DNA of 63,878 bases, filler included, from Porpidia crustulata (GCA_964255105.1; 3 parts of 3 records of this genome joined end to end with filler, not necessarily neighbours in it); one strand, 5' to 3'. Positions 1 to 63,878 are shown, counted from the whole stretch's first letter. Made by a program: numbers and translations. The notes: generated by a model not told the origin, from the letters alone.

Positions 1-10
1 AGTGCTTCGA

Positions 11-136
11 TGTTTGGCCACCTAGCTGGCAGTAGGGCTGGGTGGACTTCTTTTCGGTGTTTGGCTTCCTAGCCTAGGGGGTAGGAAGCAATTCGGTGTT
101 TGGCCACCTAGCTGGCAGGGCTAGGTGGGCTTCTGG
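11..136. repeat. Degenerate direct repeat, about 3 units of ~43 bp (TGTTTGGCCACCTAGCTGGCAG...)
   Basis: TGTTTGGCCACCTAGCTGGCAG occurs at ~11 and ~97, with a diverged copy (TGTTTGGCTTCCTAGC) at ~58. Confidence 0.6.
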
Positions 137-166
137 TCATTGTATGTGCCTGGATGAGATTATAAT

Positions 167-732
167 TCATGAAGTGTGCTTGAGCGCTCGTACAGTTGCC
201 CAGAATATACACAGCCAGCCTGTCATATCAATCAAAACCAGTCTCCATAAACTAATTCTTCTGATCCTCCGCACAACATCTAAAGTCGCTCGGTCATCGG
301 TCCCCACTGAAGTAGCCTTTACAGCGCTCCACTTGAACCACACCAGCGACATGCCCATAATCTCCATTGCCAAAGCTGCCATGTATAATTTTCGGCTTTG
401 GCTGTCGAGTCCTTTATTGACATCAAAACTGGGCCACACGTTGATGGCCAAGAATATGGCATTAATTCTGTGAGCTGACAGAAGCAATGGGCCGAGTCGA
501 TACAGGTATGGTCGTGACCATACCCGAATCGATGGCGCATGGTCTGCCGGTGTCTTGAGGCTGAGAAAGGTGGTGAACGCAAGTGTATGGGTCAAGGTGC
601 AAGAATGACTGAGCCGGTCATGGTCAGCTTCGAGTCCGTGCTATTGATTTTACGGGAGATACCTTACGCGGCCGTTGCAGCAATCAAGGGCGTCATGCGA
701 AGGAGAACAGGGACGTTGCGTTCGGCATCCAT
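167..732 (-). CDS. Small integral membrane protein of the biosynthetic cluster (possibly DUF1772/anthrone-oxygenase-like); 2 exons
   Basis: ATG at 732 (MDAERNVPVLLRMTPLIAATAA). A GTAAGG...CTGAC...CAG intron (~610-668) splices in frame to ORF 167..595 (HSCTLTHTLAFTTFL...RLVLIDMTGWLCIFWAT), which has several hydrophobic segments. Divergent from the Diels-Alderase gene. Family assignment is from recall only. Confidence 0.55.
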
Positions 733-1189
733 CTCCAGCATCAATGCAGAATTTCCAGGCTTGTGCGATGCAAAGCTGCTCCGCTTGACAACGCGTATCG
801 AGATAAGGAGTGGGTCGCAAATATATTACTGAAAGACAGAATTTGGTCGATACTGGTAATCTGCCGTATTCCGCTGTGGTCTAGGCGCTTGGCCGAATTT
901 AACCTTCCTCATCTTTCTGGGTTGATTTAGACAAGGGGGCCCGAATGCCCGAAAGTCAGCTTGGTATGAAGTCGCCGAAAGCTGGCTTGTCCAGAACATC
1001 TGCCCCGAATCCGGCCGAGAACGACATATGATCTTCCTCACTTGACACCTTGATGCTGCCCTCTGACTTGCCAACCCGCTGGGCTTGCCAGACATATTGT
1101 GCTAGCAGAGACTGCTCCGTGCTATTGGGCTCCAGTAATAACTGTCTTTGGCTTCGTGACTAACCTCCGTTGTTGCGAGCGCCCGCATT

Positions 1190-2446
1190 ATGCCACGAGT
1201 GAATCGGAAGACAGCGTACGAACGGGAACAGGTGGCGCCCTACTTTTCCCGGTCATCCAAGGATCCTTTGGCTTCGTGGCGCATCTCTGGGATTAAAGTT
1301 GCCTTGTTCGAGCAGTGGTACTTCGACAGTGTCTCAAACGATGGTAAATCAAGCATCTGTATCATCTTTGCACGAGATGCAAGCTATGCGCTCCTGGGAC
1401 ATGGTCACTTGCGCATGGAGATTGACGTCGTATTTCCAGACGGCTCGCACTTCAATCACGCAGATTGGATTAGTGAGTCTGTCATCGAAGACTCTAGCCA
1501 AGACCATGGCGCAGAGAACGCCAGGAAAGTCGAAAGCTTGTGGACCGGTGCAGGCACGAGGCACTCGTTCACCATCGCCAGCGATGGCTCCAGTGCACAC
1601 GTAGACCTTCAAGGACAGAATATCCAAGGGTCCTTCACCTTAAGATCAACGGCACCGGCGCACTATCCAGGCGGTAAGACGCATGCAGAGGCTGGCGATG
1701 AAACGCCTACTGCGCTTTGTCCCAAGATCAACCTGGTGGAAGTGATTCCATGCGGTACTTTCGAGGCCAGTCTCGTCGTAAATGGACAGCCGTTACAATT
1801 CCAGGGTATTGGAGGTCACATGCACGTCTGGGCGGAGGGAAGCTGGTTCGATACTGTGCGCGGATGGCGCATGTGCCGCGCCGCTGCCAGGCCATTCAAC
1901 CTGACCTTTATGCAATGGAGTAGTCTTCTAGACGGTAGGACCTATTCCAGCGGATTTGTCGCTGAAAGTGGGAAGAAGGCATTTGGCGCGTTGGAAATCA
2001 CGGATGACCCAGCTGGTGGACCGGAGGAGAAGAACGTCGTACGGTGGCAGCCTCAGCACAACCTTGGCACTACAGGCCCTCACCAGGACAAGAATAGTGG
2101 CAGTGTTCTGCGCTACAAATCCACTCGATCAGGAGAAGAATATCGCTTCGAACTCTTCCATAAGCATGTTGCGTTCTCTGTGAATTTTGGTGGCGGAAAT
2201 TCTGATCTCACAGGCTTTCTGTCTGAAGTGTCAGGAGGCAAGGTGGGCGAAGAGAGTTATCGAGGCCCTGCGTTCGCAAATGTCTGTGTTTTGCCCCGTA
2301 AGTCTCCCACAGCAGCTGCTCAACATGGATGCAAGCTAGGCTAACGGCCACTCGCAGAGGGTTAGACCAAAGTTTACTTTTTCCTCTGTATGATTCTGGC
2401 GAAGCTCTCTCTAGGTTATATCAACATTCTTGGAATCAATACGTAG
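1190..2446 (+). CDS. Lipocalin-like Diels-Alderase (Fsa2/CcsF/MycB type); probable nonsense codon in the last exon
   Basis: ORF 1190..2344 has FEQWYFDSVS, P...G.F...L.V.G and GIGGHMHVW motifs typical of decalin/cytochalasan Diels-Alderases and lies next to a PKS-NRPS. Intron 2298-2357 (GTAAGT...CTAAC...CAG). Exon 2 reads Q-G-TAG(2363-2365)-TKVYFFLCMILAKLSLGYINILGINT-TAG(2444-2446). Confidence 0.8.
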
Positions 2447-2548
2447 TCTGCGAGGACTTGGAGAGAGGTACAGCGGATAGGGGAGAACAGAGTATCGTTG
2501 TATTTGAAGGTTTGTTCCCGATTCGGAAACTAAATACGACGATAGCTG

Positions 2549-2670
2549 TACACGTATTTACGCCTCAGTCGATTACACCCCTCAATCGAACATCGTACCT
2601 AGGGTTAGGGCTTAGTATTTTTTTGCATACGATCACGTGGCAATGTTCGGTTGAGGGGTAAATACTAGTA
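2549..2670. mobile_element. TA-bounded mini-element A with terminal inverted repeats and telomeric core
   Basis: Left arm TACACGTATTTAC...ACCCCTCAATCGAACAT; right arm ATGTTCGGTTGAGGGGTAAATACTAGTA; CTAGGGTTAGGG at 2599-2610. About 47 bp are nearly identical to 26271-26317. Confidence 0.7.
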
Positions 2671-4181
2671 ATTAGCACGTGCGTCATTTACTCGTGTAAA
2701 TAGACACGATGTAAGAACGTTTTCTTCTTTCATACCCCTCATACTTCGTATCAAGTCTCAATCAGTCTGATCTTGAACCTGATTCAAGGGTTAAAAAGAG
2801 TGCCCTTTTACGAGCATAAACAGCTGCAATTAACGACTACCTTGACGACTCTACCACTCCCACTCGACCATAGCGCAAACCACGGCTACTTATCGCAGAA
2901 GATACCGACATTACACTCCAGTGACTTCAAAAACTTACGCATTTCAAGCCCCAGGAGCTCCATACATTTGATACGCATACAGTCCAGCGCGTCTACAAGC
3001 TCAATGAAGACCTTACAGATGCAATATGTGAGGAAGAGCAGGGGCTGACCGATAACCAAGCAAAAAAGCAGCTTAATTAGACTAAGCTAAAATAACGAAT
3101 AACTCCCACTTAGGTCTTATTCAGAAGATTAGAAAGACGTGGCCTTCTATGACAAGTTTCGCCTTGGATTTGGCCTTCAAATCATAATACGTATCAAACG
3201 GAAACACTGACCTAAGTATTGATATAGGCCCAGGAACGTGAGCCGAAAGAAGGCTACATCTATGGATGCAAGAGTAAAGGCACGAGAGGAGGAATACCTT
3301 AGACTTTGCATTGTCTTTGTGGTTATTGGACCCAATTCCTGGAGGATCTTGGTATGCATTGTGTCAACTGAGGTAGGCAAGATGACTATAAAGGTATATA
3401 CTGGGTCTATTATTCCTCAAACTAGAGGATCTCCAAGTGCAATGTTTGATGCTTTGCCAAGACGCAAATTCGGTACATGCAAGTAGGAGTTTGATAGCTT
3501 AGGCAAAGAAACATGGCTATCTCTTCTTACACTACCTAGCCCCTCTCTGGACTTCTCTATTATAGAGTCGACAGCGCATCCTTTGAAGAAACCATTTCAT
3601 TCTAAAACATAACAGAAAAGGCTAGTTTAGCAAGTCATATACGGATTTTTGAGAAGGAAATGAAGCAAACAGCGATTCAATGAATATGTGATAGTTATAC
3701 CGAAAGGTTACGTGAATTTAAGAGAGCTAGAGGGCAACTGACGAAGAGTTATATAGTTATGCACTTTGGTGTTGATGCATGTGTCAACTTCGGCTACTTT
3801 TTTCTCCTCCGAAGAACGGGGAAACACGTGCGACTCTGTGGTGACAGTCATTCAAGGCACGTTTAATGAATCCCTGAATGTTTTCGCTTCGGTCCCCGTG
3901 TCAGCATTTCGGACGTTGGCGGCCAGTGAATTCGGTCAATTCTACTGGTGCTTAGAAGTGCCAATGGTATTCAAGAATGGAGAAGCAGTCAAGGAAAACC
4001 AGGCCAAAGGTCCATAGCGTATAGCCTGCAGCACCACATCTTGAATCTTCAGACATCGAGAGGCTTGGATTAACAACGGAGTTATTAGTTGTCGCGCGTG
4101 GTAAGATCATCACCAAATCTTTCCATCCTTCACTCCATCTCGGCACTCGATCCGAGTGATAAATTCGATTCCTCTCCAGAA

Positions 4182-7100
4182 ATGGGTTCCCAAAGTCTAG
4201 TTGCGGCTGGCGAACCCATTGTGGTAATCGGCTCTGGGTGTCGCTTCCCTGGAGGAGCATCGTCTCCCTCGAAGCTCTGGGAGCTTCTGTCAAAACCTTC
4301 CGATGTCCTGTCCGAAATTCCGTCTACTCGTTTCAACCCCAATAGGTTTTATCATCCAGATGGTGAATACCACGGACGCAGCAACGTTAAACATTCCTAC
4401 CTGCTGGACGAAGACCATAGAGTTTTCGACGCCGACTTCTTCAACGTCTCTGCAAATGAGGCTAGTACAATCGACCCGCAGCAGCGTGTCCTCATGGAGT
4501 GCGTGTATGAGGCCTTGGAAGACGCAGGTCAGCCGATGAATCGTTTGAAAGGCAGTGACACTGCGGTTTATGTGGGGTTGATGTGTGAGGAGTACGGTAA
4601 CCTCCAGTCAAGAGAGCTAAATATGATGCCCACGGTACGTTGAATAGGTGGCAAAAACATGCCATTACTTTTGCGTTTGACCCGTTCCGACCTAGAGCAA
4701 GTCGCAAAATTGTTTGCAAAGCCAGAGCCTCAGCATGATGTAGCCTCGATTTAGAGATATTAATGCAAATGAATACTGACGCAAACTGTAGTACTTTCCA
4801 ACCAGTACCGCGCGCTCCGTGGTCTCTAACCGGATCTCGTACTTCTTTGATTGGCACGGGCCTAGCATGACTATTGATACTGCATGTTCATCCTCACTGG
4901 TGGCCGTTCACCAAGGAGTTCAGGCGCTTCGTTCGGGTACCTCCCAGCTTGCAATTGCTACAGGCACCAACGTGATTCTTGGCCCAGAGCCCTATATTGC
5001 TGAGAGCACATTCCATATGCTGTCTCCTCAAGGGCGGAGCCAAATGTGGGATGCAGGAGCCGACGGATATGGCCGTGGTGATGGCGTTGCCGCTTTGGTG
5101 ATGAAGCGGTTAAGCGATGCCATCGCTGATGGGGACGTCATTGATTATGTTATTCGCGAGACAGGCGTGAACCAGGACGGACGTACTAAAGGCATTACTG
5201 TCCCCAGTGCCGACGCACAGGTTGATTTGATTCAAAAGACGTACGCACGAGCAGGACTAGATCTTTCAACGGTCGCAGGGAGGCCCCAATTCTTTGAGGC
5301 ACATGGTACAGGAACATTGGCGGGCGACCCTGTCGAAGCTGAAGCCATCCACCGGGCAATTGGATCACGAATATCGAGCGGCGATGACCTGTCGAAGCTA
5401 CTAGTCGGCTCTGTTAAATCTATTATCGGCCATACCGAAGGAACTGCAGGGATTGCTGGGCTCATGAAAGCTGGCCTAGCTCTGCACCATAGGAAAATAC
5501 CACCGAATCTGCTTTTCAGAAAGCTCAACCCTGCAATTGAGCCATTTTACAAACATGTCCGAGTCTCCACCAAGTGTGTGGACTGGCCCGAAGTTGCTGC
5601 CGGATAGCCAAGGCGAGCCAGCGTAAACAGCTTTGGCTTTGGAGGGACTAATGCCCATGCCATTGTCGAAAGTTTTGAGAAAGACTGGGCAGACGAGTCG
5701 ACAACGTAGCCGCTGTCATGCCTTGCGCCGTTCACATTTTCCGCCAACTCGAAATCAACTTTGAAGCGATATCTCAAGTCCATAGTCGAGTACTTGGGCC
5801 ACTCCCCTTCGGAGAGTTTGATCAACATTGGATACACACTTCACAGCCGACGCTCAACATTTCCTTTCCGCACTGCCTATTCCAGCACTAGCGTGCAGGA
5901 TCTACGAGAGCGCATCGCCGTGTCGGTGTCTGCGCCTGATTGGGAGTCTGCGCGAGCGTCTGGACACGCTCGCATTCTCGGCATCTTTACCGGCCAGGGT
6001 GCCCAGTGGCCGGGGATGGGTAGGGAGCTTGTTGAAAGTTCCAGTTTTGTTCGAGCATGTCTGGAGCGCCTTGAGCTTGCTCTTTCTGCCCTTCCGCCAG
6101 CAGACCGGCCAACGTGGTCATTGAAAGCCGAGCTTCTGGCTGACAAGAAGCACTCAAAATTACACACGGCCACACTTTCGCAACCATTTTGCACGGCCAT
6201 ACAGATTCTCCTGATCGACTTGCTTCGCGCTGCTGGTATCACCTTTGCTGCCGTAGTTGGCCACAGCTCGAGTGAAATTGCGTGTGCGTACGCTGCCGGC
6301 TTCCTGTCTGCTCGCGACGCCATTGTGATTGCCTATTACCGAGGGCTCCATTCACGTCTCGCCGGCGGACCAACTGGGCAGCCAGGAATGATGATGGCTG
6401 TCGGCACCCGCCTCGAGGACGCCGAAGAGGTATGTGCGTTACCGCAATTCAAAGGCCGTATGTGTGTAGCGGCGTGTAACTCACCGGAGAGCGTGACCCT
6501 CTCGGGAGACGCAGACGCCATCGAAGTGGCAAAAGTAATGTTTGATGATGAGGGAAAGTTTGCGCGTGTGCTGCAGGTTGACAAAGCATATCATTCGCAT
6601 CATATGAAGGCCCCTGGTGATGTATATGCCCGTTCCTTGCAGAAGGTGGCCATCTCTGCTCACACTTCGCAAAGTGATTGTGTATGGTATTCCTCGGTGT
6701 ACGACGGACAGCAGGTCAATGGAAACGTCTCGAAGAGGGCACTCGACGGCCAGTACTGGTGCGACAATATAGAGAGACAAGTCACCTTCTCGGCGGCGGT
6801 CGCGGCGGCGGTGCAGGATTCTGGACTTGCAGTAAACGTAGCACTGGAGATTGGTCCACATGCCGCGCTCAGAGGCCCGGTACAGGACATAATGAAGTAT
6901 GCTGGCAAGGAAGTTTCCGCCTATTCGTCCTGCTTGGTCCGGAATAGAGATGGCCGTGAGTCTTTTACGGAAGCACTCGGTGAGCTTTGGAAGAATGGGG
7001 CTGAAAGCATGCTCGTCTTCGACAGGTTTGAGATGGCGGTGAGCGAAGAGCACACGATTACCCCAAAGCTTGTCAAAGGCCTCCCTTCCTATCAATGGGA

Positions 7101-10100
7101 ACATGAACGCCCGTTCTGGCATGAATCACGGCGATCTAAGGCTCTTCGGACCCGCTCTCGACCAGGCCATCCATTGCTAGGTACTGTGAGTCCGGATTCA
7201 ACGGAGCTGGATCTTGTCTGGCACAATGTTCTTCGCCTAGTCGAGCTGCCATGGCTGAACGGACACCAACTTCAAGGACAGACAGTCTTTCCTGCAGCAG
7301 GCTACGTTGCCCTTGCAATCGAGGCAGCAGCATGGGTTACCGAATCAGGATCTGTGCAATTGATCGAGGTCGACGACCTGGTGATTGGTAAGGCTATTAC
7401 TTTTGATAGCGAGAGAAGCATGGTTGAACTTATGTTCTCACTCACCATCGAGAGCAAGGAGCAGCGCGGTAAAGTAAAAACTCTCATCGTGAGCTTCAGA
7501 GCCCACTCCACAGCCGGGAATGCCGGTGCTGCCAGCTTGAACTCGACTGGTCGCATTAAGGTGTTGTTCGCCGACGAACACCCTGTAGGACCAACCTACG
7601 CTCTACCTCCTCGCGAACCAGGCCTTGAAGGCATGGTGTCTGTTAATGAGGACGACTTCTATTCCGAACTGAGGAAGCTAGGCTACCACCATTCTGGCCC
7701 ATTTCGAGCGCTGCAGACCATGACACGCCAATTCGATCATGGTCGCGGTCGCGTCAGCAAGCCAGAACGTTCAAAGATGCATATATCTGAGCAACAGCTG
7801 CTGGTTCATCCAGGTTTCCTAGACGCAGCGTTCCAGGCTATCTTTCTGGCATACTCGTGGCCGGGCGATGGTCGGCTGTACTCACTTCATGTACCTATCT
7901 CTATCCAGCATATTCGCGTGGATGCCATGCTCTGCCGGTCAAATGACGACAGTGACCTCACCTTTGACTCTGTTTTGGCAGCTGATGGCGGCTCTCTAGA
8001 CTCGGCTGGTATCGTTGGCGACGTTGATATCTTTAGCGCCGACGGGAGCCAGGGGATGATTCAAGTTGAAGGAATACATGTGGTCCCATTTACATCGGCA
8101 ACCGCAGCTCATGATACACAGATGTTCTTTGAAAGCGTCTCTGGCGTGGCGTTTCCGGACGGTGAGCTCGCGGTTAGCGGAAATATAGCGCCAGACGAGG
8201 AGATTGCTATGGGCTGGATTTTGGAGCGCATATCCTATTTCTATCTTCGAAGCCTCGTCGAGGAGATAAGTTTAGAAAAAGAGGAACAAGCGGCATGGCA
8301 TCATCCAAAATTAATGGCGTATGCGCGCCATGTAGTAGAGATGGTTCAGAACGACCAACAGCCCTACGGCAAAAAGGAGTGGAAGCACGATACGGTCGAT
8401 ATACTGCATCACCTGATGCACGAGCACAGTGAGAAGATCGAAGTAAGGCTCATGCGAAGCGTAGGCGAACATTTGTCAGCCAATGTGCGCGGCGAGACCG
8501 TCATTCTTGAGCAAATGATGAAGGATGGTATGCTGGACCATTACTACATCGAATCTCTGGGCTTACGACCGTACACGGCGTTTCTGGCCCAGATCATTGG
8601 GCAGATCACGCACGTCCACCCGCACTTGCACATATTGGAGATAGGTGCTGGTACTGGTGGCGCAACCAAGAGCATTATGCGCAAGATTGATGGTGCGTTT
8701 GACCGCTATACTTTCACCGATATCTCTTCAGGCTTCTTCGAGACGGCAAGAGGCGTGTTCACCGAGCTCACAGGACGCATGACGTTTGAAGTGCTCGATG
8801 CTGAAAAGGATGTGACCGAGCAAGGTTTTGAGGAACAATCATACGACTTGGTTGTCGCCTCGCTTGTCCTGCACGCCACCAAGGACCTTCAGCACACGTT
8901 GATTAATGTTCGTCGCCTTCTTAAGCCTGGAGGTTTTCTGGTTATGCTCGAGGTTACGTCCAACGCCACTATGCGCATGTCATTTACCATGGGCGGCCTG
9001 TCCGGTTGGTGGCTAGGCGCAGATTCAGGGCGGCCGTGGTCGCCGTGTGTGTCGAGTGCACAATGGCATACGTTGCTTCTTGACTCCGGTTTTACAGGCG
9101 TAGAAGCTAGTACTTCGGAACGGGATACCTTCCACGCCCGTTTGCTGTGCTTGTCTCATAGGCTGCCGATGAGCGCATTGATCTCCTCGTTTCCCCTAGC
9201 TTGGAGCCGTCTCCGCTATCCGCGATGGAAGAGGTGATCATTATTACGGGCTCGTCGCTCGAAGGCCACCAAGTCACACGTATTGCTCAGCGTATGCTAC
9301 GGCCACATTGTTCATCGATCCAGACCGTGCACGCACTTGATGAGCTGGCCACGTGGGAGCTACTTACCAGTGCCAGCGTGCTCAATCTGACTGACTGGGA
9401 CGAGCCAGTATTCCAGAATCTGAGCCCATTGTGTTTCAAAGCGCTTAAACCGCTGTTCTCTCGTGCACGCATAGTGGTTTGGGCAACAAAGGGTCGTCAG
9501 CGTGACCAGCCGTACGCCAACATGTCTGTGGGCTTCGGCCGAGCAATGATGATGGAATATCCACATCTTCAGCTGCACTTGGTCGACTTCGAGACGGATG
9601 CCAAGCCATCTGCACAGTTCCTGGTGGATGAGCTGCTCCGCATGTCAGTGCTGGCACGTCTGCCCGACGATCCTGCTGGCCCGCTGTGGAGTCGCGAGAC
9701 CGAAATCATCGTCGACGCCGCTGATCGCTGTTGGGTACCGCGGGTGAAGCCACAGAGCCACTTCAATCATTGTTACAACTCATTGCGCCGCCCAATTCAA
9801 GTCGAGGTCGTTCCTTGGCAGAATGCGTTGCAGCTGTCCGGCTCTCAATTGCGGCACGTGCCGCTCCTGGCCTCGCACTACAGCAGTCTTGCTACCGCCA
9901 AAACTGAAAATGTGCGCATCAAAGTGCTCTACAGTTCTAACACGGCGTTACGAGTATTATCGGGGCCGGCACTGTACCCTTCCATCGGCATCCATGAACT
10001 TACACAGCGCCCTGTTGTTGTACTCGCGGGGAGTATCGCGTCGCTGGTCGAGGTGCGCGAGCGATACTTTGTTCCGTACCCGTATCCCCTTGATGACGGC

Positions 10101-13100
10101 CCTGCTCGTCTAAAAGCCATTGCTGACGATCTACTAGCCTCTCTTATTTGCAGTGAGGTGGATGCTGACGGGTGTGTACTCTTGCTCGAACCTGACGAAG
10201 GTTTCGCATATACTATCCAGGCTGTTGCCTCTGTCAAAGGACTGGGCCTCGCGTGTATAAGCAGCTCGATAAACAAGAGCCCCGCAGGGTTTATACAGAT
10301 CCATTCGCGCGCCAGCGGTCGCGTAATCAAGCAGCTCCTGCCGGACTGTGTCTCACAAATTGTAGATTGCTTCAACAGCATCGGCCAGAGCGACAGCCTG
10401 ACTACGCGTATCCAGGACTGCCTAGGTGGATCGCCGAGGGTAGACAATATAATGTCCTTCCGAGCCCGTGATAGCGGCTCTGTACCTGTTGGAATCTCAC
10501 TGGAGGATGCCGTAGAGTCAGTGAGCAAAACTGAGTTTGGCGTTGCTGTCTTCAGCGCCCAGGACTTCGCTACCAAGCGCCAAAAGTCGGGTGCCATTCT
10601 GGAGTGGACGGTAACAGAGACGGTGCCTTTTTCTCTGTTCCCTTCAGACTCAATTTCGCTACTTCAACCCAACCGCACCTACATTCTTGTAGGCTTGGCT
10701 GGAAATGGTGGGCTTGGTTTGTCTCTTGCCTTGTACTTAATCCGCCAGGGTGCCCGATACATTGTCCTGGCAAGCCGAAACCCGAAGGTGAACGAGAAGC
10801 TGGTTTCTAAATATGCCGCGCAAGGAGTTCGGATTGCAATGATTTCCAAGTGAGTTGCACTGTTGCCGAAAAATGGACGAGTGCTCCGCTAACCATACAA
10901 TGCAGCGATGCCACTGATGAGGTCTCGCTCAGACAAGTGATCGCCGACGTGCGAGCTTCATGGCCTCCCATTGCTGGCGTGGCCAATGGCGCCATGGTCC
11001 TTCACGATACATCTCTCGAAACCATGTCTTATGACCAAATGATGCGTGTGTTGAGCTCCAAGGTCGATAGCACGCGCCTCCTTGACGACATCTTCCACAA
11101 CGATGCTCTGGACTTCTTCATCATGTTTTCTTCTCTTGCAAGTGTCTTTGGCAACAGCGGACAATCCAACTACTCAGCGGCCAACATGTCTATGGTGGGT
11201 GTCGCCGCGCAGCGCCGTCGGCGTAATGTCGCGGCAAGTGTTATTGACATTGGTGCTATCATGGGCACTGGTTACATGGCTCGTGAGGTAAGCAAAGATG
11301 TACTTGCTCAGCTCGTAGGTGCTGGATACCGTAAGATGTCGGAGCGAGATTTCCACGTAGCTTTTGCTAATGCAATCATATCCGGTCGCGTTGGATCAGA
11401 AGAGTTGATCACTGGCCTGCAAGTGGCTGTTCCTGGGGAAATTACTAAGCCAGCTTGGTCTGGCAATGTAAGGTTTGGTCACGTTGTACGTTCTGATAGA
11501 CAAGCAGATGCGGTATCCTTGGATGCCTCATCACTTACGGAATCCGTCCGTAGCCTCTTAGAACGGGCACGCACTCAGGATGACATCGCACGGATATTAC
11601 AAGGTATAGACTTAGACGCACCGCTGTTATTACTGAATTTTATATTACTGACCTTTCATCTTCAGGTGCCATTCTCGACAAACTCCAACATTTGTTGCAG
11701 CTGAGTGCTGAAGTCGCCAACGACGACGCGATTCTCCTTCAGCAGGGCATGGACTCTCTCGGAATAGACTCATTGGTGGCTGTGGAGGTCCGGTCTTGGA
11801 TGCTGCGAGAGATCGACGTCGACATCCCGGTTTTGAAGATCCTGGGGGAAATCTCCGTCCGCGATATCATTGATTTTGCACACGAAAAGCTGCCTGCAGA
11901 GCTGGTGCCGAATTTAGGCCAACCCGGCAGGGCTGATCTACCAACTGTGGGGGCGCTGCGTAAAAAGCCGGTCACTGCACTTGCGAAACCCGGCCCAGTA
12001 CCGGTTTCTGCTAAATTACTCCGTCAAGCTGGAAAGGATGCTCCTTTGCAAAATGACCCCAGCGTTGTTTCCAGTACAGCAGAGCTTATTACGACTCCTA
12101 GCAATGCAGAGTTACTAGGTTCGGATCAAGAGCCTGATGTAGAATCGGGCAACACGTCTATTTCCGTATCTCTGCAAGGCCTCAACTTACCGCCAAAACC
12201 AATGATTCCACCGTCGGCTTGGCCATTCTCCGCTCAGTTAGCATCACCGGTCCAAGAAATTGAGAAGACTGTTCCTATGTCGTGGAGTCAGTCTCGCTTC
12301 TGGGTCATGAATCAGATCGTTCAGGACCTAAGTGCATTCAACGTCAGCTGTCATCTTGAAATCACGGGACAGCTGGATCCGGATAAGTTGGCAAAAGCTG
12401 TCATTGATCTGGGTACAAGACACGAGGCGCTGAGGACCTGCTTCTTTAACGAAGACAGCCAAGAACCTGTACAAGGTGTCTTGAGAACTAGTCCGCTACG
12501 ACTCGAAATCATCGAGCCTTCGGCATCGATCCAGAAGGAATTTGGAGCACTACAGCAGCATTCGTATGATCTTATCAAGGGTGAAACGATGAAAATTTTG
12601 CTTCTCTCCCCTTCTTCATCGCAACATCACCTCTTGGTGGGTTACCATTACATCAACATGGACAGTACGAGTCTGGCGCTGCTGGTGTACGACCTACGCC
12701 GGCTATACGCCGGCGAGAAGCTCTTACCAGCCCGCCTGCAGTATCCGGACTTTACCGTACATCAACTGGAGCAATTCCGCAATGGTTACTGGGATGACCA
12801 ATTAACCTTCTGGCGCAATGAATTATCGGATCTTCCTGATCCTCTACCAATCCTCAATGTCTCCCCAAATACCTGTCGCCTGCGCCCAACCCTCACTACT
12901 TACAACAACAATCACGCTGAAACAAGACTCTCGGAAAAGCTGACCAGACAGGTTCAGGCTACTAGCCGCAAGCTAAAGGCAACGCCCTTTCATGTCTATT
13001 GCACTGTCTTCCAAATACTTCTCGCCCGACTGGCTGCTGTGGATGACATTTGTATTGGATTCGCTGATGCCAATCGCAGCGCACCAGGGGCGATGGAGAG

Positions 13101-16100
13101 CATCGGTAACTTCCTCAACCTGCTGCCACTGCGGCTCTCGATGGCCCTAAGCCGGCCTCTCTCGTCTTTGGTCAAGGAAACTAAGAGCAAAGTTCTGTCG
13201 GCTCTTGCTCATTCTTCGGTTCCCTTTGATGTGATCTTGGACGATGTTGGCGTGCGGCGCAGTCCTACGCAAAGCCCTCCGTTTCAAGCATTTATCGACT
13301 ATCGCCATGTAGATGAAGTTCAACCGTTTGGAAAAGGGCAGCTGAAGGGTAAAGAGTATGCGCTTAGCAAAACTCCGTACGATATCATGTTGGACATTAT
13401 CGATGCCCCAATTGGAGCTGCATATATAAACATGATGACCCAAGAAGACCTGTACACAGCCGAGGAGGCACATTTACTTCTCAGCTGCTACATCAGCTTG
13501 CTGACAGCACTCACTCAAGACACAGGCCTGACTGCAGATGGGGTGAGTATGTTCAATTTCCAGGAGGTGGATCAGGCTCTCAAGCTGGGTCAAGGTATGT
13601 CATAAACCTTGAGTAATCAATCACGCTGCCCAACAATCAAAGTGTCGTTAGCTGATCCGCGGTCATCAAAGGACAAATCATAGAGATCAACAAGGGAAAT
13701 TACCTCAATGAGATCGATGAAATAGCCGCGAGCCAGCCAGACTCAGTTGCGCTGAAGGACGGTAGCGGCAACCAGCTCGACTGGGCACAAATGGTCTCCA
13801 GGTCTTACGCTGTAGCGCAAGCTCTTAAAGAGCTAGACATGGCAGGGTCGGCGTCTTACAACAACCTACGGTCGATTGGCTTGTGTGTATTCTGGGAATT
13901 TGGAGAGCAGGGTGTTCCTACGTTCCTTTAGAGACTACTCAGGGGATAGGCCGACTTAATAAAGTTGTACACGAAGCCCAGCTTGCAGTCATCATCTTCC
14001 ATGATGAAACATTTTTTGAACCTCGCAGAAATTGGATGGACAGAAAGCGCTGCTACAATAAACGCCTCTCGCATACCAGCCAAAATTGTCTCTACCAAGA
14101 ACTATCCAGCGCAGGTTTCTGCGGAAGACGAAGCGATGGTGTTCTATACCAGCGGGTCCACGGGCATCCCAAAGGTATGGCATACCCCACCTCCTCTAAT
14201 AAGCGTACCGAGCTGACCGTAGTGCTACAGGGCATCGCTATCCCGCATCGCGCAGTGTCAAATTGCATCATCAGTTTCCTCCATCGCTGGCCAATGTCGC
14301 CTCAAACAGTTCTGCAGCAAGTACCTCTCAGCTTTGACGTGTCATGGTGGACTGCGCTTCTTGGTCTTGCTACAAAAGGGAAAGTGGTCGTCGCTGTTCA
14401 AGCGGCTCGGAGGGACCCGCAAGCGTTGACGAAGCTCATTATATCAGAAGAGATCACCCTGAAATTCGCCGTCCCTTCAGAGACAATTTCTTGGCTCCAG
14501 GCTGGAGATTTAGACGAGTTGCGAAATTCAAACTGGGTCTGGCATTTCTCCGGCGGCGAGCCATACAGCTTCAATCTCGTACAGCATCTGCAGACTTTAC
14601 GAAAGCGTTCCCTTCGGGCCATCAATGTGTATGGTCCGACAGAGGCGATGATCCCTGCCGCGCACAAGGTGCTTTACGATATGATCTCTGCCGATGACAT
14701 GCCGGTTCCAATCGGTCAAGTCCTACCGAACTACAGTGTCTACGTGGTTGACGAGCAGGATCATCCTGTACCTGCCGTGATTCCAGGTCATTTCGTCTTT
14801 GCTGGCGCCGGAATCGCGAGCGGATACGTCAATGACCCCTCTTCGTCTGCAATGAGATTCCCTATCGACAATCGTGCAAGACCAGACTTCGTTCGCCAAG
14901 GTTGGCGTCATGTCCACCGCAGTGGCGATCATGGCTATCTACGAAAGTCCGATGGTATCTTGGTGCTACAGGCCCGCATAAACAGAGACACGCAAGTGAA
15001 GCTACGGGGCCTCCGCATGGATATGATGGACATTGAAGCAAACTTGATTTCTGTTGGGAAGGGCAAGATATCAGAGGCGGTTGTTCATGTACGGAAACCG
15101 AAGGACGACGATTCGAGCACACACTTTCTTCTGGCGCATGTCGTGCTTACCGAAGAGGCCTTGGCGCTCTATCCCAGTGATGAAGAAAAGGTCGCATTCT
15201 TGGGTCGGGTTGTGATGGAACTTCCGTTGCCGATGTACATGCGGCCAGCCAGAATTGTTCATGTCCAGTCTCTGCCACTCAATCATCACGGCAAGGTGGA
15301 TCGTAAGGTCATTTCTACTTTACCTCTGGGTCAGACTCCTACACAGGATGATTCAATTTTGGAATCAGGCAGAGCCCAAATTAACAACCAGATCAGGATG
15401 AAAGGCCTCTGGCAACAGGTGATAGGCGAGACTATTCGATCGCACCTACTCCAGGCGGATACCGACTTCTTTCTAGTCGGTGGTAATTCACTGTCGCTGA
15501 TCCGGATTCAGCGCGAAATAAAGAAGGAGTATGGTGTTGACGTGCCGCTGGTTCAACTCTTCCAACGAACTACCCTTAGACAGATAACGTCATTGCTAGA
15601 TACGACGGACAGAAGCCAACCAGGGATCCAAGCTGCATACATTGACTGGTCAGAGGAGATCAGATTGAACCCGGATATTGAGAATATATGTGCGCCTGTC
15701 TTAGCTAAGCCAAGGAGCGAGGGTAGTATTGTCGCTCTGACAGGCGCTACTGGCTTCCTCGGACGTGCCCTTCTCCAGCGACTAGTAGACGCGCCACATA
15801 TTTTGAGGGTGTACTGCCTAGCCGTTCGGAATCCCGAGCGCCTTGCCAGTATCTCATCAAAGAAACTCGTCATCTGCCAAGGAGATCTTTCCTATCCGAA
15901 TCTTGGTATGGGTCCAATGGAAGCACAAACTGTGTTCTCCACGACCGATATAGTCATCCATAACGGCGCAGATACCTCCTTCATGAAGTCCTACGCTACC
16001 GTAAAAGGCGTCAATATGACCTCCACAAGAGATATTGCTCGCCTAGCACTCCGACACGGCCACGTAAGTCACCTTCATTATGTTTCGACTGCCGGCATTG

Positions 16101-16693
16101 CGACTCAGCTGGGCCATGACCTTTATAACGAGCCTTTGGGCTCTTTGCCACCTAGTGCGAGTACCGAAGGCTATGTACTTTCTAAGTGGGCTTCCGAGCT
16201 CTTCCTAGAGAACGTTAGCTCTGCCACAGGACTCCGTCTGACAATTCATCGACCAACCGCCATTGTGGGGCCTGAGGCTCCACGATTGGATGTAATGCAT
16301 AACGTCCTACATTTCTCTGAGAAACTTGGCGCCGCCCCACAAATGACGGCAATCGAGGGAACATTCCAATTTGTAGGAGTAGACATTGTAGCTCAAGAAA
16401 TGCTGGCAATGTTGCTAGCTCCACCACAAACACCGCTTGCCTACTACAGGAACCACTGTGGATCGCCCGATGACACAATCAGAGTCAACGACCTTGGTCG
16501 GTACTTGAGCCAAAAGCTCAATGCAGCTGTGATGACACTTCCAGACTCCGAATGGATCAAGTCCGCCGAGACGGCTGGACTCGGGCCTGAGGTCGCGAGT
16601 TATCTACAGGATATCGCCACCACCTATACGGGAGGCCAGAAATGAGTATTCCCAACGATTTGGGATAACGCAAGGCCGAAAATGAAAGTATGA
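4182..16693 (+). pseudogene. Hybrid highly reducing PKS-NRPS (KS-AT-DH-cMT-[ER0]-KR-ACP-C-A-T-R), pseudogenised
   Basis: Domain motifs: KS EPIVVIGSGCRFPGG/DTACSSS/HGTGT; AT GQGAQW/GHSS/AYHSHHM; DH HPLLG...GHQLQGQTVFP; cMT LEIGAGTGG; KR GLAGNGGLG; ACP LGIDSL; C; A YTSGSTGIPKG/NVYGPTE/QVKLRG; T FFLVGGNSL; R LTGATGFLG/YVLSKW. Introns at about 4635-4791, 10850-10906, 11603-11665, 13594-13671 and 14174-14230. In-frame stops at 5605, 5707, 9159 and probably 16643; frameshifts near 9130, 13840 and 14015. Confidence 0.9.
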
Positions 16694-17052
16694 AGGGAGA
16701 GCCTTGACAGAAATAAAAGTCGAGAAACTGGATGGTGCAGCGCAATTGTCAAGTTCTGGCACCGAAGCAAGGAGCTATGATGTTGCAGGCTCTCAGACTC
16801 ATCATGTGGGCAGGAGAGAGCACCAAGCTGTGTTGGAAGGGCGGCCGTCTGTGGGAGTCTTAGGAAGTGGCGATCGAAGAGATCATCCCTGCGCCCTTCC
16901 AGGATACTCGTCACCAAGGATAGCCATCCCGCGAACGGAGCATTGAAACTTGCAAAGAGGGGTTACAAGATCATATGTGTTGGCATACAGCGCTCCATGA
17001 CTTGATATCGTTGGGCGCTAGTTGAAAATTTCCGACTCTATCAGACTGGCCC

Positions 17053-17203
17053 TACTCGTGCAAACCCCCCAAACCTACGCCAAAAAAAAAGTTAATGTTA
17101 TTATAAAATAATTTTAATAANNNNNNNNNNCCGCCTCACATAGGGTTAGGGTTATATCGACTAATTTTGACTAGCGCGGACCGTTGGGGGGTTTGCACGA
17201 GTA
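17053..17203. mobile_element. TA-bounded element C with perfect 20-bp TIR, telomeric core and internal assembly gap
   Basis: TACTCGTGCAAACCCCCCAA (17053-17072) and TTGGGGGGTTTGCACGAGTA (17184-17203) are exact reverse complements. TAGGGTTAGGGTTA at 17141-17154. AT-rich sequence and 10 N lie inside. Confidence 0.75.
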
Positions 17204-18240
17204 CCTAAGGTCGCGTCCACAAGAACTCCAAGACATTGCTTTTGACATTGAATTATCTTTTCACTCTTGTTGTTTCTGCAAGCGCCTAGATGACATGTTG
17301 ATACCAAAACAAATTAAATGAAATCTTGATAATTTTGACATGATCATCAATGTTGGTATACTCAACGGCTCGCCCGCTAGATTAGAGTAACAGTCCAAGG
17401 AAGAATGAGAAGAGATAAGCGTGGTGGGCCGATGATCGCATATAATGAACGAGAATCCAAAGAGGACAAGCGAGTAGGGAGGGAGGCCCTACCGTTCATG
17501 CATGAGGATAGCCACTGACAGTGCAGCCTTGTGCGCATGCGTCCAGCGGGTAGGCCTGAGGGGCACTTTCAGCCCACCTGCAACAGACAGCTTCAGCCTC
17601 ACTGCCTAGAATAGTCAACGGCCAACACCAGTACTGCACAAAAAGAAAGAAGAAAACAGACCGACAAAAGGAAGAAGAAGAAAACAAAAAGAAGCCATGT
17701 GCACCCATGGAGATTGTTTCTCCCCTCATCGCAAAGCCAACTAGAAATGCTAGATCTCTCAAGATAATCCATACGCTAAGAGCAGGCACGTATTGACTCA
17801 CTCGCTGAGTCGTTGACACTGGTCTAAGGTATGCACACAAACAGTTTCTTTAGCTCCATAAGGCTTTGTGAGACTACATATCTTGCTTCTGATATCCTTC
17901 ATCTATCAATTTATCGTTAATTGTTAACACTCCCGGGACTGGCTAGGAGGCAGGGATCTCAATTCATATGAGGTTTATCTTGACAACCTTGGCCAGCATC
18001 TGCCCCTAAATATTATACGTCTGGTCAGCTGAATCCTCAAATCGTTCACAATTTTCAGCGGATTGCAATCAAGATCAGGATTTTTGCTAAATATTCACTT
18101 AGACTTACCCCATAGAACTCATTCTGTTACTTTCCTTCATTCATTATTGGTAGAGTTGGGATGCAAAGAATTACCTAATTTCATTACCAAACACTTCTAA
18201 CACCGTAAACACTTGCCATTTTATCTAGTCGATACTCAAA

Positions 18241-21141
18241 ATGTCGGATGATTCCAGAGTGCGATCAGCTCTCTCTGAGGTGGATGAAAGTTTCCTGGAG
18301 GGGGCACGCAGACTTGAGCAGGACGACTTTGGAACTGCTCTAATCGCATCCACTTGCAATGCCGAGTGGTCTCCAACATCTGATCAAGAACGCCAGACTG
18401 TGAGACGGCAACGAGACGCTTATAACAAGGCAAGAGACGTTCAGGAGAATGCTGAAATGGAGCGAGCTACCCAAGAATCATTAGAATCGCCGTCGTGGGC
18501 CTCGCCGACGCGGAAAACTCACAACTCTGCCCCTCTCATCGAAGAGCGTATCCATGATATGGTCGCGAAACTTGATCACGGTGTGCCCTCGCTTTGTGTT
18601 GCAAATGGGGATACTTGGGTGTTTATAGACCCACCACCGCGGCAAGCGGACCATAATGACGAACGCTACAATATTTACATCCAGCGCTATGAAGAGCCTT
18701 TAGTCGTGCGATCGCAGAATCTTTTGCAGCTTGGCTCATCATTTTTCGAGAAAGAATTCTCCTCGACTAAACAGTACCGATTAATTCGCCGTCGGGGCCT
18801 TGTCGGGAAATTACCGATGGGAATCAAGTTTGTCCTTGACCTTACTCCTCCAATGGAGGGCGAAGACGCTGTGTACTTGACCACCGAACTCTGTTGTCCC
18901 AAAGGAGTGATCGGTTGGTTTCAGTCGAAGAAGCGATGGGGAATATCTAATACGCTTGTCGGAGGCCCAGAGGAATACGCAGACGGCAAATCAGTTAGCA
19001 CATCTACTCTTCCTGACGGTAGTGAGATTCCCCTGCCTCTGGAGTATACGCCATTGAGGCATCGCGCTGCGATCGAGCGAGTCATGGTCGCCATACATGA
19101 TAAGGATCCGCAAATAGACTCCGCGGTAAAACTTTGGACCACTTTCGCTGTGGCAAAGTATTTCGACATTCCAAAGAGTCCACTGACCGATTACATTGTA
19201 CGCTGGCTCCGTGCATATCCTAATTCTTACTTCGTCGAAGTATTACCAGAAGTGAGTCTTAAGATTGCCGACGGTCTCCAATGTGAGCAGCTCTGCCGAG
19301 ATGTATTTGCGATTTTAGTCGGTGAAGAAGCCCTGGGCACCATTAGGAGGTCTATCGAGGGGAAATCTTCCAACTTGTACAGTGTGCATTGCCGTAGAAG
19401 GGACGACTTGCCAGAGGTCTATCAGACTCGTGTCGAGTATGCTAGCAAAGCCCTTCTCGAAAGGATCACAACGCTGTTCGAGGGTCTGACGGATGTTGAG
19501 ATGTCATGGATCGCAGAACTACCAGAATATCAAAAGCTCCTTTCAATCAACCTACCGGATGTCGCAAACTCGGAAACGTTAGCCTCCTTGAAAGCTCACC
19601 TCAAGGCATATGTTCGGGGAGCTATCATGAAGCTTCTATGTTCGAATTTTTTTCAAATACCCAACGCCAAAGATACTGTAATCACGAATGACGATTTGTA
19701 CCCTAAGACAACTTGGACGGAAACGTGGAACACTTTACATCCTCGCGAGCGAACCATGACTCGCTCCTTTTGGCGTGCTCTCCGGCAGCAAGAAATCTAC
19801 CGTGGGGCTTCCAATTTTGATATTGGAGACCACATGATTAATTCTCTCCATAGTCTTGATCCTACTATGACTGCTGATGAGGAGACACTACTACAACAAG
19901 AAGTCTTCCGCAAGGTCTCCAGAATGGAAATTGATGACCTAGGTTTTGAGTTAAACGCTTTATTGTATGCGGACAAAGACCAACATCCAGACCACGAACC
20001 TTTAGCAATCAGAAACGCAGATATACTGGGCAAAACTTCAAGCAACGAGGTTACTGAGCCAGGCAATTTTAATGACTCGACTTTCGCAAATCCGAATTCA
20101 GGATCGGCTTCAGCTCCAAGCCCCAGATGGCGGCGAATTGCACGAGCTATGGATCCAAGCTTCAAAGGCCGTGCTGAGAGTGCGAACGATATCGATGATG
20201 TCAACGCGGCAAGCGGCGCTCTCAAGACCCCCATGGAAGCACGCAAGAAGGGTTCGATTTTACAAGCGCGGCGCTTTTTCCAGCTTCATGCATTCTTGGA
20301 CGAGGCTCAAGCTTATATTAGCGGTCTGTGTGACCGTATGCTTGGGAACGGCGACAATCACAACCCATTTGAACTGGATCTGACCGATACACTCATCTGC
20401 CTCGAGGATACCGAGTGGAAATACCTACCTATCTGGGCGAATGGAAATGATGATGGATCTGGCGGAGTGTACAATGATGAAGTGCCTTTTGCCAATGGCG
20501 GTTTCTCTACGGCAGGACCACACGTACACACGCGCACTAGCAGCACCACGACGTCTAGTGACGGATACGAGGTCATCGGCAGCCAATCCGAAGACAGTAC
20601 ACGGAACACCTCTACCATAGTCAATGATGGTCGCTCTTCTGTGCTCCATCCGTTGAGAACGTATGCAATGAGCGAGAGCGACGAGTCCTGGAATAAACTT
20701 CCTACCGGACCTGGTAGCGATATTAGTGGCCTGGATGCTTTGACTGTCAATGATCATTCATCTCATACTAGCCAGACCTTTTCCGTCTCCGGCGAAGGCT
20801 TGATTGGGTCTGTAGCCGGAGATAACCGTACTGGGGAAGCATTGACGAGGTGGGAAACGGTCCCAATGGAGCATATGGAAACAGAAGCAGACCTACGCCC
20901 TAATTCTCCCACAGATCGCGAACTGGAACAAGAACTCAGCAATGCATTCATGGAAGCAGACGGCGACGACGACGATGATGACGATGATAATGATGACAAC
21001 GATGACATTGAAGTCGACAGCGATGACACCGCTACCGAGCTTGGTGATTTCGTTCCTGGCAACGAAGCTATCGATGATGAGCCAATGGCGGACTATGAAG
21101 CTAAGAGTGAAGACGAGGATGAGGACATGGTGGTCGTCTGA
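18241..21141 (+). CDS. Hypothetical fungal protein, 966 aa, acidic C-terminus
   Basis: Long uninterrupted ORF with globular-looking blocks (KFVLDLTPP.EGEDAV.L.TEL, IDSAVKLWT, EWKYLPIWANGNDDGSGGVY). No family recognised with certainty. Confidence 0.8.
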   Translation: MSDDSRVRSALSEVDESFLEGARRLEQDDFGTALIASTCNAEWSPTSDQERQTVRRQRDAYNKARDVQENAEMERATQESLESPSWASPTRKTHNSAPLIEERIHDMVAKLDHGVPSLCVANGDTWVFIDPPPRQADHNDERYNIYIQRYEEPLVVRSQNLLQLGSSFFEKEFSSTKQYRLIRRRGLVGKLPMGIKFVLDLTPPMEGEDAVYLTTELCCPKGVIGWFQSKKRWGISNTLVGGPEEYADGKSVSTSTLPDGSEIPLPLEYTPLRHRAAIERVMVAIHDKDPQIDSAVKLWTTFAVAKYFDIPKSPLTDYIVRWLRAYPNSYFVEVLPEVSLKIADGLQCEQLCRDVFAILVGEEALGTIRRSIEGKSSNLYSVHCRRRDDLPEVYQTRVEYASKALLERITTLFEGLTDVEMSWIAELPEYQKLLSINLPDVANSETLASLKAHLKAYVRGAIMKLLCSNFFQIPNAKDTVITNDDLYPKTTWTETWNTLHPRERTMTRSFWRALRQQEIYRGASNFDIGDHMINSLHSLDPTMTADEETLLQQEVFRKVSRMEIDDLGFELNALLYADKDQHPDHEPLAIRNADILGKTSSNEVTEPGNFNDSTFANPNSGSASAPSPRWRRIARAMDPSFKGRAESANDIDDVNAASGALKTPMEARKKGSILQARRFFQLHAFLDEAQAYISGLCDRMLGNGDNHNPFELDLTDTLICLEDTEWKYLPIWANGNDDGSGGVYNDEVPFANGGFSTAGPHVHTRTSSTTTSSDGYEVIGSQSEDSTRNTSTIVNDGRSSVLHPLRTYAMSESDESWNKLPTGPGSDISGLDALTVNDHSSHTSQTFSVSGEGLIGSVAGDNRTGEALTRWETVPMEHMETEADLRPNSPTDRELEQELSNAFMEADGDDDDDDDDNDDNDDIEVDSDDTATELGDFVPGNEAIDDEPMADYEAKSEDEDEDMVVV

Positions 21142-21366
21142 GGCGTAAGGCTGGAAGAACAATGGCGTCGAGGATTTGATAAAAGCGCAATAAAAGAGGT
21201 TATTGGGACCGGCGCTTGGAGTGAGATTTCATTAGACAATTCCGTTCGTATGCGACCATAGCTTCTTCAAATTACTGTTCTGCTCTGTCCAAGGTGTTGA
21301 TTATAGATTTTGCCTGTAGGATGATCTAAGACGTAAGATTTCAATGCGCTCTCCTCTACCATTCTA

Positions 21367-21434
21367 TACTCGTTTCCAGCCCTCATCGGACTATTACACC
21401 TAGGGTTAGGGTTATACGTAGTAAGATTCGAGTA
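21367..21434. mobile_element. TA-bounded mini-element D with telomeric core (68 bp)
   Basis: TACTCGTTTCCAGCCCTCAT...CCTAGGGTTAGGGTTATA...TTCGAGTA. Ends are TACTCG and CGAGTA; the left end matches the family's bipartite motif. Confidence 0.6.
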
Positions 21435-21620
21435 CCTGAAAGCCCCGAGGCATCTATCTACCCCTGCACCCCTCTAGCCCTGCTCGCCCTATGAGGCCGA
21501 AGAAATCCATGTACGAACCCATCAAGCACAACAGCCCAACCACCAACACCCACAAGCTCTCCGAAACCCACAATGAGTGCCCACAAAGCCTTCCTCTACA
21601 AACGCGGCACCCTCTACGAC

Positions 21621-21720
21621 NNNNNNNNNNNNNNNNNNNNNNNNNNNNNNNNNNNNNNNNNNNNTTAATTAATTAANNNNNNNNNNNNNNNNNNNNNNNN
21701 NNNNNNNNNNNNNNNNNNNN
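21621..21720. other. Artificial contig-joining spacer (N44-TTAATTAATTAA-N44)
   Basis: 100-bp N block with a central six-frame stop linker; identical to 43246-43345. Confidence 0.95.
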
Positions 21721-23282
21721 TCATCCCAATCCAGACACTCGATCCAGCTCTCCGGAACGCTAGTCAAGCCACAGGATACCGGAAATGGTTTAGACTGGAT
21801 CTTGGTGGTGCTTGGCAGGAAAAGGTAATCTTGGGAGTTTGTTTTTAGTGTCTGGGTTAGGGTGCGGTTTGTCTGGCTAGGGGCGTGTTAATATCGTTCG
21901 GGGCTCGATGACGTAGGATGTAGCATGGAGCACTTATTCATTGCAACTACCTTACCCAGTCTTCCCAACTCCCTTCCTCTCAAACTCATTTTTACATGCG
22001 TATCAACCATTCCAACACCAGCGAGCTCGGTGCCGTTCTTTTCCAAAGGCCCAAAAAATATCGCCAACTCAAATCCGATTTCAACACCCATTCTCTTTCG
22101 TCGAGCGCAATTTTCCGCTCCTTTTTCCTCACACTTTCCTGCTGAGATGCCGTGATCTCACGATCCCAGGGCTGCGATACTGTTCGGTTCGCGGGGGCAA
22201 GGTGTGCCTTCGTTGTCCTGCAAATCCCGGTCTGATGAATTTTTTAAGAAATTATTTAGGTTCTAAATGACTTTTTGATTTTACGGCAAGAACCGGGTAT
22301 GAAATTATCTACGAGAGAACTTAGAAAGATAAGCTGCAGTGCTTCCTGTCGACCACATTCCGACTAAAGTGAGACACAACTGAATAACAACCCCACAACG
22401 TCCCACGGCAGCGAAGGGCCACCGGCCTGTACATGTATCTACCAGACAATTACATGGGATCTTTGGATGAGGCGCAAAAAAAACCCATACCTGCATGTGT
22501 CTGGCACGGTGGGCCATGGAAATTACGAAAACATAGTAACTGACACTCGTGGACCAAATTCCTGGTCAAAACTTGGCCAGAATTTCGGATCTCGTAGTAA
22601 ATACATGAGTGGTTCATCGCGCTTCAGAGCTCCGGTGTGCGTAATATCTTGGACAAAACTGTTCGAAAGGTACATGCTTGGGGCGACTTACAGACAAAAC
22701 CATGATATATGTAATGAGACCTCCTGCGAAGGCTGTCTAGAAATGGAGGTGAAAGAGTAAGATATGAGAGATGGAGAGAGGAAGGGTATGGGGTCTCTGT
22801 CGATAAATATATCCCACGTATAGGAAAAATGAGATGCACATAGCCATTAGCTAACACACTGCCCCGTCACAATATCACATTCCTAGCCCGCAGTCAGCCA
22901 GTCCAGTAGGTTTGAATGCTCAACTCCCCCTTGACAATACTCCAGTCCACGCTCTACGCTTTCGTTATCCGGGCACAGTATCTAAATTCTAGCGGTCTTG
23001 CTCGATAACTATCGCCCTCGAATAGGCCCCGACACAGAGAGAATTGGAAATCTTCCGAAACTTAGGTAGTGAATTAAAAAATTTAAATGAAGCTATGCTC
23101 TGGATCAAGATAGGTTGCTATGTATGGATTTAGTAATTGAGGGTGGGGTGCGATGGTGTTAGATAATGGCAAGAAAAGAGTTGAGGGTGTCGGAATCGTC
23201 AGGTCGCGGTGACGGAACCTTGTATTTTGAGAAAATTGTTAAATTTATATAAATCTCTAAAGACCTAATTATTAGAAAGAAA

Positions 23283-23355
23283 GCTCTCATAGCGCAATTG
23301 GTAGAGCGTACGGCTTTTAACCGTAAGGTCCTGGGTTCGAGCCCCAGTGGGAGCA
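23283..23355 (+). tRNA. tRNA-Lys (anticodon TTT), intronless
   Basis: Acceptor stem GCTCTCA/TGGGAGC; D arm GCGCAATTGGTAGAGC; anticodon arm TACGG-CTTTTAA-CCGTA; T arm CTGGG-TTCGAGC-CCCAG; downstream TTTTT Pol III terminator. Confidence 0.95.
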
Positions 23356-23722
23356 GCTTTTTGGCATAAAAAGTTACTGTTGCATGCACGACCAAGTCTC
23401 TGGAATGAGCATTTCAGATTTATTTTTATTCTTACAAGTAAATTGGGAGTTATCCCTTCGAGACGTCGGAAACGTTGACTGGCATGAACTTTGAACCGAT
23501 CATGAGTGCTTCAGGATTCTTGTATTAACGATGGCGACGCTAATAAAAAAGGGTTAGAAAAGTAGATTATCGCGCTAGTCTACATGAGTGATTCCATTCG
23601 TCGAACGCCAAACAAATAGCTCACGATGGCTTCCTATGCCCATAATCATAGCTTGCTCGTAAAAAAATCCATGGAAGTGTGGTCATTAAACCAAAGACTC
23701 CGGAGACATGCAATGGACTCGG

Positions 23723-25968
23723 CTAAACTAGCACACCCTCCTCATGCTCAGGCTTTTCGACCACGACCTTTCCCAAGATAAGGGGAACGGAAGATTCTCT
23801 GGTCCGAGCTTCAGACTCTTTAAAATGTGCGATGATATCATTCTTCAGGAACGTCGCGTTCTCCATCGCCCATTCCTGCAAGTTCCGCAAATGCTTGCGG
23901 GAAAGGGTGAAGCTTTCGTGATTCAATAGGAAATTGTCGCTAAAGATCGGACAGTGGTGGTAGACGGTCTGGCCCAAGGCATGGTTTGGCGCCATTGCTA
24001 AATGCACATTGCGAAAGACTTTGATCTCCTCTATTTCTTGGGCAATAAACTTTTCCTTAGAACCGCCCGGATCAGGAAGGTCAAGAGCGGCAGCGGTCGA
24101 TGGTACGGCACTCTGATTAAGCCATACCTCGAGGGGAGAAGCACCACTATTCCAATCCATGGCAGTAACGGCCTCATAATTGAAAGCCTTGCGTTCTCTC
24201 CTTTTACGAACCTTGGCTGGACGGTCAACTGCGGCCTCAAATTCTGATGCGTTTCGCTTAGGGGGCAGATTAGCCAACTGCGCAGATTCATCAATGTCAA
24301 CCTCATCCGGTGGTTTTGGCCTGCTGCCATAGAGTCGCAAGTCCTCTTCAGCCTGTTGGCGGGCAATGTCCTCCTCTGAGATAACGACGCGGCTGAAAAC
24401 ATCTTCCACGCCGTTTGAGGTGGGGAAGAATTTGAGATGGCATGTCCCACTATTTCTATTCAGCTTTGACGATTAGAACGGGGTAACGGACTCGTACCAG
24501 GTCAGTTGACTTGAGGCTCCACGTTCTGTCATTCCAACGCCTGTACAATCTGGTCGGGGACAATGTCCAGGTTTCCCCTGGAGATGAGATATAATCATCG
24601 ACATTGTCAATATTGCACCTTGGGAGATGGAACGGCTCCAATACTCTTTCTTCACGATCGCCCTTTGGTTTCTCAAGTCGATGATATGAAAATGACCATC
24701 CAAGATCTTGTTTTCCCCAGGCTTGTCCTTAAATTGAGCGCGAAGGAACCCCTCAAACGGCTGACTGAACGGGTCAGTGACTGAAAAAGTGGTTGATGGT
24801 CAGGTTTAACAGTACGCGTGCCTCCCAGTGACAGAAGTACTCATAAGGCAACTCCTACGCAGATTTCGGATTCAGCGTCGCCTTTCCAAGAGAGTTTGGG
24901 AGTAGTGTGATATGTCACACCGGAGAATAAGGAGCAAGGGAATGTCTTGGCCCCCGAAAAGTGTCTCGCGGCTCAGAAATCCGCCTCGATTGGGGAAGAA
25001 TAAATCCGAAATGTACGTACCCTGTATTCCCCTAATGCGTTTGTGAATTGGATATTCGAGCTGTGTAAAGAAGAGGGCGAATGTGCAAGACGCTCCTGTA
25101 TTTGCAGAACAGCTTGATACGTACGCCAATTAGCTTGCATGATGGTATAAAGAAGGTCACGGATCTCCCGTGGAAAAGTGCCGACGAAAGCCATGACCTG
25201 CTCCGCTAGATTTCGTAGACTCATCACTGAAGCGTGTGTTGCATCGCTTTCGGATGAGATAGCGTCCATTTTTGCCTGGGAGGTTGCCTCTACACCCTCC
25301 ATTCGGTCCTCGATATGTTCTACCGTACCATGGACTTGATGCAGTGCAGCCCGCTGCCTAGCAATCTTCGATATCAAGTCTCCATGGTTCCGTTTTACTC
25401 TTACGTTCATCAGCGAAATGGTTTGCCTGTCGAGCATGTATAAGCCGTCTGCTACACACAGGAATTGAATAACCACCGTCCTCACGAGGAGTGTGTAGCA
25501 AGCAGTAAGTTAATATTGATCAACTTCGCTGCCACCAGAGCCCTGAGCTTTTCCACTTCCTGGCCAAAAGAGACCGCCCATCTTGTCTTACGACCAGCGC
25601 TGCGAAAAGACGTTCGATCTGTCCAAGGTCCCAGCGAGGATTCGTATCTCTCAAGCTTCTTCATAAAGTCTCGGAGAGGTGACTGGCAAATAAGGGCCAT
25701 GCTCCGAATAGCGTTTACATGGCTGGTATTATCCTCGGTAGGTTCCAGAGCCTCCAGATGCTGGAGAGCATGTTTAAGACCCTTGAGCTCTATCACAGCG
25801 TCCTGGTGTTCCGCAGATGCACCATCCGTCTCTTTCAGCGCCTTACTAATCTTTCTAATCAGATCAGTAAACAGATAAGCATGAGTCAAATATCTTTACA
25901 TAAAGCTATGTCCACTCACTAATCGCACTGACGAAGTCACCAACGGAGAAGCCAAATGCCGGCGTCAT
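23723..25968 (-). CDS. Fungal HeLo-like/SesA N-terminal domain protein with ubiquitin-like domain; multi-exon
   Basis: MTPAFGFSVGDFVSAI, then an intron, then LIRKISKALKETDGASAEHQ...LKHAL...SLG...RW (HeLo-like/SesA N-terminus). Then IQFTNALG...LPYEY...FEGFLRAQFKDKPG...W..SI..GA.LTMSMII (fungal ubiquitin-like domain), a CP.C knuckle and FRNVHL. Assembled from ORFs 25482-25889, 24973-25485, 24473-24703 and 23723-24409. Confidence 0.7.
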
Positions 25969-26265
25969 CTCCAAGTAGACCTCTTAAAGGGCCGACGCAT
26001 GGTTAACGGTCTCAATAAATGACCAAAGTCACTTGCGAAGTAAGCAATGGTATTTCTAGGGATGTCACCGCTTCAAGCCTGAATTCTGTAGCGCAAGGCT
26101 GCGCAGCAGAGTAGTTTGGTCCAGCCCAATTATCGACCCTACTGATTGTAGCATTGGTCATTCATCAGGCTGCCCGGAGTAGGGAAAATATCTGGGGGGT
26201 TATTGGCTTTACGAGGACTCATCCGTTAAATTTACATATTGGAGCTGATAGTATGATGAGTTGAG

Positions 26266-26395
26266 TAGGCCCTCAGTCGATTACACCCCTCAATCGAACA
26301 CGGTACCTAGGGTTAGGACTCAAAAACAACGGACCCTTACCCTAGTCGCAATGTTCGATTGAGGGGTGTAATCGACTGAGGGGTGGTTACGAGTG
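26266..26395. mobile_element. Mini-element B: hairpin with perfect 31-bp inverted repeat and telomeric core
   Basis: CCCTCAGTCGATTACACCCCTCAATCGAACA (26270-26300) and its exact reverse complement (26352-26382). Inner CTAGGGTTAGG faces CCTTACCCTAG. Right end is CTGAGGGGTGGTTACGAGTG. Confidence 0.75.
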
Positions 26396-26702
26396 CCCTT
26401 AGTAATGAAGCGGCAACGTCCGCGCGTAGGGTTGGGCGATGTTCAATCAATTGAAGAAATTCTCCATCCTGATTATAACTCATATGATGTTACATGTTTT
26501 ATCTGCGTTTTTGATCAAGCTGGCTGATTGGTTACTTACATGATTAAATAGCATACTCTAAATAACAGACCTAGACAAGGCCTACGCCCGAGCTTTTGGG
26601 CGAGCTAGAGGCAGATTTCCGGCGATATATGCCTATCGTATCGTACTCTATCTGTCACCGAACTCCAGCTGTTTCCTGAGTCCATAGCCCGTGCCATGAG
26701 CC

Positions 26703-26984
26703 ATGCCATCGAAGTGTGAACGCGCGATCGTCTTTCAATATGTGGATTTCAATATGCCTGCTCTTTGCCGTTGGGTAAGCAAGCTACGCGGAGGGCAGCG
26801 TGGCTTTGGCGGCACTTCTCAGGTACCAGTATATGGTAGCTTCACTAGGGGCTCCATTCCCTGCGATACGACTGCATCAGAACGGTTTGTATTGATGATC
26901 GAATTACTTTTTGATAATGGAGCTCGCGCTAGGGTTCTAATATGGGCAAACCTGCTCTGGACCTGGCCGAGAAAAATGGTGTAA
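26703..26984 (+). pseudogene. Possible N-terminal fragment of an APH/phosphotransferase-like protein
   Basis: V.FN..ALC..VSKLRGG...GSF.....L.FDNG..ARV resembles the start of fungal phosphotransferase-family kinases. No continuation is visible. Confidence 0.3.
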
Positions 26985-27280
26985 TGGCTATGAACCATAT
27001 CATCCGCCCAACTATACAATTCTCTCCCGCCCTCTGCTCTACAATCTTCTCCTGCACATTCCTTGTCCGCACCCCTCTCCAGCAATAATATCATAATCCC
27101 CGCAAGACCCGCCTCCGCTGCAAAATGCAACACACATCCCCCCTACTCCTCCTTCCATACCATAGGACGAATCTCAAACCCGGACTCCTTCACATCCGCC
27201 CACCTCTCCAGTAATCTTAGCACGAGATCTTTCCTGCCTTTCTCCGGAGCCGTCCGCAAAACATCGCTGCCCGAATGACT
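26985..27280 (-). pseudogene. Ankyrin-repeat gene fragment
   Basis: GRKDLVLRLLERWADV...*GGCVLHFAAEAGLAGIMILLLERGADKE, with an internal stop. Confidence 0.5.
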
Positions 27281-28093
27281 ACGTGCATATACTTGAGGTC
27301 AAGCCTGGCTACGGTCAGGAAAATCCTGAATCTGGGGAATAGTTATAACGCCATACTGATAGACTAAGAAATTTTCCAAACGACAAGAAAAAGCTTTCAA
27401 ATAGTGGATTGGGCATATGTATATCGATGTTTATCTTATTTATCTTTGCAGTAGCTCAAGCAACCAAGGTGGATGATAAGATCCTTTAAAAAACAGAGTT
27501 GTAAAAACAACACCGTGGCAGGGTTTTAGCAGACTTCCATAGGAACGGATATGATGTAAACGTCAAACTCCTCGTACAATTTCATCGAAGGCGTTCCTTC
27601 AGTCCTACTACTACGTAATTTGAGCAAGTGCTACCAGCCCAAAGTGCAAGTACTTTGGAGATGGATGCTTCTTGAAAATGGTTCGACATCCACAATGAGA
27701 ACACTTTATTCAAATCTCAAGGCGTGAGCATGTCCTCGGCATTTTAGAGAACTACTTTACATGCCACCGTATATCAGAAAATGGTGTCTTACTGTATTAT
27801 GGAGACGATGCCGAGTTATGGATCACATCTGGCTTAATTAAATTCATAAGGCTGGGTAAGGTCAGCAGTTTAAGCGATCAATGAGAAGTAGGCAAAGAGC
27901 TTGAGGCTCAACAGTCGAGAAGAAGATACTCCATAGAGGCCGAATGATGGTTCCTTTGGATAACGAGCATGATGCGAGTTAAACGGATCAGTTTAAGCTT
28001 GAATTACGGAAGGTTTTGTTAGTCAATACTGATTTAATGTATGCAACCAGAACTTAAGATTGTTATTTTTCTGGAAGCGGGCAAGACCACTTT

Positions 28094-28210
28094 AGAGGGA
28101 GCACGAAGGAGCACTGAAGGAGCACGAGTGAGTAAAAACGGAGCTTAGGGGAGTACGGAGGGAGTATAGGGGAGCATAGAGGGAGCAGAGAGAGAGCAAG
28201 GGGAGGAGGA
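28094..28210. repeat. Degenerate purine-rich ~11-bp minisatellite (GAGGGAGCAC-like)
   Basis: About 10 diverged units, e.g. GAGGGAGCAC GAAGGAGCAC TGAAGGAGCAC ... GGGGAGTAC GGAGGGAGTAT AGGGGAGCAT AGAGGGAGCA. Confidence 0.6.
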
Positions 28211-28470
28211 CCAAACGAACTTTAGCGCGCGAGTAAAGCGGCGGCATCTTAGCCGGCAAGTAGTCTCGTGTTGATCTCAATTTGGTATGATGTATGTGTA
28301 TAAATACTAGTTATAAATGAGTGTATGGAATGCTGAGTTTTGGTTCAGCTCATCTTGGAAAATTATAATATACTTGCGTAGCGCTTCACACGCTTTGCTT
28401 TGCTTTGACTGAATCTTTCGGTCATCCGACGAGGTATATGCAGCATTACGACCGCGGCAAGACAGGAGTC

Positions 28471-29559
28471 TCACTTTGGAGGTTGCACTTGCAACGCGGG
28501 TCCCAAGATATCGTAATCGATCCGAAGACTCTCGATCATCTTGTATGCGTTTTCCCACCCAAAAGCATCCATTCCCGCCAAGCGTCCGTTCCACTTCTTA
28601 TTGGTCTCTTCGGCGCACATGTCGGTGGCGACTTTGAGGTAGGTCTTGAAGAATGCCCATCCGTTCGCGGGGTTGGCGGCGGAAACAGGGCCTAGAGCTT
28701 GCGTGACGTTGAAGCCGCCGTTAATGGCCTTTGAGCAGGCGGTGAAGAGGTCCAACATGTATTGTTTTTGTGTCTCAACGTCCTTGCGGTTACCATAGCG
28801 GTTCATATGGCCTCCGACGTATATCTTGAAGTCGTATGCGAGGATCTGATCGTGAGCTTTGATCCAGCCCGGGATATCATCTGATTGGGCGAGCTCCGAG
28901 AATGGGGCCCAGCCGGGAAAGACAACGTCAACGAGCATCAGGACTTTCGCACTGGGGGCGAAGATATAGATGTTGCCGGGCTGATGATTCGCGCCTTTAT
29001 AGGATAGTTGGAGGGTTTGATTGCCGACGCGAAGACGCTTTTCCTTGTCAAAGATTTCGTTTGGAAGCGGGCGCAAAGGATCCGCACTCGGGATGTTCTT
29101 AATATTGTTGTAGGTCTCAATCTGAGCGATGTATTTCTTGACCGTACCATTGAAGATAAACGCTCCTCCTACATGGTCCGCGTGAGCGTGGCTGTAAATG
29201 AAGTGCGTTACAGGTTTATTGGTGACACTCGTAATAGCCGCTTTGAGCTTGTAACCGAGTGTAGGAGGGCAGTCGACAAGTATCACTCCTTGAGTGCTGA
29301 CAAGGAACAAAGACTGGTAGCCCCCATCTGTAACGAAGTATGTACCATACCCGAGGTCTTCAAGGTAGTAGCCGGTCTGGGCGCTGATCGTAAATCCCAC
29401 AGCCTCATTAGGGACAGGGAGGTATTTGAGATTGTCTGAGTCCGGCCCATAATAAACATTTGCTAGATCTCGGTGCTCATTATCATGATGAGGATGAGCT
29501 TCGATGGCAACAGACCATGCAAGAGCTGCAAGAGAAAGCAGAGCAATGTGGACACGCAT
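28471..29559 (-). CDS. Secreted metallo-beta-lactamase-fold hydrolase, 362 aa, intronless
   Basis: Signal peptide MRVHIALLSLAALAWSVA; motifs VILVDCPP, SHAHADH (HxHxDH), NHQPGN, VDVVFPG and GGH. Confidence 0.88.
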   Translation of the reverse strand: MRVHIALLSLAALAWSVAIEAHPHHDNEHRDLANVYYGPDSDNLKYLPVPNEAVGFTISAQTGYYLEDLGYGTYFVTDGGYQSLFLVSTQGVILVDCPPTLGYKLKAAITSVTNKPVTHFIYSHAHADHVGGAFIFNGTVKKYIAQIETYNNIKNIPSADPLRPLPNEIFDKEKRLRVGNQTLQLSYKGANHQPGNIYIFAPSAKVLMLVDVVFPGWAPFSELAQSDDIPGWIKAHDQILAYDFKIYVGGHMNRYGNRKDVETQKQYMLDLFTACSKAINGGFNVTQALGPVSAANPANGWAFFKTYLKVATDMCAEETNKKWNGRLAGMDAFGWENAYKMIESLRIDYDILGPALQVQPPK

Positions 29560-30563
29560 TTCCGGTTTTTGAGGATATGATAGAGATTGAAAATGTCATA
29601 GAATGATCAAACACTGCGCAAAGGAGAAATTGGAGCACGCGCCGCGATGTTTTATAGATCTCCATCTTTTTCACACTTGCCGCCCCGCGAAGACATTTGC
29701 TGACAGGGACTCGGACGCGTATGCAGTCCGTATAGTAACAGCTTGAGAATACTGCCTACATCATAATGTTCATGTAATACTCTTGTCAGCTTGTCAATCT
29801 CCTGATGTCGTCCACACTACTGAGGCTATAGTCGAAGATCTAGAGTTTGATGAAGTTAATGGCAAGCCAATCTACCTTAGTGTACCTCGCCGGCGCTCGC
29901 CATTTCGCCAACCCCATTTAGGTCTCAGTACGTCAGGCCGAAGGCTGAACCAATGAAATTCCTAAAGATAGCAAAACGCCGAACGACCGATGCTGACAGA
30001 GCAGAAATGGTACGAAGCTTGGTAATCTATAATCAATACCACCTACGTAATAGAATATTACGGACCTCACCACTATGCACTCTGTAATTAAGCATCACCT
30101 CGATCCACTGCTTGTCTAGAGAGGAGCATATGGGTGAGCAGCAAAGCCTAGCGCTCGTCCGATCTCAATAATGATGCGTACGATAGGTCGGACCTCCGTG
30201 ATCCAGATTTGGATTCAACCTTCTACTACCGAACTAAGTCTTGTATCAAGATTGTAATGGGTATCGTATCGAAACATGAGAACTCTGATCATCCATACCA
30301 AAGGAGGGAGATGGATATGACCATGAGTCTTGCGAAAATTCCTCTACATAATTGTGACTATATAATCTATTATTCCTGTAGCAAGTGGTAGAGACATCGA
30401 CCAGCTTATGGGCCGCCTGCTATTGCTTGGGAAAAAGCGAGAATGCAAAGCAGGAACTCAACGATAAGAACCTTTCAATATCTAATGAGAACGAAGGAAG
30501 TTATCACCAATAAGCAAAAATAGCAAGCAAATCCTATCTCGTAATAGCAATCATTAGTCTCAT

Positions 30564-31799
30564 TTATCCCCCAAGCTGTTGCACTATGTGTGATGCGATG
30601 AGATTGTGTATTGGATACGTTGGATGGAGGTCGTTCAGCCACATGTACTGATCCACAGGAATACCACATGTGGGATCAAAATAGCTCATAGTCGGCGTAC
30701 CACTGTAAATTCACTTAGCTAGTAGAGCCATGTGAAGGAAGGCAGTAATCGTACCCTTGGTATGCAGCACAGTAATCCGTGGTGTTGTGATAACTCGACG
30801 TCTGCTGGAACCATGACGGATTGTCCAACACTAAGGAGAATAGCCAGTTTGTATCAAAATAGAATGATGTGGTATCTGGGTAATGAGTGCTCAAGTTATA
30901 GACCAGTGCTCCAAGCCGAAAGTTGAACTCTCCAATATATCCCGCCATAGAGGTTTGAGTGGATGTGCTCTGAGCAAGCGTACCAGGGGAACGGTCAATA
31001 GGTGGAACGTTGAGAAAGACGAAGTTACGAGCACCTGACGCGTATAACTGATGACTTCATTAGCACAACCCGTCGGCCGGTGCACTACTTTGCACAAGAC
31101 TAACAGAGTGGACCAAATTTTCGTAACTCTTAACCAGATCGTAGTTAAGGCTGGAATTTTGCTCGCTATAGGAACGTATCACGTCGTTGATTCCAAAGAA
31201 CATCGTGAAAAGGCTGTTCGCAGATGTCCACGGGACATTGACTCTATTAGAATACTTGGAGTCGAACTCGTTTGTGACCTGCTGCGCAAAGCTTTGCACA
31301 ATCAGTCCATAGGCCGATGGTACCAGATTTGGATCGATAGTAGCGCCACCGAAGCCAAAATTATACGTCTGGATGAAGCTCGCATTGTACGTTGTGGTCA
31401 GGAAGTCGACATAATTTGGGCCATTCGAGGACGTAGAACCAGGGTATGGCGGATTGCCAAGGGGGTTGCTAGAGGTTGGTTGCTCTCCACTAGTATCAAA
31501 ACTCGTGCTGGTATACGAATCGCCACTGCCATGGTGTCAGCTTCAGGTTCCCTCGCTTCAAAGTCTGTATCGTACAAAGAGAACAGGTACTGGACATTGC
31601 GCCAACCATTCCACACCTTGCCAGATTGCCTCGGCGCCAGCCATGTCGACGAAGAACGCCAGTGATCCGGTTTGTTTGTAAAATTACTGGGAATTACGGG
31701 TGGAGGAAAACATCCAGGTTGGGTTTGGCCATCAGGAAAGCCGTGAGCATGACTAGCAAAGAGAAGGACTGCCAATGCAACGGGTGGAACGAACGACAT
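30564..31799 (-). CDS. Secreted GDSL/SGNH esterase (CE16 acetylesterase-like); multi-exon
   Basis: Signal peptide MSFVPPVALAVLLFASHAHG. LFS(F), an intron, then GDSYT; NGPNYVDFL; NFGFGGATID; FFGINDV; C-terminal YMWLNDLHP...QQLGG*. Confidence 0.85.
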
Positions 31800-33423
31800 A
31801 CTAGTGTCGCAAAATTGTTGTGTATTAAAAGTAGCCTTGCAATGGTTTGAAGGTATAGAGCAGCAGCTGGAATATTTGACAGTGAGGATAGGGCACAAGA
31901 ACTATATGCGACGGGGCGTATTGTTATATTGTCCGCTATGGAGAAAGAAAGGACTTGCCCTATGTAGGAATTACATTCAGACAGTGGCCACACTGGCCTC
32001 CTCGAGGCCAACACCCACTTACTGCTAATCCATCATGTGGGATGTCTTGAGAATTTAGATCTAAGAACATTTCGAAGTGTGACAATACGTGTTACATGAC
32101 ATATTTCTTTAATGTAGTCGTGACATCAGTACTGTGCATCTAAGTATCCCATAGCTAGGCGTCAATCATTCGCTTTAAGGACTCATACCACGGAAGCACA
32201 ATAACAGCAATCCTAGATTTCGTATCCGGAACTTCACTTTGCAACTTTGGCTTGAGCAAATGAGACAGTAGAAAGTTATAAGAGAATTTCTAAATAGAAG
32301 AAAAGGACTGCAGTAAAGTTGTCTACCAAAGAAAATGAGATCTGATGGAGCACAACGATCATGATCCAGCTGCTACCCGGAATCGCAGCGGCTGCTTACG
32401 TTCGTTATTAGTACTCTTCGATTTGCTGTTTCAGGTCTCCAGCGCTGTCCCAAATCGCCCACGCAAATTGTGTCCTGGTGCAAGAAGACCAGCGGAAAGC
32501 TGCAGATTTTAAGAGCATCCTTCGTGACACCTTCAACGGCAATTTCGCAATGAACAGATTTCACAACTATCGCCACCGCTTGCAGTTGAAGGGCCAATGG
32601 GTGTCTGTTTCACAAAATTAGCGGCATCAACGTGGCAGCTTCACAGGCTCTCACTACTCACAACCTGATACAACCGCGGCAGACTCAAGGTATGTCGATG
32701 GTGCACTGCTTCCGTGGGACTTTGCGATATTCTACCGTGCCCGCCAGAATTGAGTCCTTAAATTGACTTTAATGCCCTAAGTATTGCTGCGCCTGATGGC
32801 TCATCAGGTCATCCACTGATCTTCCTAACGGAGTCCCGAACTCGGGCTTCGAGTAAGATTGTTCACGCATATTGTTTGGCTCGAGGTGGTCGTTTCGCTA
32901 CAAGTAGCGGCACATAGATGGAGCGAAGCACTATGTGCGTGAGTCTGACTGTAGAGAGATTTCCAAGTGTGAATCAATCTTGAGAATAGCACTTTGCATA
33001 CGTTTGGTAGTTCTTATGTGCTGGCTCTCAAATGCCAGTCATAGCAACAAGTGTATTTTTGATCCTTAATCATTTGTAGCAAGTGCTGATTGCGAGCATC
33101 AGTCAACTTTGCAGCGGCCTTGATTAAACTATCAGTAGTAAGGAGATTGACATATAGACAAGTAGCTCGCTTCAAGTATCAAGAGTTTTGATCTGTCGTA
33201 TAAATCCGAGGCGTGGGTCCTACGCGCAGCTCTCTTAGATGATGTCGAAGACACACATTGACGCGGGATCCGCATCGTGGTCGGCTTTTAGGGCGATCTC
33301 AACCTTGTCTCAATCGGTCATTAGCACTTCTTCCACCATCGATCTACAGAAGGCTTTACGCGTCAGGAATGCCAGTAGTACCTGGATATCTGCATCAATA
33401 AAGTGGGATCTGACCGAGATATT

Positions 33424-35257
33424 ATGGATGTAGCATCAGCGCCATCAACGCCTGAGAACTCGGCATCCCCTCACGTGTTACGCCGTTCTTTTACCGCGCC
33501 CATTAGATCCACAGGCTTCACCAGGGTCACGGAGCCATTTCGTGAAACGGAAGGGGAAGGGGCAGAAATATTATTCATACACAATGCTGGCAGAATCGTA
33601 TCATTCACCACGTACCCAAGTGCAGTAAGACGTCATTCGAGTTTGGGATATGGGAGACTCAACCAACAAGAAGAGCCCGCTGGAACACTACCTTGGGCTT
33701 CTACAATAGAAAGGACGATTGCAGCAGGTAAAATACTCGATTGGCTTTTCATGGTTCAATTGTTGACTATTAATCCTAGGACCCTTAGAAATCTATCGAG
33801 TGCTTGGCTCCGTAGCATTTCTGCACTCAGGAGCAACTCTCCGGCCTATACTTGCCAAGTCGCAATGCTGGTGTGTCGATGGGGAATCGAAGTTTGTACT
33901 CCGTATCGTTCAGGACAACTACTACCGCATAGAGCTTCCGAATACATTGCCGGATGAAAAGAAAAAGGTCGAAGAGTTCAAGAAGGTTTTGGCCAAAATA
34001 CTGCAATACGAAGTCACGCCATGTCCATTTAAGAGAGGCTTCACTGTCGACCTACCAGACCCACCTCAGACTCCCATACAGAAGCGACCTTGGAGGCCAA
34101 AACAGCGAGTGCAGCCAGTGTTGGATCAAAAGCCTGAAAAGTCGGATTCGATCGAGCGTGTTTCCTTGAGAAGGTTGAAGGCGGAGAGTTCTAAAGCTAC
34201 AGGAAATGCCGACCTGAGCCTTGCGCCCAAGAGTGAAACTGAAACCGCACGAGATGACTGGGATGTGGACCTCGAGGTCAATGGTGCAGATACGACGGAT
34301 CATGAAGATGATACGGTCGCGGCGAACGCCTCGGATCTCGATACAGATAATCCCGCAGAGCATGACTTTGACGGTTTGGGCACACTCAAAACGCCAACGC
34401 GCCCTAGAACATTAAGGACTGGAAGAGCAATTACAGCACCTCCTCAATTGACGTTACAAACGACACCACCATCAAGCAATGCACTTAGTATATCGAATCC
34501 ACACGAACTAAAAACCAAGCCATCAAGTCTTTCATCCAGTGAAGACTCCTTCCACTCATTTCACAGTCCCATCTCCCCTCTACCACCTTCGCCGCCATAC
34601 TCCGATCCCCCATCTCCAACTCCAAGATCAGAGGACATACTCGATCTCCATATTCCACGACAACGTAGCCACACACGTGACACTTCAGAGCTCACTATCA
34701 CAGATGGTTCCAAGCTTTGGGATCTTACAAAAGCAGACCCGAGACAGGAAGACGCCTCTCCTTCGTCACCAATCCTCCCCAGAACACCGCCGCTCGTCAG
34801 TGACACCGCATCAGAAGACCACTGGTCAGAGCCAGTCACGCCACAACCTCCAACCGAGCTCCGCCGCCGCGGCAAAAGATTGACGCGTCGCTCCTTCTCT
34901 CCTCTACCGTCCCCTGTCAACCTTTATTCCCCACGGAACCGACTATCGGGCCACCACCTCACCACCGCAATCCTGCAAAAGACCTGTTCCATGCTCCTCG
35001 GCCCACCCGTCCAACTTGTCGCGCTGATGCTTAACATTGCCGCCAAAATCGCCAACGGCGTCCACCGGGGCGCATTGTTCGGCTACGGCGAGGTGGGCCA
35101 GAAAATCCCCTGCTCGTGGGATTTCAGCGACGCTGAACCCGACGACGAATCCGATGATGTGTGGGAGGAAGACGATTACGGCGTTTCACTCGGACATCTG
35201 CCGTCCTCGAAAGCTATGGCGGCCAAGGAAACCGGCGGGTCCTGGGAGATTGACTAA
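33424..35257 (+). CDS. INP1: Inheritance of peroxisomes protein 1-like (Inp1 domain); 2 exons
   Basis: GRIVSF...TLPWASTIERTIAA, intron 33728-33779, GPLEIYRVLGSVAFLHSG...PILAKSQCWCVDGESKFVLRI...YYRIELP, followed by a Pro/Ser-rich tail and EEDDYG...WEID. Confidence 0.82.
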
Positions 35258-36470
35258 GGCCCTTTGTTCAGATCTTGAACATATAATTTTCTTCAACAAA
35301 TGTATCATTTTTTTCCCATTGAGGAACCGCGATTTGGACCAGGGCAGGGCAGGACAGGCATGCCGTAACCGTAGGCGTGCAACACAAGCGGGACGCCCTG
35401 ATGATTACCTGATGCTATCCAGGAAAGCAGGTTGCAGGTTAGGCGTTTTGCGGGTTTCTATGTTTCAAAATCTCACAACAGATCAAGGCCGTCAAAGATC
35501 TCGCAGGCGGGTCAATTGAGTGAGCGGTGTACATTTAAACCTGTCGTGTATTGACACGTCTCTGCTTGGAAAAAATCATTCCTTCTTAACACTGTGAGCA
35601 AGAACCTTTGTAAGTATACCTGTCGACTCTTCCACCGTTCCTAAGCCTATTTTCCCTCCCGTCTCGTCTCGGTTGCAGGGACATCTGTCCTCCTTTTTCA
35701 TTGTAAACCTACACCGCTCGGTCGCTTATGCATTAGCAAAGGAGAAATTGGTTCTGTTGCGCTGCCTTGAAGTTTTGTATGTAGTCCCACACCGTCCCCC
35801 TGTTCCCCTCCCCTTTTCCCGCAAACTTGGCCAGTGGATCTGCACTTGATCTCATTGCTCACAGTCATCACATCATCATGAATGAGTCAGACTCCATGGC
35901 TTGAATCTGCATGTAGCTGAGACGAGAGTACGAGTGGGTGAGCTATCATGATAGGATTGGAGCAGGTGATGGGGATGTGATATGCAGACGCAGGTGAGCA
36001 GCTTCAAGCACGACTAATGACATGAGATGACCCGAAAACTAGCCGAAGATTAACCGACATGGCTGACCTTTGAACAAGTGAGGAGTTTTCTCTTCTCAAT
36101 CCACAACCCGACCTTGAGACTGCTTCCCGCCTCTGTGAATCTGATCGAAAATCGAGCCAGGCAGGTCTCCTTTGAAACCTCAAATTATTACTCTGTGCGC
36201 TTCGTTTTACAGATAAGAAAAAGCGATGCCAAAGCTTCGCTCAGTTGGTCTCCACACAAACCCTTCATTATATCGCCACATGTACCCAATCACACGCTCT
36301 CCTCTCCAATCCTCAGACCATTCTCATCCAATAAAACCTCGTCCCTCGACTCGTTCAAAGGAACATACCCGTCAACATATTCTCACCAGCTAATAATCCG
36401 TGAAACAACCGCCAACCCCACCAGTTCCCTCAAAACCCACCCAGTCAAACTCCATTCCCGCTCCCGCCCA

Positions 36471-37156
36471 ATGTCCTCACACTCAAAAACCGACCTTCCA
36501 CCATCTCAATCCTTAATCCCCGCCACCAAACCCCTCCCACCAAGCAGGTCTACAAATGCAACGCACCTAACCCACGACTTCCCTCAGTATTTTGACTTCA
36601 GCGCCTACGATCTTCCCCCCCTTACACCCCTCGCATTATCCCGAGACGACATGGCCTTTCTAATCTACATCTCGTCGTCGGGAGAATACCTACTTTCCAA
36701 CGGCATTTCCGGAACTCTCTATCTAATAAAGCGCCCTCACCCAAATCCAAGCTCAAACTCTTCGTCTGTCGTCTCAATCCTGCTGCAAGCGATGAGAGAC
36801 AGCACGCTCGAAATGGTGGAGGTGGATGCTCTACCCGAGGAAGGAGAATACGCGGATGCAGAAGGCTGGACGATTTATCCGACGAGAAACTGAATGAGAT
36901 GAAGGATCTAGTACCTAGGGATAGTGAATTTGAGGAAAAGCGGGTCACGCTCATCATGGGAAGGAAAAATGATCAAGAAGAGGTTTTACTATTCAGATCT
37001 GATTGGCGATATCTTATTTACAAGGCGGGGATGATCTATCAGGTCGAAGAGCCGATGAAGCTTGGTGCCATAATTCCTCGTTTGATTGAGGACCGGAATG
37101 AGGAGAATTTGAAATTGCAGGTGGTGGGGAGATCATCCAAGTTCTCCAGACAATAA
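36471..37156 (+). CDS. Hypothetical protein, probably frameshifted near 36870, with an internally duplicated motif
   Basis: ORFs 36078-36893 and 36899-37156 carry similar segments (FLIYISSSGEYLL....GTLYLIKRP and LLFRSDWRYLIYKAGMIYQVEEP). Confidence 0.35.
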
Positions 37157-37454
37157 TAGACGCCATTAATCTGACGGGAGACTTATGGTTCGAGTATTTG
37201 TTCTTTGTATCGTATAAGATTATGACGAGTCAAAGGGCAACTTCATTTCAAACATGCACTTCATATATGGGAGTACTTGGCTGACTATGATTGCGCAAAT
37301 TACTGAAAATGCCAACATCGGACTACAAGGCTATCGTCCCGGAACGAGGTAAAACCTCAGGCTGTAAGAAAAGTAGTCCCAGGCCTGTTACTCGGAACTA
37401 CTTCACATTACGGGCAGATTGTATATCACTCGAAGCACGCACAACGCGCCTGGA

Positions 37455-37990
37455 CGTACGGACCCCTTTTTCGCGTGCTTTTCCTTGCGATTAACGTATA
37501 GTGCTAGGTTGCAGGAAGCGTGCTTTTCACAGCACCGATTGATCTTAGCAGACGGACGGATTTTTTTCCATTGCTACGCGCTATCTGGCGTGAGGATTTT
37601 GCTGCCGAAGACATCAACATGTGGTGCAATCTTGGCGAATTTGACAACGCATTCGCGATAAATAACCCAAATATGCCTCCTACCACGCAATACGCAAAGC
37701 TGGTCCGTGAATACTCACGACGAAAGCTTACGTACGACAGTGACATAATGGATGCGTTTAAAGGTGCGCTTCAATTTTTGGAGTCCATATTAAAGACACG
37801 GTGCTATTCTGGCCTACCTGAGGCGTACCTAGATTGGGCGCTCCTCTGGGCCTCTCCCGAGTCCTTGGTCCGACGTCCAGCCTTTCCGAGTTACAGCTGG
37901 GTCGGATGGAAGGGAGAAGTCCGCTTCCCAAGATTACCCGGCGGGTAAGCATATCTGGAGTGGCTGAAAGACTACTGCTGGATCGAGTAC
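37455..37990 (+). pseudogene. Remnant of a HET-domain (heterokaryon incompatibility) protein, region C-terminal to the HET domain
   Basis: Frameshifted SRA...LQE...RLI...IFFHC, then YAKLVREYSRRKLTYDSDIMDAFKG...GLP...LDWALLW...RRPAFPSYSWVGWKG. Confidence 0.65.
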
Positions 37991-38776
37991 GGCAAGCGAA
38001 GACTTGATGGCATCGATGTTCCAGTAATAGCCTTTAAGAGCTTGCATGCATTGTTCGAACTTGGCGATGCCCTCCCAGCCTCCACCGAGGCCAGGAAAAC
38101 GGATAAAGGACACCAGGGGGAACAGGCTCCAGCACGACGCCGCAAGTTGCTCGACTCGCGCAGCAAGATCTGCAGATATATCAACATTAACGACCCAACA
38201 TCCTATCCGTCTTTCGAAGACGACGTTGTCCTTTCATAATACTCTCTGTCGCATAGCCATGGGACCTGAACCGCTTCGAGGATGTTAAGATTACCTACAG
38301 CTCAGAGAGCGATGGCGATTCAATCCTCCCAACCGCGTCAGAAAGTCCACGCGGACAATCAACAACAGCGAACGAAACGACCGGCCCCCCATGGGCCATC
38401 ACCCAACCCAGCCCCAAAGCCGGTACCAAGATAAATGACAACGGATGGGGTTACGCATCCAAGAAAGATGGTGACATCTTCAACTTTGATTTTACAACGT
38501 GATGCTAGTGCACATGCCAAGCCCGTTGATCAGGCTTGATGACGGCGGCGAATTGACGGTGACGAGGATCTCCGAGCGTGTGGGCCTGGGCATCCTGCAT
38601 CACAAAGCCTTGAACTGGGCGCTTGAAGAGCCGTGGGGGAAGTATATTCTACTTGGTTGAGAAATTAGCTGCTTGATATGCTACACGGAGCCGTTCGGGA
38701 ATATACGTATCCACACCTCTCAAATCATGCCTGGGTTTTCTCAGTCACTTGCTCTTTCCTCCCTCTATATACCTCT

Positions 38777-39446
38777 ATATCGTCTTATGCAAAAGTTGGA
38801 GCCGATTTTGAAAATCTAAAATCTAAAAATTAAAAATTAGAAATTAAATCGCGGGGCAGTTCCCAAAGGCCAAAAGCACTGCTTTTGATACTGCAGCCAC
38901 CACCTGCTTATTTGATTGAATATCACATGTTCAACATCATAATGTGATGCTGTACAGATCATTTGTCCTCAGATTTATCGTTTCATCTTATTTTCGTCAT
39001 CATCAATTCTCTCATCAAGCTTCTCATTAGATCTACTATCATCAGATCTTTAATTAAATTCCTCATCAAGTTTCTCGTTCAGTCTAATATCAAGCTTGGC
39101 AACAGACTTTAGTAGCAGACCTAATTAAAGGCTTAACAGCAGACTCGAGGAAATTGATAGCAGGTCTAATGAAATACTTGACGGGAAAAAAAAGAATTCA
39201 ATGAGAAAGAAGAGATAGAGTGGGAAGGACGAACGCTGACAGCGAGGTGAGAACGTTCAATTTGGGGGGCAAATGATCTGTATAGCATTAAACTATGATG
39301 TTGGGCACATTATATCTAATTAAATAAGTAGATGTGACTGCAGTACCAAAAGCAGTGCTTTTGGCCTTCTGGAACTGCCCCGCGATTCTTTTGGAAGGGC
39401 TTTTTTTATTTGCAAAATCGGCTCCAACTTCTGCGTATGGCGATAT
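38777..39446. mobile_element. ~670-bp foldback/MITE-like element with ~200-bp imperfect inverted arms
   Basis: The left arm ATATCG...AAGTTGGAGCCGATTTTG...ATCGCGGGGCAGTTCC..AAGGCCAAAAGCACTGCTTTTG.TACTGCAG...CAGATCATTTG (38777-38975) is mirrored at ~39260-39446. Differences are mostly transitions. Confidence 0.75.
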
Positions 39447-39906
39447 CTCAAGGAAAATTTAAAAAAATCAGAAAGATATATAGGGCAAAAAAACAGGTTG
39501 GGAAGCGGGATTGGAAAGCACGTTTTTGTGAATTTATTGAGTTTGGCAGGAATAAAGGAAGGGAGAAAAAGAGGGGGGCGGATGAGGATGAGGCGAAAGG
39601 TATTACATCCGAGCACATCTATTGTAATAGGTAAGTGGGGCCGGGTCTTAACGACTCCGTCAACATTTTGCCTGTTTGCTTTCAAGTCATGACATTCCGA
39701 TGGAGGAGGCGACCAAAGACTAGCCGAAAAGCAACAATTTTGCAGCGATAAGAATCCCAGAAGCAAGGTTCGGATAATTTTTTTGGTGATGATTAGCTGA
39801 ATATATGGCGGGAAAATGCCGGGGCTGGTTGGGATTTCGATAGAGAGAAGAAAGAGAAGGATAATACGTGAAGTCTGTTGTTGATCTTTCAAGGTATCAA
39901 TCTTCC

Positions 39907-39972
39907 ATGCAACCAATTGCTTCACGAGATGCAGCCAATTGCTTCACGAGATGCAGCTAATTGCTTCACGAG
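39907..39972. repeat. Tandem repeat, 3 x 22 bp (ATGCAGCCAATTGCTTCACGAG)
   Basis: Units start at 39907, 39929 and 39951; the first and third each differ from the middle unit at one position. Confidence 0.9.
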
Positions 39973-41034
39973 CTAGGCCAACTTATGATCTGCGTATCAT
40001 CGTCCTCCTCCAGGATTTCCAACGCACTGAGATCATGTTTAAATTTGCGGGTACGCTCTGGGCTGCCAAAGGACGCAAGGGCTTGCTATCTTTGTTGAAG
40101 GTTCTTGATGGGCGCGGTGGAAGCTGATGACAATGCCACTATCCTGATTAGCGATCTAAAAACCGAGTATATTCTACAATCGTCTCCCATCTCCCATTCC
40201 AACAGACGGCTTTGGCTCCAATTACCCTCGTTGTCGATACGATAGAAGCGGAATGAGAGACCATCGGAAGCCGCACCATAGATGACGGAATTTTGCTGCT
40301 GCTCGTCCTTTCTGTAGGCATGTACTACCCCCATACATGCCGTCAGCTGGCCAAGACATGTATCGATGGAGTTGGTCTTCTTGGCTTCGATGATAATTAA
40401 GTTGGTAGCCAACTTTGCTCTCTTCGGCGATTCGTACCAGACCGCATAATCCGCATATCCGCTCAGCTGTCTGATCTCTTCCAGTAGATCACCTGACGTT
40501 GAAGTTGTGTGTCGTGCTGTAGTTCTAAGACCGCAAAGTCTTCTGGCTGTGATGAAGCTCGCTGCTGAGCGATCTGCGTGTGGGTTTCCTCGTATATTGC
40601 GGATACTAGGATTTGATCTATTATTGTTCGTGAGAATGCTTCATTCGTCTGATGAGTTTGGGAGGTGACTGTTAAGATTCTATCAATGTTGTCTGAGAGA
40701 TACTGGGGTACTGCTAGTTCATCGATGCTGTCCCAAAGAACATCTTTAGTCTGACGCAAGTTGAAAATTTGACGTGCATCAGGAAGAGAGAGCGTCGATG
40801 GTGCAAGCTATTAATCTTAGTTCTATCACATCAGTAATGCGATCATCGGATGAAATTTACTGATGGGATCCTTTGTCGTGCATTACTATCGAGTTCGTTG
40901 ATGCCGTGTTTCAGGTCGTTCCAGGCAACTTTACAGCCAGCCAGTTCAGTATCAAATAGCTCTTTAAGGTCATAAACGTCCAATTCCCGTTTCATCTTCT
41001 TAGACTCGGTAGCGGCAGCTTCAGTAGGTGCCAT
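39966..41034 (-). pseudogene. PD-(D/E)XK restriction-endonuclease-fold protein (Crinkler REase-like), disrupted
   Basis: NEAFSRTIIDQIL...LSGYADYAVWY...NLIIIEAKK...LGQL..CMG...VIYGAASDG..FRF..IDNEG. Frameshift near 40485; in-frame TAG at 40086-40088 with the frame continuing to 39966. Confidence 0.65.
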
Positions 41035-41717
41035 GATCAAAGTCTGGTTGGACGGACTTCATTCGACTATGAAAAAAAGCGAGCCACAACGTAAATGTGA
41101 ACCTTGTGGTTCATGAAGCAACAAGGAAGCAGAGGGAGGGCCTGGAGGGGAGCAGCAGGAGGAATAAGCGTTGGAGGCTACATATGGAAAACAACCCGAA
41201 ATGGAGAAATGGTGATGGTGGTGTGGTGGATGGCGTGGAAAGTAGTTGATTCCTGGACATTCTTTTTGGTTAGTCTCTTGCGAAAGTCTAGAGGAGGTGG
41301 AGAGGTATAACCCTGTAATCACGGGACGGACCGCGATAATCCGTCGGATAGCTTAGACCAGGATTACTCAGGCTAGTTTTTAATCTCTGGACACTTAAGC
41401 GAATTTAATCAATTAATCACGCATGTTTTAATTTCTATCATAACATCAACGTATTGCAAGGCGTTAAAATCAATTGCAAGTTAAGTTTTTAATTGTGACT
41501 ACTATTCATGTTTAAATTATAATTAAACTCATTGTTATGGACTCATGAGATTTTTGTTTTGCTTTTGTCGCGTATGCTTGGCTTACGAAAAATAAGCTCA
41601 ATATTTAGCTTCTCTATTTGTTGAAGGAGGGGGATAAACGTTCGTCAACTCACGACTTGCTTGGGGAAATACAATTACATGAATCACACAATAGAGACCA
41701 TCGCGACATCAACAACC

Positions 41718-42592
41718 ATGGCTTTGTCGGACTCAACGCTGGCCGACGGTGAGCAGTCTAGTACGAGTGACAAGACTGATTCCCTCGTCGCCAATGTGAA
41801 GAGGGACCGGTAAGCAACCGCACCCGCCCCACCGGCTGGAGCCGAAAAGAGCGCCGATGCTTAAGCCACTGATCCGGAGAAGACCCTGCCTGCTGCAGCT
41901 AGCAGCGCAGGGCAAGATCATATCGAGTATCCCGCCGGCATCAAACAGGCCCTCATTGTCCTCGGTGTCCTTCTCGACACGTTCCCGGTTTCCCTTGATT
42001 TTGTACGCTTTTCGAATCTCTGAAAACCCCCCTGATAGCTAATCTTCCTCTCTAGATTATCGTCGCAACTGCAGTCCCCAAGATCACCGACGAGTTTCAC
42101 GGCCTGAGCAACGTTATGGCTCCGCGTTTTTCATGACCATCGCTAGTTTTCAAGCGCCGTGGGGCAAAGCCTACGAGTTCTTCCCGCTCAAAGCGACCTT
42201 CCTGTTCATCAGCTTTGTTTTGGAGCTTGGCAGCTTAATCTATGCCGTTACTCCTAGTTCCGCAGTCCTCATTCTCGGTCGAGCTATCGTAGGCGTGGGC
42301 AGTGCCGGCGTTAGCGGCGGGGGGTATGCGATCATCCCTCTGTCCGCGGATTCGAAGCGGCGCGCTGTCTTGACCGGCATGCTGGGCATGGTTCGCGTCG
42401 GCATCGCGTACGTCATCCTCGGCGGTGTCTTTTTGGATCATGTCACGTGGCGCTAGTGTTTCTACATCAGCCTACCGCTGACTGGGCTTTCAATCATTAT
42501 TGTTCTGTTTGACTTCCACACGTCGGCCCAAGGTAAACCGATCAATGCTTCTCTTCTGGAGAAGATTCACCAAATGGATCTTCTCGGTACAT
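41718..42592 (+). pseudogene. DHA2/toxin-efflux MFS transporter, truncated pseudogene
   Basis: EYPAG...VSLD, an intron, IIVATAVPKITDEFHGL...QAPWGKAY.FFPLK...ELGSLI...LGRAIVGVGSAG...LGGVF.DHVTWR*CFYISLP...MDLLG. Has frameshifts, a TAG at 42454, and no C-terminal half. Confidence 0.8.
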
Positions 42593-43245
42593 TCCAAGGG
42601 GGTTTGAGAGCATGGAGCGAGAAGCTTGTGTCTCAGCGATTTCCCATCTACGATGCATATTCGACACTCCTACAGAATCCAACTACAGGGGCGATTCCAG
42701 ACGTAACCGTGTTCTCGGCCCGCTTAAAAATCCAGGGGCTTAAGCCAAATAACAGACTCATTGATGACGGGATGGGGTTGCGGGTTCAACAATAATGACG
42801 AAAAGCAGGGTGGAGTTACGCGAAAAAAAATCGAACTTTAATGGTATTTAATGTAGATCACGATGAAGTGGATACGTATCTTTGTGTAAAACGGTAAGTA
42901 CGTGAATAAGTCTTAACGAAGACAGAGCCGTGCTGATTTTCTGTAGCTTTCCCGTGTTTGCGTCATTGTATCTCTTTATCGCTCATCTGCCTCTCTTACA
43001 ACTAACATCATCACTCAATCCCTCGCATCCCTCATATCCTCGATATTATCTCTCACCCCACAAACGTCCTTCCCCACCTCCTGCCTCCCCTCAAGCCGGA
43101 CATAGGATACAGCTCGAATACGGGCTGATGTCATTGACCGGCGCGCAGAATCCATATGGCACCAAAGCCGCACCGCAGTAGTACTTGCAGCAAGGCTGCG
43201 CGGGTGTTGGACAGCCGCTTGCACTGACCTGGGCGAGTGGAGGGC

Positions 43246-43345
43246 NNNNNNNNNNNNNNNNNNNNNNNNNNNNNNNNNNNNNNNNNNNNTTAATTAATTA
43301 ANNNNNNNNNNNNNNNNNNNNNNNNNNNNNNNNNNNNNNNNNNNN
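43246..43345. other. Artificial contig-joining spacer (N44-TTAATTAATTAA-N44)
   Basis: Same 100-bp structure as 21621-21720. Confidence 0.95.
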
Positions 43346-43835
43346 CTCTGTATGTGAAGGCGACATCTTTATTATGGCTTTGACATTATCCGAAGTCTTG
43401 AGAAATCGAATGTTAAAAACAGAAAGATGATTGCTCAATCGATTAAGTGCTGCTATCGCGTTGTATCTCTGCACGTAGAGGCGACATCTTTTTTGTTGCT
43501 CTAGCGTCACGCACGATCTAAGCAGAAAAGTAGTTTTTTTTTATTGTATATCTGAAATCACTTGGGCTCTATCATTAACCAGCCTTACTCCGATCTCAAT
43601 CTCCTGATCGCTTGCTGTATCCCGGATATCAAGGACAAAAGGATAACTGCTTGATCGATTAAGTGCTGCTATCATGTTGAATTTCGACACGCAGAGCCGA
43701 TATCTTTTTTATTGCTTTGGCATACCTCACCATCTGAATGGGATGTAGTCGCCAGTCCTCGTATATCTGAAACTATTTGGGTTATATTAGCCAACTCTTG
43801 GTCCCACTGTTCATCTCCTAATCACTTGGGCTGTT
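43346..43835. repeat. Degenerate ~215-bp direct duplication plus a partial third unit
   Basis: ATCGATTAAGTGCTGCTATC at ~43438 and ~43654; GTATATCTGAAA...TTGGG at ~43546 and ~43761; G(G/C)CGA(C/T)ATCTTT at ~43360, ~43480 and ~43695. Confidence 0.6.
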
Positions 43836-45748
43836 TCCTCGATTTTATCTGCGAGCTTGCTTAAGTCTTTCTTCCGGGATTCCAGTATTGTGTATATATC
43901 TTGATATACTTGATATTGTTATTGGAAGTTATTATATAGCAGATTAGTAGAAAAGAAAAGCAAATCTGCGCACATTTCCGGAATGAAAGTTCCCGAAAAC
44001 TCCACGATAGAATTATGGTATAATGCTTGAATATACTTGATGCGTGCTTTCAGTGTACTTCTTCGCGTATTGGACTTCGTCGATGATTAGATGCGTAAAG
44101 GGGAAGTTTGGTATCTTGATGAGTATTTAAGAAGAGTGATGAGACTGGTCTTTGGTGATCTCGTCTTTTTGGGGACGAGACAGCTATCTATTTCAGGTCC
44201 CAATTCTTGAACGTTATTAATAAATTCTGATACCGAGAAAGTTTGCGGTATTGGTGCTCTACAAACTGATATGTGGTTATGATGAATTCCCAACCGCCAT
44301 CTAGGACCTACCTCGCTATAGTATTCGGGCATGCTGTAGGATTGTTGTTAGACAGATAATATTCTACCAATTATTGTCCAAGGGCTATTCTGCTCTGGTG
44401 ATGGTCTTCTACGTGCAGTTTTCTATGATTTGAATTCTTCAAGAATCAAGATAGGTAGTCTGTATCGATTCCCAGGATGTATCTCTCACGTGTCCTTCCA
44501 GCAGCTGAAAAGTGCGAATCGATTTTGTACTGCATTTTCCCGTCATACTGTTTGATCTTCACCCCAGTATGAATCTTGGATAGTCCTTAGCGATTACATG
44601 ATATAGCAGTAATATATTACTAAATCATGCGTGAAAGTAGGAAATCACTCCTGATTTATTTCAGTAATCATGTCTCAGCCGCTGTCGATATGGTGATCAC
44701 CAGGATTACGCATTTCCCATGATCCCAAACGCTCAGGTTTTCTTGTTAGCACAAGAGAAACTCCGGACCGTCCAAGTTTTATCTCGAAGTATAGAAATCA
44801 TGTATATTGTTGAATTTCGATTGCGGGATTTTGAGCACCTCTTCGCCAATTCAATAAAGCCGGCCAAGTGCTTGGAAAATGGTATTCCCGTTTATGGGGA
44901 CGTCCAAAAAGACGATGTTCGAGCTTGCGCTCTTTAGATTGACACTGGCTGACGTCGTCTTCAGCGAACATAGTAGTTTGTTCACTGGATTGTTGAGATC
45001 GTTGAATTGAGCACAGGCCTTGTTCTGTCTTTCGAGGTCTGTACATTAAAATCAATATTGGTCAGATAGGCCGTGGCGAGTCATAGTATGACCGGTCAGT
45101 CAGTAAATATCAGAGTTTTTTGCTTCTTCAATCGGCATACCTGATGGCAGATGTGGGCCAACATTCGAAGCTTCGCGAACGGAGCGGTGATATATCAGTT
45201 CATACTGACTCGGTCAACACAGGAGGGTACGTAGGCGTTCCCCCGAGTCCTCCTATGACATATCGAGGCGTCATAGTCCTTGCGTCAGCTCCATCCCTTA
45301 TATTCAGAATTACTTCGTGATCGAGCTGAAAGAGATAAAAAACAAAATTCTTGTATTAATGTACGCATTAGCTTCAGGATTCATAGTTTAAAGGGTCGTG
45401 GAATACATGTCTGAGCTTCATGAACAGCTAAATAATCATCATTCGTTTTCAAATCGTCGTACAACGACATTTTGACTGTTTTGATTTTGTGTTACTTGGG
45501 TTGTGTGAGAACTGATCATTTGACACGGATCCGCGATCAACGTGCTTGAAAATAATTTTGATCGAGCCAGATTTATCCAACTTCAGGTTCAGCGAAGCAT
45601 GACATAGGCGGCGCAGAGTCGTCTGATTGAGGCGATACTGCGTCGTCTCCATTACCGTGTCGGCCTCCATCTTCGATCGTTGTTACTGGTGAACCTTATG
45701 ATAAAGAGCTGACTAAAATCGGGCATTTTGAGATCCACTTTCGTGATT

Positions 45749-46211
45749 TCAATAGGGTGGGATATTGGCCCCGATACGTGTCTTGACACCATTTACCTCG
45801 ACAAAATCAGACATAGTCCAGCGAGGTTGTATCAGTCGCAATATAGGCGGCAGGACAATGTGGGCGTTTTGTGTTGTCATTTGTAGACCTCCGGTCGGGG
45901 TGGCGCTATTCAGATGATGGAACAGATAAAAATCGGAGAATATCCAGCCATATGCTTCAGGAAACGCATTGTCCATGTAGTCGTTTGGGCCGCATACGGC
46001 CACGATCCGAAACCCAGGCGCAATGTTGAGGAGGCACATCGACGCAAAAAGGCGCCAACGTAGATGACTCTGTGTTCGTGAGGAATTCTTTTGTGGGAGG
46101 AGTTCGAGGATTGAAAGGTCTGGAAATGGCGGTTTTTATACCAGTTCTAGGAGCAGCGGCTGGGGCAATTTGAGCCCCCGGCACGGGGGCACTGGGGGGT
46201 GGAACTAGCAC
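45749..46211 (-). pseudogene. Fragment of an uncharacterised fungal protein family (RIVAVCG...GWIFSDFYLFHHL)
   Basis: A conserved-looking block is split across two frames and truncated after FHHL. Confidence 0.4.
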
Positions 46212-49051
46212 TTCTAAGACAGTACTCTAGCGGGGACCTGTGTCATCTCATTAACGTCGTACGCATCCCAAACGCGCTGCAAGTCACCGTGGTGGTAGTG
46301 GTGGAGGTGGCCGAGTTCCACACCCACGGACGATTAGGCGCACTTCTCAGATCTTCGGATTCGACAAAGACATGATCCTTGTCCATCGCCCAATCGCGAA
46401 GAATATATACGCCGGCGCGCGCGCCGGATCTGCAGAGGAAGTCCTGCATACTTGGGGAAACGGCAAAGACTGCTTGGTAGCGCGGAAAAACTTGTCATTT
46501 TGAGCGTTTAGGTCTCCTTGAATCTCCTGAAGATACGACCGACATTCCGCCAGAGGAGAATTTCTCATAGGCGCCATGGCCATTTTAATTCGAGCTCTAA
46601 GAGGCCCAAAGCTGCCTCTGCGCGGTCTTTCCAGAAGTTTGTGCCTAATCATCGAGTTTAGCTGACTCAATGAGCCTTTCCTTGAAAGGAGGATTCGACA
46701 AAGTGATCGTAGTGAGGCGTGTCGAGTGTAGTAGAAAAGAGGTTATATGAAAATGAGAAAGTGGAAATATGCGCGCGAATTCCAGAGAGGAAGAATATAG
46801 TCGGGCAAAGGATGAGTTCCTTGCCGTAGAATATTTCCGTTGCTGAAGTCGAAGTCTCATTGTCGACTATGATGAAATGCTCATGACAAGTTTGGCCTGA
46901 GCGTTGCATGATTATTACAACAAACAACATTTGTTATGCTGCCGGCTAAAATTGCTTCAAATATTTTTTGTTGTAGTTGAATGCGGTTCGATTCCACCAG
47001 ATTTTCAATTGCACGACAATCAAAGCCTTGATAGTGTTTAAGCCAACATCATCTGCGCCTTCAGTCATCAATAGCGAAGTAGTCGGATCAGCGTCATCAA
47101 ACAATCTACGAATGAGATCTCGATCTGCTCTGCTCACAGTGCCGTCGTATCATATGGATTTGACGTCGAATCGTTTGATCAGGGCTGCATCGATGATATT
47201 CAGAAATCGAAGAAAGCCGGAGAAGACTATCATGCTCTCATCGAAATAGCATTCTATCAATCATTGATACAGCGTCAGAAAATACTCTGCTCTTGCTGAT
47301 TCGAACATCGTGTCGTCTTCTTTCAGGCCTTTCAGTCATTGCTGCCTCGTTTTATTCGCTTCATCTTCATCTGGATTCCTGAAGTTATCCTCGGCGGGAT
47401 TGAAATCTTCGTCAACCGTCATTTTCTGACAAACTAATGCGGGATGAAGGGAATATTGTAATGCCTTGACAGTTTATTGTGGTTTGTGGGCGAGGGGCAT
47501 CGATTTTGATACCGAGTGGGATGGCTGTCCGCGAGTACTTCTTTTTCCCTCCCTTCTTTGCTGGATATTGTCTCCAGCTGGGGGAGTGGACCCTTCGAGT
47601 TACTTGAACTTTCTTGTTCAAATTAAACATGATTTGATAATTAAACAGTTTTTCCACGAATAATCAGGGTTGAAGGGGCTCCTTAGTCTTGCCATTTGTA
47701 TTTCTCTCGTGCATTTGCTCGCAGACATTGAATTTTGCGAATTGGACTTGGTTTATATAAAGAAATGTAGAAGGTCTCTTATAACCGCAATGAGAATATC
47801 TCTATCAAGTCCAGTGGCCCTTCACTCTCTCCCACCACGTTGAATCTGTCTCCACGTTTTACGAAGTTTCTGATTTCTATCTGATGAGATATTGAATAAG
47901 AAGGTCGGCGGGTTCCGTCTTCAGGGGTTTTTTCATCATGATTAGAATAACGCATTTGCTTTTCCGGGATCTTACAATATCAAACATGCGAATACGATCA
48001 ATATATGCGCAATTTCGAAGAAAGCTGAAGAACCAACGTTATAGTCAGTCATCAGATGAGAGCTTGTGTTCTGCGACTCCAACATGCGATAGGTTTCGAA
48101 AGTCTGTAGTTGCTGTAGTTTTTGGAATCATTTTCTGAGCTATTATCGTAGGACCTCTTGAGATATCCTTCGGTGAGACTAGGGTTAGTAAGATTTCTGC
48201 AATTCGATGTATAACACTCCACGTCTTCTTTTCGGAGAGCCTCGCCGTACAGATCCAGACTTCAAGTCAACACATTACTCTTAGTATGCTGACCTTGGGT
48301 GGGGCTCTAAACGCGCATCAGCAGCCTCCTTACTCTCGTAAACAGCGAAGCCAATACCCAACTGAGCCAGCTCCGCCAAGTCATCCAGTTTCGGAAAGCT
48401 TCTATAATTCCATCTGCGAGATACGGGCGGGGGAACGACAGCGGTGACGACGGAAGACTGCGCATGCGCGTAAGCTAATTATTCGTCATTGAGCCACTGC
48501 CATGTATATACCATGTTTAGAATAGGTTTAAACTAAAGTTGACCAGAATTCGTAAGTTAAATTCTTAATCGGAGAATAACAAGTGAAGACATAACACTGT
48601 CGGAAACGCGTCATCAAGAAATTAAACCCGCATTCAACACGTAAGGAAGAAATAAATATTATATACGAATTGTGTGGAAGTGCTCTGACATGTTCTACTG
48701 ATCTTATGAGTAGCTTGACGGCTCCAGTCGATGTGCCAGGATAAGAGCCTTGGATTATTACACCAACTTTATCTACTGATACAGACTCTTTTAATTTTAG
48801 TTGAGGTGCATTAAAATGGTAATTTAGATGATTCGAGAGACATATGAATTTGGGCGAGGTTGCTGAAACTAGCGTGCTGCACAAACAATAGCAGCTTTCT
48901 CGTAGTTTTCTCGCGATGTTCAGGCGCGGTGATGCAACGGTACAATAGGTGTCGAGGCGCCGAACCTCTTGACGCGGCTGGCCATCCATCGCTGAAGGAT
49001 TGACTGCGCAGGGTCTTCGGTTACGGTCCTTCGCTGCATTCCCCTGTCGCA

Positions 49052-49124
49052 TACTCATTCCCACCCCTCAACGTTCGGCTCTAAAAAATTAGTCGATATA
49101 ACCCTAACCCTAGATAAACGAGTA
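49052..49124 (-). mobile_element. TA-bounded mini-element E with telomeric core (73 bp)
   Basis: Minus strand reads TACTCGTTTATCTAGGGTTAGGGTTATATCGACTAATTTTTTAGAGCCGAACGTTGAGGGGTGGGAATGAGTA. It shares 28 bp (TAGGGTTAGGGTTATATCGACTAATTTT) with element C. Confidence 0.72.
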
Positions 49125-49763
49125 CATGGTTCTGGTAGGGGTTACCTGACCCAGGCACCGTACACATAGCGCGATAGACTTTCTCTCACGGATCCGGTTG
49201 ATTTCGCTCTCGGTCAGGTCGCGGGACCTCGGCTCCTCATCGGCTCCGGTCAGGTAGTCGGCGATGTCCTGAGGGGTGGGCTCGTACGCGGCGGTCCCAG
49301 CGATATTAGACATCATCTTGTTCGCACATCGTGCCTGGAGAACTTGATCATGTGTATGATCAAGGGTCAACATCCAGGCCCAGATGGCCCGGCGCTGTCC
49401 AATCCAATAGATACGCCCAATGGCTTGAAATATGGTATTCCCATTGATTGGGACATCGAAGAATAAAACATCCGAGCAGGCCAGCTGCAAATTCACGCTA
49501 GCCGCCGTTGTTTTTAGAGAGCAAAGCAGGATTTTGACTGGGTTGGCTGGATCATTAAATTGGGCGCACGCGGTCGTTCGTTCCTCAGCCGTATGCACAG
49601 ACCGTATTGTCATTACGTCGAACCCTATATTGGTCAGAAATGCGGCCGCGAGCCAGAGAGACATAGCTTGTCGATCCTCGCTGTAAAAGGACGCCATCTG
49701 CTGTACAATCCAAACTAGAACTGCTTCGCGGTCGGCTAATTCTGCGGCCAGTTGGAAAGTCAC
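49110..49763 (-). pseudogene. SNF2-type helicase C-terminal (HELICc) fragment
   Basis: R..A..QFND....VKILLCSL.....VNLQLAC..V.FFD.P.N...IFQAIGRIY.IGQ (motifs IV-VI). No N-terminal ATPase half is visible upstream; the ORF is ended by element E. Confidence 0.65.
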
Positions 49764-51868
49764 TGTGCTTCAATCAGCATTCAAAAGCAATTCGTGCATC
49801 GGATACGACGGTCACGGCTTTCCGGGAGTTAGAAGGCTTCGGTGTTGAGGAGGCGGACGCTCCTCCCTTTCTTGGGGGAGACAGCGTCCCTCCACTGGCG
49901 GTCTCAGGTGCTTTTCATTTAGAAGAGACTTTCCTGATTTGAAAGTAGTGACGGAGATTGCGCTTTTCGGCCAGGGTTTTTGGGCTCCAGATTAATTGCA
50001 GTGAGCTTCGATTTGCTAAACGCGCCTCCGTTTGCTTGAGAGGATGATGATTTTAATACCTGAACAACCTGTGATTTTGCTGCGTCAACTGGTCAGACTC
50101 TGCTAGAAGAAAGCTTTTATCAATAGCTGAGCTTGCAGGAAGACAATAGTCCATGACAGCCACGGGGAATGACTCGGATATCAAAATACTGATATCGTTG
50201 ACTGCGTTTTTGACAGCTTTGCTACTCAGTCAACTAAATTTATACTTGATTTTTTTTGAGAAGCGTGATTCTCTGTGAACCATAGGTTCATACGTTCATG
50301 TGCTCGCCACATCTCCGGAATATAGTGCATCCAAGCCTCAATTCCTCATCTTATTATCATCGGGGCTGATGCTGCTTACCATAAATTTGATCAAGAGTGA
50401 TGATCAGAGAGACGCTTATGGTATCGCACTTTCTTGAGATTATATTAGATTCTTGAGAGCGGGAAGGAAAATTCGAGAAAGGAAGCGGTAGATATCTAAT
50501 TAAAGGTTTGATCATTACTGAATCTCAATATCTCTCCCTTGAGCTCTTGTGCAGATAGATTGTGCAATGTCGCTTTGGAATAATTAATAAGTCTTTTGAT
50601 CAATCCATGCAGTCTTTGCTTTCTAATTTATAGTAGATCACGACGCGAATAAATCGAAAAGAGAGATATTGACGAGTTTCAGAGCACGTGTGAGGCTGGC
50701 AGCTCGTCGAAAAGGATCTGACAAAGAGATTTTGCCAGTCCGCTGAACTAAGGTACTTGAAACACATGGTCTTATTAGTGCAATAGATTCTCATCATCAT
50801 CTAGTGAGCCATTCAGAAATCTATAAAACTCAAGAATATATAAATATAACGTAAATATAAGTCTTGCCAATCCAGCAAGTTTCTTGGAAAAAATCTATGA
50901 GCAAACCCCAGGGCGGAGATTGTAGTTTATGGTGTAACCGAAAGGTGGGTGTGTAGTAAAAGATGACTGGGCTTATGAGTTTCCTGGTGGTTGCCACACT
51001 TATACTCGAAATCGATATCACAGTTGCATTGAACTAGCCTTCTTCACCAACATTGACTTCCATATCTATTCATTGTTTGTTAATGAGATTCTCATTTACC
51101 ACACGTGGTATATTATTGTACCCACTAAAATGGGGCTGTCAGCATGGTGAAGGAGAGACGCCGGTGATTGCTGCTATGCGCCACTGCCATAAAAAGATGA
51201 TGTTTGCAGTAATAGAATACTATGCCTTGTATGAGGTTTGCCCAACCTTATTACGGCCCAACATGGTGTTTAGAATGCTGCTATACGATCCTTTGGGCTT
51301 TCCCAGGCCATGTCATAGCTGTCCATAGAGATACGACATCCGAAAAGTATTTTATTCAAGAACTAAATTGCATACGGAATGGGAACTATTTTGAATCAAC
51401 GAAGTGATAGGAAATTCGCAAGAGGAGCGATGAAAATAGCAGATGTATACGGAATACGCCCGTAAGATTTGAACACTGATAAAAACAATAAATTACAAGA
51501 AGTGGATTTGGTGTAGTAATATTAATTATGAATTAGATGAAGTGAAGCTTAAGATACATGACTTGAAGTGACCACATGATTTTGAGAATAGCAATAGTCC
51601 GATCGAGAAATAGAACGCCAAAATTTCAGTAGCCTGTGCGTTACGACAATGTCCAAATAAAAGCGCCGTCATTACCTCAAGAAATTAGTATCTCTCTAGA
51701 CCCTCGTAAAGTAATTAGGAAAGCCGTCCAATATTCACCTTGTCGCCAGCAGATTTCACCCCGAACCTTTGCTCCAGATCTTCTCGTACGAACGACCAGG
51801 CTCGGCTATAAAGTAGGTACTTCTCTGTTCTTGTCTCTCAGGAATCATTCCTCGGCAGCAAGACTGAT

Positions 51869-54217
51869 TCAAGTCATCAAAGCGTTGATAGCTGCTATAT
51901 CGTCATCATCTAGAACGAACAACGGATCACATTCAATGTCATGATCAATATCTGCCGGATTAACCTCGGGGATGCCATTGCACTGGATGCTCTCGGCTTC
52001 TCCTGATTGCCCGGAGCTTGGGCTTCCATCCTGGGAGTCCGGGAGATTGGTATTACAATTGTTGACGCTTGCCTCTATTGTGAAAGTTTCCACCAATTCT
52101 GCATTTGTGATAGATATTGGTAAAGGTGATTCAGTGGCAGAGACTCCGACCGTCGCTGGAGTCCTCTGTCCAGACAACGAAGTGGCGTTAGTGAGGGGCA
52201 GCTTATCATTGTCTGGATCAATGATTACGAGATCACCGTAGACGGATGCATTATCGTCTTCGAACAACGACTCAATATCGTCATGTTCTTGGTCGTCGCT
52301 GAACAATGAATCAATCTCGCGGTTCGCACGATCTTCCTTAGCTGAACCATGCAAATCGATCTTTGCAGTGGCAACTTTGGAGACCACAGGAGGATCAGGT
52401 TTGGAAATCACCCCATTCTCTTCATCGAGAAAATTTACTTCCTTGCTTACCTGATCATTCGGAGGCGGCTGTGGAATTTCCTCGATTGGAAGGTTCTTGA
52501 TGACGGATAGGGTCTCTTTCTTAGATACCGAGTCACACTTAGTCAGAGACATAGGAGTCTGTACGGGCTTCTCGGCAAGTAGAAACCCTGTATCAGCCGC
52601 ATCCAGTCCGCCCGAAGCCTCTAGAGCAGTAATATCGTCTGCCGAGATATACCCGAAAGGAGGAGCAAAGCCTTCGAGAGACGTATAAAATGCTTCGACA
52701 AGCACAAGCTGTGGGACTGGCGTTGAACCTTTCCAGCACGCCGACAGAGCGCCCTGCATTTCTGTCCACTGACTTGCATAAGAGTCGTCACGTGAAGTTT
52801 GAGGAGGCTCTTTCCCAGTACAAAGGCGATAGTCCTTTCGGGTGAAGTCCAAGGCAGCTGTGATACTAGCCTTCTCATGTTCCAATATGGGTTCGACATA
52901 TCGAAAATCAGTGGGAGCAAGTGTGATAGGTTCGGCATTTGCGAGCGCTTGAGCCTTGGTTAGGGGCTGTTGGGTCTGATAGACCTGAGAAGCTATCATT
53001 AGAGCAACGCTTTCCGAGAAATCATCATCTTCCAGGACGATAGGCATGTCATGAGAAGCGCCAGGTCCGAGAACATAGGGAATCCGATCAACGGTATCTC
53101 CTGTCTTATGAATCAGCTTTTTCGTCCGGTAGATATGTCTGCTAGCAGTTCGGTCGTGAATCCCCAACCCCATTGAGCCTCTTAGGCCTCTAATTTGGTT
53201 TAATTGCACAGACTCACCATAGGCTATATTTCCTTGAACTGATTTCTGGCGCTTTGCCCTTGATCGACCTTCTTCGATTCCCCCAGTAATCTGATTTTGT
53301 CGCCGCTTACTTCCTGTCGTTTCACTTTGAGGATATGAATACGGCGTACCATTGCCAGAGATGTTAGTGTTGTATAGGGAGTTGTCATAGTCCATTCCCT
53401 CGAGGCCAAGGTTACATGCATCAAGGTAGTCCTGCTCGGCATCGAGTACCTGGTTGGAAAAAGCTGCGGATGCTTCAGAATGTCTCCCGTCCTGACCAGG
53501 CTGAATTATATCCAGCCGGGGATCATGTGGTTGAACATTGGTGCCTGAACGAACATCAGATTGAGGAGACTCTATCTTATGTATAGCAGAGGTATATCCA
53601 TTCATGACTTCGCTATACGGAGTCGCGGACGAACTAGAAGCGCGATTGCTCTGCTCCATTCTTCGATTTTCTCTTCTAGGTCTGCCAGGTCTATGACGGG
53701 AATTCGACTGAATAACGGGGCGAGTAGTCTCTACACTGTGAGGATCAGTGCCGCGAATACTTCTTGGCTGCTGCGAGTTCCCTTGATGAGTTCCTTTGAT
53801 ATGCTCGGACGGGCGGAATCGCATGAGGCGCTCGTATGCAGTTTGGAACTCTGTAGCGTTGTTGGCCATGAGCAAGTAATTCTGGCCGTGGAGATTTCTC
53901 GATGGAGAGTGGTAGGGCCCGTATTCACCCTGTAACGAATAATTGAGAATGGGATCCTCTGCATCCGGCGTGCTCGCATTCGCCTGCCCATATTGGGAAC
54001 AGGGACCCCGTCGTGATGGGCCAACCGCGTTGGAAGGACAAGTCGTCAAATTTCGAGATTTGATGTTGAGACTTGTGGAAGTATATTGACCCATCCTGCT
54101 ACTGGCTAAGGCATAAGGCTGGGCATTAGGTTGAGCAAAATTGTAGACTTCGTGATGACCAACCATCGACCTGTTGGGTCGTCTTTGCCATCTGGTTGGA
54201 TTCATGCCTTCGTCCAC
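51869..54217 (-). CDS. Hypothetical protein (at least 782 aa), largely disordered with one globular domain; 5' exons probably extend to ~54940
   Basis: Long ORF; an upstream CTAAC...TAG acceptor near 54460; domain at ~52707-52909 shared with the neighbouring gene. Confidence 0.7.
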   Translation of the reverse strand: MDEGMNPTRWQRRPNRSMVGHHEVYNFAQPNAQPYALASSRMGQYTSTSLNIKSRNLTTCPSNAVGPSRRGPCSQYGQANASTPDAEDPILNYSLQGEYGPYHSPSRNLHGQNYLLMANNATEFQTAYERLMRFRPSEHIKGTHQGNSQQPRSIRGTDPHSVETTRPVIQSNSRHRPGRPRRENRRMEQSNRASSSSATPYSEVMNGYTSAIHKIESPQSDVRSGTNVQPHDPRLDIIQPGQDGRHSEASAAFSNQVLDAEQDYLDACNLGLEGMDYDNSLYNTNISGNGTPYSYPQSETTGSKRRQNQITGGIEEGRSRAKRQKSVQGNIAYGESVQLNQIRGLRGSMGLGIHDRTASRHIYRTKKLIHKTGDTVDRIPYVLGPGASHDMPIVLEDDDFSESVALMIASQVYQTQQPLTKAQALANAEPITLAPTDFRYVEPILEHEKASITAALDFTRKDYRLCTGKEPPQTSRDDSYASQWTEMQGALSACWKGSTPVPQLVLVEAFYTSLEGFAPPFGYISADDITALEASGGLDAADTGFLLAEKPVQTPMSLTKCDSVSKKETLSVIKNLPIEEIPQPPPNDQVSKEVNFLDEENGVISKPDPPVVSKVATAKIDLHGSAKEDRANREIDSLFSDDQEHDDIESLFEDDNASVYGDLVIIDPDNDKLPLTNATSLSGQRTPATVGVSATESPLPISITNAELVETFTIEASVNNCNTNLPDSQDGSPSSGQSGEAESIQCNGIPEVNPADIDHDIECDPLFVLDDDDIAAINALMT

Positions 54218-56486
54218 TGCTGAGTCCGGGGAATTTACTGTGGACTCATAAGTCTTCTGTCGCTTGGCGGCTGGGTCTTGTAATCCGGTCCTAGAAGTTT
54301 CACTTGCGTTCTCATGCCTTCGCTTACTTCCCCTGGCTTGTTGATCAATGTGTACACCTGGAGCACCTTGTAGGTAATGGCTCGTGTCAAGTGGTGTCTG
54401 AGGCTTAAAGGGTTGTTTGATTACTGGCCCTGGACGTTGGAGGTTTGGGTGATATACTTGAGCTAAGATCGTTAGCTCATCCCTATTGGAGAGGGTCTAG
54501 GTCGCACTATTCTCCCATTGCTCTCCAAAACGCTTGCCAATCTGACTGCTCGCCATTTTCAGGTCACTTAAGTCGAACTGGTATATTACAGCTTTACAAT
54601 ACTGGTGTAAGTGCACAGTGCCCTTGATTGATAAGTGTACGGTCTCGACAAATAGAAATAATGATTTCGATACAAAATACCATTTGAGGAGAGTTTGTGA
54701 ACTTAGGAGGAGAACATACCTCGCAATTTAAATATAAGGTGACTTGTGATGTTTTGGCTGCTAACACTGTGTCAAGCTCTGTGTCGATGTTTTGTGTCAT
54801 AGAGTCCACTATGAATGAGCCGTGCTGCGGATCATATAGAAAAAGTGCAGGCATTATCGTTCCAACTATAAGCGAAACTAAATCGTGGATGTAGACTTGA
54901 GATGCCTAGACTTTAGCAAGATGTCGAAGCAACTCTCGGCATTTGTATATATATATAGAGAAAGAGAAATATATAAGTTGAAGGGTCTTTCAACAGCAAA
55001 TGAGGGCGTAAAGTAGTCAGCGGTGACTTTCCATCGAAAGTGAATTGAGATGTTACAGTACGTGTGATTTTAGCGTCGACAATTTTTGTTAGTTAATAAA
55101 TATTTGAATATGCTCAACCTGATGCATGCAATAACGAACAAACACTTGTTCCGAGATAGGATTGTTCGTTACTTACTGATCGGCAATGCAGCTCTTGTAC
55201 GAAGGAAGGGCAAAGTTTTATCATGCATTAGAATTAGGTTACCATATTTTGCATTTGACATGTCATAGAGACCGTCTAAAAGTAATCATACAAGGACAAA
55301 AGCCGAGACAACAATGTCTAATTCACGTTCTTGTTCTTACCCGGGAAAAACTGTGATGAGCCGGTGTATAAGAATTTCGCGGCAAGTACATTCAATTCCA
55401 TACAACCGAACGATGAAAGCGAAAGGGACTCAAAGATCCAACTCTTGAAGACTTATGGTATGTCGAGAACTTAGTTCCCAACCTCTTTTAAGTATGGCAA
55501 TACCACGTTTGTACAAAAGCGCATCCGAGGATCTCCATATTTATACTCGTGCGGCGTGGGGAAAGCTAGGCAACAGCGTCTTGAAGGTTGTCCGAGAATT
55601 TCTTCGACGAGCTTCGGTTGAATCCGCGTAGATTCATTTCGGGGGTCTGCCTCAGCCTTCTTGGCTGGTCCTACACCGACATCCATGTCAAGAGTATGCT
55701 GTCAAGGACAGTCTGTGTTCACTGGATATGGAAGGTTACTCAAACGCGGTGCAATATACGGATAAGTTCTTTTTGAGGAGGTCGCAGGAGGCCGGATTTT
55801 TGCAGCCTGGCTTATTGATGATTTTGCTCACGCATTATTCAGAATTTACGGTCCGAGTTTGACAGTGGTTGCAACTTGTAAGAAACCCGATTAGCCGCTT
55901 AGCGCGGGCGCTTAGGATTGGTGACTTGATGGCCTCCGATTACACTACTGAAAACTTGCAGCAATCCAGATGCCCGATTTCCATATCAAAGCACCCTTGG
56001 GTGTCTGCGATTGATCAACTCCTGACCTACTATATATATACAATCAGCGAATGAGCGCATACCGAACCCACCCAGCTACTTCTGCAACGTTCAGACAGAG
56101 CATCTTTGTACACAGGATGTAGAATCACCACGATCATAATTTCTATCGCAAAGAATTGTCAAGAAACCTGTCCAGACTAAAATTGAGCGAGATCTTAGTT
56201 AATTAAGAGAGTTGAGTATGAAGTGGTTACAAGTAGAGAACGGAGATGAGAAGAATCTTTGACGCACAGCTGAGTGGCCTGGGAAAATTCAAGGAGATGA
56301 GGCTGTCTACCATATCCTAATGGCCCTAAACCAGAGCTTGGAAGAAAGTTTTGATAGCATAAGAATCCTGGGGTTGGAAACATATGTGCCATCACTCTAG
56401 GAATTATGATTAGATACGACTCTTGAATTATGAAACTATGGCTATTTAAAAGATCCACATCCAAGCTTGGTTTATGTATTCGCGGC

Positions 56487-58268
56487 TCACCTTCTGCCAC
56501 GAACCCTTCGCTCTTGAACAATCCGATTGGCCCGCTCTTCAAAAACCTCATCGGCCAGCCTCCTCAATCGCAACGGTTCGCCGTAAAACCGATTGTGCCA
56601 GGGCAAATTCCATACCAATTCGCGTGAATTGAATCTAACCGCTCCAATGAGACGAGGAAGTGGATCTCCAGTTATGGAGGAATCCCAGTTTCTACTCAAA
56701 GCGGTTGCGATATCGCCCCATTGGTAAATATAGCTTCTTCGAGGATCCGTCAGCGGTGATGCTAGACCCAAGTGGTGCTCATATCGGTGTCTTGTCGGCC
56801 TCAAGAGACGTCTTATCAGTCGAGCCTCGGCTTCTGTGGCAGGATCCGCGTAGAGAAAATCGCCTGCCTCCGACTCATACCAGTCGGTGGAAATGGAGCT
56901 GCTACTATCTTCATCACTATTCCCTCCTCTCGATATGCCATTATTTCCTATCGCGCTAGCATTTTCATCTGTGTCAGGCTTGTTGGCAGAGCCTGCGAGT
57001 CTATTCGTATTGGCTGAGTCAATGAGTCTAGGAAGCTCCAGCTGCCTAAATGCAACAACTGGTGCTATTCGTGAAGGCGGCTCTGCAAGACTTCGATTGC
57101 CTTGATTGTCGCTCTGAGGCCAAAAATGACTGACAGAGGCAGCTATGCCTTCTGTATTTTTACTCTCGATTTCACCGAGTCCTTGGATGGCTTTCCCTGC
57201 ATCCTCAGCTTTATCTGGATCGTCGGCGGTGCCATCTTGGACGAGCACATCTGGATTCTCGGCCTTGAATTTTGCTAACAGTTTCTTGTAGTTCTTAAGT
57301 CCTGTACGATGCATCGCTTGGTGCTTTTCAACTGACACATCCTTAGCGCCCCTTTGACGCCGAGGAAATCGACCGAGGTTCTCAAGTTCCATCTCAGCAA
57401 TCTCGTGTGGGTATAAGCTACGGAATGCCTCCGTAGAATTGGCGATCTTGCATGCTTGAGGCAGCTTCCGGTATATGTATGCCTCAATGGCATCACTTGC
57501 TCCGCCCGTGGAATCCCACGAAATAGCTGCAGCCTTCCTCCTGAAACGAGTCATCCGCATACTGAGGCTCGCAAGACGCACCTGGATCCATCCAGGCATT
57601 CGGCCTCGAATTTGCTTCAACGAGGCCCATTTGTTCAAGCGACAGAAAGCTTCGAGCCTCCATCCCTCGCAGTCCGCCGACAATGTCAGCGGAATACCTG
57701 GAAAATCCAGCAACGGTATATTCTCATTGCTCAAAACTACGTAGCCTTCTTGTGTACGTATCAATCCTGGCTTAGTCGAATCAGGGAACGTATCGTCAGG
57801 TTTCAATTGAAATAAAATCCTCGGCCAAGTCGATCTTTCGGCTCCACAATTCTCATAGTCTGGGTGATAGCTTGTCAGATCATGAACCATACGACCGCCC
57901 GATGGATTATGCTTGTATGTCCCAAGAAGTCCTTGCTGCTGAAGGAATCTTGTCCTACAGTGGTCATGGCGTATGGCTTTCATTGTCGTTCCTGTGTCAG
58001 GGTTGAACCAGTCAAACACGCTGTCTTCGATACCTCCATTCTTCGATTTGTCATCGACGACGAAATCTTCATTCCAGCTACTATCCGAATCTAATTCTCC
58101 TTCGTCGCTCCCAGTGAAGTAATCCTTCTGGTCTTCGAGAGTTCTTGATTCTGCATGCTCACGTTGCGTTCCTCTCACATGTGCAGCAGTAGCAGCATGA
58201 GCGCTAGATGTTGCTTGCATCGTCCTGTTTGAGGGGCTTGTGCCAAGATCCGATAGTTTGTAAGGCAA
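56487..58268 (-). CDS. Hypothetical protein (~590 aa) with a central helical domain and the shared C-terminal domain
   Basis: Long ORF with PLLDFPGIPLTLS..CEGWRLEA..R....L.QI.GRMP...LSMRMTRFR...AISW, and a C-terminal block homologous to 51869..54217. True start uncertain. Confidence 0.75.
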   Translation of the reverse strand: MPYKLSDLGTSPSNRTMQATSSAHAATAAHVRGTQREHAESRTLEDQKDYFTGSDEGELDSDSSWNEDFVVDDKSKNGGIEDSVFDWFNPDTGTTMKAIRHDHCRTRFLQQQGLLGTYKHNPSGGRMVHDLTSYHPDYENCGAERSTWPRILFQLKPDDTFPDSTKPGLIRTQEGYVVLSNENIPLLDFPGIPLTLSADCEGWRLEAFCRLNKWASLKQIRGRMPGWIQVRLASLSMRMTRFRRKAAAISWDSTGGASDAIEAYIYRKLPQACKIANSTEAFRSLYPHEIAEMELENLGRFPRRQRGAKDVSVEKHQAMHRTGLKNYKKLLAKFKAENPDVLVQDGTADDPDKAEDAGKAIQGLGEIESKNTEGIAASVSHFWPQSDNQGNRSLAEPPSRIAPVVAFRQLELPRLIDSANTNRLAGSANKPDTDENASAIGNNGISRGGNSDEDSSSSISTDWYESEAGDFLYADPATEAEARLIRRLLRPTRHRYEHHLGLASPLTDPRRSYIYQWGDIATALSRNWDSSITGDPLPRLIGAVRFNSRELVWNLPWHNRFYGEPLRLRRLADEVFEERANRIVQERRVRGRR

Positions 58269-60785
58269 TTATTGAGGTTTTTGGTAGAAGAAGGTTCTAT
58301 CACGGAATAGATGGCATAAATATTCGAGACACAGAAGAGGTTGTTTATGCAACAGACAATGACACCACTGTCTAAGTCATGCTGAACAATGTTGTTCCGT
58401 GAATTGGAACAGGCTTCTCCAACACAACAACAATCAGTAATTTGGTGAGGTCCAGAAGGTTCCCGGGAATCGACGGAGCTGAACGTTGAGCTTGAACGAC
58501 CGAGAACATGCTGTATACTCCGGACGTGGTAAAGACCTGGACCATATAAAACTCCCATCCTAGCATTTCGAACGAGTGGTAGTCAACAGTTCTCCGCGAT
58601 AGAGAATTCCCATTTATGATAAAACGCGTGTGACAAAACAGCCGGAAGGACGCAACAGATGACGGTCATTCTATGCATACTCTATGGATCGTAGAGAACC
58701 CAAACTTGTGGGCATGAAAGGTGATAAGATTCAGAGCAAGTGCAGGGTTCCGGTAAGGCACGCATAAGACCATACCCAACGACTTGGTATATCATCATAG
58801 TCGATTATAAACTGACCTAAAAGCCAGATGCAACAATTCGAAGTTTCCCATGTCTACCGGTTGGTGCTAACGGCTTCATTCAGTGCGAGGTGTTAGTGCA
58901 TTGTCTTTTGACAATGTCTCTGTCCTAGGCAGAGATTTGACCCCCCGTTTCCGATCTTGACCATTCGCATATTAATCCACCGTTACAGTCAATTGTCGGA
59001 TGTTTGCGAGCTAGCCGCCATTGTGGGGTCTAACCTGAGGCCTCGAGCCATAAAGATTATTCGGCAGGTTCTTTCTATATAGATACTATCAGGCAAGAAA
59101 AGAATAAGAAGGCAGCGAATGAAAGGAATATATATAGGGTGCGAGAGTCTCGATAATCTAAATTATTACCATTGCATGTAATGACTCCGGAGGTATATCT
59201 TGGTCTCAACCATCCCACTTATGGAACAGTTGATCGAGACACTCAGCAGCCCTTCGATGCCCATTCATCATTTCAAGGTCGGCACAAAGAACGGAAAGCG
59301 ATCGGAAGAGAAAGGGGAAAACGTTTGTGATTACAGATAGACAGCCGTCCATTGAATCAGTCCAGCCTTCACTGAAGGACCCAAAGCTGTCCAATTTCTT
59401 ATTGTTCGGTGCATTCATTAACTCTCAGATTATGATTCTCAATGTGAATACCAGCGACCATCATTGAAGATAGTCTTTCGCTTCTTGAATTACAGAATCA
59501 AGGGTTCCTCCCCAATAAAATTCTCAGATAAGATCGCTAATCAATTTGAAGTTATTTCCGCTATTATTGAGCATTTGGGAACAGTTTGTCTAATATGTTA
59601 TAGTGATCGCATATGATGGCTGATAATTACTCATCAGAAAATGGTATGTGCTGAACATGTATTTGAAATAGAATATAATATTCATCTGAGAATATACTGG
59701 GGCATGCACCTTGATTGCAGTTGAGGATCCGACATGATCCCCTTCCACGACTTGGGCAGTTCCAGTGATCTTTGGGACGCAAGAAGCTAGTCTATGATTC
59801 ACGTGAATGTACATCAAGGATCAAGGTAGCCTTTGTCACAAACAGAGAGGAGAACGGATGTGAAACTGAAGTCTAAGTAATGCTTGAGATAATGGACAGA
59901 TATGAATATGCCGTGAGAAGCTTCGAAGATGTTCTCCATTGCTTTTCGTAGTTGATACAAGCGCTGAGCCAACGCTACCAACGTCGTCGACTCAAATCTT
60001 GAACAAAGACTCCATTAGATCGGCTTGAATGTTTCAGAGAAATTTTCACCTTTTCTCCTTGGTTTTGTGAGTTCAGCCATATGAAACACTATATGCAGGT
60101 CAAGATAAATGTTACCCGCAACCGTAGGGTTGTAGTATTATTGCCTTTTTCTAAGTTGGCTGCGCATTTGACTCTCAAATTTAGGAATTATATCATCAAG
60201 ACAGAATGAAGATGCTTGCTAAGTATCTACATTCAGGAGAACGGAAAATAAGGGAAATTATAGAAGGCTGAAAAGCTTTTACAAGCCTTCCAAAATTTTG
60301 GCAGTGTGGCTCCCCGTTCCGGTAATCTTCGATCTCGAACCTATCTCTTTAAATCTTGGCAATCACAGATGAGCTCTGGCAAACATTTAGTCCTGTGAGA
60401 TACTCCATTTCCGAGATGCAGTCTTCTCTCTTCGTGTATCGACGCCTCTTTACTTCGTTACTCGATTTCTGCTCTGCAATTTATCAAGAAAATTGCCGAG
60501 GAGATGAGAAGCCTTGTATGCGGCTTACGGCTTCCAGCAATCATGAATCATACTCACATGGACGATAGTACTACGCTTTATGTCAGTCAATCCTTATATT
60601 GCACAGACTTCAGCAGTTAAGCAGTGCCCAGCTACGATTCCGGATTTCGATTGTAGGCGCCTAAAGCGGCTAATTCAAGAGACGCTAAGTTTGATGATCT
60701 CACCAATTGTCAGTTTATAATATCTTTCAAATACTTCCTTCTCGCCCCGTTTGGTCGTCTACAATTCACCACGAGACTCGGATCG

Positions 60786-62387
60786 ATGCTGGATCTAGCT
60801 CCAGCGCAGCCGGAAGATGTGCTAAAGCAATTTCGCAAGCAGTGTATATACTCCATCCAGTCAGGGGATTATGCCCCTTTCGTGTGGCCATATAGAGCCT
60901 TTGGTCCCTATTTACTAATCCTTTATCTGCTAATCCCACCTAAATACTCGATCTTCATCAACTGGATACGATATCCTATATTTGCTATTATTGTATATTT
61001 GTCTGTTTCTAGTATTCAAGAATGCAGAAGTTCCGCAGTGACCATAGCCTATGGAATTGGCCTGCTGAATGCATGGGCAATTCTGTGGTCTGCGTCTTTA
61101 ATCATCTTCAATGATGCGCGTAAAAATTTCAAAAGAATAGAAAGACGATCTCAAGACACTTGCTTGAGCACAAAGGAAACTGACGGATTTGCCTCCAATC
61201 TCAAAACTTCTGACACAATAGGACTACAAGCTCGTAGTCCATTTGGAAATTCAGCGAATAAAAATCTTGATAAACCATCTACAAAGAGGCAGGTCTACAA
61301 AGGAAGGTCGCCAAAGTCCCATCAAAACTCAGTATCAAGAAACAGCTCGGACGTCTTCAAGTGGCAACAGCTACCTCAGGGATTGCTTCATCGCCTTAAT
61401 TGGGCCACTGACCTTGTTACAAATTTTCGAGGCGTCGGTTGGGCTCACCAGATACCTGGTACACTGCCTCCACCCCCTCAAATCCAAGCTTCCCTTCACC
61501 ATCTGGATGAACCTCCCAAGAGCCATCACACCTACCCTTCGCGTGAATCTTTGCTGAGATCTAATCTACCAACATTCCTCCTCTGTTGCATAATTCTCGA
61601 TATTCTAAAAGCACTAACGTCTCGAGATCCTTACTTTTGGTCCTTACCTTCGTCGACCCCGTCACCTTTTCCATATCCACGGGTATCCCGCCTTGTTTTG
61701 TCGCTTATCTTCACATACACATCACTTCTCAACATATTCGTTCTTGCACCACTAGGCTTCGCGTGTCTTCTCGGTCCCAAAATCCTTGGCGAGCACGCTT
61801 CTCCATGGCTTTACTCGCCATACTTTGGAAACCCGGTGCAAATATGGAAGAAAGGATTGGCTGGTTTCTGGGGACAGTGGTGGCATCAGCTGTTCCGGTA
61901 TGCCTTTGAGGCGACTGGAGATTTTGTTGGTGGCGATTTGCTGGGCTTGGAGAAGAAAAGCCAGCTCGGAAGCCTTGTCAGAGTCGTCTGCGCATTTCTT
62001 TGTAGTGCTTTCTTGCATACGTGTGCCTCTTACACGACACTTGGTGATACAAAGCCAATACAAGGCTCATTCGCATTCTTCGCAGTACAGCCGATAGGCA
62101 TCGTTACGCAAAGAACCCTAACCGCATGGATGAGAAAGCGTGGCTTAAGGGACAAGATCCCGGCATGGGTGAGAGGATTAGGGAATGTTTTGGTGTTCAT
62201 GGGCTGGTGCTGGCTTACGGGACCTCTGGTCGCGGATGACTTTGCTGCTGGGGGTATTTGGTTGTACGAACCGCTACCAGTGAGCTTTGTAAGGGGCATG
62301 ATGGGAGAGGGTTGGTGGCGCTGGGGAGGTGAATGGGTACGGTGGCATTCTGGGGACAAATGGTGGCAGAGTGGCCTAGCTTTTTAG
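60786..62387 (+). CDS. Wax-synthase-like membrane-bound O-acyltransferase (MBOAT_2)
   Basis: Multi-TM ORF with NFRGVGW, PYFG......GLAGFWGQWWHQLFR, AFLCSAFLH and FFAVQPIGI. Confidence 0.85.
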   Translation: MLDLAPAQPEDVLKQFRKQCIYSIQSGDYAPFVWPYRAFGPYLLILYLLIPPKYSIFINWIRYPIFAIIVYLSVSSIQECRSSAVTIAYGIGLLNAWAILWSASLIIFNDARKNFKRIERRSQDTCLSTKETDGFASNLKTSDTIGLQARSPFGNSANKNLDKPSTKRQVYKGRSPKSHQNSVSRNSSDVFKWQQLPQGLLHRLNWATDLVTNFRGVGWAHQIPGTLPPPPQIQASLHHLDEPPKSHHTYPSRESLLRSNLPTFLLCCIILDILKALTSRDPYFWSLPSSTPSPFPYPRVSRLVLSLIFTYTSLLNIFVLAPLGFACLLGPKILGEHASPWLYSPYFGNPVQIWKKGLAGFWGQWWHQLFRYAFEATGDFVGGDLLGLEKKSQLGSLVRVVCAFLCSAFLHTCASYTTLGDTKPIQGSFAFFAVQPIGIVTQRTLTAWMRKRGLRDKIPAWVRGLGNVLVFMGWCWLTGPLVADDFAAGGIWLYEPLPVSFVRGMMGEGWWRWGGEWVRWHSGDKWWQSGLAF

Positions 62388-62640
62388 GCTGTCCCATATC
62401 AAGAAAGACTTGAAAGTACATAGAAGGGATAAGACAGGATATATGTATAGCTCAATGTAGAGTATGGAAAGCAGCGAGGACTAAGGCTCTATTGAATAAC
62501 ACCTCAAGCATGTACTTAAGAAATGAACCTTTTAATCATCCCATTCGCTGCAGTCAGTCACATGATCTCTCGTTTAGGGTTCCCGTTATCGTGCTTGAAT
62601 ATAATTATAATTGTTTTACTAAGTGTAAATATCGCCCAGT

Positions 62641-63878
62641 ATGCCAGGTGATAAACGCAAAAGAAGCTCTGAAGACAACGACGAACGATCTCATAGCAAA
62701 AAGGCAAGAGCACACACCACCGATATCATCAATGTGTCTATCCTACCAGATACCGATGAGTGGACACCAATATTAGGTAGGTATTGATCGTCGTTCTGCC
62801 TCACCACGAGTCTCAGGCCTGTCACATCTGCGGGATTTTACAATTGCTTGTTCAGGGTTTACTGATTACGTCCAGCGTCTGCACCCGGTCTTTCATTCCC
62901 CTCCAACACCCCCCTCGAACCCTACACGAAGCCTCGTCAAAAAACCACAGCACGGGCGCATGGTGCAGGTCGATCAGCATTATCAGCTACGGAGGTCTTG
63001 CTACATAGCTCTGCACACCCGCAGCTCGATTACGAGGCGCGAGAAGAAGAGGCGAATGGGGCGGAACCATTGTTAAAGCACTATGTTGGTGTCTATGATC
63101 CTGAAAATGGGAAGCTACAGTTGGTACAAGTGCGCAAAGTTGCAATACGCGCAACTCCACGCTCTTCGAAAGTTGACCGGGTGGTTGCTGATACAGGGGA
63201 CGAACCGCCCACAGTATGCTGAGTCCCTCTCATTCAACACAAGCCTCCACTGATACACTTGTTTGCCAGAATCTCTCCGCCCGCTCAACTCTCGGTCTGA
63301 CCTTTGGCACCAAAAAATCCCAAAAGGCTATCCGGTCCCGCACCGAAAATGCTATCCAAGCCTCTCCCTCCAAATCCTCCCAAGCCTCCTCAGGCAACCC
63401 GGCACTGGATCCCCTCGCCTCTGCAGTCGTAGAAACAATGGCTGCTTCAACAGAATCAATGCCGACCCGCGAAGAAATGCAGAAAGTAGTCGATGAAGGT
63501 AAGCCCCGGCCGACGCCCAATCTGGATGCCAAAACGCCGGCAGACGTCTATCCGCTCGAGGGCCTTGTGGGCCTGGAGAATTTGAGGATGCTGGCGGTAA
63601 AAGAGTGGCAGGATAAAGTAGAAAGCGGCGAAGATATAGTGACGAAGAGCCGGTTTGTGAGCGGCAGGGTACGGCGCATAGTACAGCTCGGGGACGTGAA
63701 AAAGTTGAAGACACTGAGATACCTGTTACTACTCCTGGACTGGTACCGAAGCCTAAAACCAGGCTCGAAAGGCGCGAAAAAAGTCCCCAAAAAAGAAGAA
63801 CTAAGAGCCTCAATCCCAGGCACAAGCTCCGAACTCCTCAATGGCGTCGAAAAGCGATTCGCAGAAGCGCAGTAAGCC
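62641..63878 (+). CDS. RPA49: RNA polymerase I subunit A49 (RPA49/PAF53-like), 5' part; runs off the window
   Basis: MPGDKRKR...WTPIL, an intron, ASAPGL...LLHSSAHPQLDYEARE...LKHYVGVYDP..GKLQLV, an intron, NLSARSTLGLTFGTKKSQKAI...PNLDAKTPADVYP. Confidence 0.85.

Follow-up and report, generated by a model that had tools for sequence, protein, structure and literature searches.

Tiny TA-flanked palindromic elements with a telomere-like core in Porpidia crustulata: a probable Stowaway-like MITE family

Vader of Aspergillus niger and mimp of Fusarium are TA-flanked elements that are moved in trans by a transposase of the Tc1/mariner/pogo type, as is proposed here for a family of tiny elements in Porpidia crustulata. 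Vader (~440 bp) and mimp (~200 bp) are larger than the elements described here, are not palindromic over their whole length, and have known autonomous partners; to our knowledge, neither has a telomere-like core. Vader with Tan1, and mimp with impala, are named as pairs of non-autonomous and autonomous elements (PMC13728883). Tan1 is one of the relatives of Trem, a transposon of Paracoccidioides, together with Aft1, Pot2 and Fot1, and the available description of Trem, Tan1 and Aft1 gives a TA duplication flanking 42-49 bp inverted repeats, each consisting of two 17-bp direct repeats (PMC2836289). The Trem-type transposases combine HTH_psq, CENPB and DDE domains (PMC2836289). A much reduced member of the same superfamily is MADE1, an 80-bp palindromic MITE of the human mariner Hsmar1, which has 37-bp arms and a 6-bp core in which no motif is noted (PMC1784062). 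MADE1 and the elements described here are both near-perfect palindromes in which two inverted repeats enclose a very short core, and a single strand of either forms a stable hairpin, but the arms of the Porpidia elements are ~50 nt long and contain internal 17-nt direct repeats, and their core of 11-18 nt is conserved and telomere-like.

A mobile element that carries the telomere repeat of its host is known in TBE1 of Oxytricha, where the repeat is terminal. In telomere-associated Penelope-like retroelements, terminal repeats prime reverse transcription at chromosome ends; these elements are subtelomeric and have enzymes of their own, whereas the motif here is central, spans fewer than 2.2 units and lies in ordinary genic contigs (PMC4522978). 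Identity with a TBE1-type or telomeric Penelope-like element was therefore rejected, the repeats being terminal there and the core central here. In the part of the Zymoseptoria account that deals with them, TTAGGG repeats are linked only to Penelope-like retroelements (PMC4522978), and the available portion of a survey of Umbilicaria, which defines four MITE families with a median length of 521 bp, makes no mention of telomeres (PMC8773270). No description of a fungal MITE with such a core was found in the literature searched, from which subscription journals were mostly absent.

The sequence studied is a stretch of 63,878 nt from P. crustulata (GCA_964255105.1), hereafter the window. The DNA is that of a filamentous ascomycete, and lichen-forming Lecanoromycetes are its nearest named relatives. 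An earlier note on this DNA described five elements on three separate contigs, and the window does comprise three contigs, with N44-TTAATTAATTAA-N44 spacers between them at 21621-21720 and 43246-43345. All five elements were found in place with every quoted end string reading as written, and the telomere-like motif is present in each of them; TAGGGTTAGG occurs five times in the window, four times on the plus strand and once on the minus strand. The elements are small (68-151 nt), non-coding and dispersed, and four of the five copies lie 0-408 nt beyond the stop of a long frame. Contig 1 bears a PKS-NRPS/Diels-Alderase cluster, and elements A, C and D are situated within and just after it. The locus was also followed in the Logan contigs of one public run, probably that of the source sample and the only run found to contain it; rare variants are dropped from contigs of this kind.

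Relatives were sought in metagenome contigs with a pattern that required the core, TGRGGGGT and YGAGT, and that left the left end and its 5-nt spacing free. Seven loci were returned, and three of them (L001, L002 and L006) are intact, TA-flanked, almost perfect palindromes in which the left ends and the 5-nt spacing, although outside the search pattern, are present without exception. In L006, a perfect stem of 56 bp carries an 18-nt loop that contains the core, and the DNA folds of L001, L002 and L006 have z values of -15.9, -10.3 and -21.0, respectively. Because the core was required by the pattern, these copies provide no independent evidence on its conservation. The remaining loci, L003, L004, L005 and L007, were set aside as chance matches without an inverted repeat, with L004, L005 and L007 being the same sequence. 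A prokaryote genome collection, searched for mis-binned fungal contigs, contained no match to either an arm-core-arm pattern or an ends-only pattern, and viral contigs contained none to the ends-only pattern. When the window and the three intact relatives were compared with Rfam 15 at gathering score, the single match was a tRNA at 23283-23355, and no family matched the elements.

An intact arm begins with TA and continues with 9 nt (CTCGTATnn), two 17-nt direct repeats (ACCCCTCA..CG..CA.) and usually CGTAC. An intact copy measures 113-141 nt and is a near-perfect palindrome, with two such arms surrounding the short core TAGGGTTAGGG. The consensus of 13 arms is TACTCGTat..ACCCCTCA..cG..ca., and the ends align without gaps, as had been claimed, with a terminal 9 nt preceding the first of the two repeats. 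The bipartite signal of the earlier note is fixed in its spacing because ACCCCTCA, its inner half, is the start of the first 17-nt repeat; the spacer is indeed constant in length, but its sequence is not freely variable, as the first base is almost always T. In the gap-free alignment, arms of different elements agree at 27-39 of 45 positions and arms of the same element at 43-45 of 45. Both 17-nt repeats are in register in 7 of 16 arms, with 12-14 of 17 positions alike, and an offset of 17 is the best self-match in six arms and tied best in two more of the 16. Terminal inverted repeats are present in C (20/20), in the 48-nt arms of B (88%), in L001 (43/45) and in L006 (45/45), and are restricted in D and E to the terminal 6-11 nt on one side. 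TA is found at both ends of seven of eight copies, the exception being B, and the flanks contain no longer direct repeat.

Element A (2549..2670, plus strand, 122 nt) has its core, TAGGGTTAGGG, at 2600-2610. Its left arm consists of TA, CACGTATTT and two 17-nt direct repeats that are alike at 12 of 17 positions, and its right arm of one repeat and the terminus CTAGTA; each terminus departs from the consensus by one point change, and a single strand of the element folds (z -4.8). Element B (26259..26395, plus strand) is a hairpin whose complementary arms occupy 26270-26317 and 26335-26382. The limits of 26266-26395 given for it earlier stand at the right edge, but the left boundary is uncertain and is set here at 26259. 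The core of B, CTAGGGTTAGG at 26307-26317, is accompanied by an inverted second copy, CTAGGGTAAGG, at 26335-26345. Its right arm is complete, with 9 nt and two 17-nt repeats (13/17), while the ~11 nt of the left terminus have been lost or replaced, and TG stands in place of TA in the right flank; the fold has a z of -11.2. In element C (17053..17203, plus strand), perfect 20-nt terminal inverted repeats (TACTCGTGCAAACCCCCCAA) are combined with a single repeat in each arm, an AT-rich stretch and a core at 17141-17151, and its length is only nominal because of a 10-N assembly gap in the interior (17121-17130). Run contigs break within C at 17070 and at 17141-17192.

The other two copies are one-armed deletion derivatives. 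Element D (21367..21434, plus strand, 68 nt; core at 21401-21411) still has the left terminus with one repeat, but the inner half-site on the right is gone and that end is reduced to CGAGTA; TA lies on both sides, and there is no fold (z +0.9). Four other run contigs share its left end, and the match begins exactly at 21367. Element E (49052..49124, minus strand, 73 nt) has its core on the minus strand at 49102-49112 and retains one terminus with its repeat (TACTCATTCCCACCCCTCAA on the plus strand); the left inner half-site is missing, with ~11 nt remaining there, TA lies on both sides, and there is again no fold (z +0.6). The last 15 nt of E overlap the stop of a helicase-like frame at 49110-49769 (minus strand). 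The point changes in the termini of A, the lost terminus of B and the deletions in D and E mark the copies in the window as old and damaged, and they are probably immobile relics.

Both halves of the design are enriched in the window. With up to one mismatch, CTAGGGTTAGG has seven matches against 0.53 expected, a number reached by 0 of 100 shuffles, and six of the seven are inside elements, two of them, inverted, in B. The seventh is at 48179; the 17 nt from 48179 to 48195 may be a remnant or a chance occurrence. With up to three mismatches, TACTCG-N5-ACCCCTCA is matched 18 times where 3.79 matches are expected, none of the 100 shuffles giving more than 9, and the 10 matches with up to two mismatches all fall within the five elements. 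Eight matches with three mismatches, all outside the elements (for instance, at 2723 and, in a KS exon, at 4325), look like chance and were discarded. The end-only search, which is independent of the telomere motif, thus finds only the five loci, and all five end-defined elements carry the core. With regard to kinship, A and B share 50 nt at 94% identity, and the 28 nt of C from 17141 are identical to E (28/28). No further copies in the window were found by sensitive BLAST with all five elements. Among the run contigs, 44 matched the window, nine at 99% identity or above and 35 at 90-99%, mostly at elements; 32 of the 44 fit only in part, again mostly at elements, leaving 36 loose ends with unlike flanks. 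Such breaks and partial fits of run contigs at the elements show that the family has many copies.

The resemblance to Trem and its relatives Tan1, Aft1, Pot2 and Fot1 extends to the flanking TA, to repeats of ~45 nt, and to a short terminus followed by two 17-nt repeats. In TremB, the end consists of 9 nt plus 17 plus 17, in the same register as here (PMC2836289 supplement S9). Compared by eye over 34-43 nt, and as the best of several pairs, the TremB repeats match those of L002 at 11 of 17 and 12 of 17 positions and have ..CTCA...GGCCA(C) in common, and the terminal 9 nt of TremB fit those of L002 only with a one-base offset, at 6 of 8 positions. Furthermore, a motif resembling CAC(C/T)GTAC lies directly inside the repeats both in Trem right ends and in L001, L006, A and B. 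The differences are also clear: Trem is 1.85-2.3 kb long and codes for a transposase, whereas the elements here, at 68-151 nt, have no coding content; the ends begin with CTCGTAT here and with ACGTAAT in Trem; and none of the printed Trem consensuses contains TACTCG, CGAGTA or CCCCTCA, or shows a telomere-like core by the ends.

On this evidence, we consider it likely that the five elements belong to a Stowaway-like MITE family, non-autonomous and of the cut-and-paste kind, whose parent was a pogo/Fot1-type member of the Tc1/mariner superfamily. The transposase would be provided in trans and, with an HTH_psq/CENP-B-type DNA-binding part and a DDE domain like those of Trem, Tan1 and Fot1, would bind the 17-nt repeats, cut at the CTCG termini and reinsert the element at a TA, which would be duplicated in the process. 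The fixed spacer would then reflect the unchanging interval between the cut site and the first repeat. Miniaturisation or fold-back of an end of the parent element, as in human MADE1, is the most likely origin of the palindromes. Copies shorter than 400 bp should escape repeat-induced point mutation.

No transposase or recombinase domain was found in the 42 of 80 frames of at least 110 aa that were scanned or in one frame of 67 aa, nor did Pfam find a transposase or recombinase domain in five frames flanking L001, L002 and L006. The partners of Vader and mimp are known, whereas none was found here in the frames scanned. The run contigs likewise gave no sign of the empty TA sites and structural heterogeneity that had been envisaged: contigs cover every filled junction of A, C and D, and none contains a joint that skips an element. 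TA target duplication and mobility are accordingly deduced from structure, as neither an empty site nor an insertion polymorphism came to light. Contigs cannot show rare variants, and excision confined to a minority of nuclei may escape them.

The core is a conserved part of the element, kept as well as the end blocks. All 10 of its positions are identical in the five window copies, compared to an identity between two subfamilies, one of A and B and the other of C, D and E, of 57% over the terminal 28 nt and 84% over the 15 best-kept end positions; the difference from these best end positions is not significant (P ~0.18). It lies 35-89 nt from the left terminus, between the termini TACTCG and CGAGTA, and is central in every two-armed copy, at the centre or loop of the palindrome in intact ones. 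Its length corresponds to 1.7-2.2 TTAGGG units, the longest run in the window being 11-13 nt and within elements, and TTAGGGTTAGGG does not occur in the window. The earlier idea of a telomere seed or breakage signal gains no support, since the motif is short and central and no TTAGGG array lies at any contig end or beside the elements. Telomere-repeat tails, another expectation, were not seen among the 6 of 36 loose ends listed. The core is not a seed for telomere addition; our best guess is that it is a candidate accessory protein-binding site that aids transposition. A more specific version, in which TAGGGTTAGGG acts as a working module that recruits a telomere-repeat-binding protein, either in duplex form or when exposed at the apex of a perfect hairpin or a cruciform, appears unlikely to us; candidates for such a protein would be a Myb-type factor of the host and a domain within the pogo-type transposase of the element itself.

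A related reading retains the MITE but sees its functional point in the core, as a candidate site for a host TTAGGG-binding Myb-type protein of the Tbf1/Teb1/Tay1 class, such that insertions would bring a telobox-like cis-element, or a small site of chromatin nucleation, close to genes, among them those of the PKS-NRPS cluster. No interior block is better conserved than the core, which occupies the centre or loop of intact palindromes, and CTAGGGTTA fits the sequence recognised by double-strand telomere-repeat proteins; the location of A, C and D in and just after the cluster, and of four copies by the ends of long frames, would agree with this, on a small sample of five. Interstitial telomere repeats do induce H3K27 methylation in Neurospora, but the shortest array for which the available account gives 'some' methylation is (TTAGGG)8 (PMC5752202), far longer than the core, and a role in transposition, or recent common descent, would account for conservation of the core just as well. 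We regard a function of this kind as rather improbable. That the palindromes are instead genes for structured RNAs, for instance hairpin small-RNA precursors, and not primarily mobile DNA, is suggested by the very stable folds of B, L001, L002 and L006 (z -10 to -21) and by the MADE1 palindromes that became primate microRNA genes (PMC1784062). It is nevertheless very improbable, as D and E have kept termini and core without folding, Rfam offers no match, no RNA run with the locus was found, and the conserved blocks are the termini and 17-nt repeats, as transposase sites would predict.

Two further readings concern the ends. TACTCG and CGAGTA are themselves an inverted pair, so that TA could be part of the repeat without any target duplication, or the inverted repeats could belong to an element of another superfamily; the terminal CTCG, as against the ACGT printed for Trem ends (PMC2836289), would agree with this, as would the lack of an empty site and of a transposase in the frames scanned. 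However, the 9 + 17 + 17 nt plan, the ~45-nt arms and the flanking TA are exactly those of the pogo/Fot1 type, the repeats are 11-12 of 17 alike to those of TremB by eye, and the flanks of seven copies have no longer direct repeat, which together make such an origin quite improbable. The earlier note had hesitated between a TA-bounded MITE family with a telomere-like motif, which is the reading retained here, and signals for programmed rearrangement, which is not. Conserved ends of fixed geometry, TA borders like those of sequences eliminated in ciliates, and a telomere-like motif would all suit a signal for programmed excision, chromosome breakage or de novo telomere addition. Yet the motif is internal and short, TTAGGG arrays are absent from contig ends and from the vicinity of the elements, run contigs cover the junctions of A, C and D and none has a joint that skips an element, two of the five copies have decayed to a single arm, and the same design appears as plain palindromic insertions in other fungal contigs. 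Programmed DNA elimination is not known to us from any filamentous ascomycete, and this reading is extremely improbable.

As a non-autonomous family with a defined end plan, repeat structure and relatives, these MITEs add to the little-catalogued mobile DNA of lichen-type fungi, and their presence accounts for the breaks of short-read contigs at these spots. They also call for caution, as a short interstitial TTAGGG motif in a fungal assembly can be the core of a transposon and not a telomere relic. If the core is a working module, it may be required for transposition, which would then depend on a three-part signal of terminus, 17-nt repeats and core; alternatively, the family would scatter telobox-like sites with a regulatory or chromatin role close to genes, for example those of the PKS-NRPS cluster. 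Either use of the core would be a previously undescribed role of the telomere repeat in a cut-and-paste transposon, and a core that is needed for transposition or that binds a telomere protein would connect DNA transposons with telomere-repeat recognition in a new way.

The five elements under study, A (2549-2670), B (about 26259-26395; 26266-26395 in the earlier note), C (17053-17203), D (21367-21434) and E (49052-49124), and all the end strings quoted for them read as the earlier note gave them, and both of its motifs are commoner than chance within the window. The telomere-like CTAGGGTTAGG occurs 7 times with at most one mismatch (0.53 expected), and the end motif TACTCG-N5-ACCCCTCA 18 times with at most three mismatches (3.79 expected), counts that none of 100 shuffles reached in either case. 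All 10 end-motif matches with at most two mismatches lie inside the five elements, while the eight with three mismatches all lie outside them and look like chance. Because a search by ends alone ignores the telomere motif, the presence of the core in all five end-defined elements of the window is an unbiased check. A sensitive BLAST search found no further copy in the window. A and B have 50 nt in common at 94%, C and E are exactly alike over 28 nt, C ends in perfect 20-nt inverted repeats, and the arms of the hairpin formed by B are 48 nt long. The copies are less complete than first described: C has both ends as noted, but its interior is broken by an AT-rich stretch and a 10-N assembly gap (17121-17130); B retains its right end motif, but its left terminus is gone and its right flank is TG; and D and E retain one arm, the other side being reduced to 6-11 terminal bases, and are one-armed deletion derivatives.

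At 48179-48195, CTAGGGTTAG is directly followed by TAAGATT, which is D's core and right interior minus 12 nt; it could be what is left of another copy, or a chance likeness. Immediately to the right of element A (2689-2741) stands TACTCGTGTAAATAG, with ACCCCTCA 45 nt further on; these may belong to a decayed copy next to A, and give no confident alignment. A frame with a Helicase_C domain (49110-49769, minus strand) terminates inside E, which supplies its last codons and stop; no long frame continues it upstream or downstream, so that it may represent part of a gene, or a gene cut short when E inserted.

From the terminus inward, an intact arm consists of TA, 9 nt and two 17-nt direct repeats, usually followed by CGTAC, and the core TAGGGTTAGGG sits between the two arms. 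The two 17-nt units are alike at 12-14 of 17 positions in 7 of 16 arms, and among offsets 17 yields the highest self-match in 6 arms and shares first place in 2 more. The inner half-site ACCCCTCA forms the first bases of the first repeat, which fixes how far it lies from the terminus even though the 4-5 intervening bases vary. The bipartite end signal proposed earlier thus keeps its fixed spacing, but is explained as the terminal 9 nt plus the start of the first 17-nt repeat, and its spacer, constant in length, does not vary freely in sequence, the first base being nearly always T. Within an element, the 4-5 spacer bases change together at both ends, as inverted repeats should. In gap-free alignments over 45 positions, arms of different elements agree at 27-39, and paired arms within an element at 43-45.

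A scan of public metagenome contigs with the pattern TAGGGTTAGG-N{30,60}-TGRGGGGT-N5-YGAGT returned seven loci, L001-L007, three of which (L001, L002 and L006, the first and last with a common accession prefix) are intact family members. These start with TA-CTCGTAT(TC/AT)-ACCCCTCA, and their left halves, which lie outside the search pattern, mirror the right; their single-strand folds have z-scores of -15.9, -10.3 and -21.0, respectively, and L006 has a perfect 56-bp stem with an 18-nt loop, TTGATAGGGTTAGGGTTG. All three contain the core by construction of the pattern, and display the undamaged design, not independent conservation of the core. The frame adjoining L002 has only fungal relatives (nine proteins, the sole named one from Periconia, 31%), and no taxonomic placement was obtained for L001 and L006. 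The other four loci, L003, L004, L005 and L007, were rejected as chance matches without inverted repeats. L004, L005 and L007 are three metagenome records of the same AT-rich stretch over 270 bases around the match, L007 differing by one base.

Only one public sequencing run, X1, probably of the source sample, contains the region, and its Logan contigs, placed on 2000-21620, break at the elements (2583-2592, 17070, 17141-17192 and 21367). Of 44 contigs, 9 match at 99% identity or above and are the locus itself, and 35 match at 90-99%; 32 of the 44 fit the stretch only in part (36 loose ends, with unlike flanks), and in four contigs the match starts precisely at 21367, the T of D's left-hand TA. 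These breaks, partial matches and exact starts reveal a dispersed repeat with sharp boundaries, present in this genome in many copies.

The same end plan has been published for fungal transposons of the pogo/Fot1 type, in the Tc1/mariner superfamily (PMC2836289). That paper describes Trem elements that insert at TA, which is duplicated, and whose inverted repeats of 42-49 bp are built, like those of Aft1 and Tan1, from two 17-bp direct repeats; their transposases have HTH_psq, CENPB and DDE domains, and the repeats are proposed there to bind the HTH domains. In the Trem consensus ends of its supplement, 9 nt are followed by 17 + 17 nt, in the same register as here; compared by eye, the two repeats of TremB match those of L002 at 11 and 12 of 17 positions, and the termini agree at 6 of 8 positions once shifted by one base. 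TACTCG, CGAGTA and CCCCTCA are absent from the Trem consensuses, in which TGAGGGG occurs once, within an element body and not at an end, so that the likeness is one of related design and distantly similar sequence, not of the same family. Closest in overall shape is human MADE1, a near-perfect palindrome in which 6 bp separate two 37-bp inverted repeats of mariner (PMC1784062). Given this end plan and MADE1-like shape, we take the elements for a Stowaway-like MITE family, and the structure, copy number, sharp boundaries, flanking TA and common end plan uphold the MITE-family alternative of the earlier note. A pogo/Fot1-type transposase, supplied in trans, would bind the 17-nt repeats and cut at the TA-flanked termini; we infer this enzyme, the TA duplication and the mobility of the family.

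A DDE transposase partner was sought in 42 of the window's 80 frames of at least 110 aa, in one 67-aa frame and in five frames beside the metagenome copies, and no transposase domain was found in them; that the elements belong to another transposon superfamily is possible at a low level. The second alternative raised earlier, that they are excision or breakage signals for programmed genome rearrangement, finds no support: each junction that A, C and D make with flanking sequence is spanned by a contig, no joint in the run X1 contigs on 2000-21620 skips an element, no telomere tail occurs among the loose ends listed, and nothing in these contigs, to which rare variants are invisible, hints at structural heterogeneity at the copies. 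It is also unlikely that the elements are structured-RNA genes, as no Rfam family matches them (the sole Rfam match in the window is a tRNA gene, 23283-23355, plus strand), and D and E lack a fold yet keep termini and core.

The window of 63,878 bases has a G+C content of 47.9% and consists of three contigs, whose joints are artificial N44-TTAATTAATTAA-N44 spacers (21621-21720 and 43246-43345). On contig 1, a secondary-metabolite cluster spans 1160-16645, its synthase bracketed by elements A and C. It comprises a Diels-Alderase-like frame (1160-2344), on the same strand as the hybrid PKS-NRPS, and the KS (4089-5607), AT/DH/methyltransferase (5710-9237), KR (9162-11704), carrier and condensation (11584-13605), and adenylation, carrier and reductase (13829-16645) parts of that synthase. 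One run X1 contig, of depth 11.5, skips 180 nt in the ketosynthase exon (4859-5040, ends GC..AG), a skip for which an assembly effect, a paralogue or a variant could account. Contig 2 carries an Inp1-like frame whose named relatives, about 50-55% identical to it, nearly all belong to lichen-forming Lecanoromycetes, and whose unnamed ones reach 74%; this makes the source a filamentous ascomycete and probably a lichen mycobiont. Another inverted-repeat element, some 670 bp long (38777-39446) and unrelated to the family, has long imperfect inverted repeats, with arm pairs at 38777-38821/39402-39446, 38847-38900/39334-39387 and 38901-38968/39267-39334, and ends ATATCG.../...CGATAT. Tandem repeats lie at the very start of contig 3 (43346-43787, period about 216 bp), at 39907-39972 (3 x 22 nt) and at 6-118 (3 x 27 nt).

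Amounting to 1.7-2.2 repeat units, the core always lies centrally and not at a terminus; the window lacks TTAGGGTTAGGG, and no contig end bears an array, which rules out a conventional interstitial telomeric array and makes the earlier reading of a telomere seed unlikely. All 10 core positions are identical across the five window copies. Identity between the A/B and C/D/E subfamilies is 57% over the terminal 28 nt and 84% over the 15 best-kept end positions, and since the chance of 10 identical core positions is 0.004 at the former rate and 0.18 at the latter, the core is kept about as strictly as the recognition ends, not demonstrably better. In B the core occurs twice, in inverted order, as part of the arms. 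Our best guess is that the core is an accessory site used in transposition. A bolder and less likely reading has the core recruit a telomere-repeat-binding protein, by which telobox-like sites would spread near genes. Neurospora lends this some colour, since interstitial telomere repeats induce H3K27 methylation there, but the shortest array reported to have any effect is (TTAGGG)8 (PMC5752202). Four of the five copies follow the stop of a long frame at a distance of 0-408 nt, and three are inside or adjoin the PKS-NRPS cluster, five copies being too few for an enrichment test.

No such element is described in the literature searched, which covered lichen and fungal MITEs, interstitial telomeric sequence with palindromes in ascomycetes, and transposons of lichen mycobionts; the one in-depth survey of lichen-fungus transposons in it reports no more than four MITE families, their median length being 521 bp, and says nothing of telomeres (PMC8773270). 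The MITE family is real and tidy, and probably uncatalogued, and its one unusual trait is the conserved telomere-like core.
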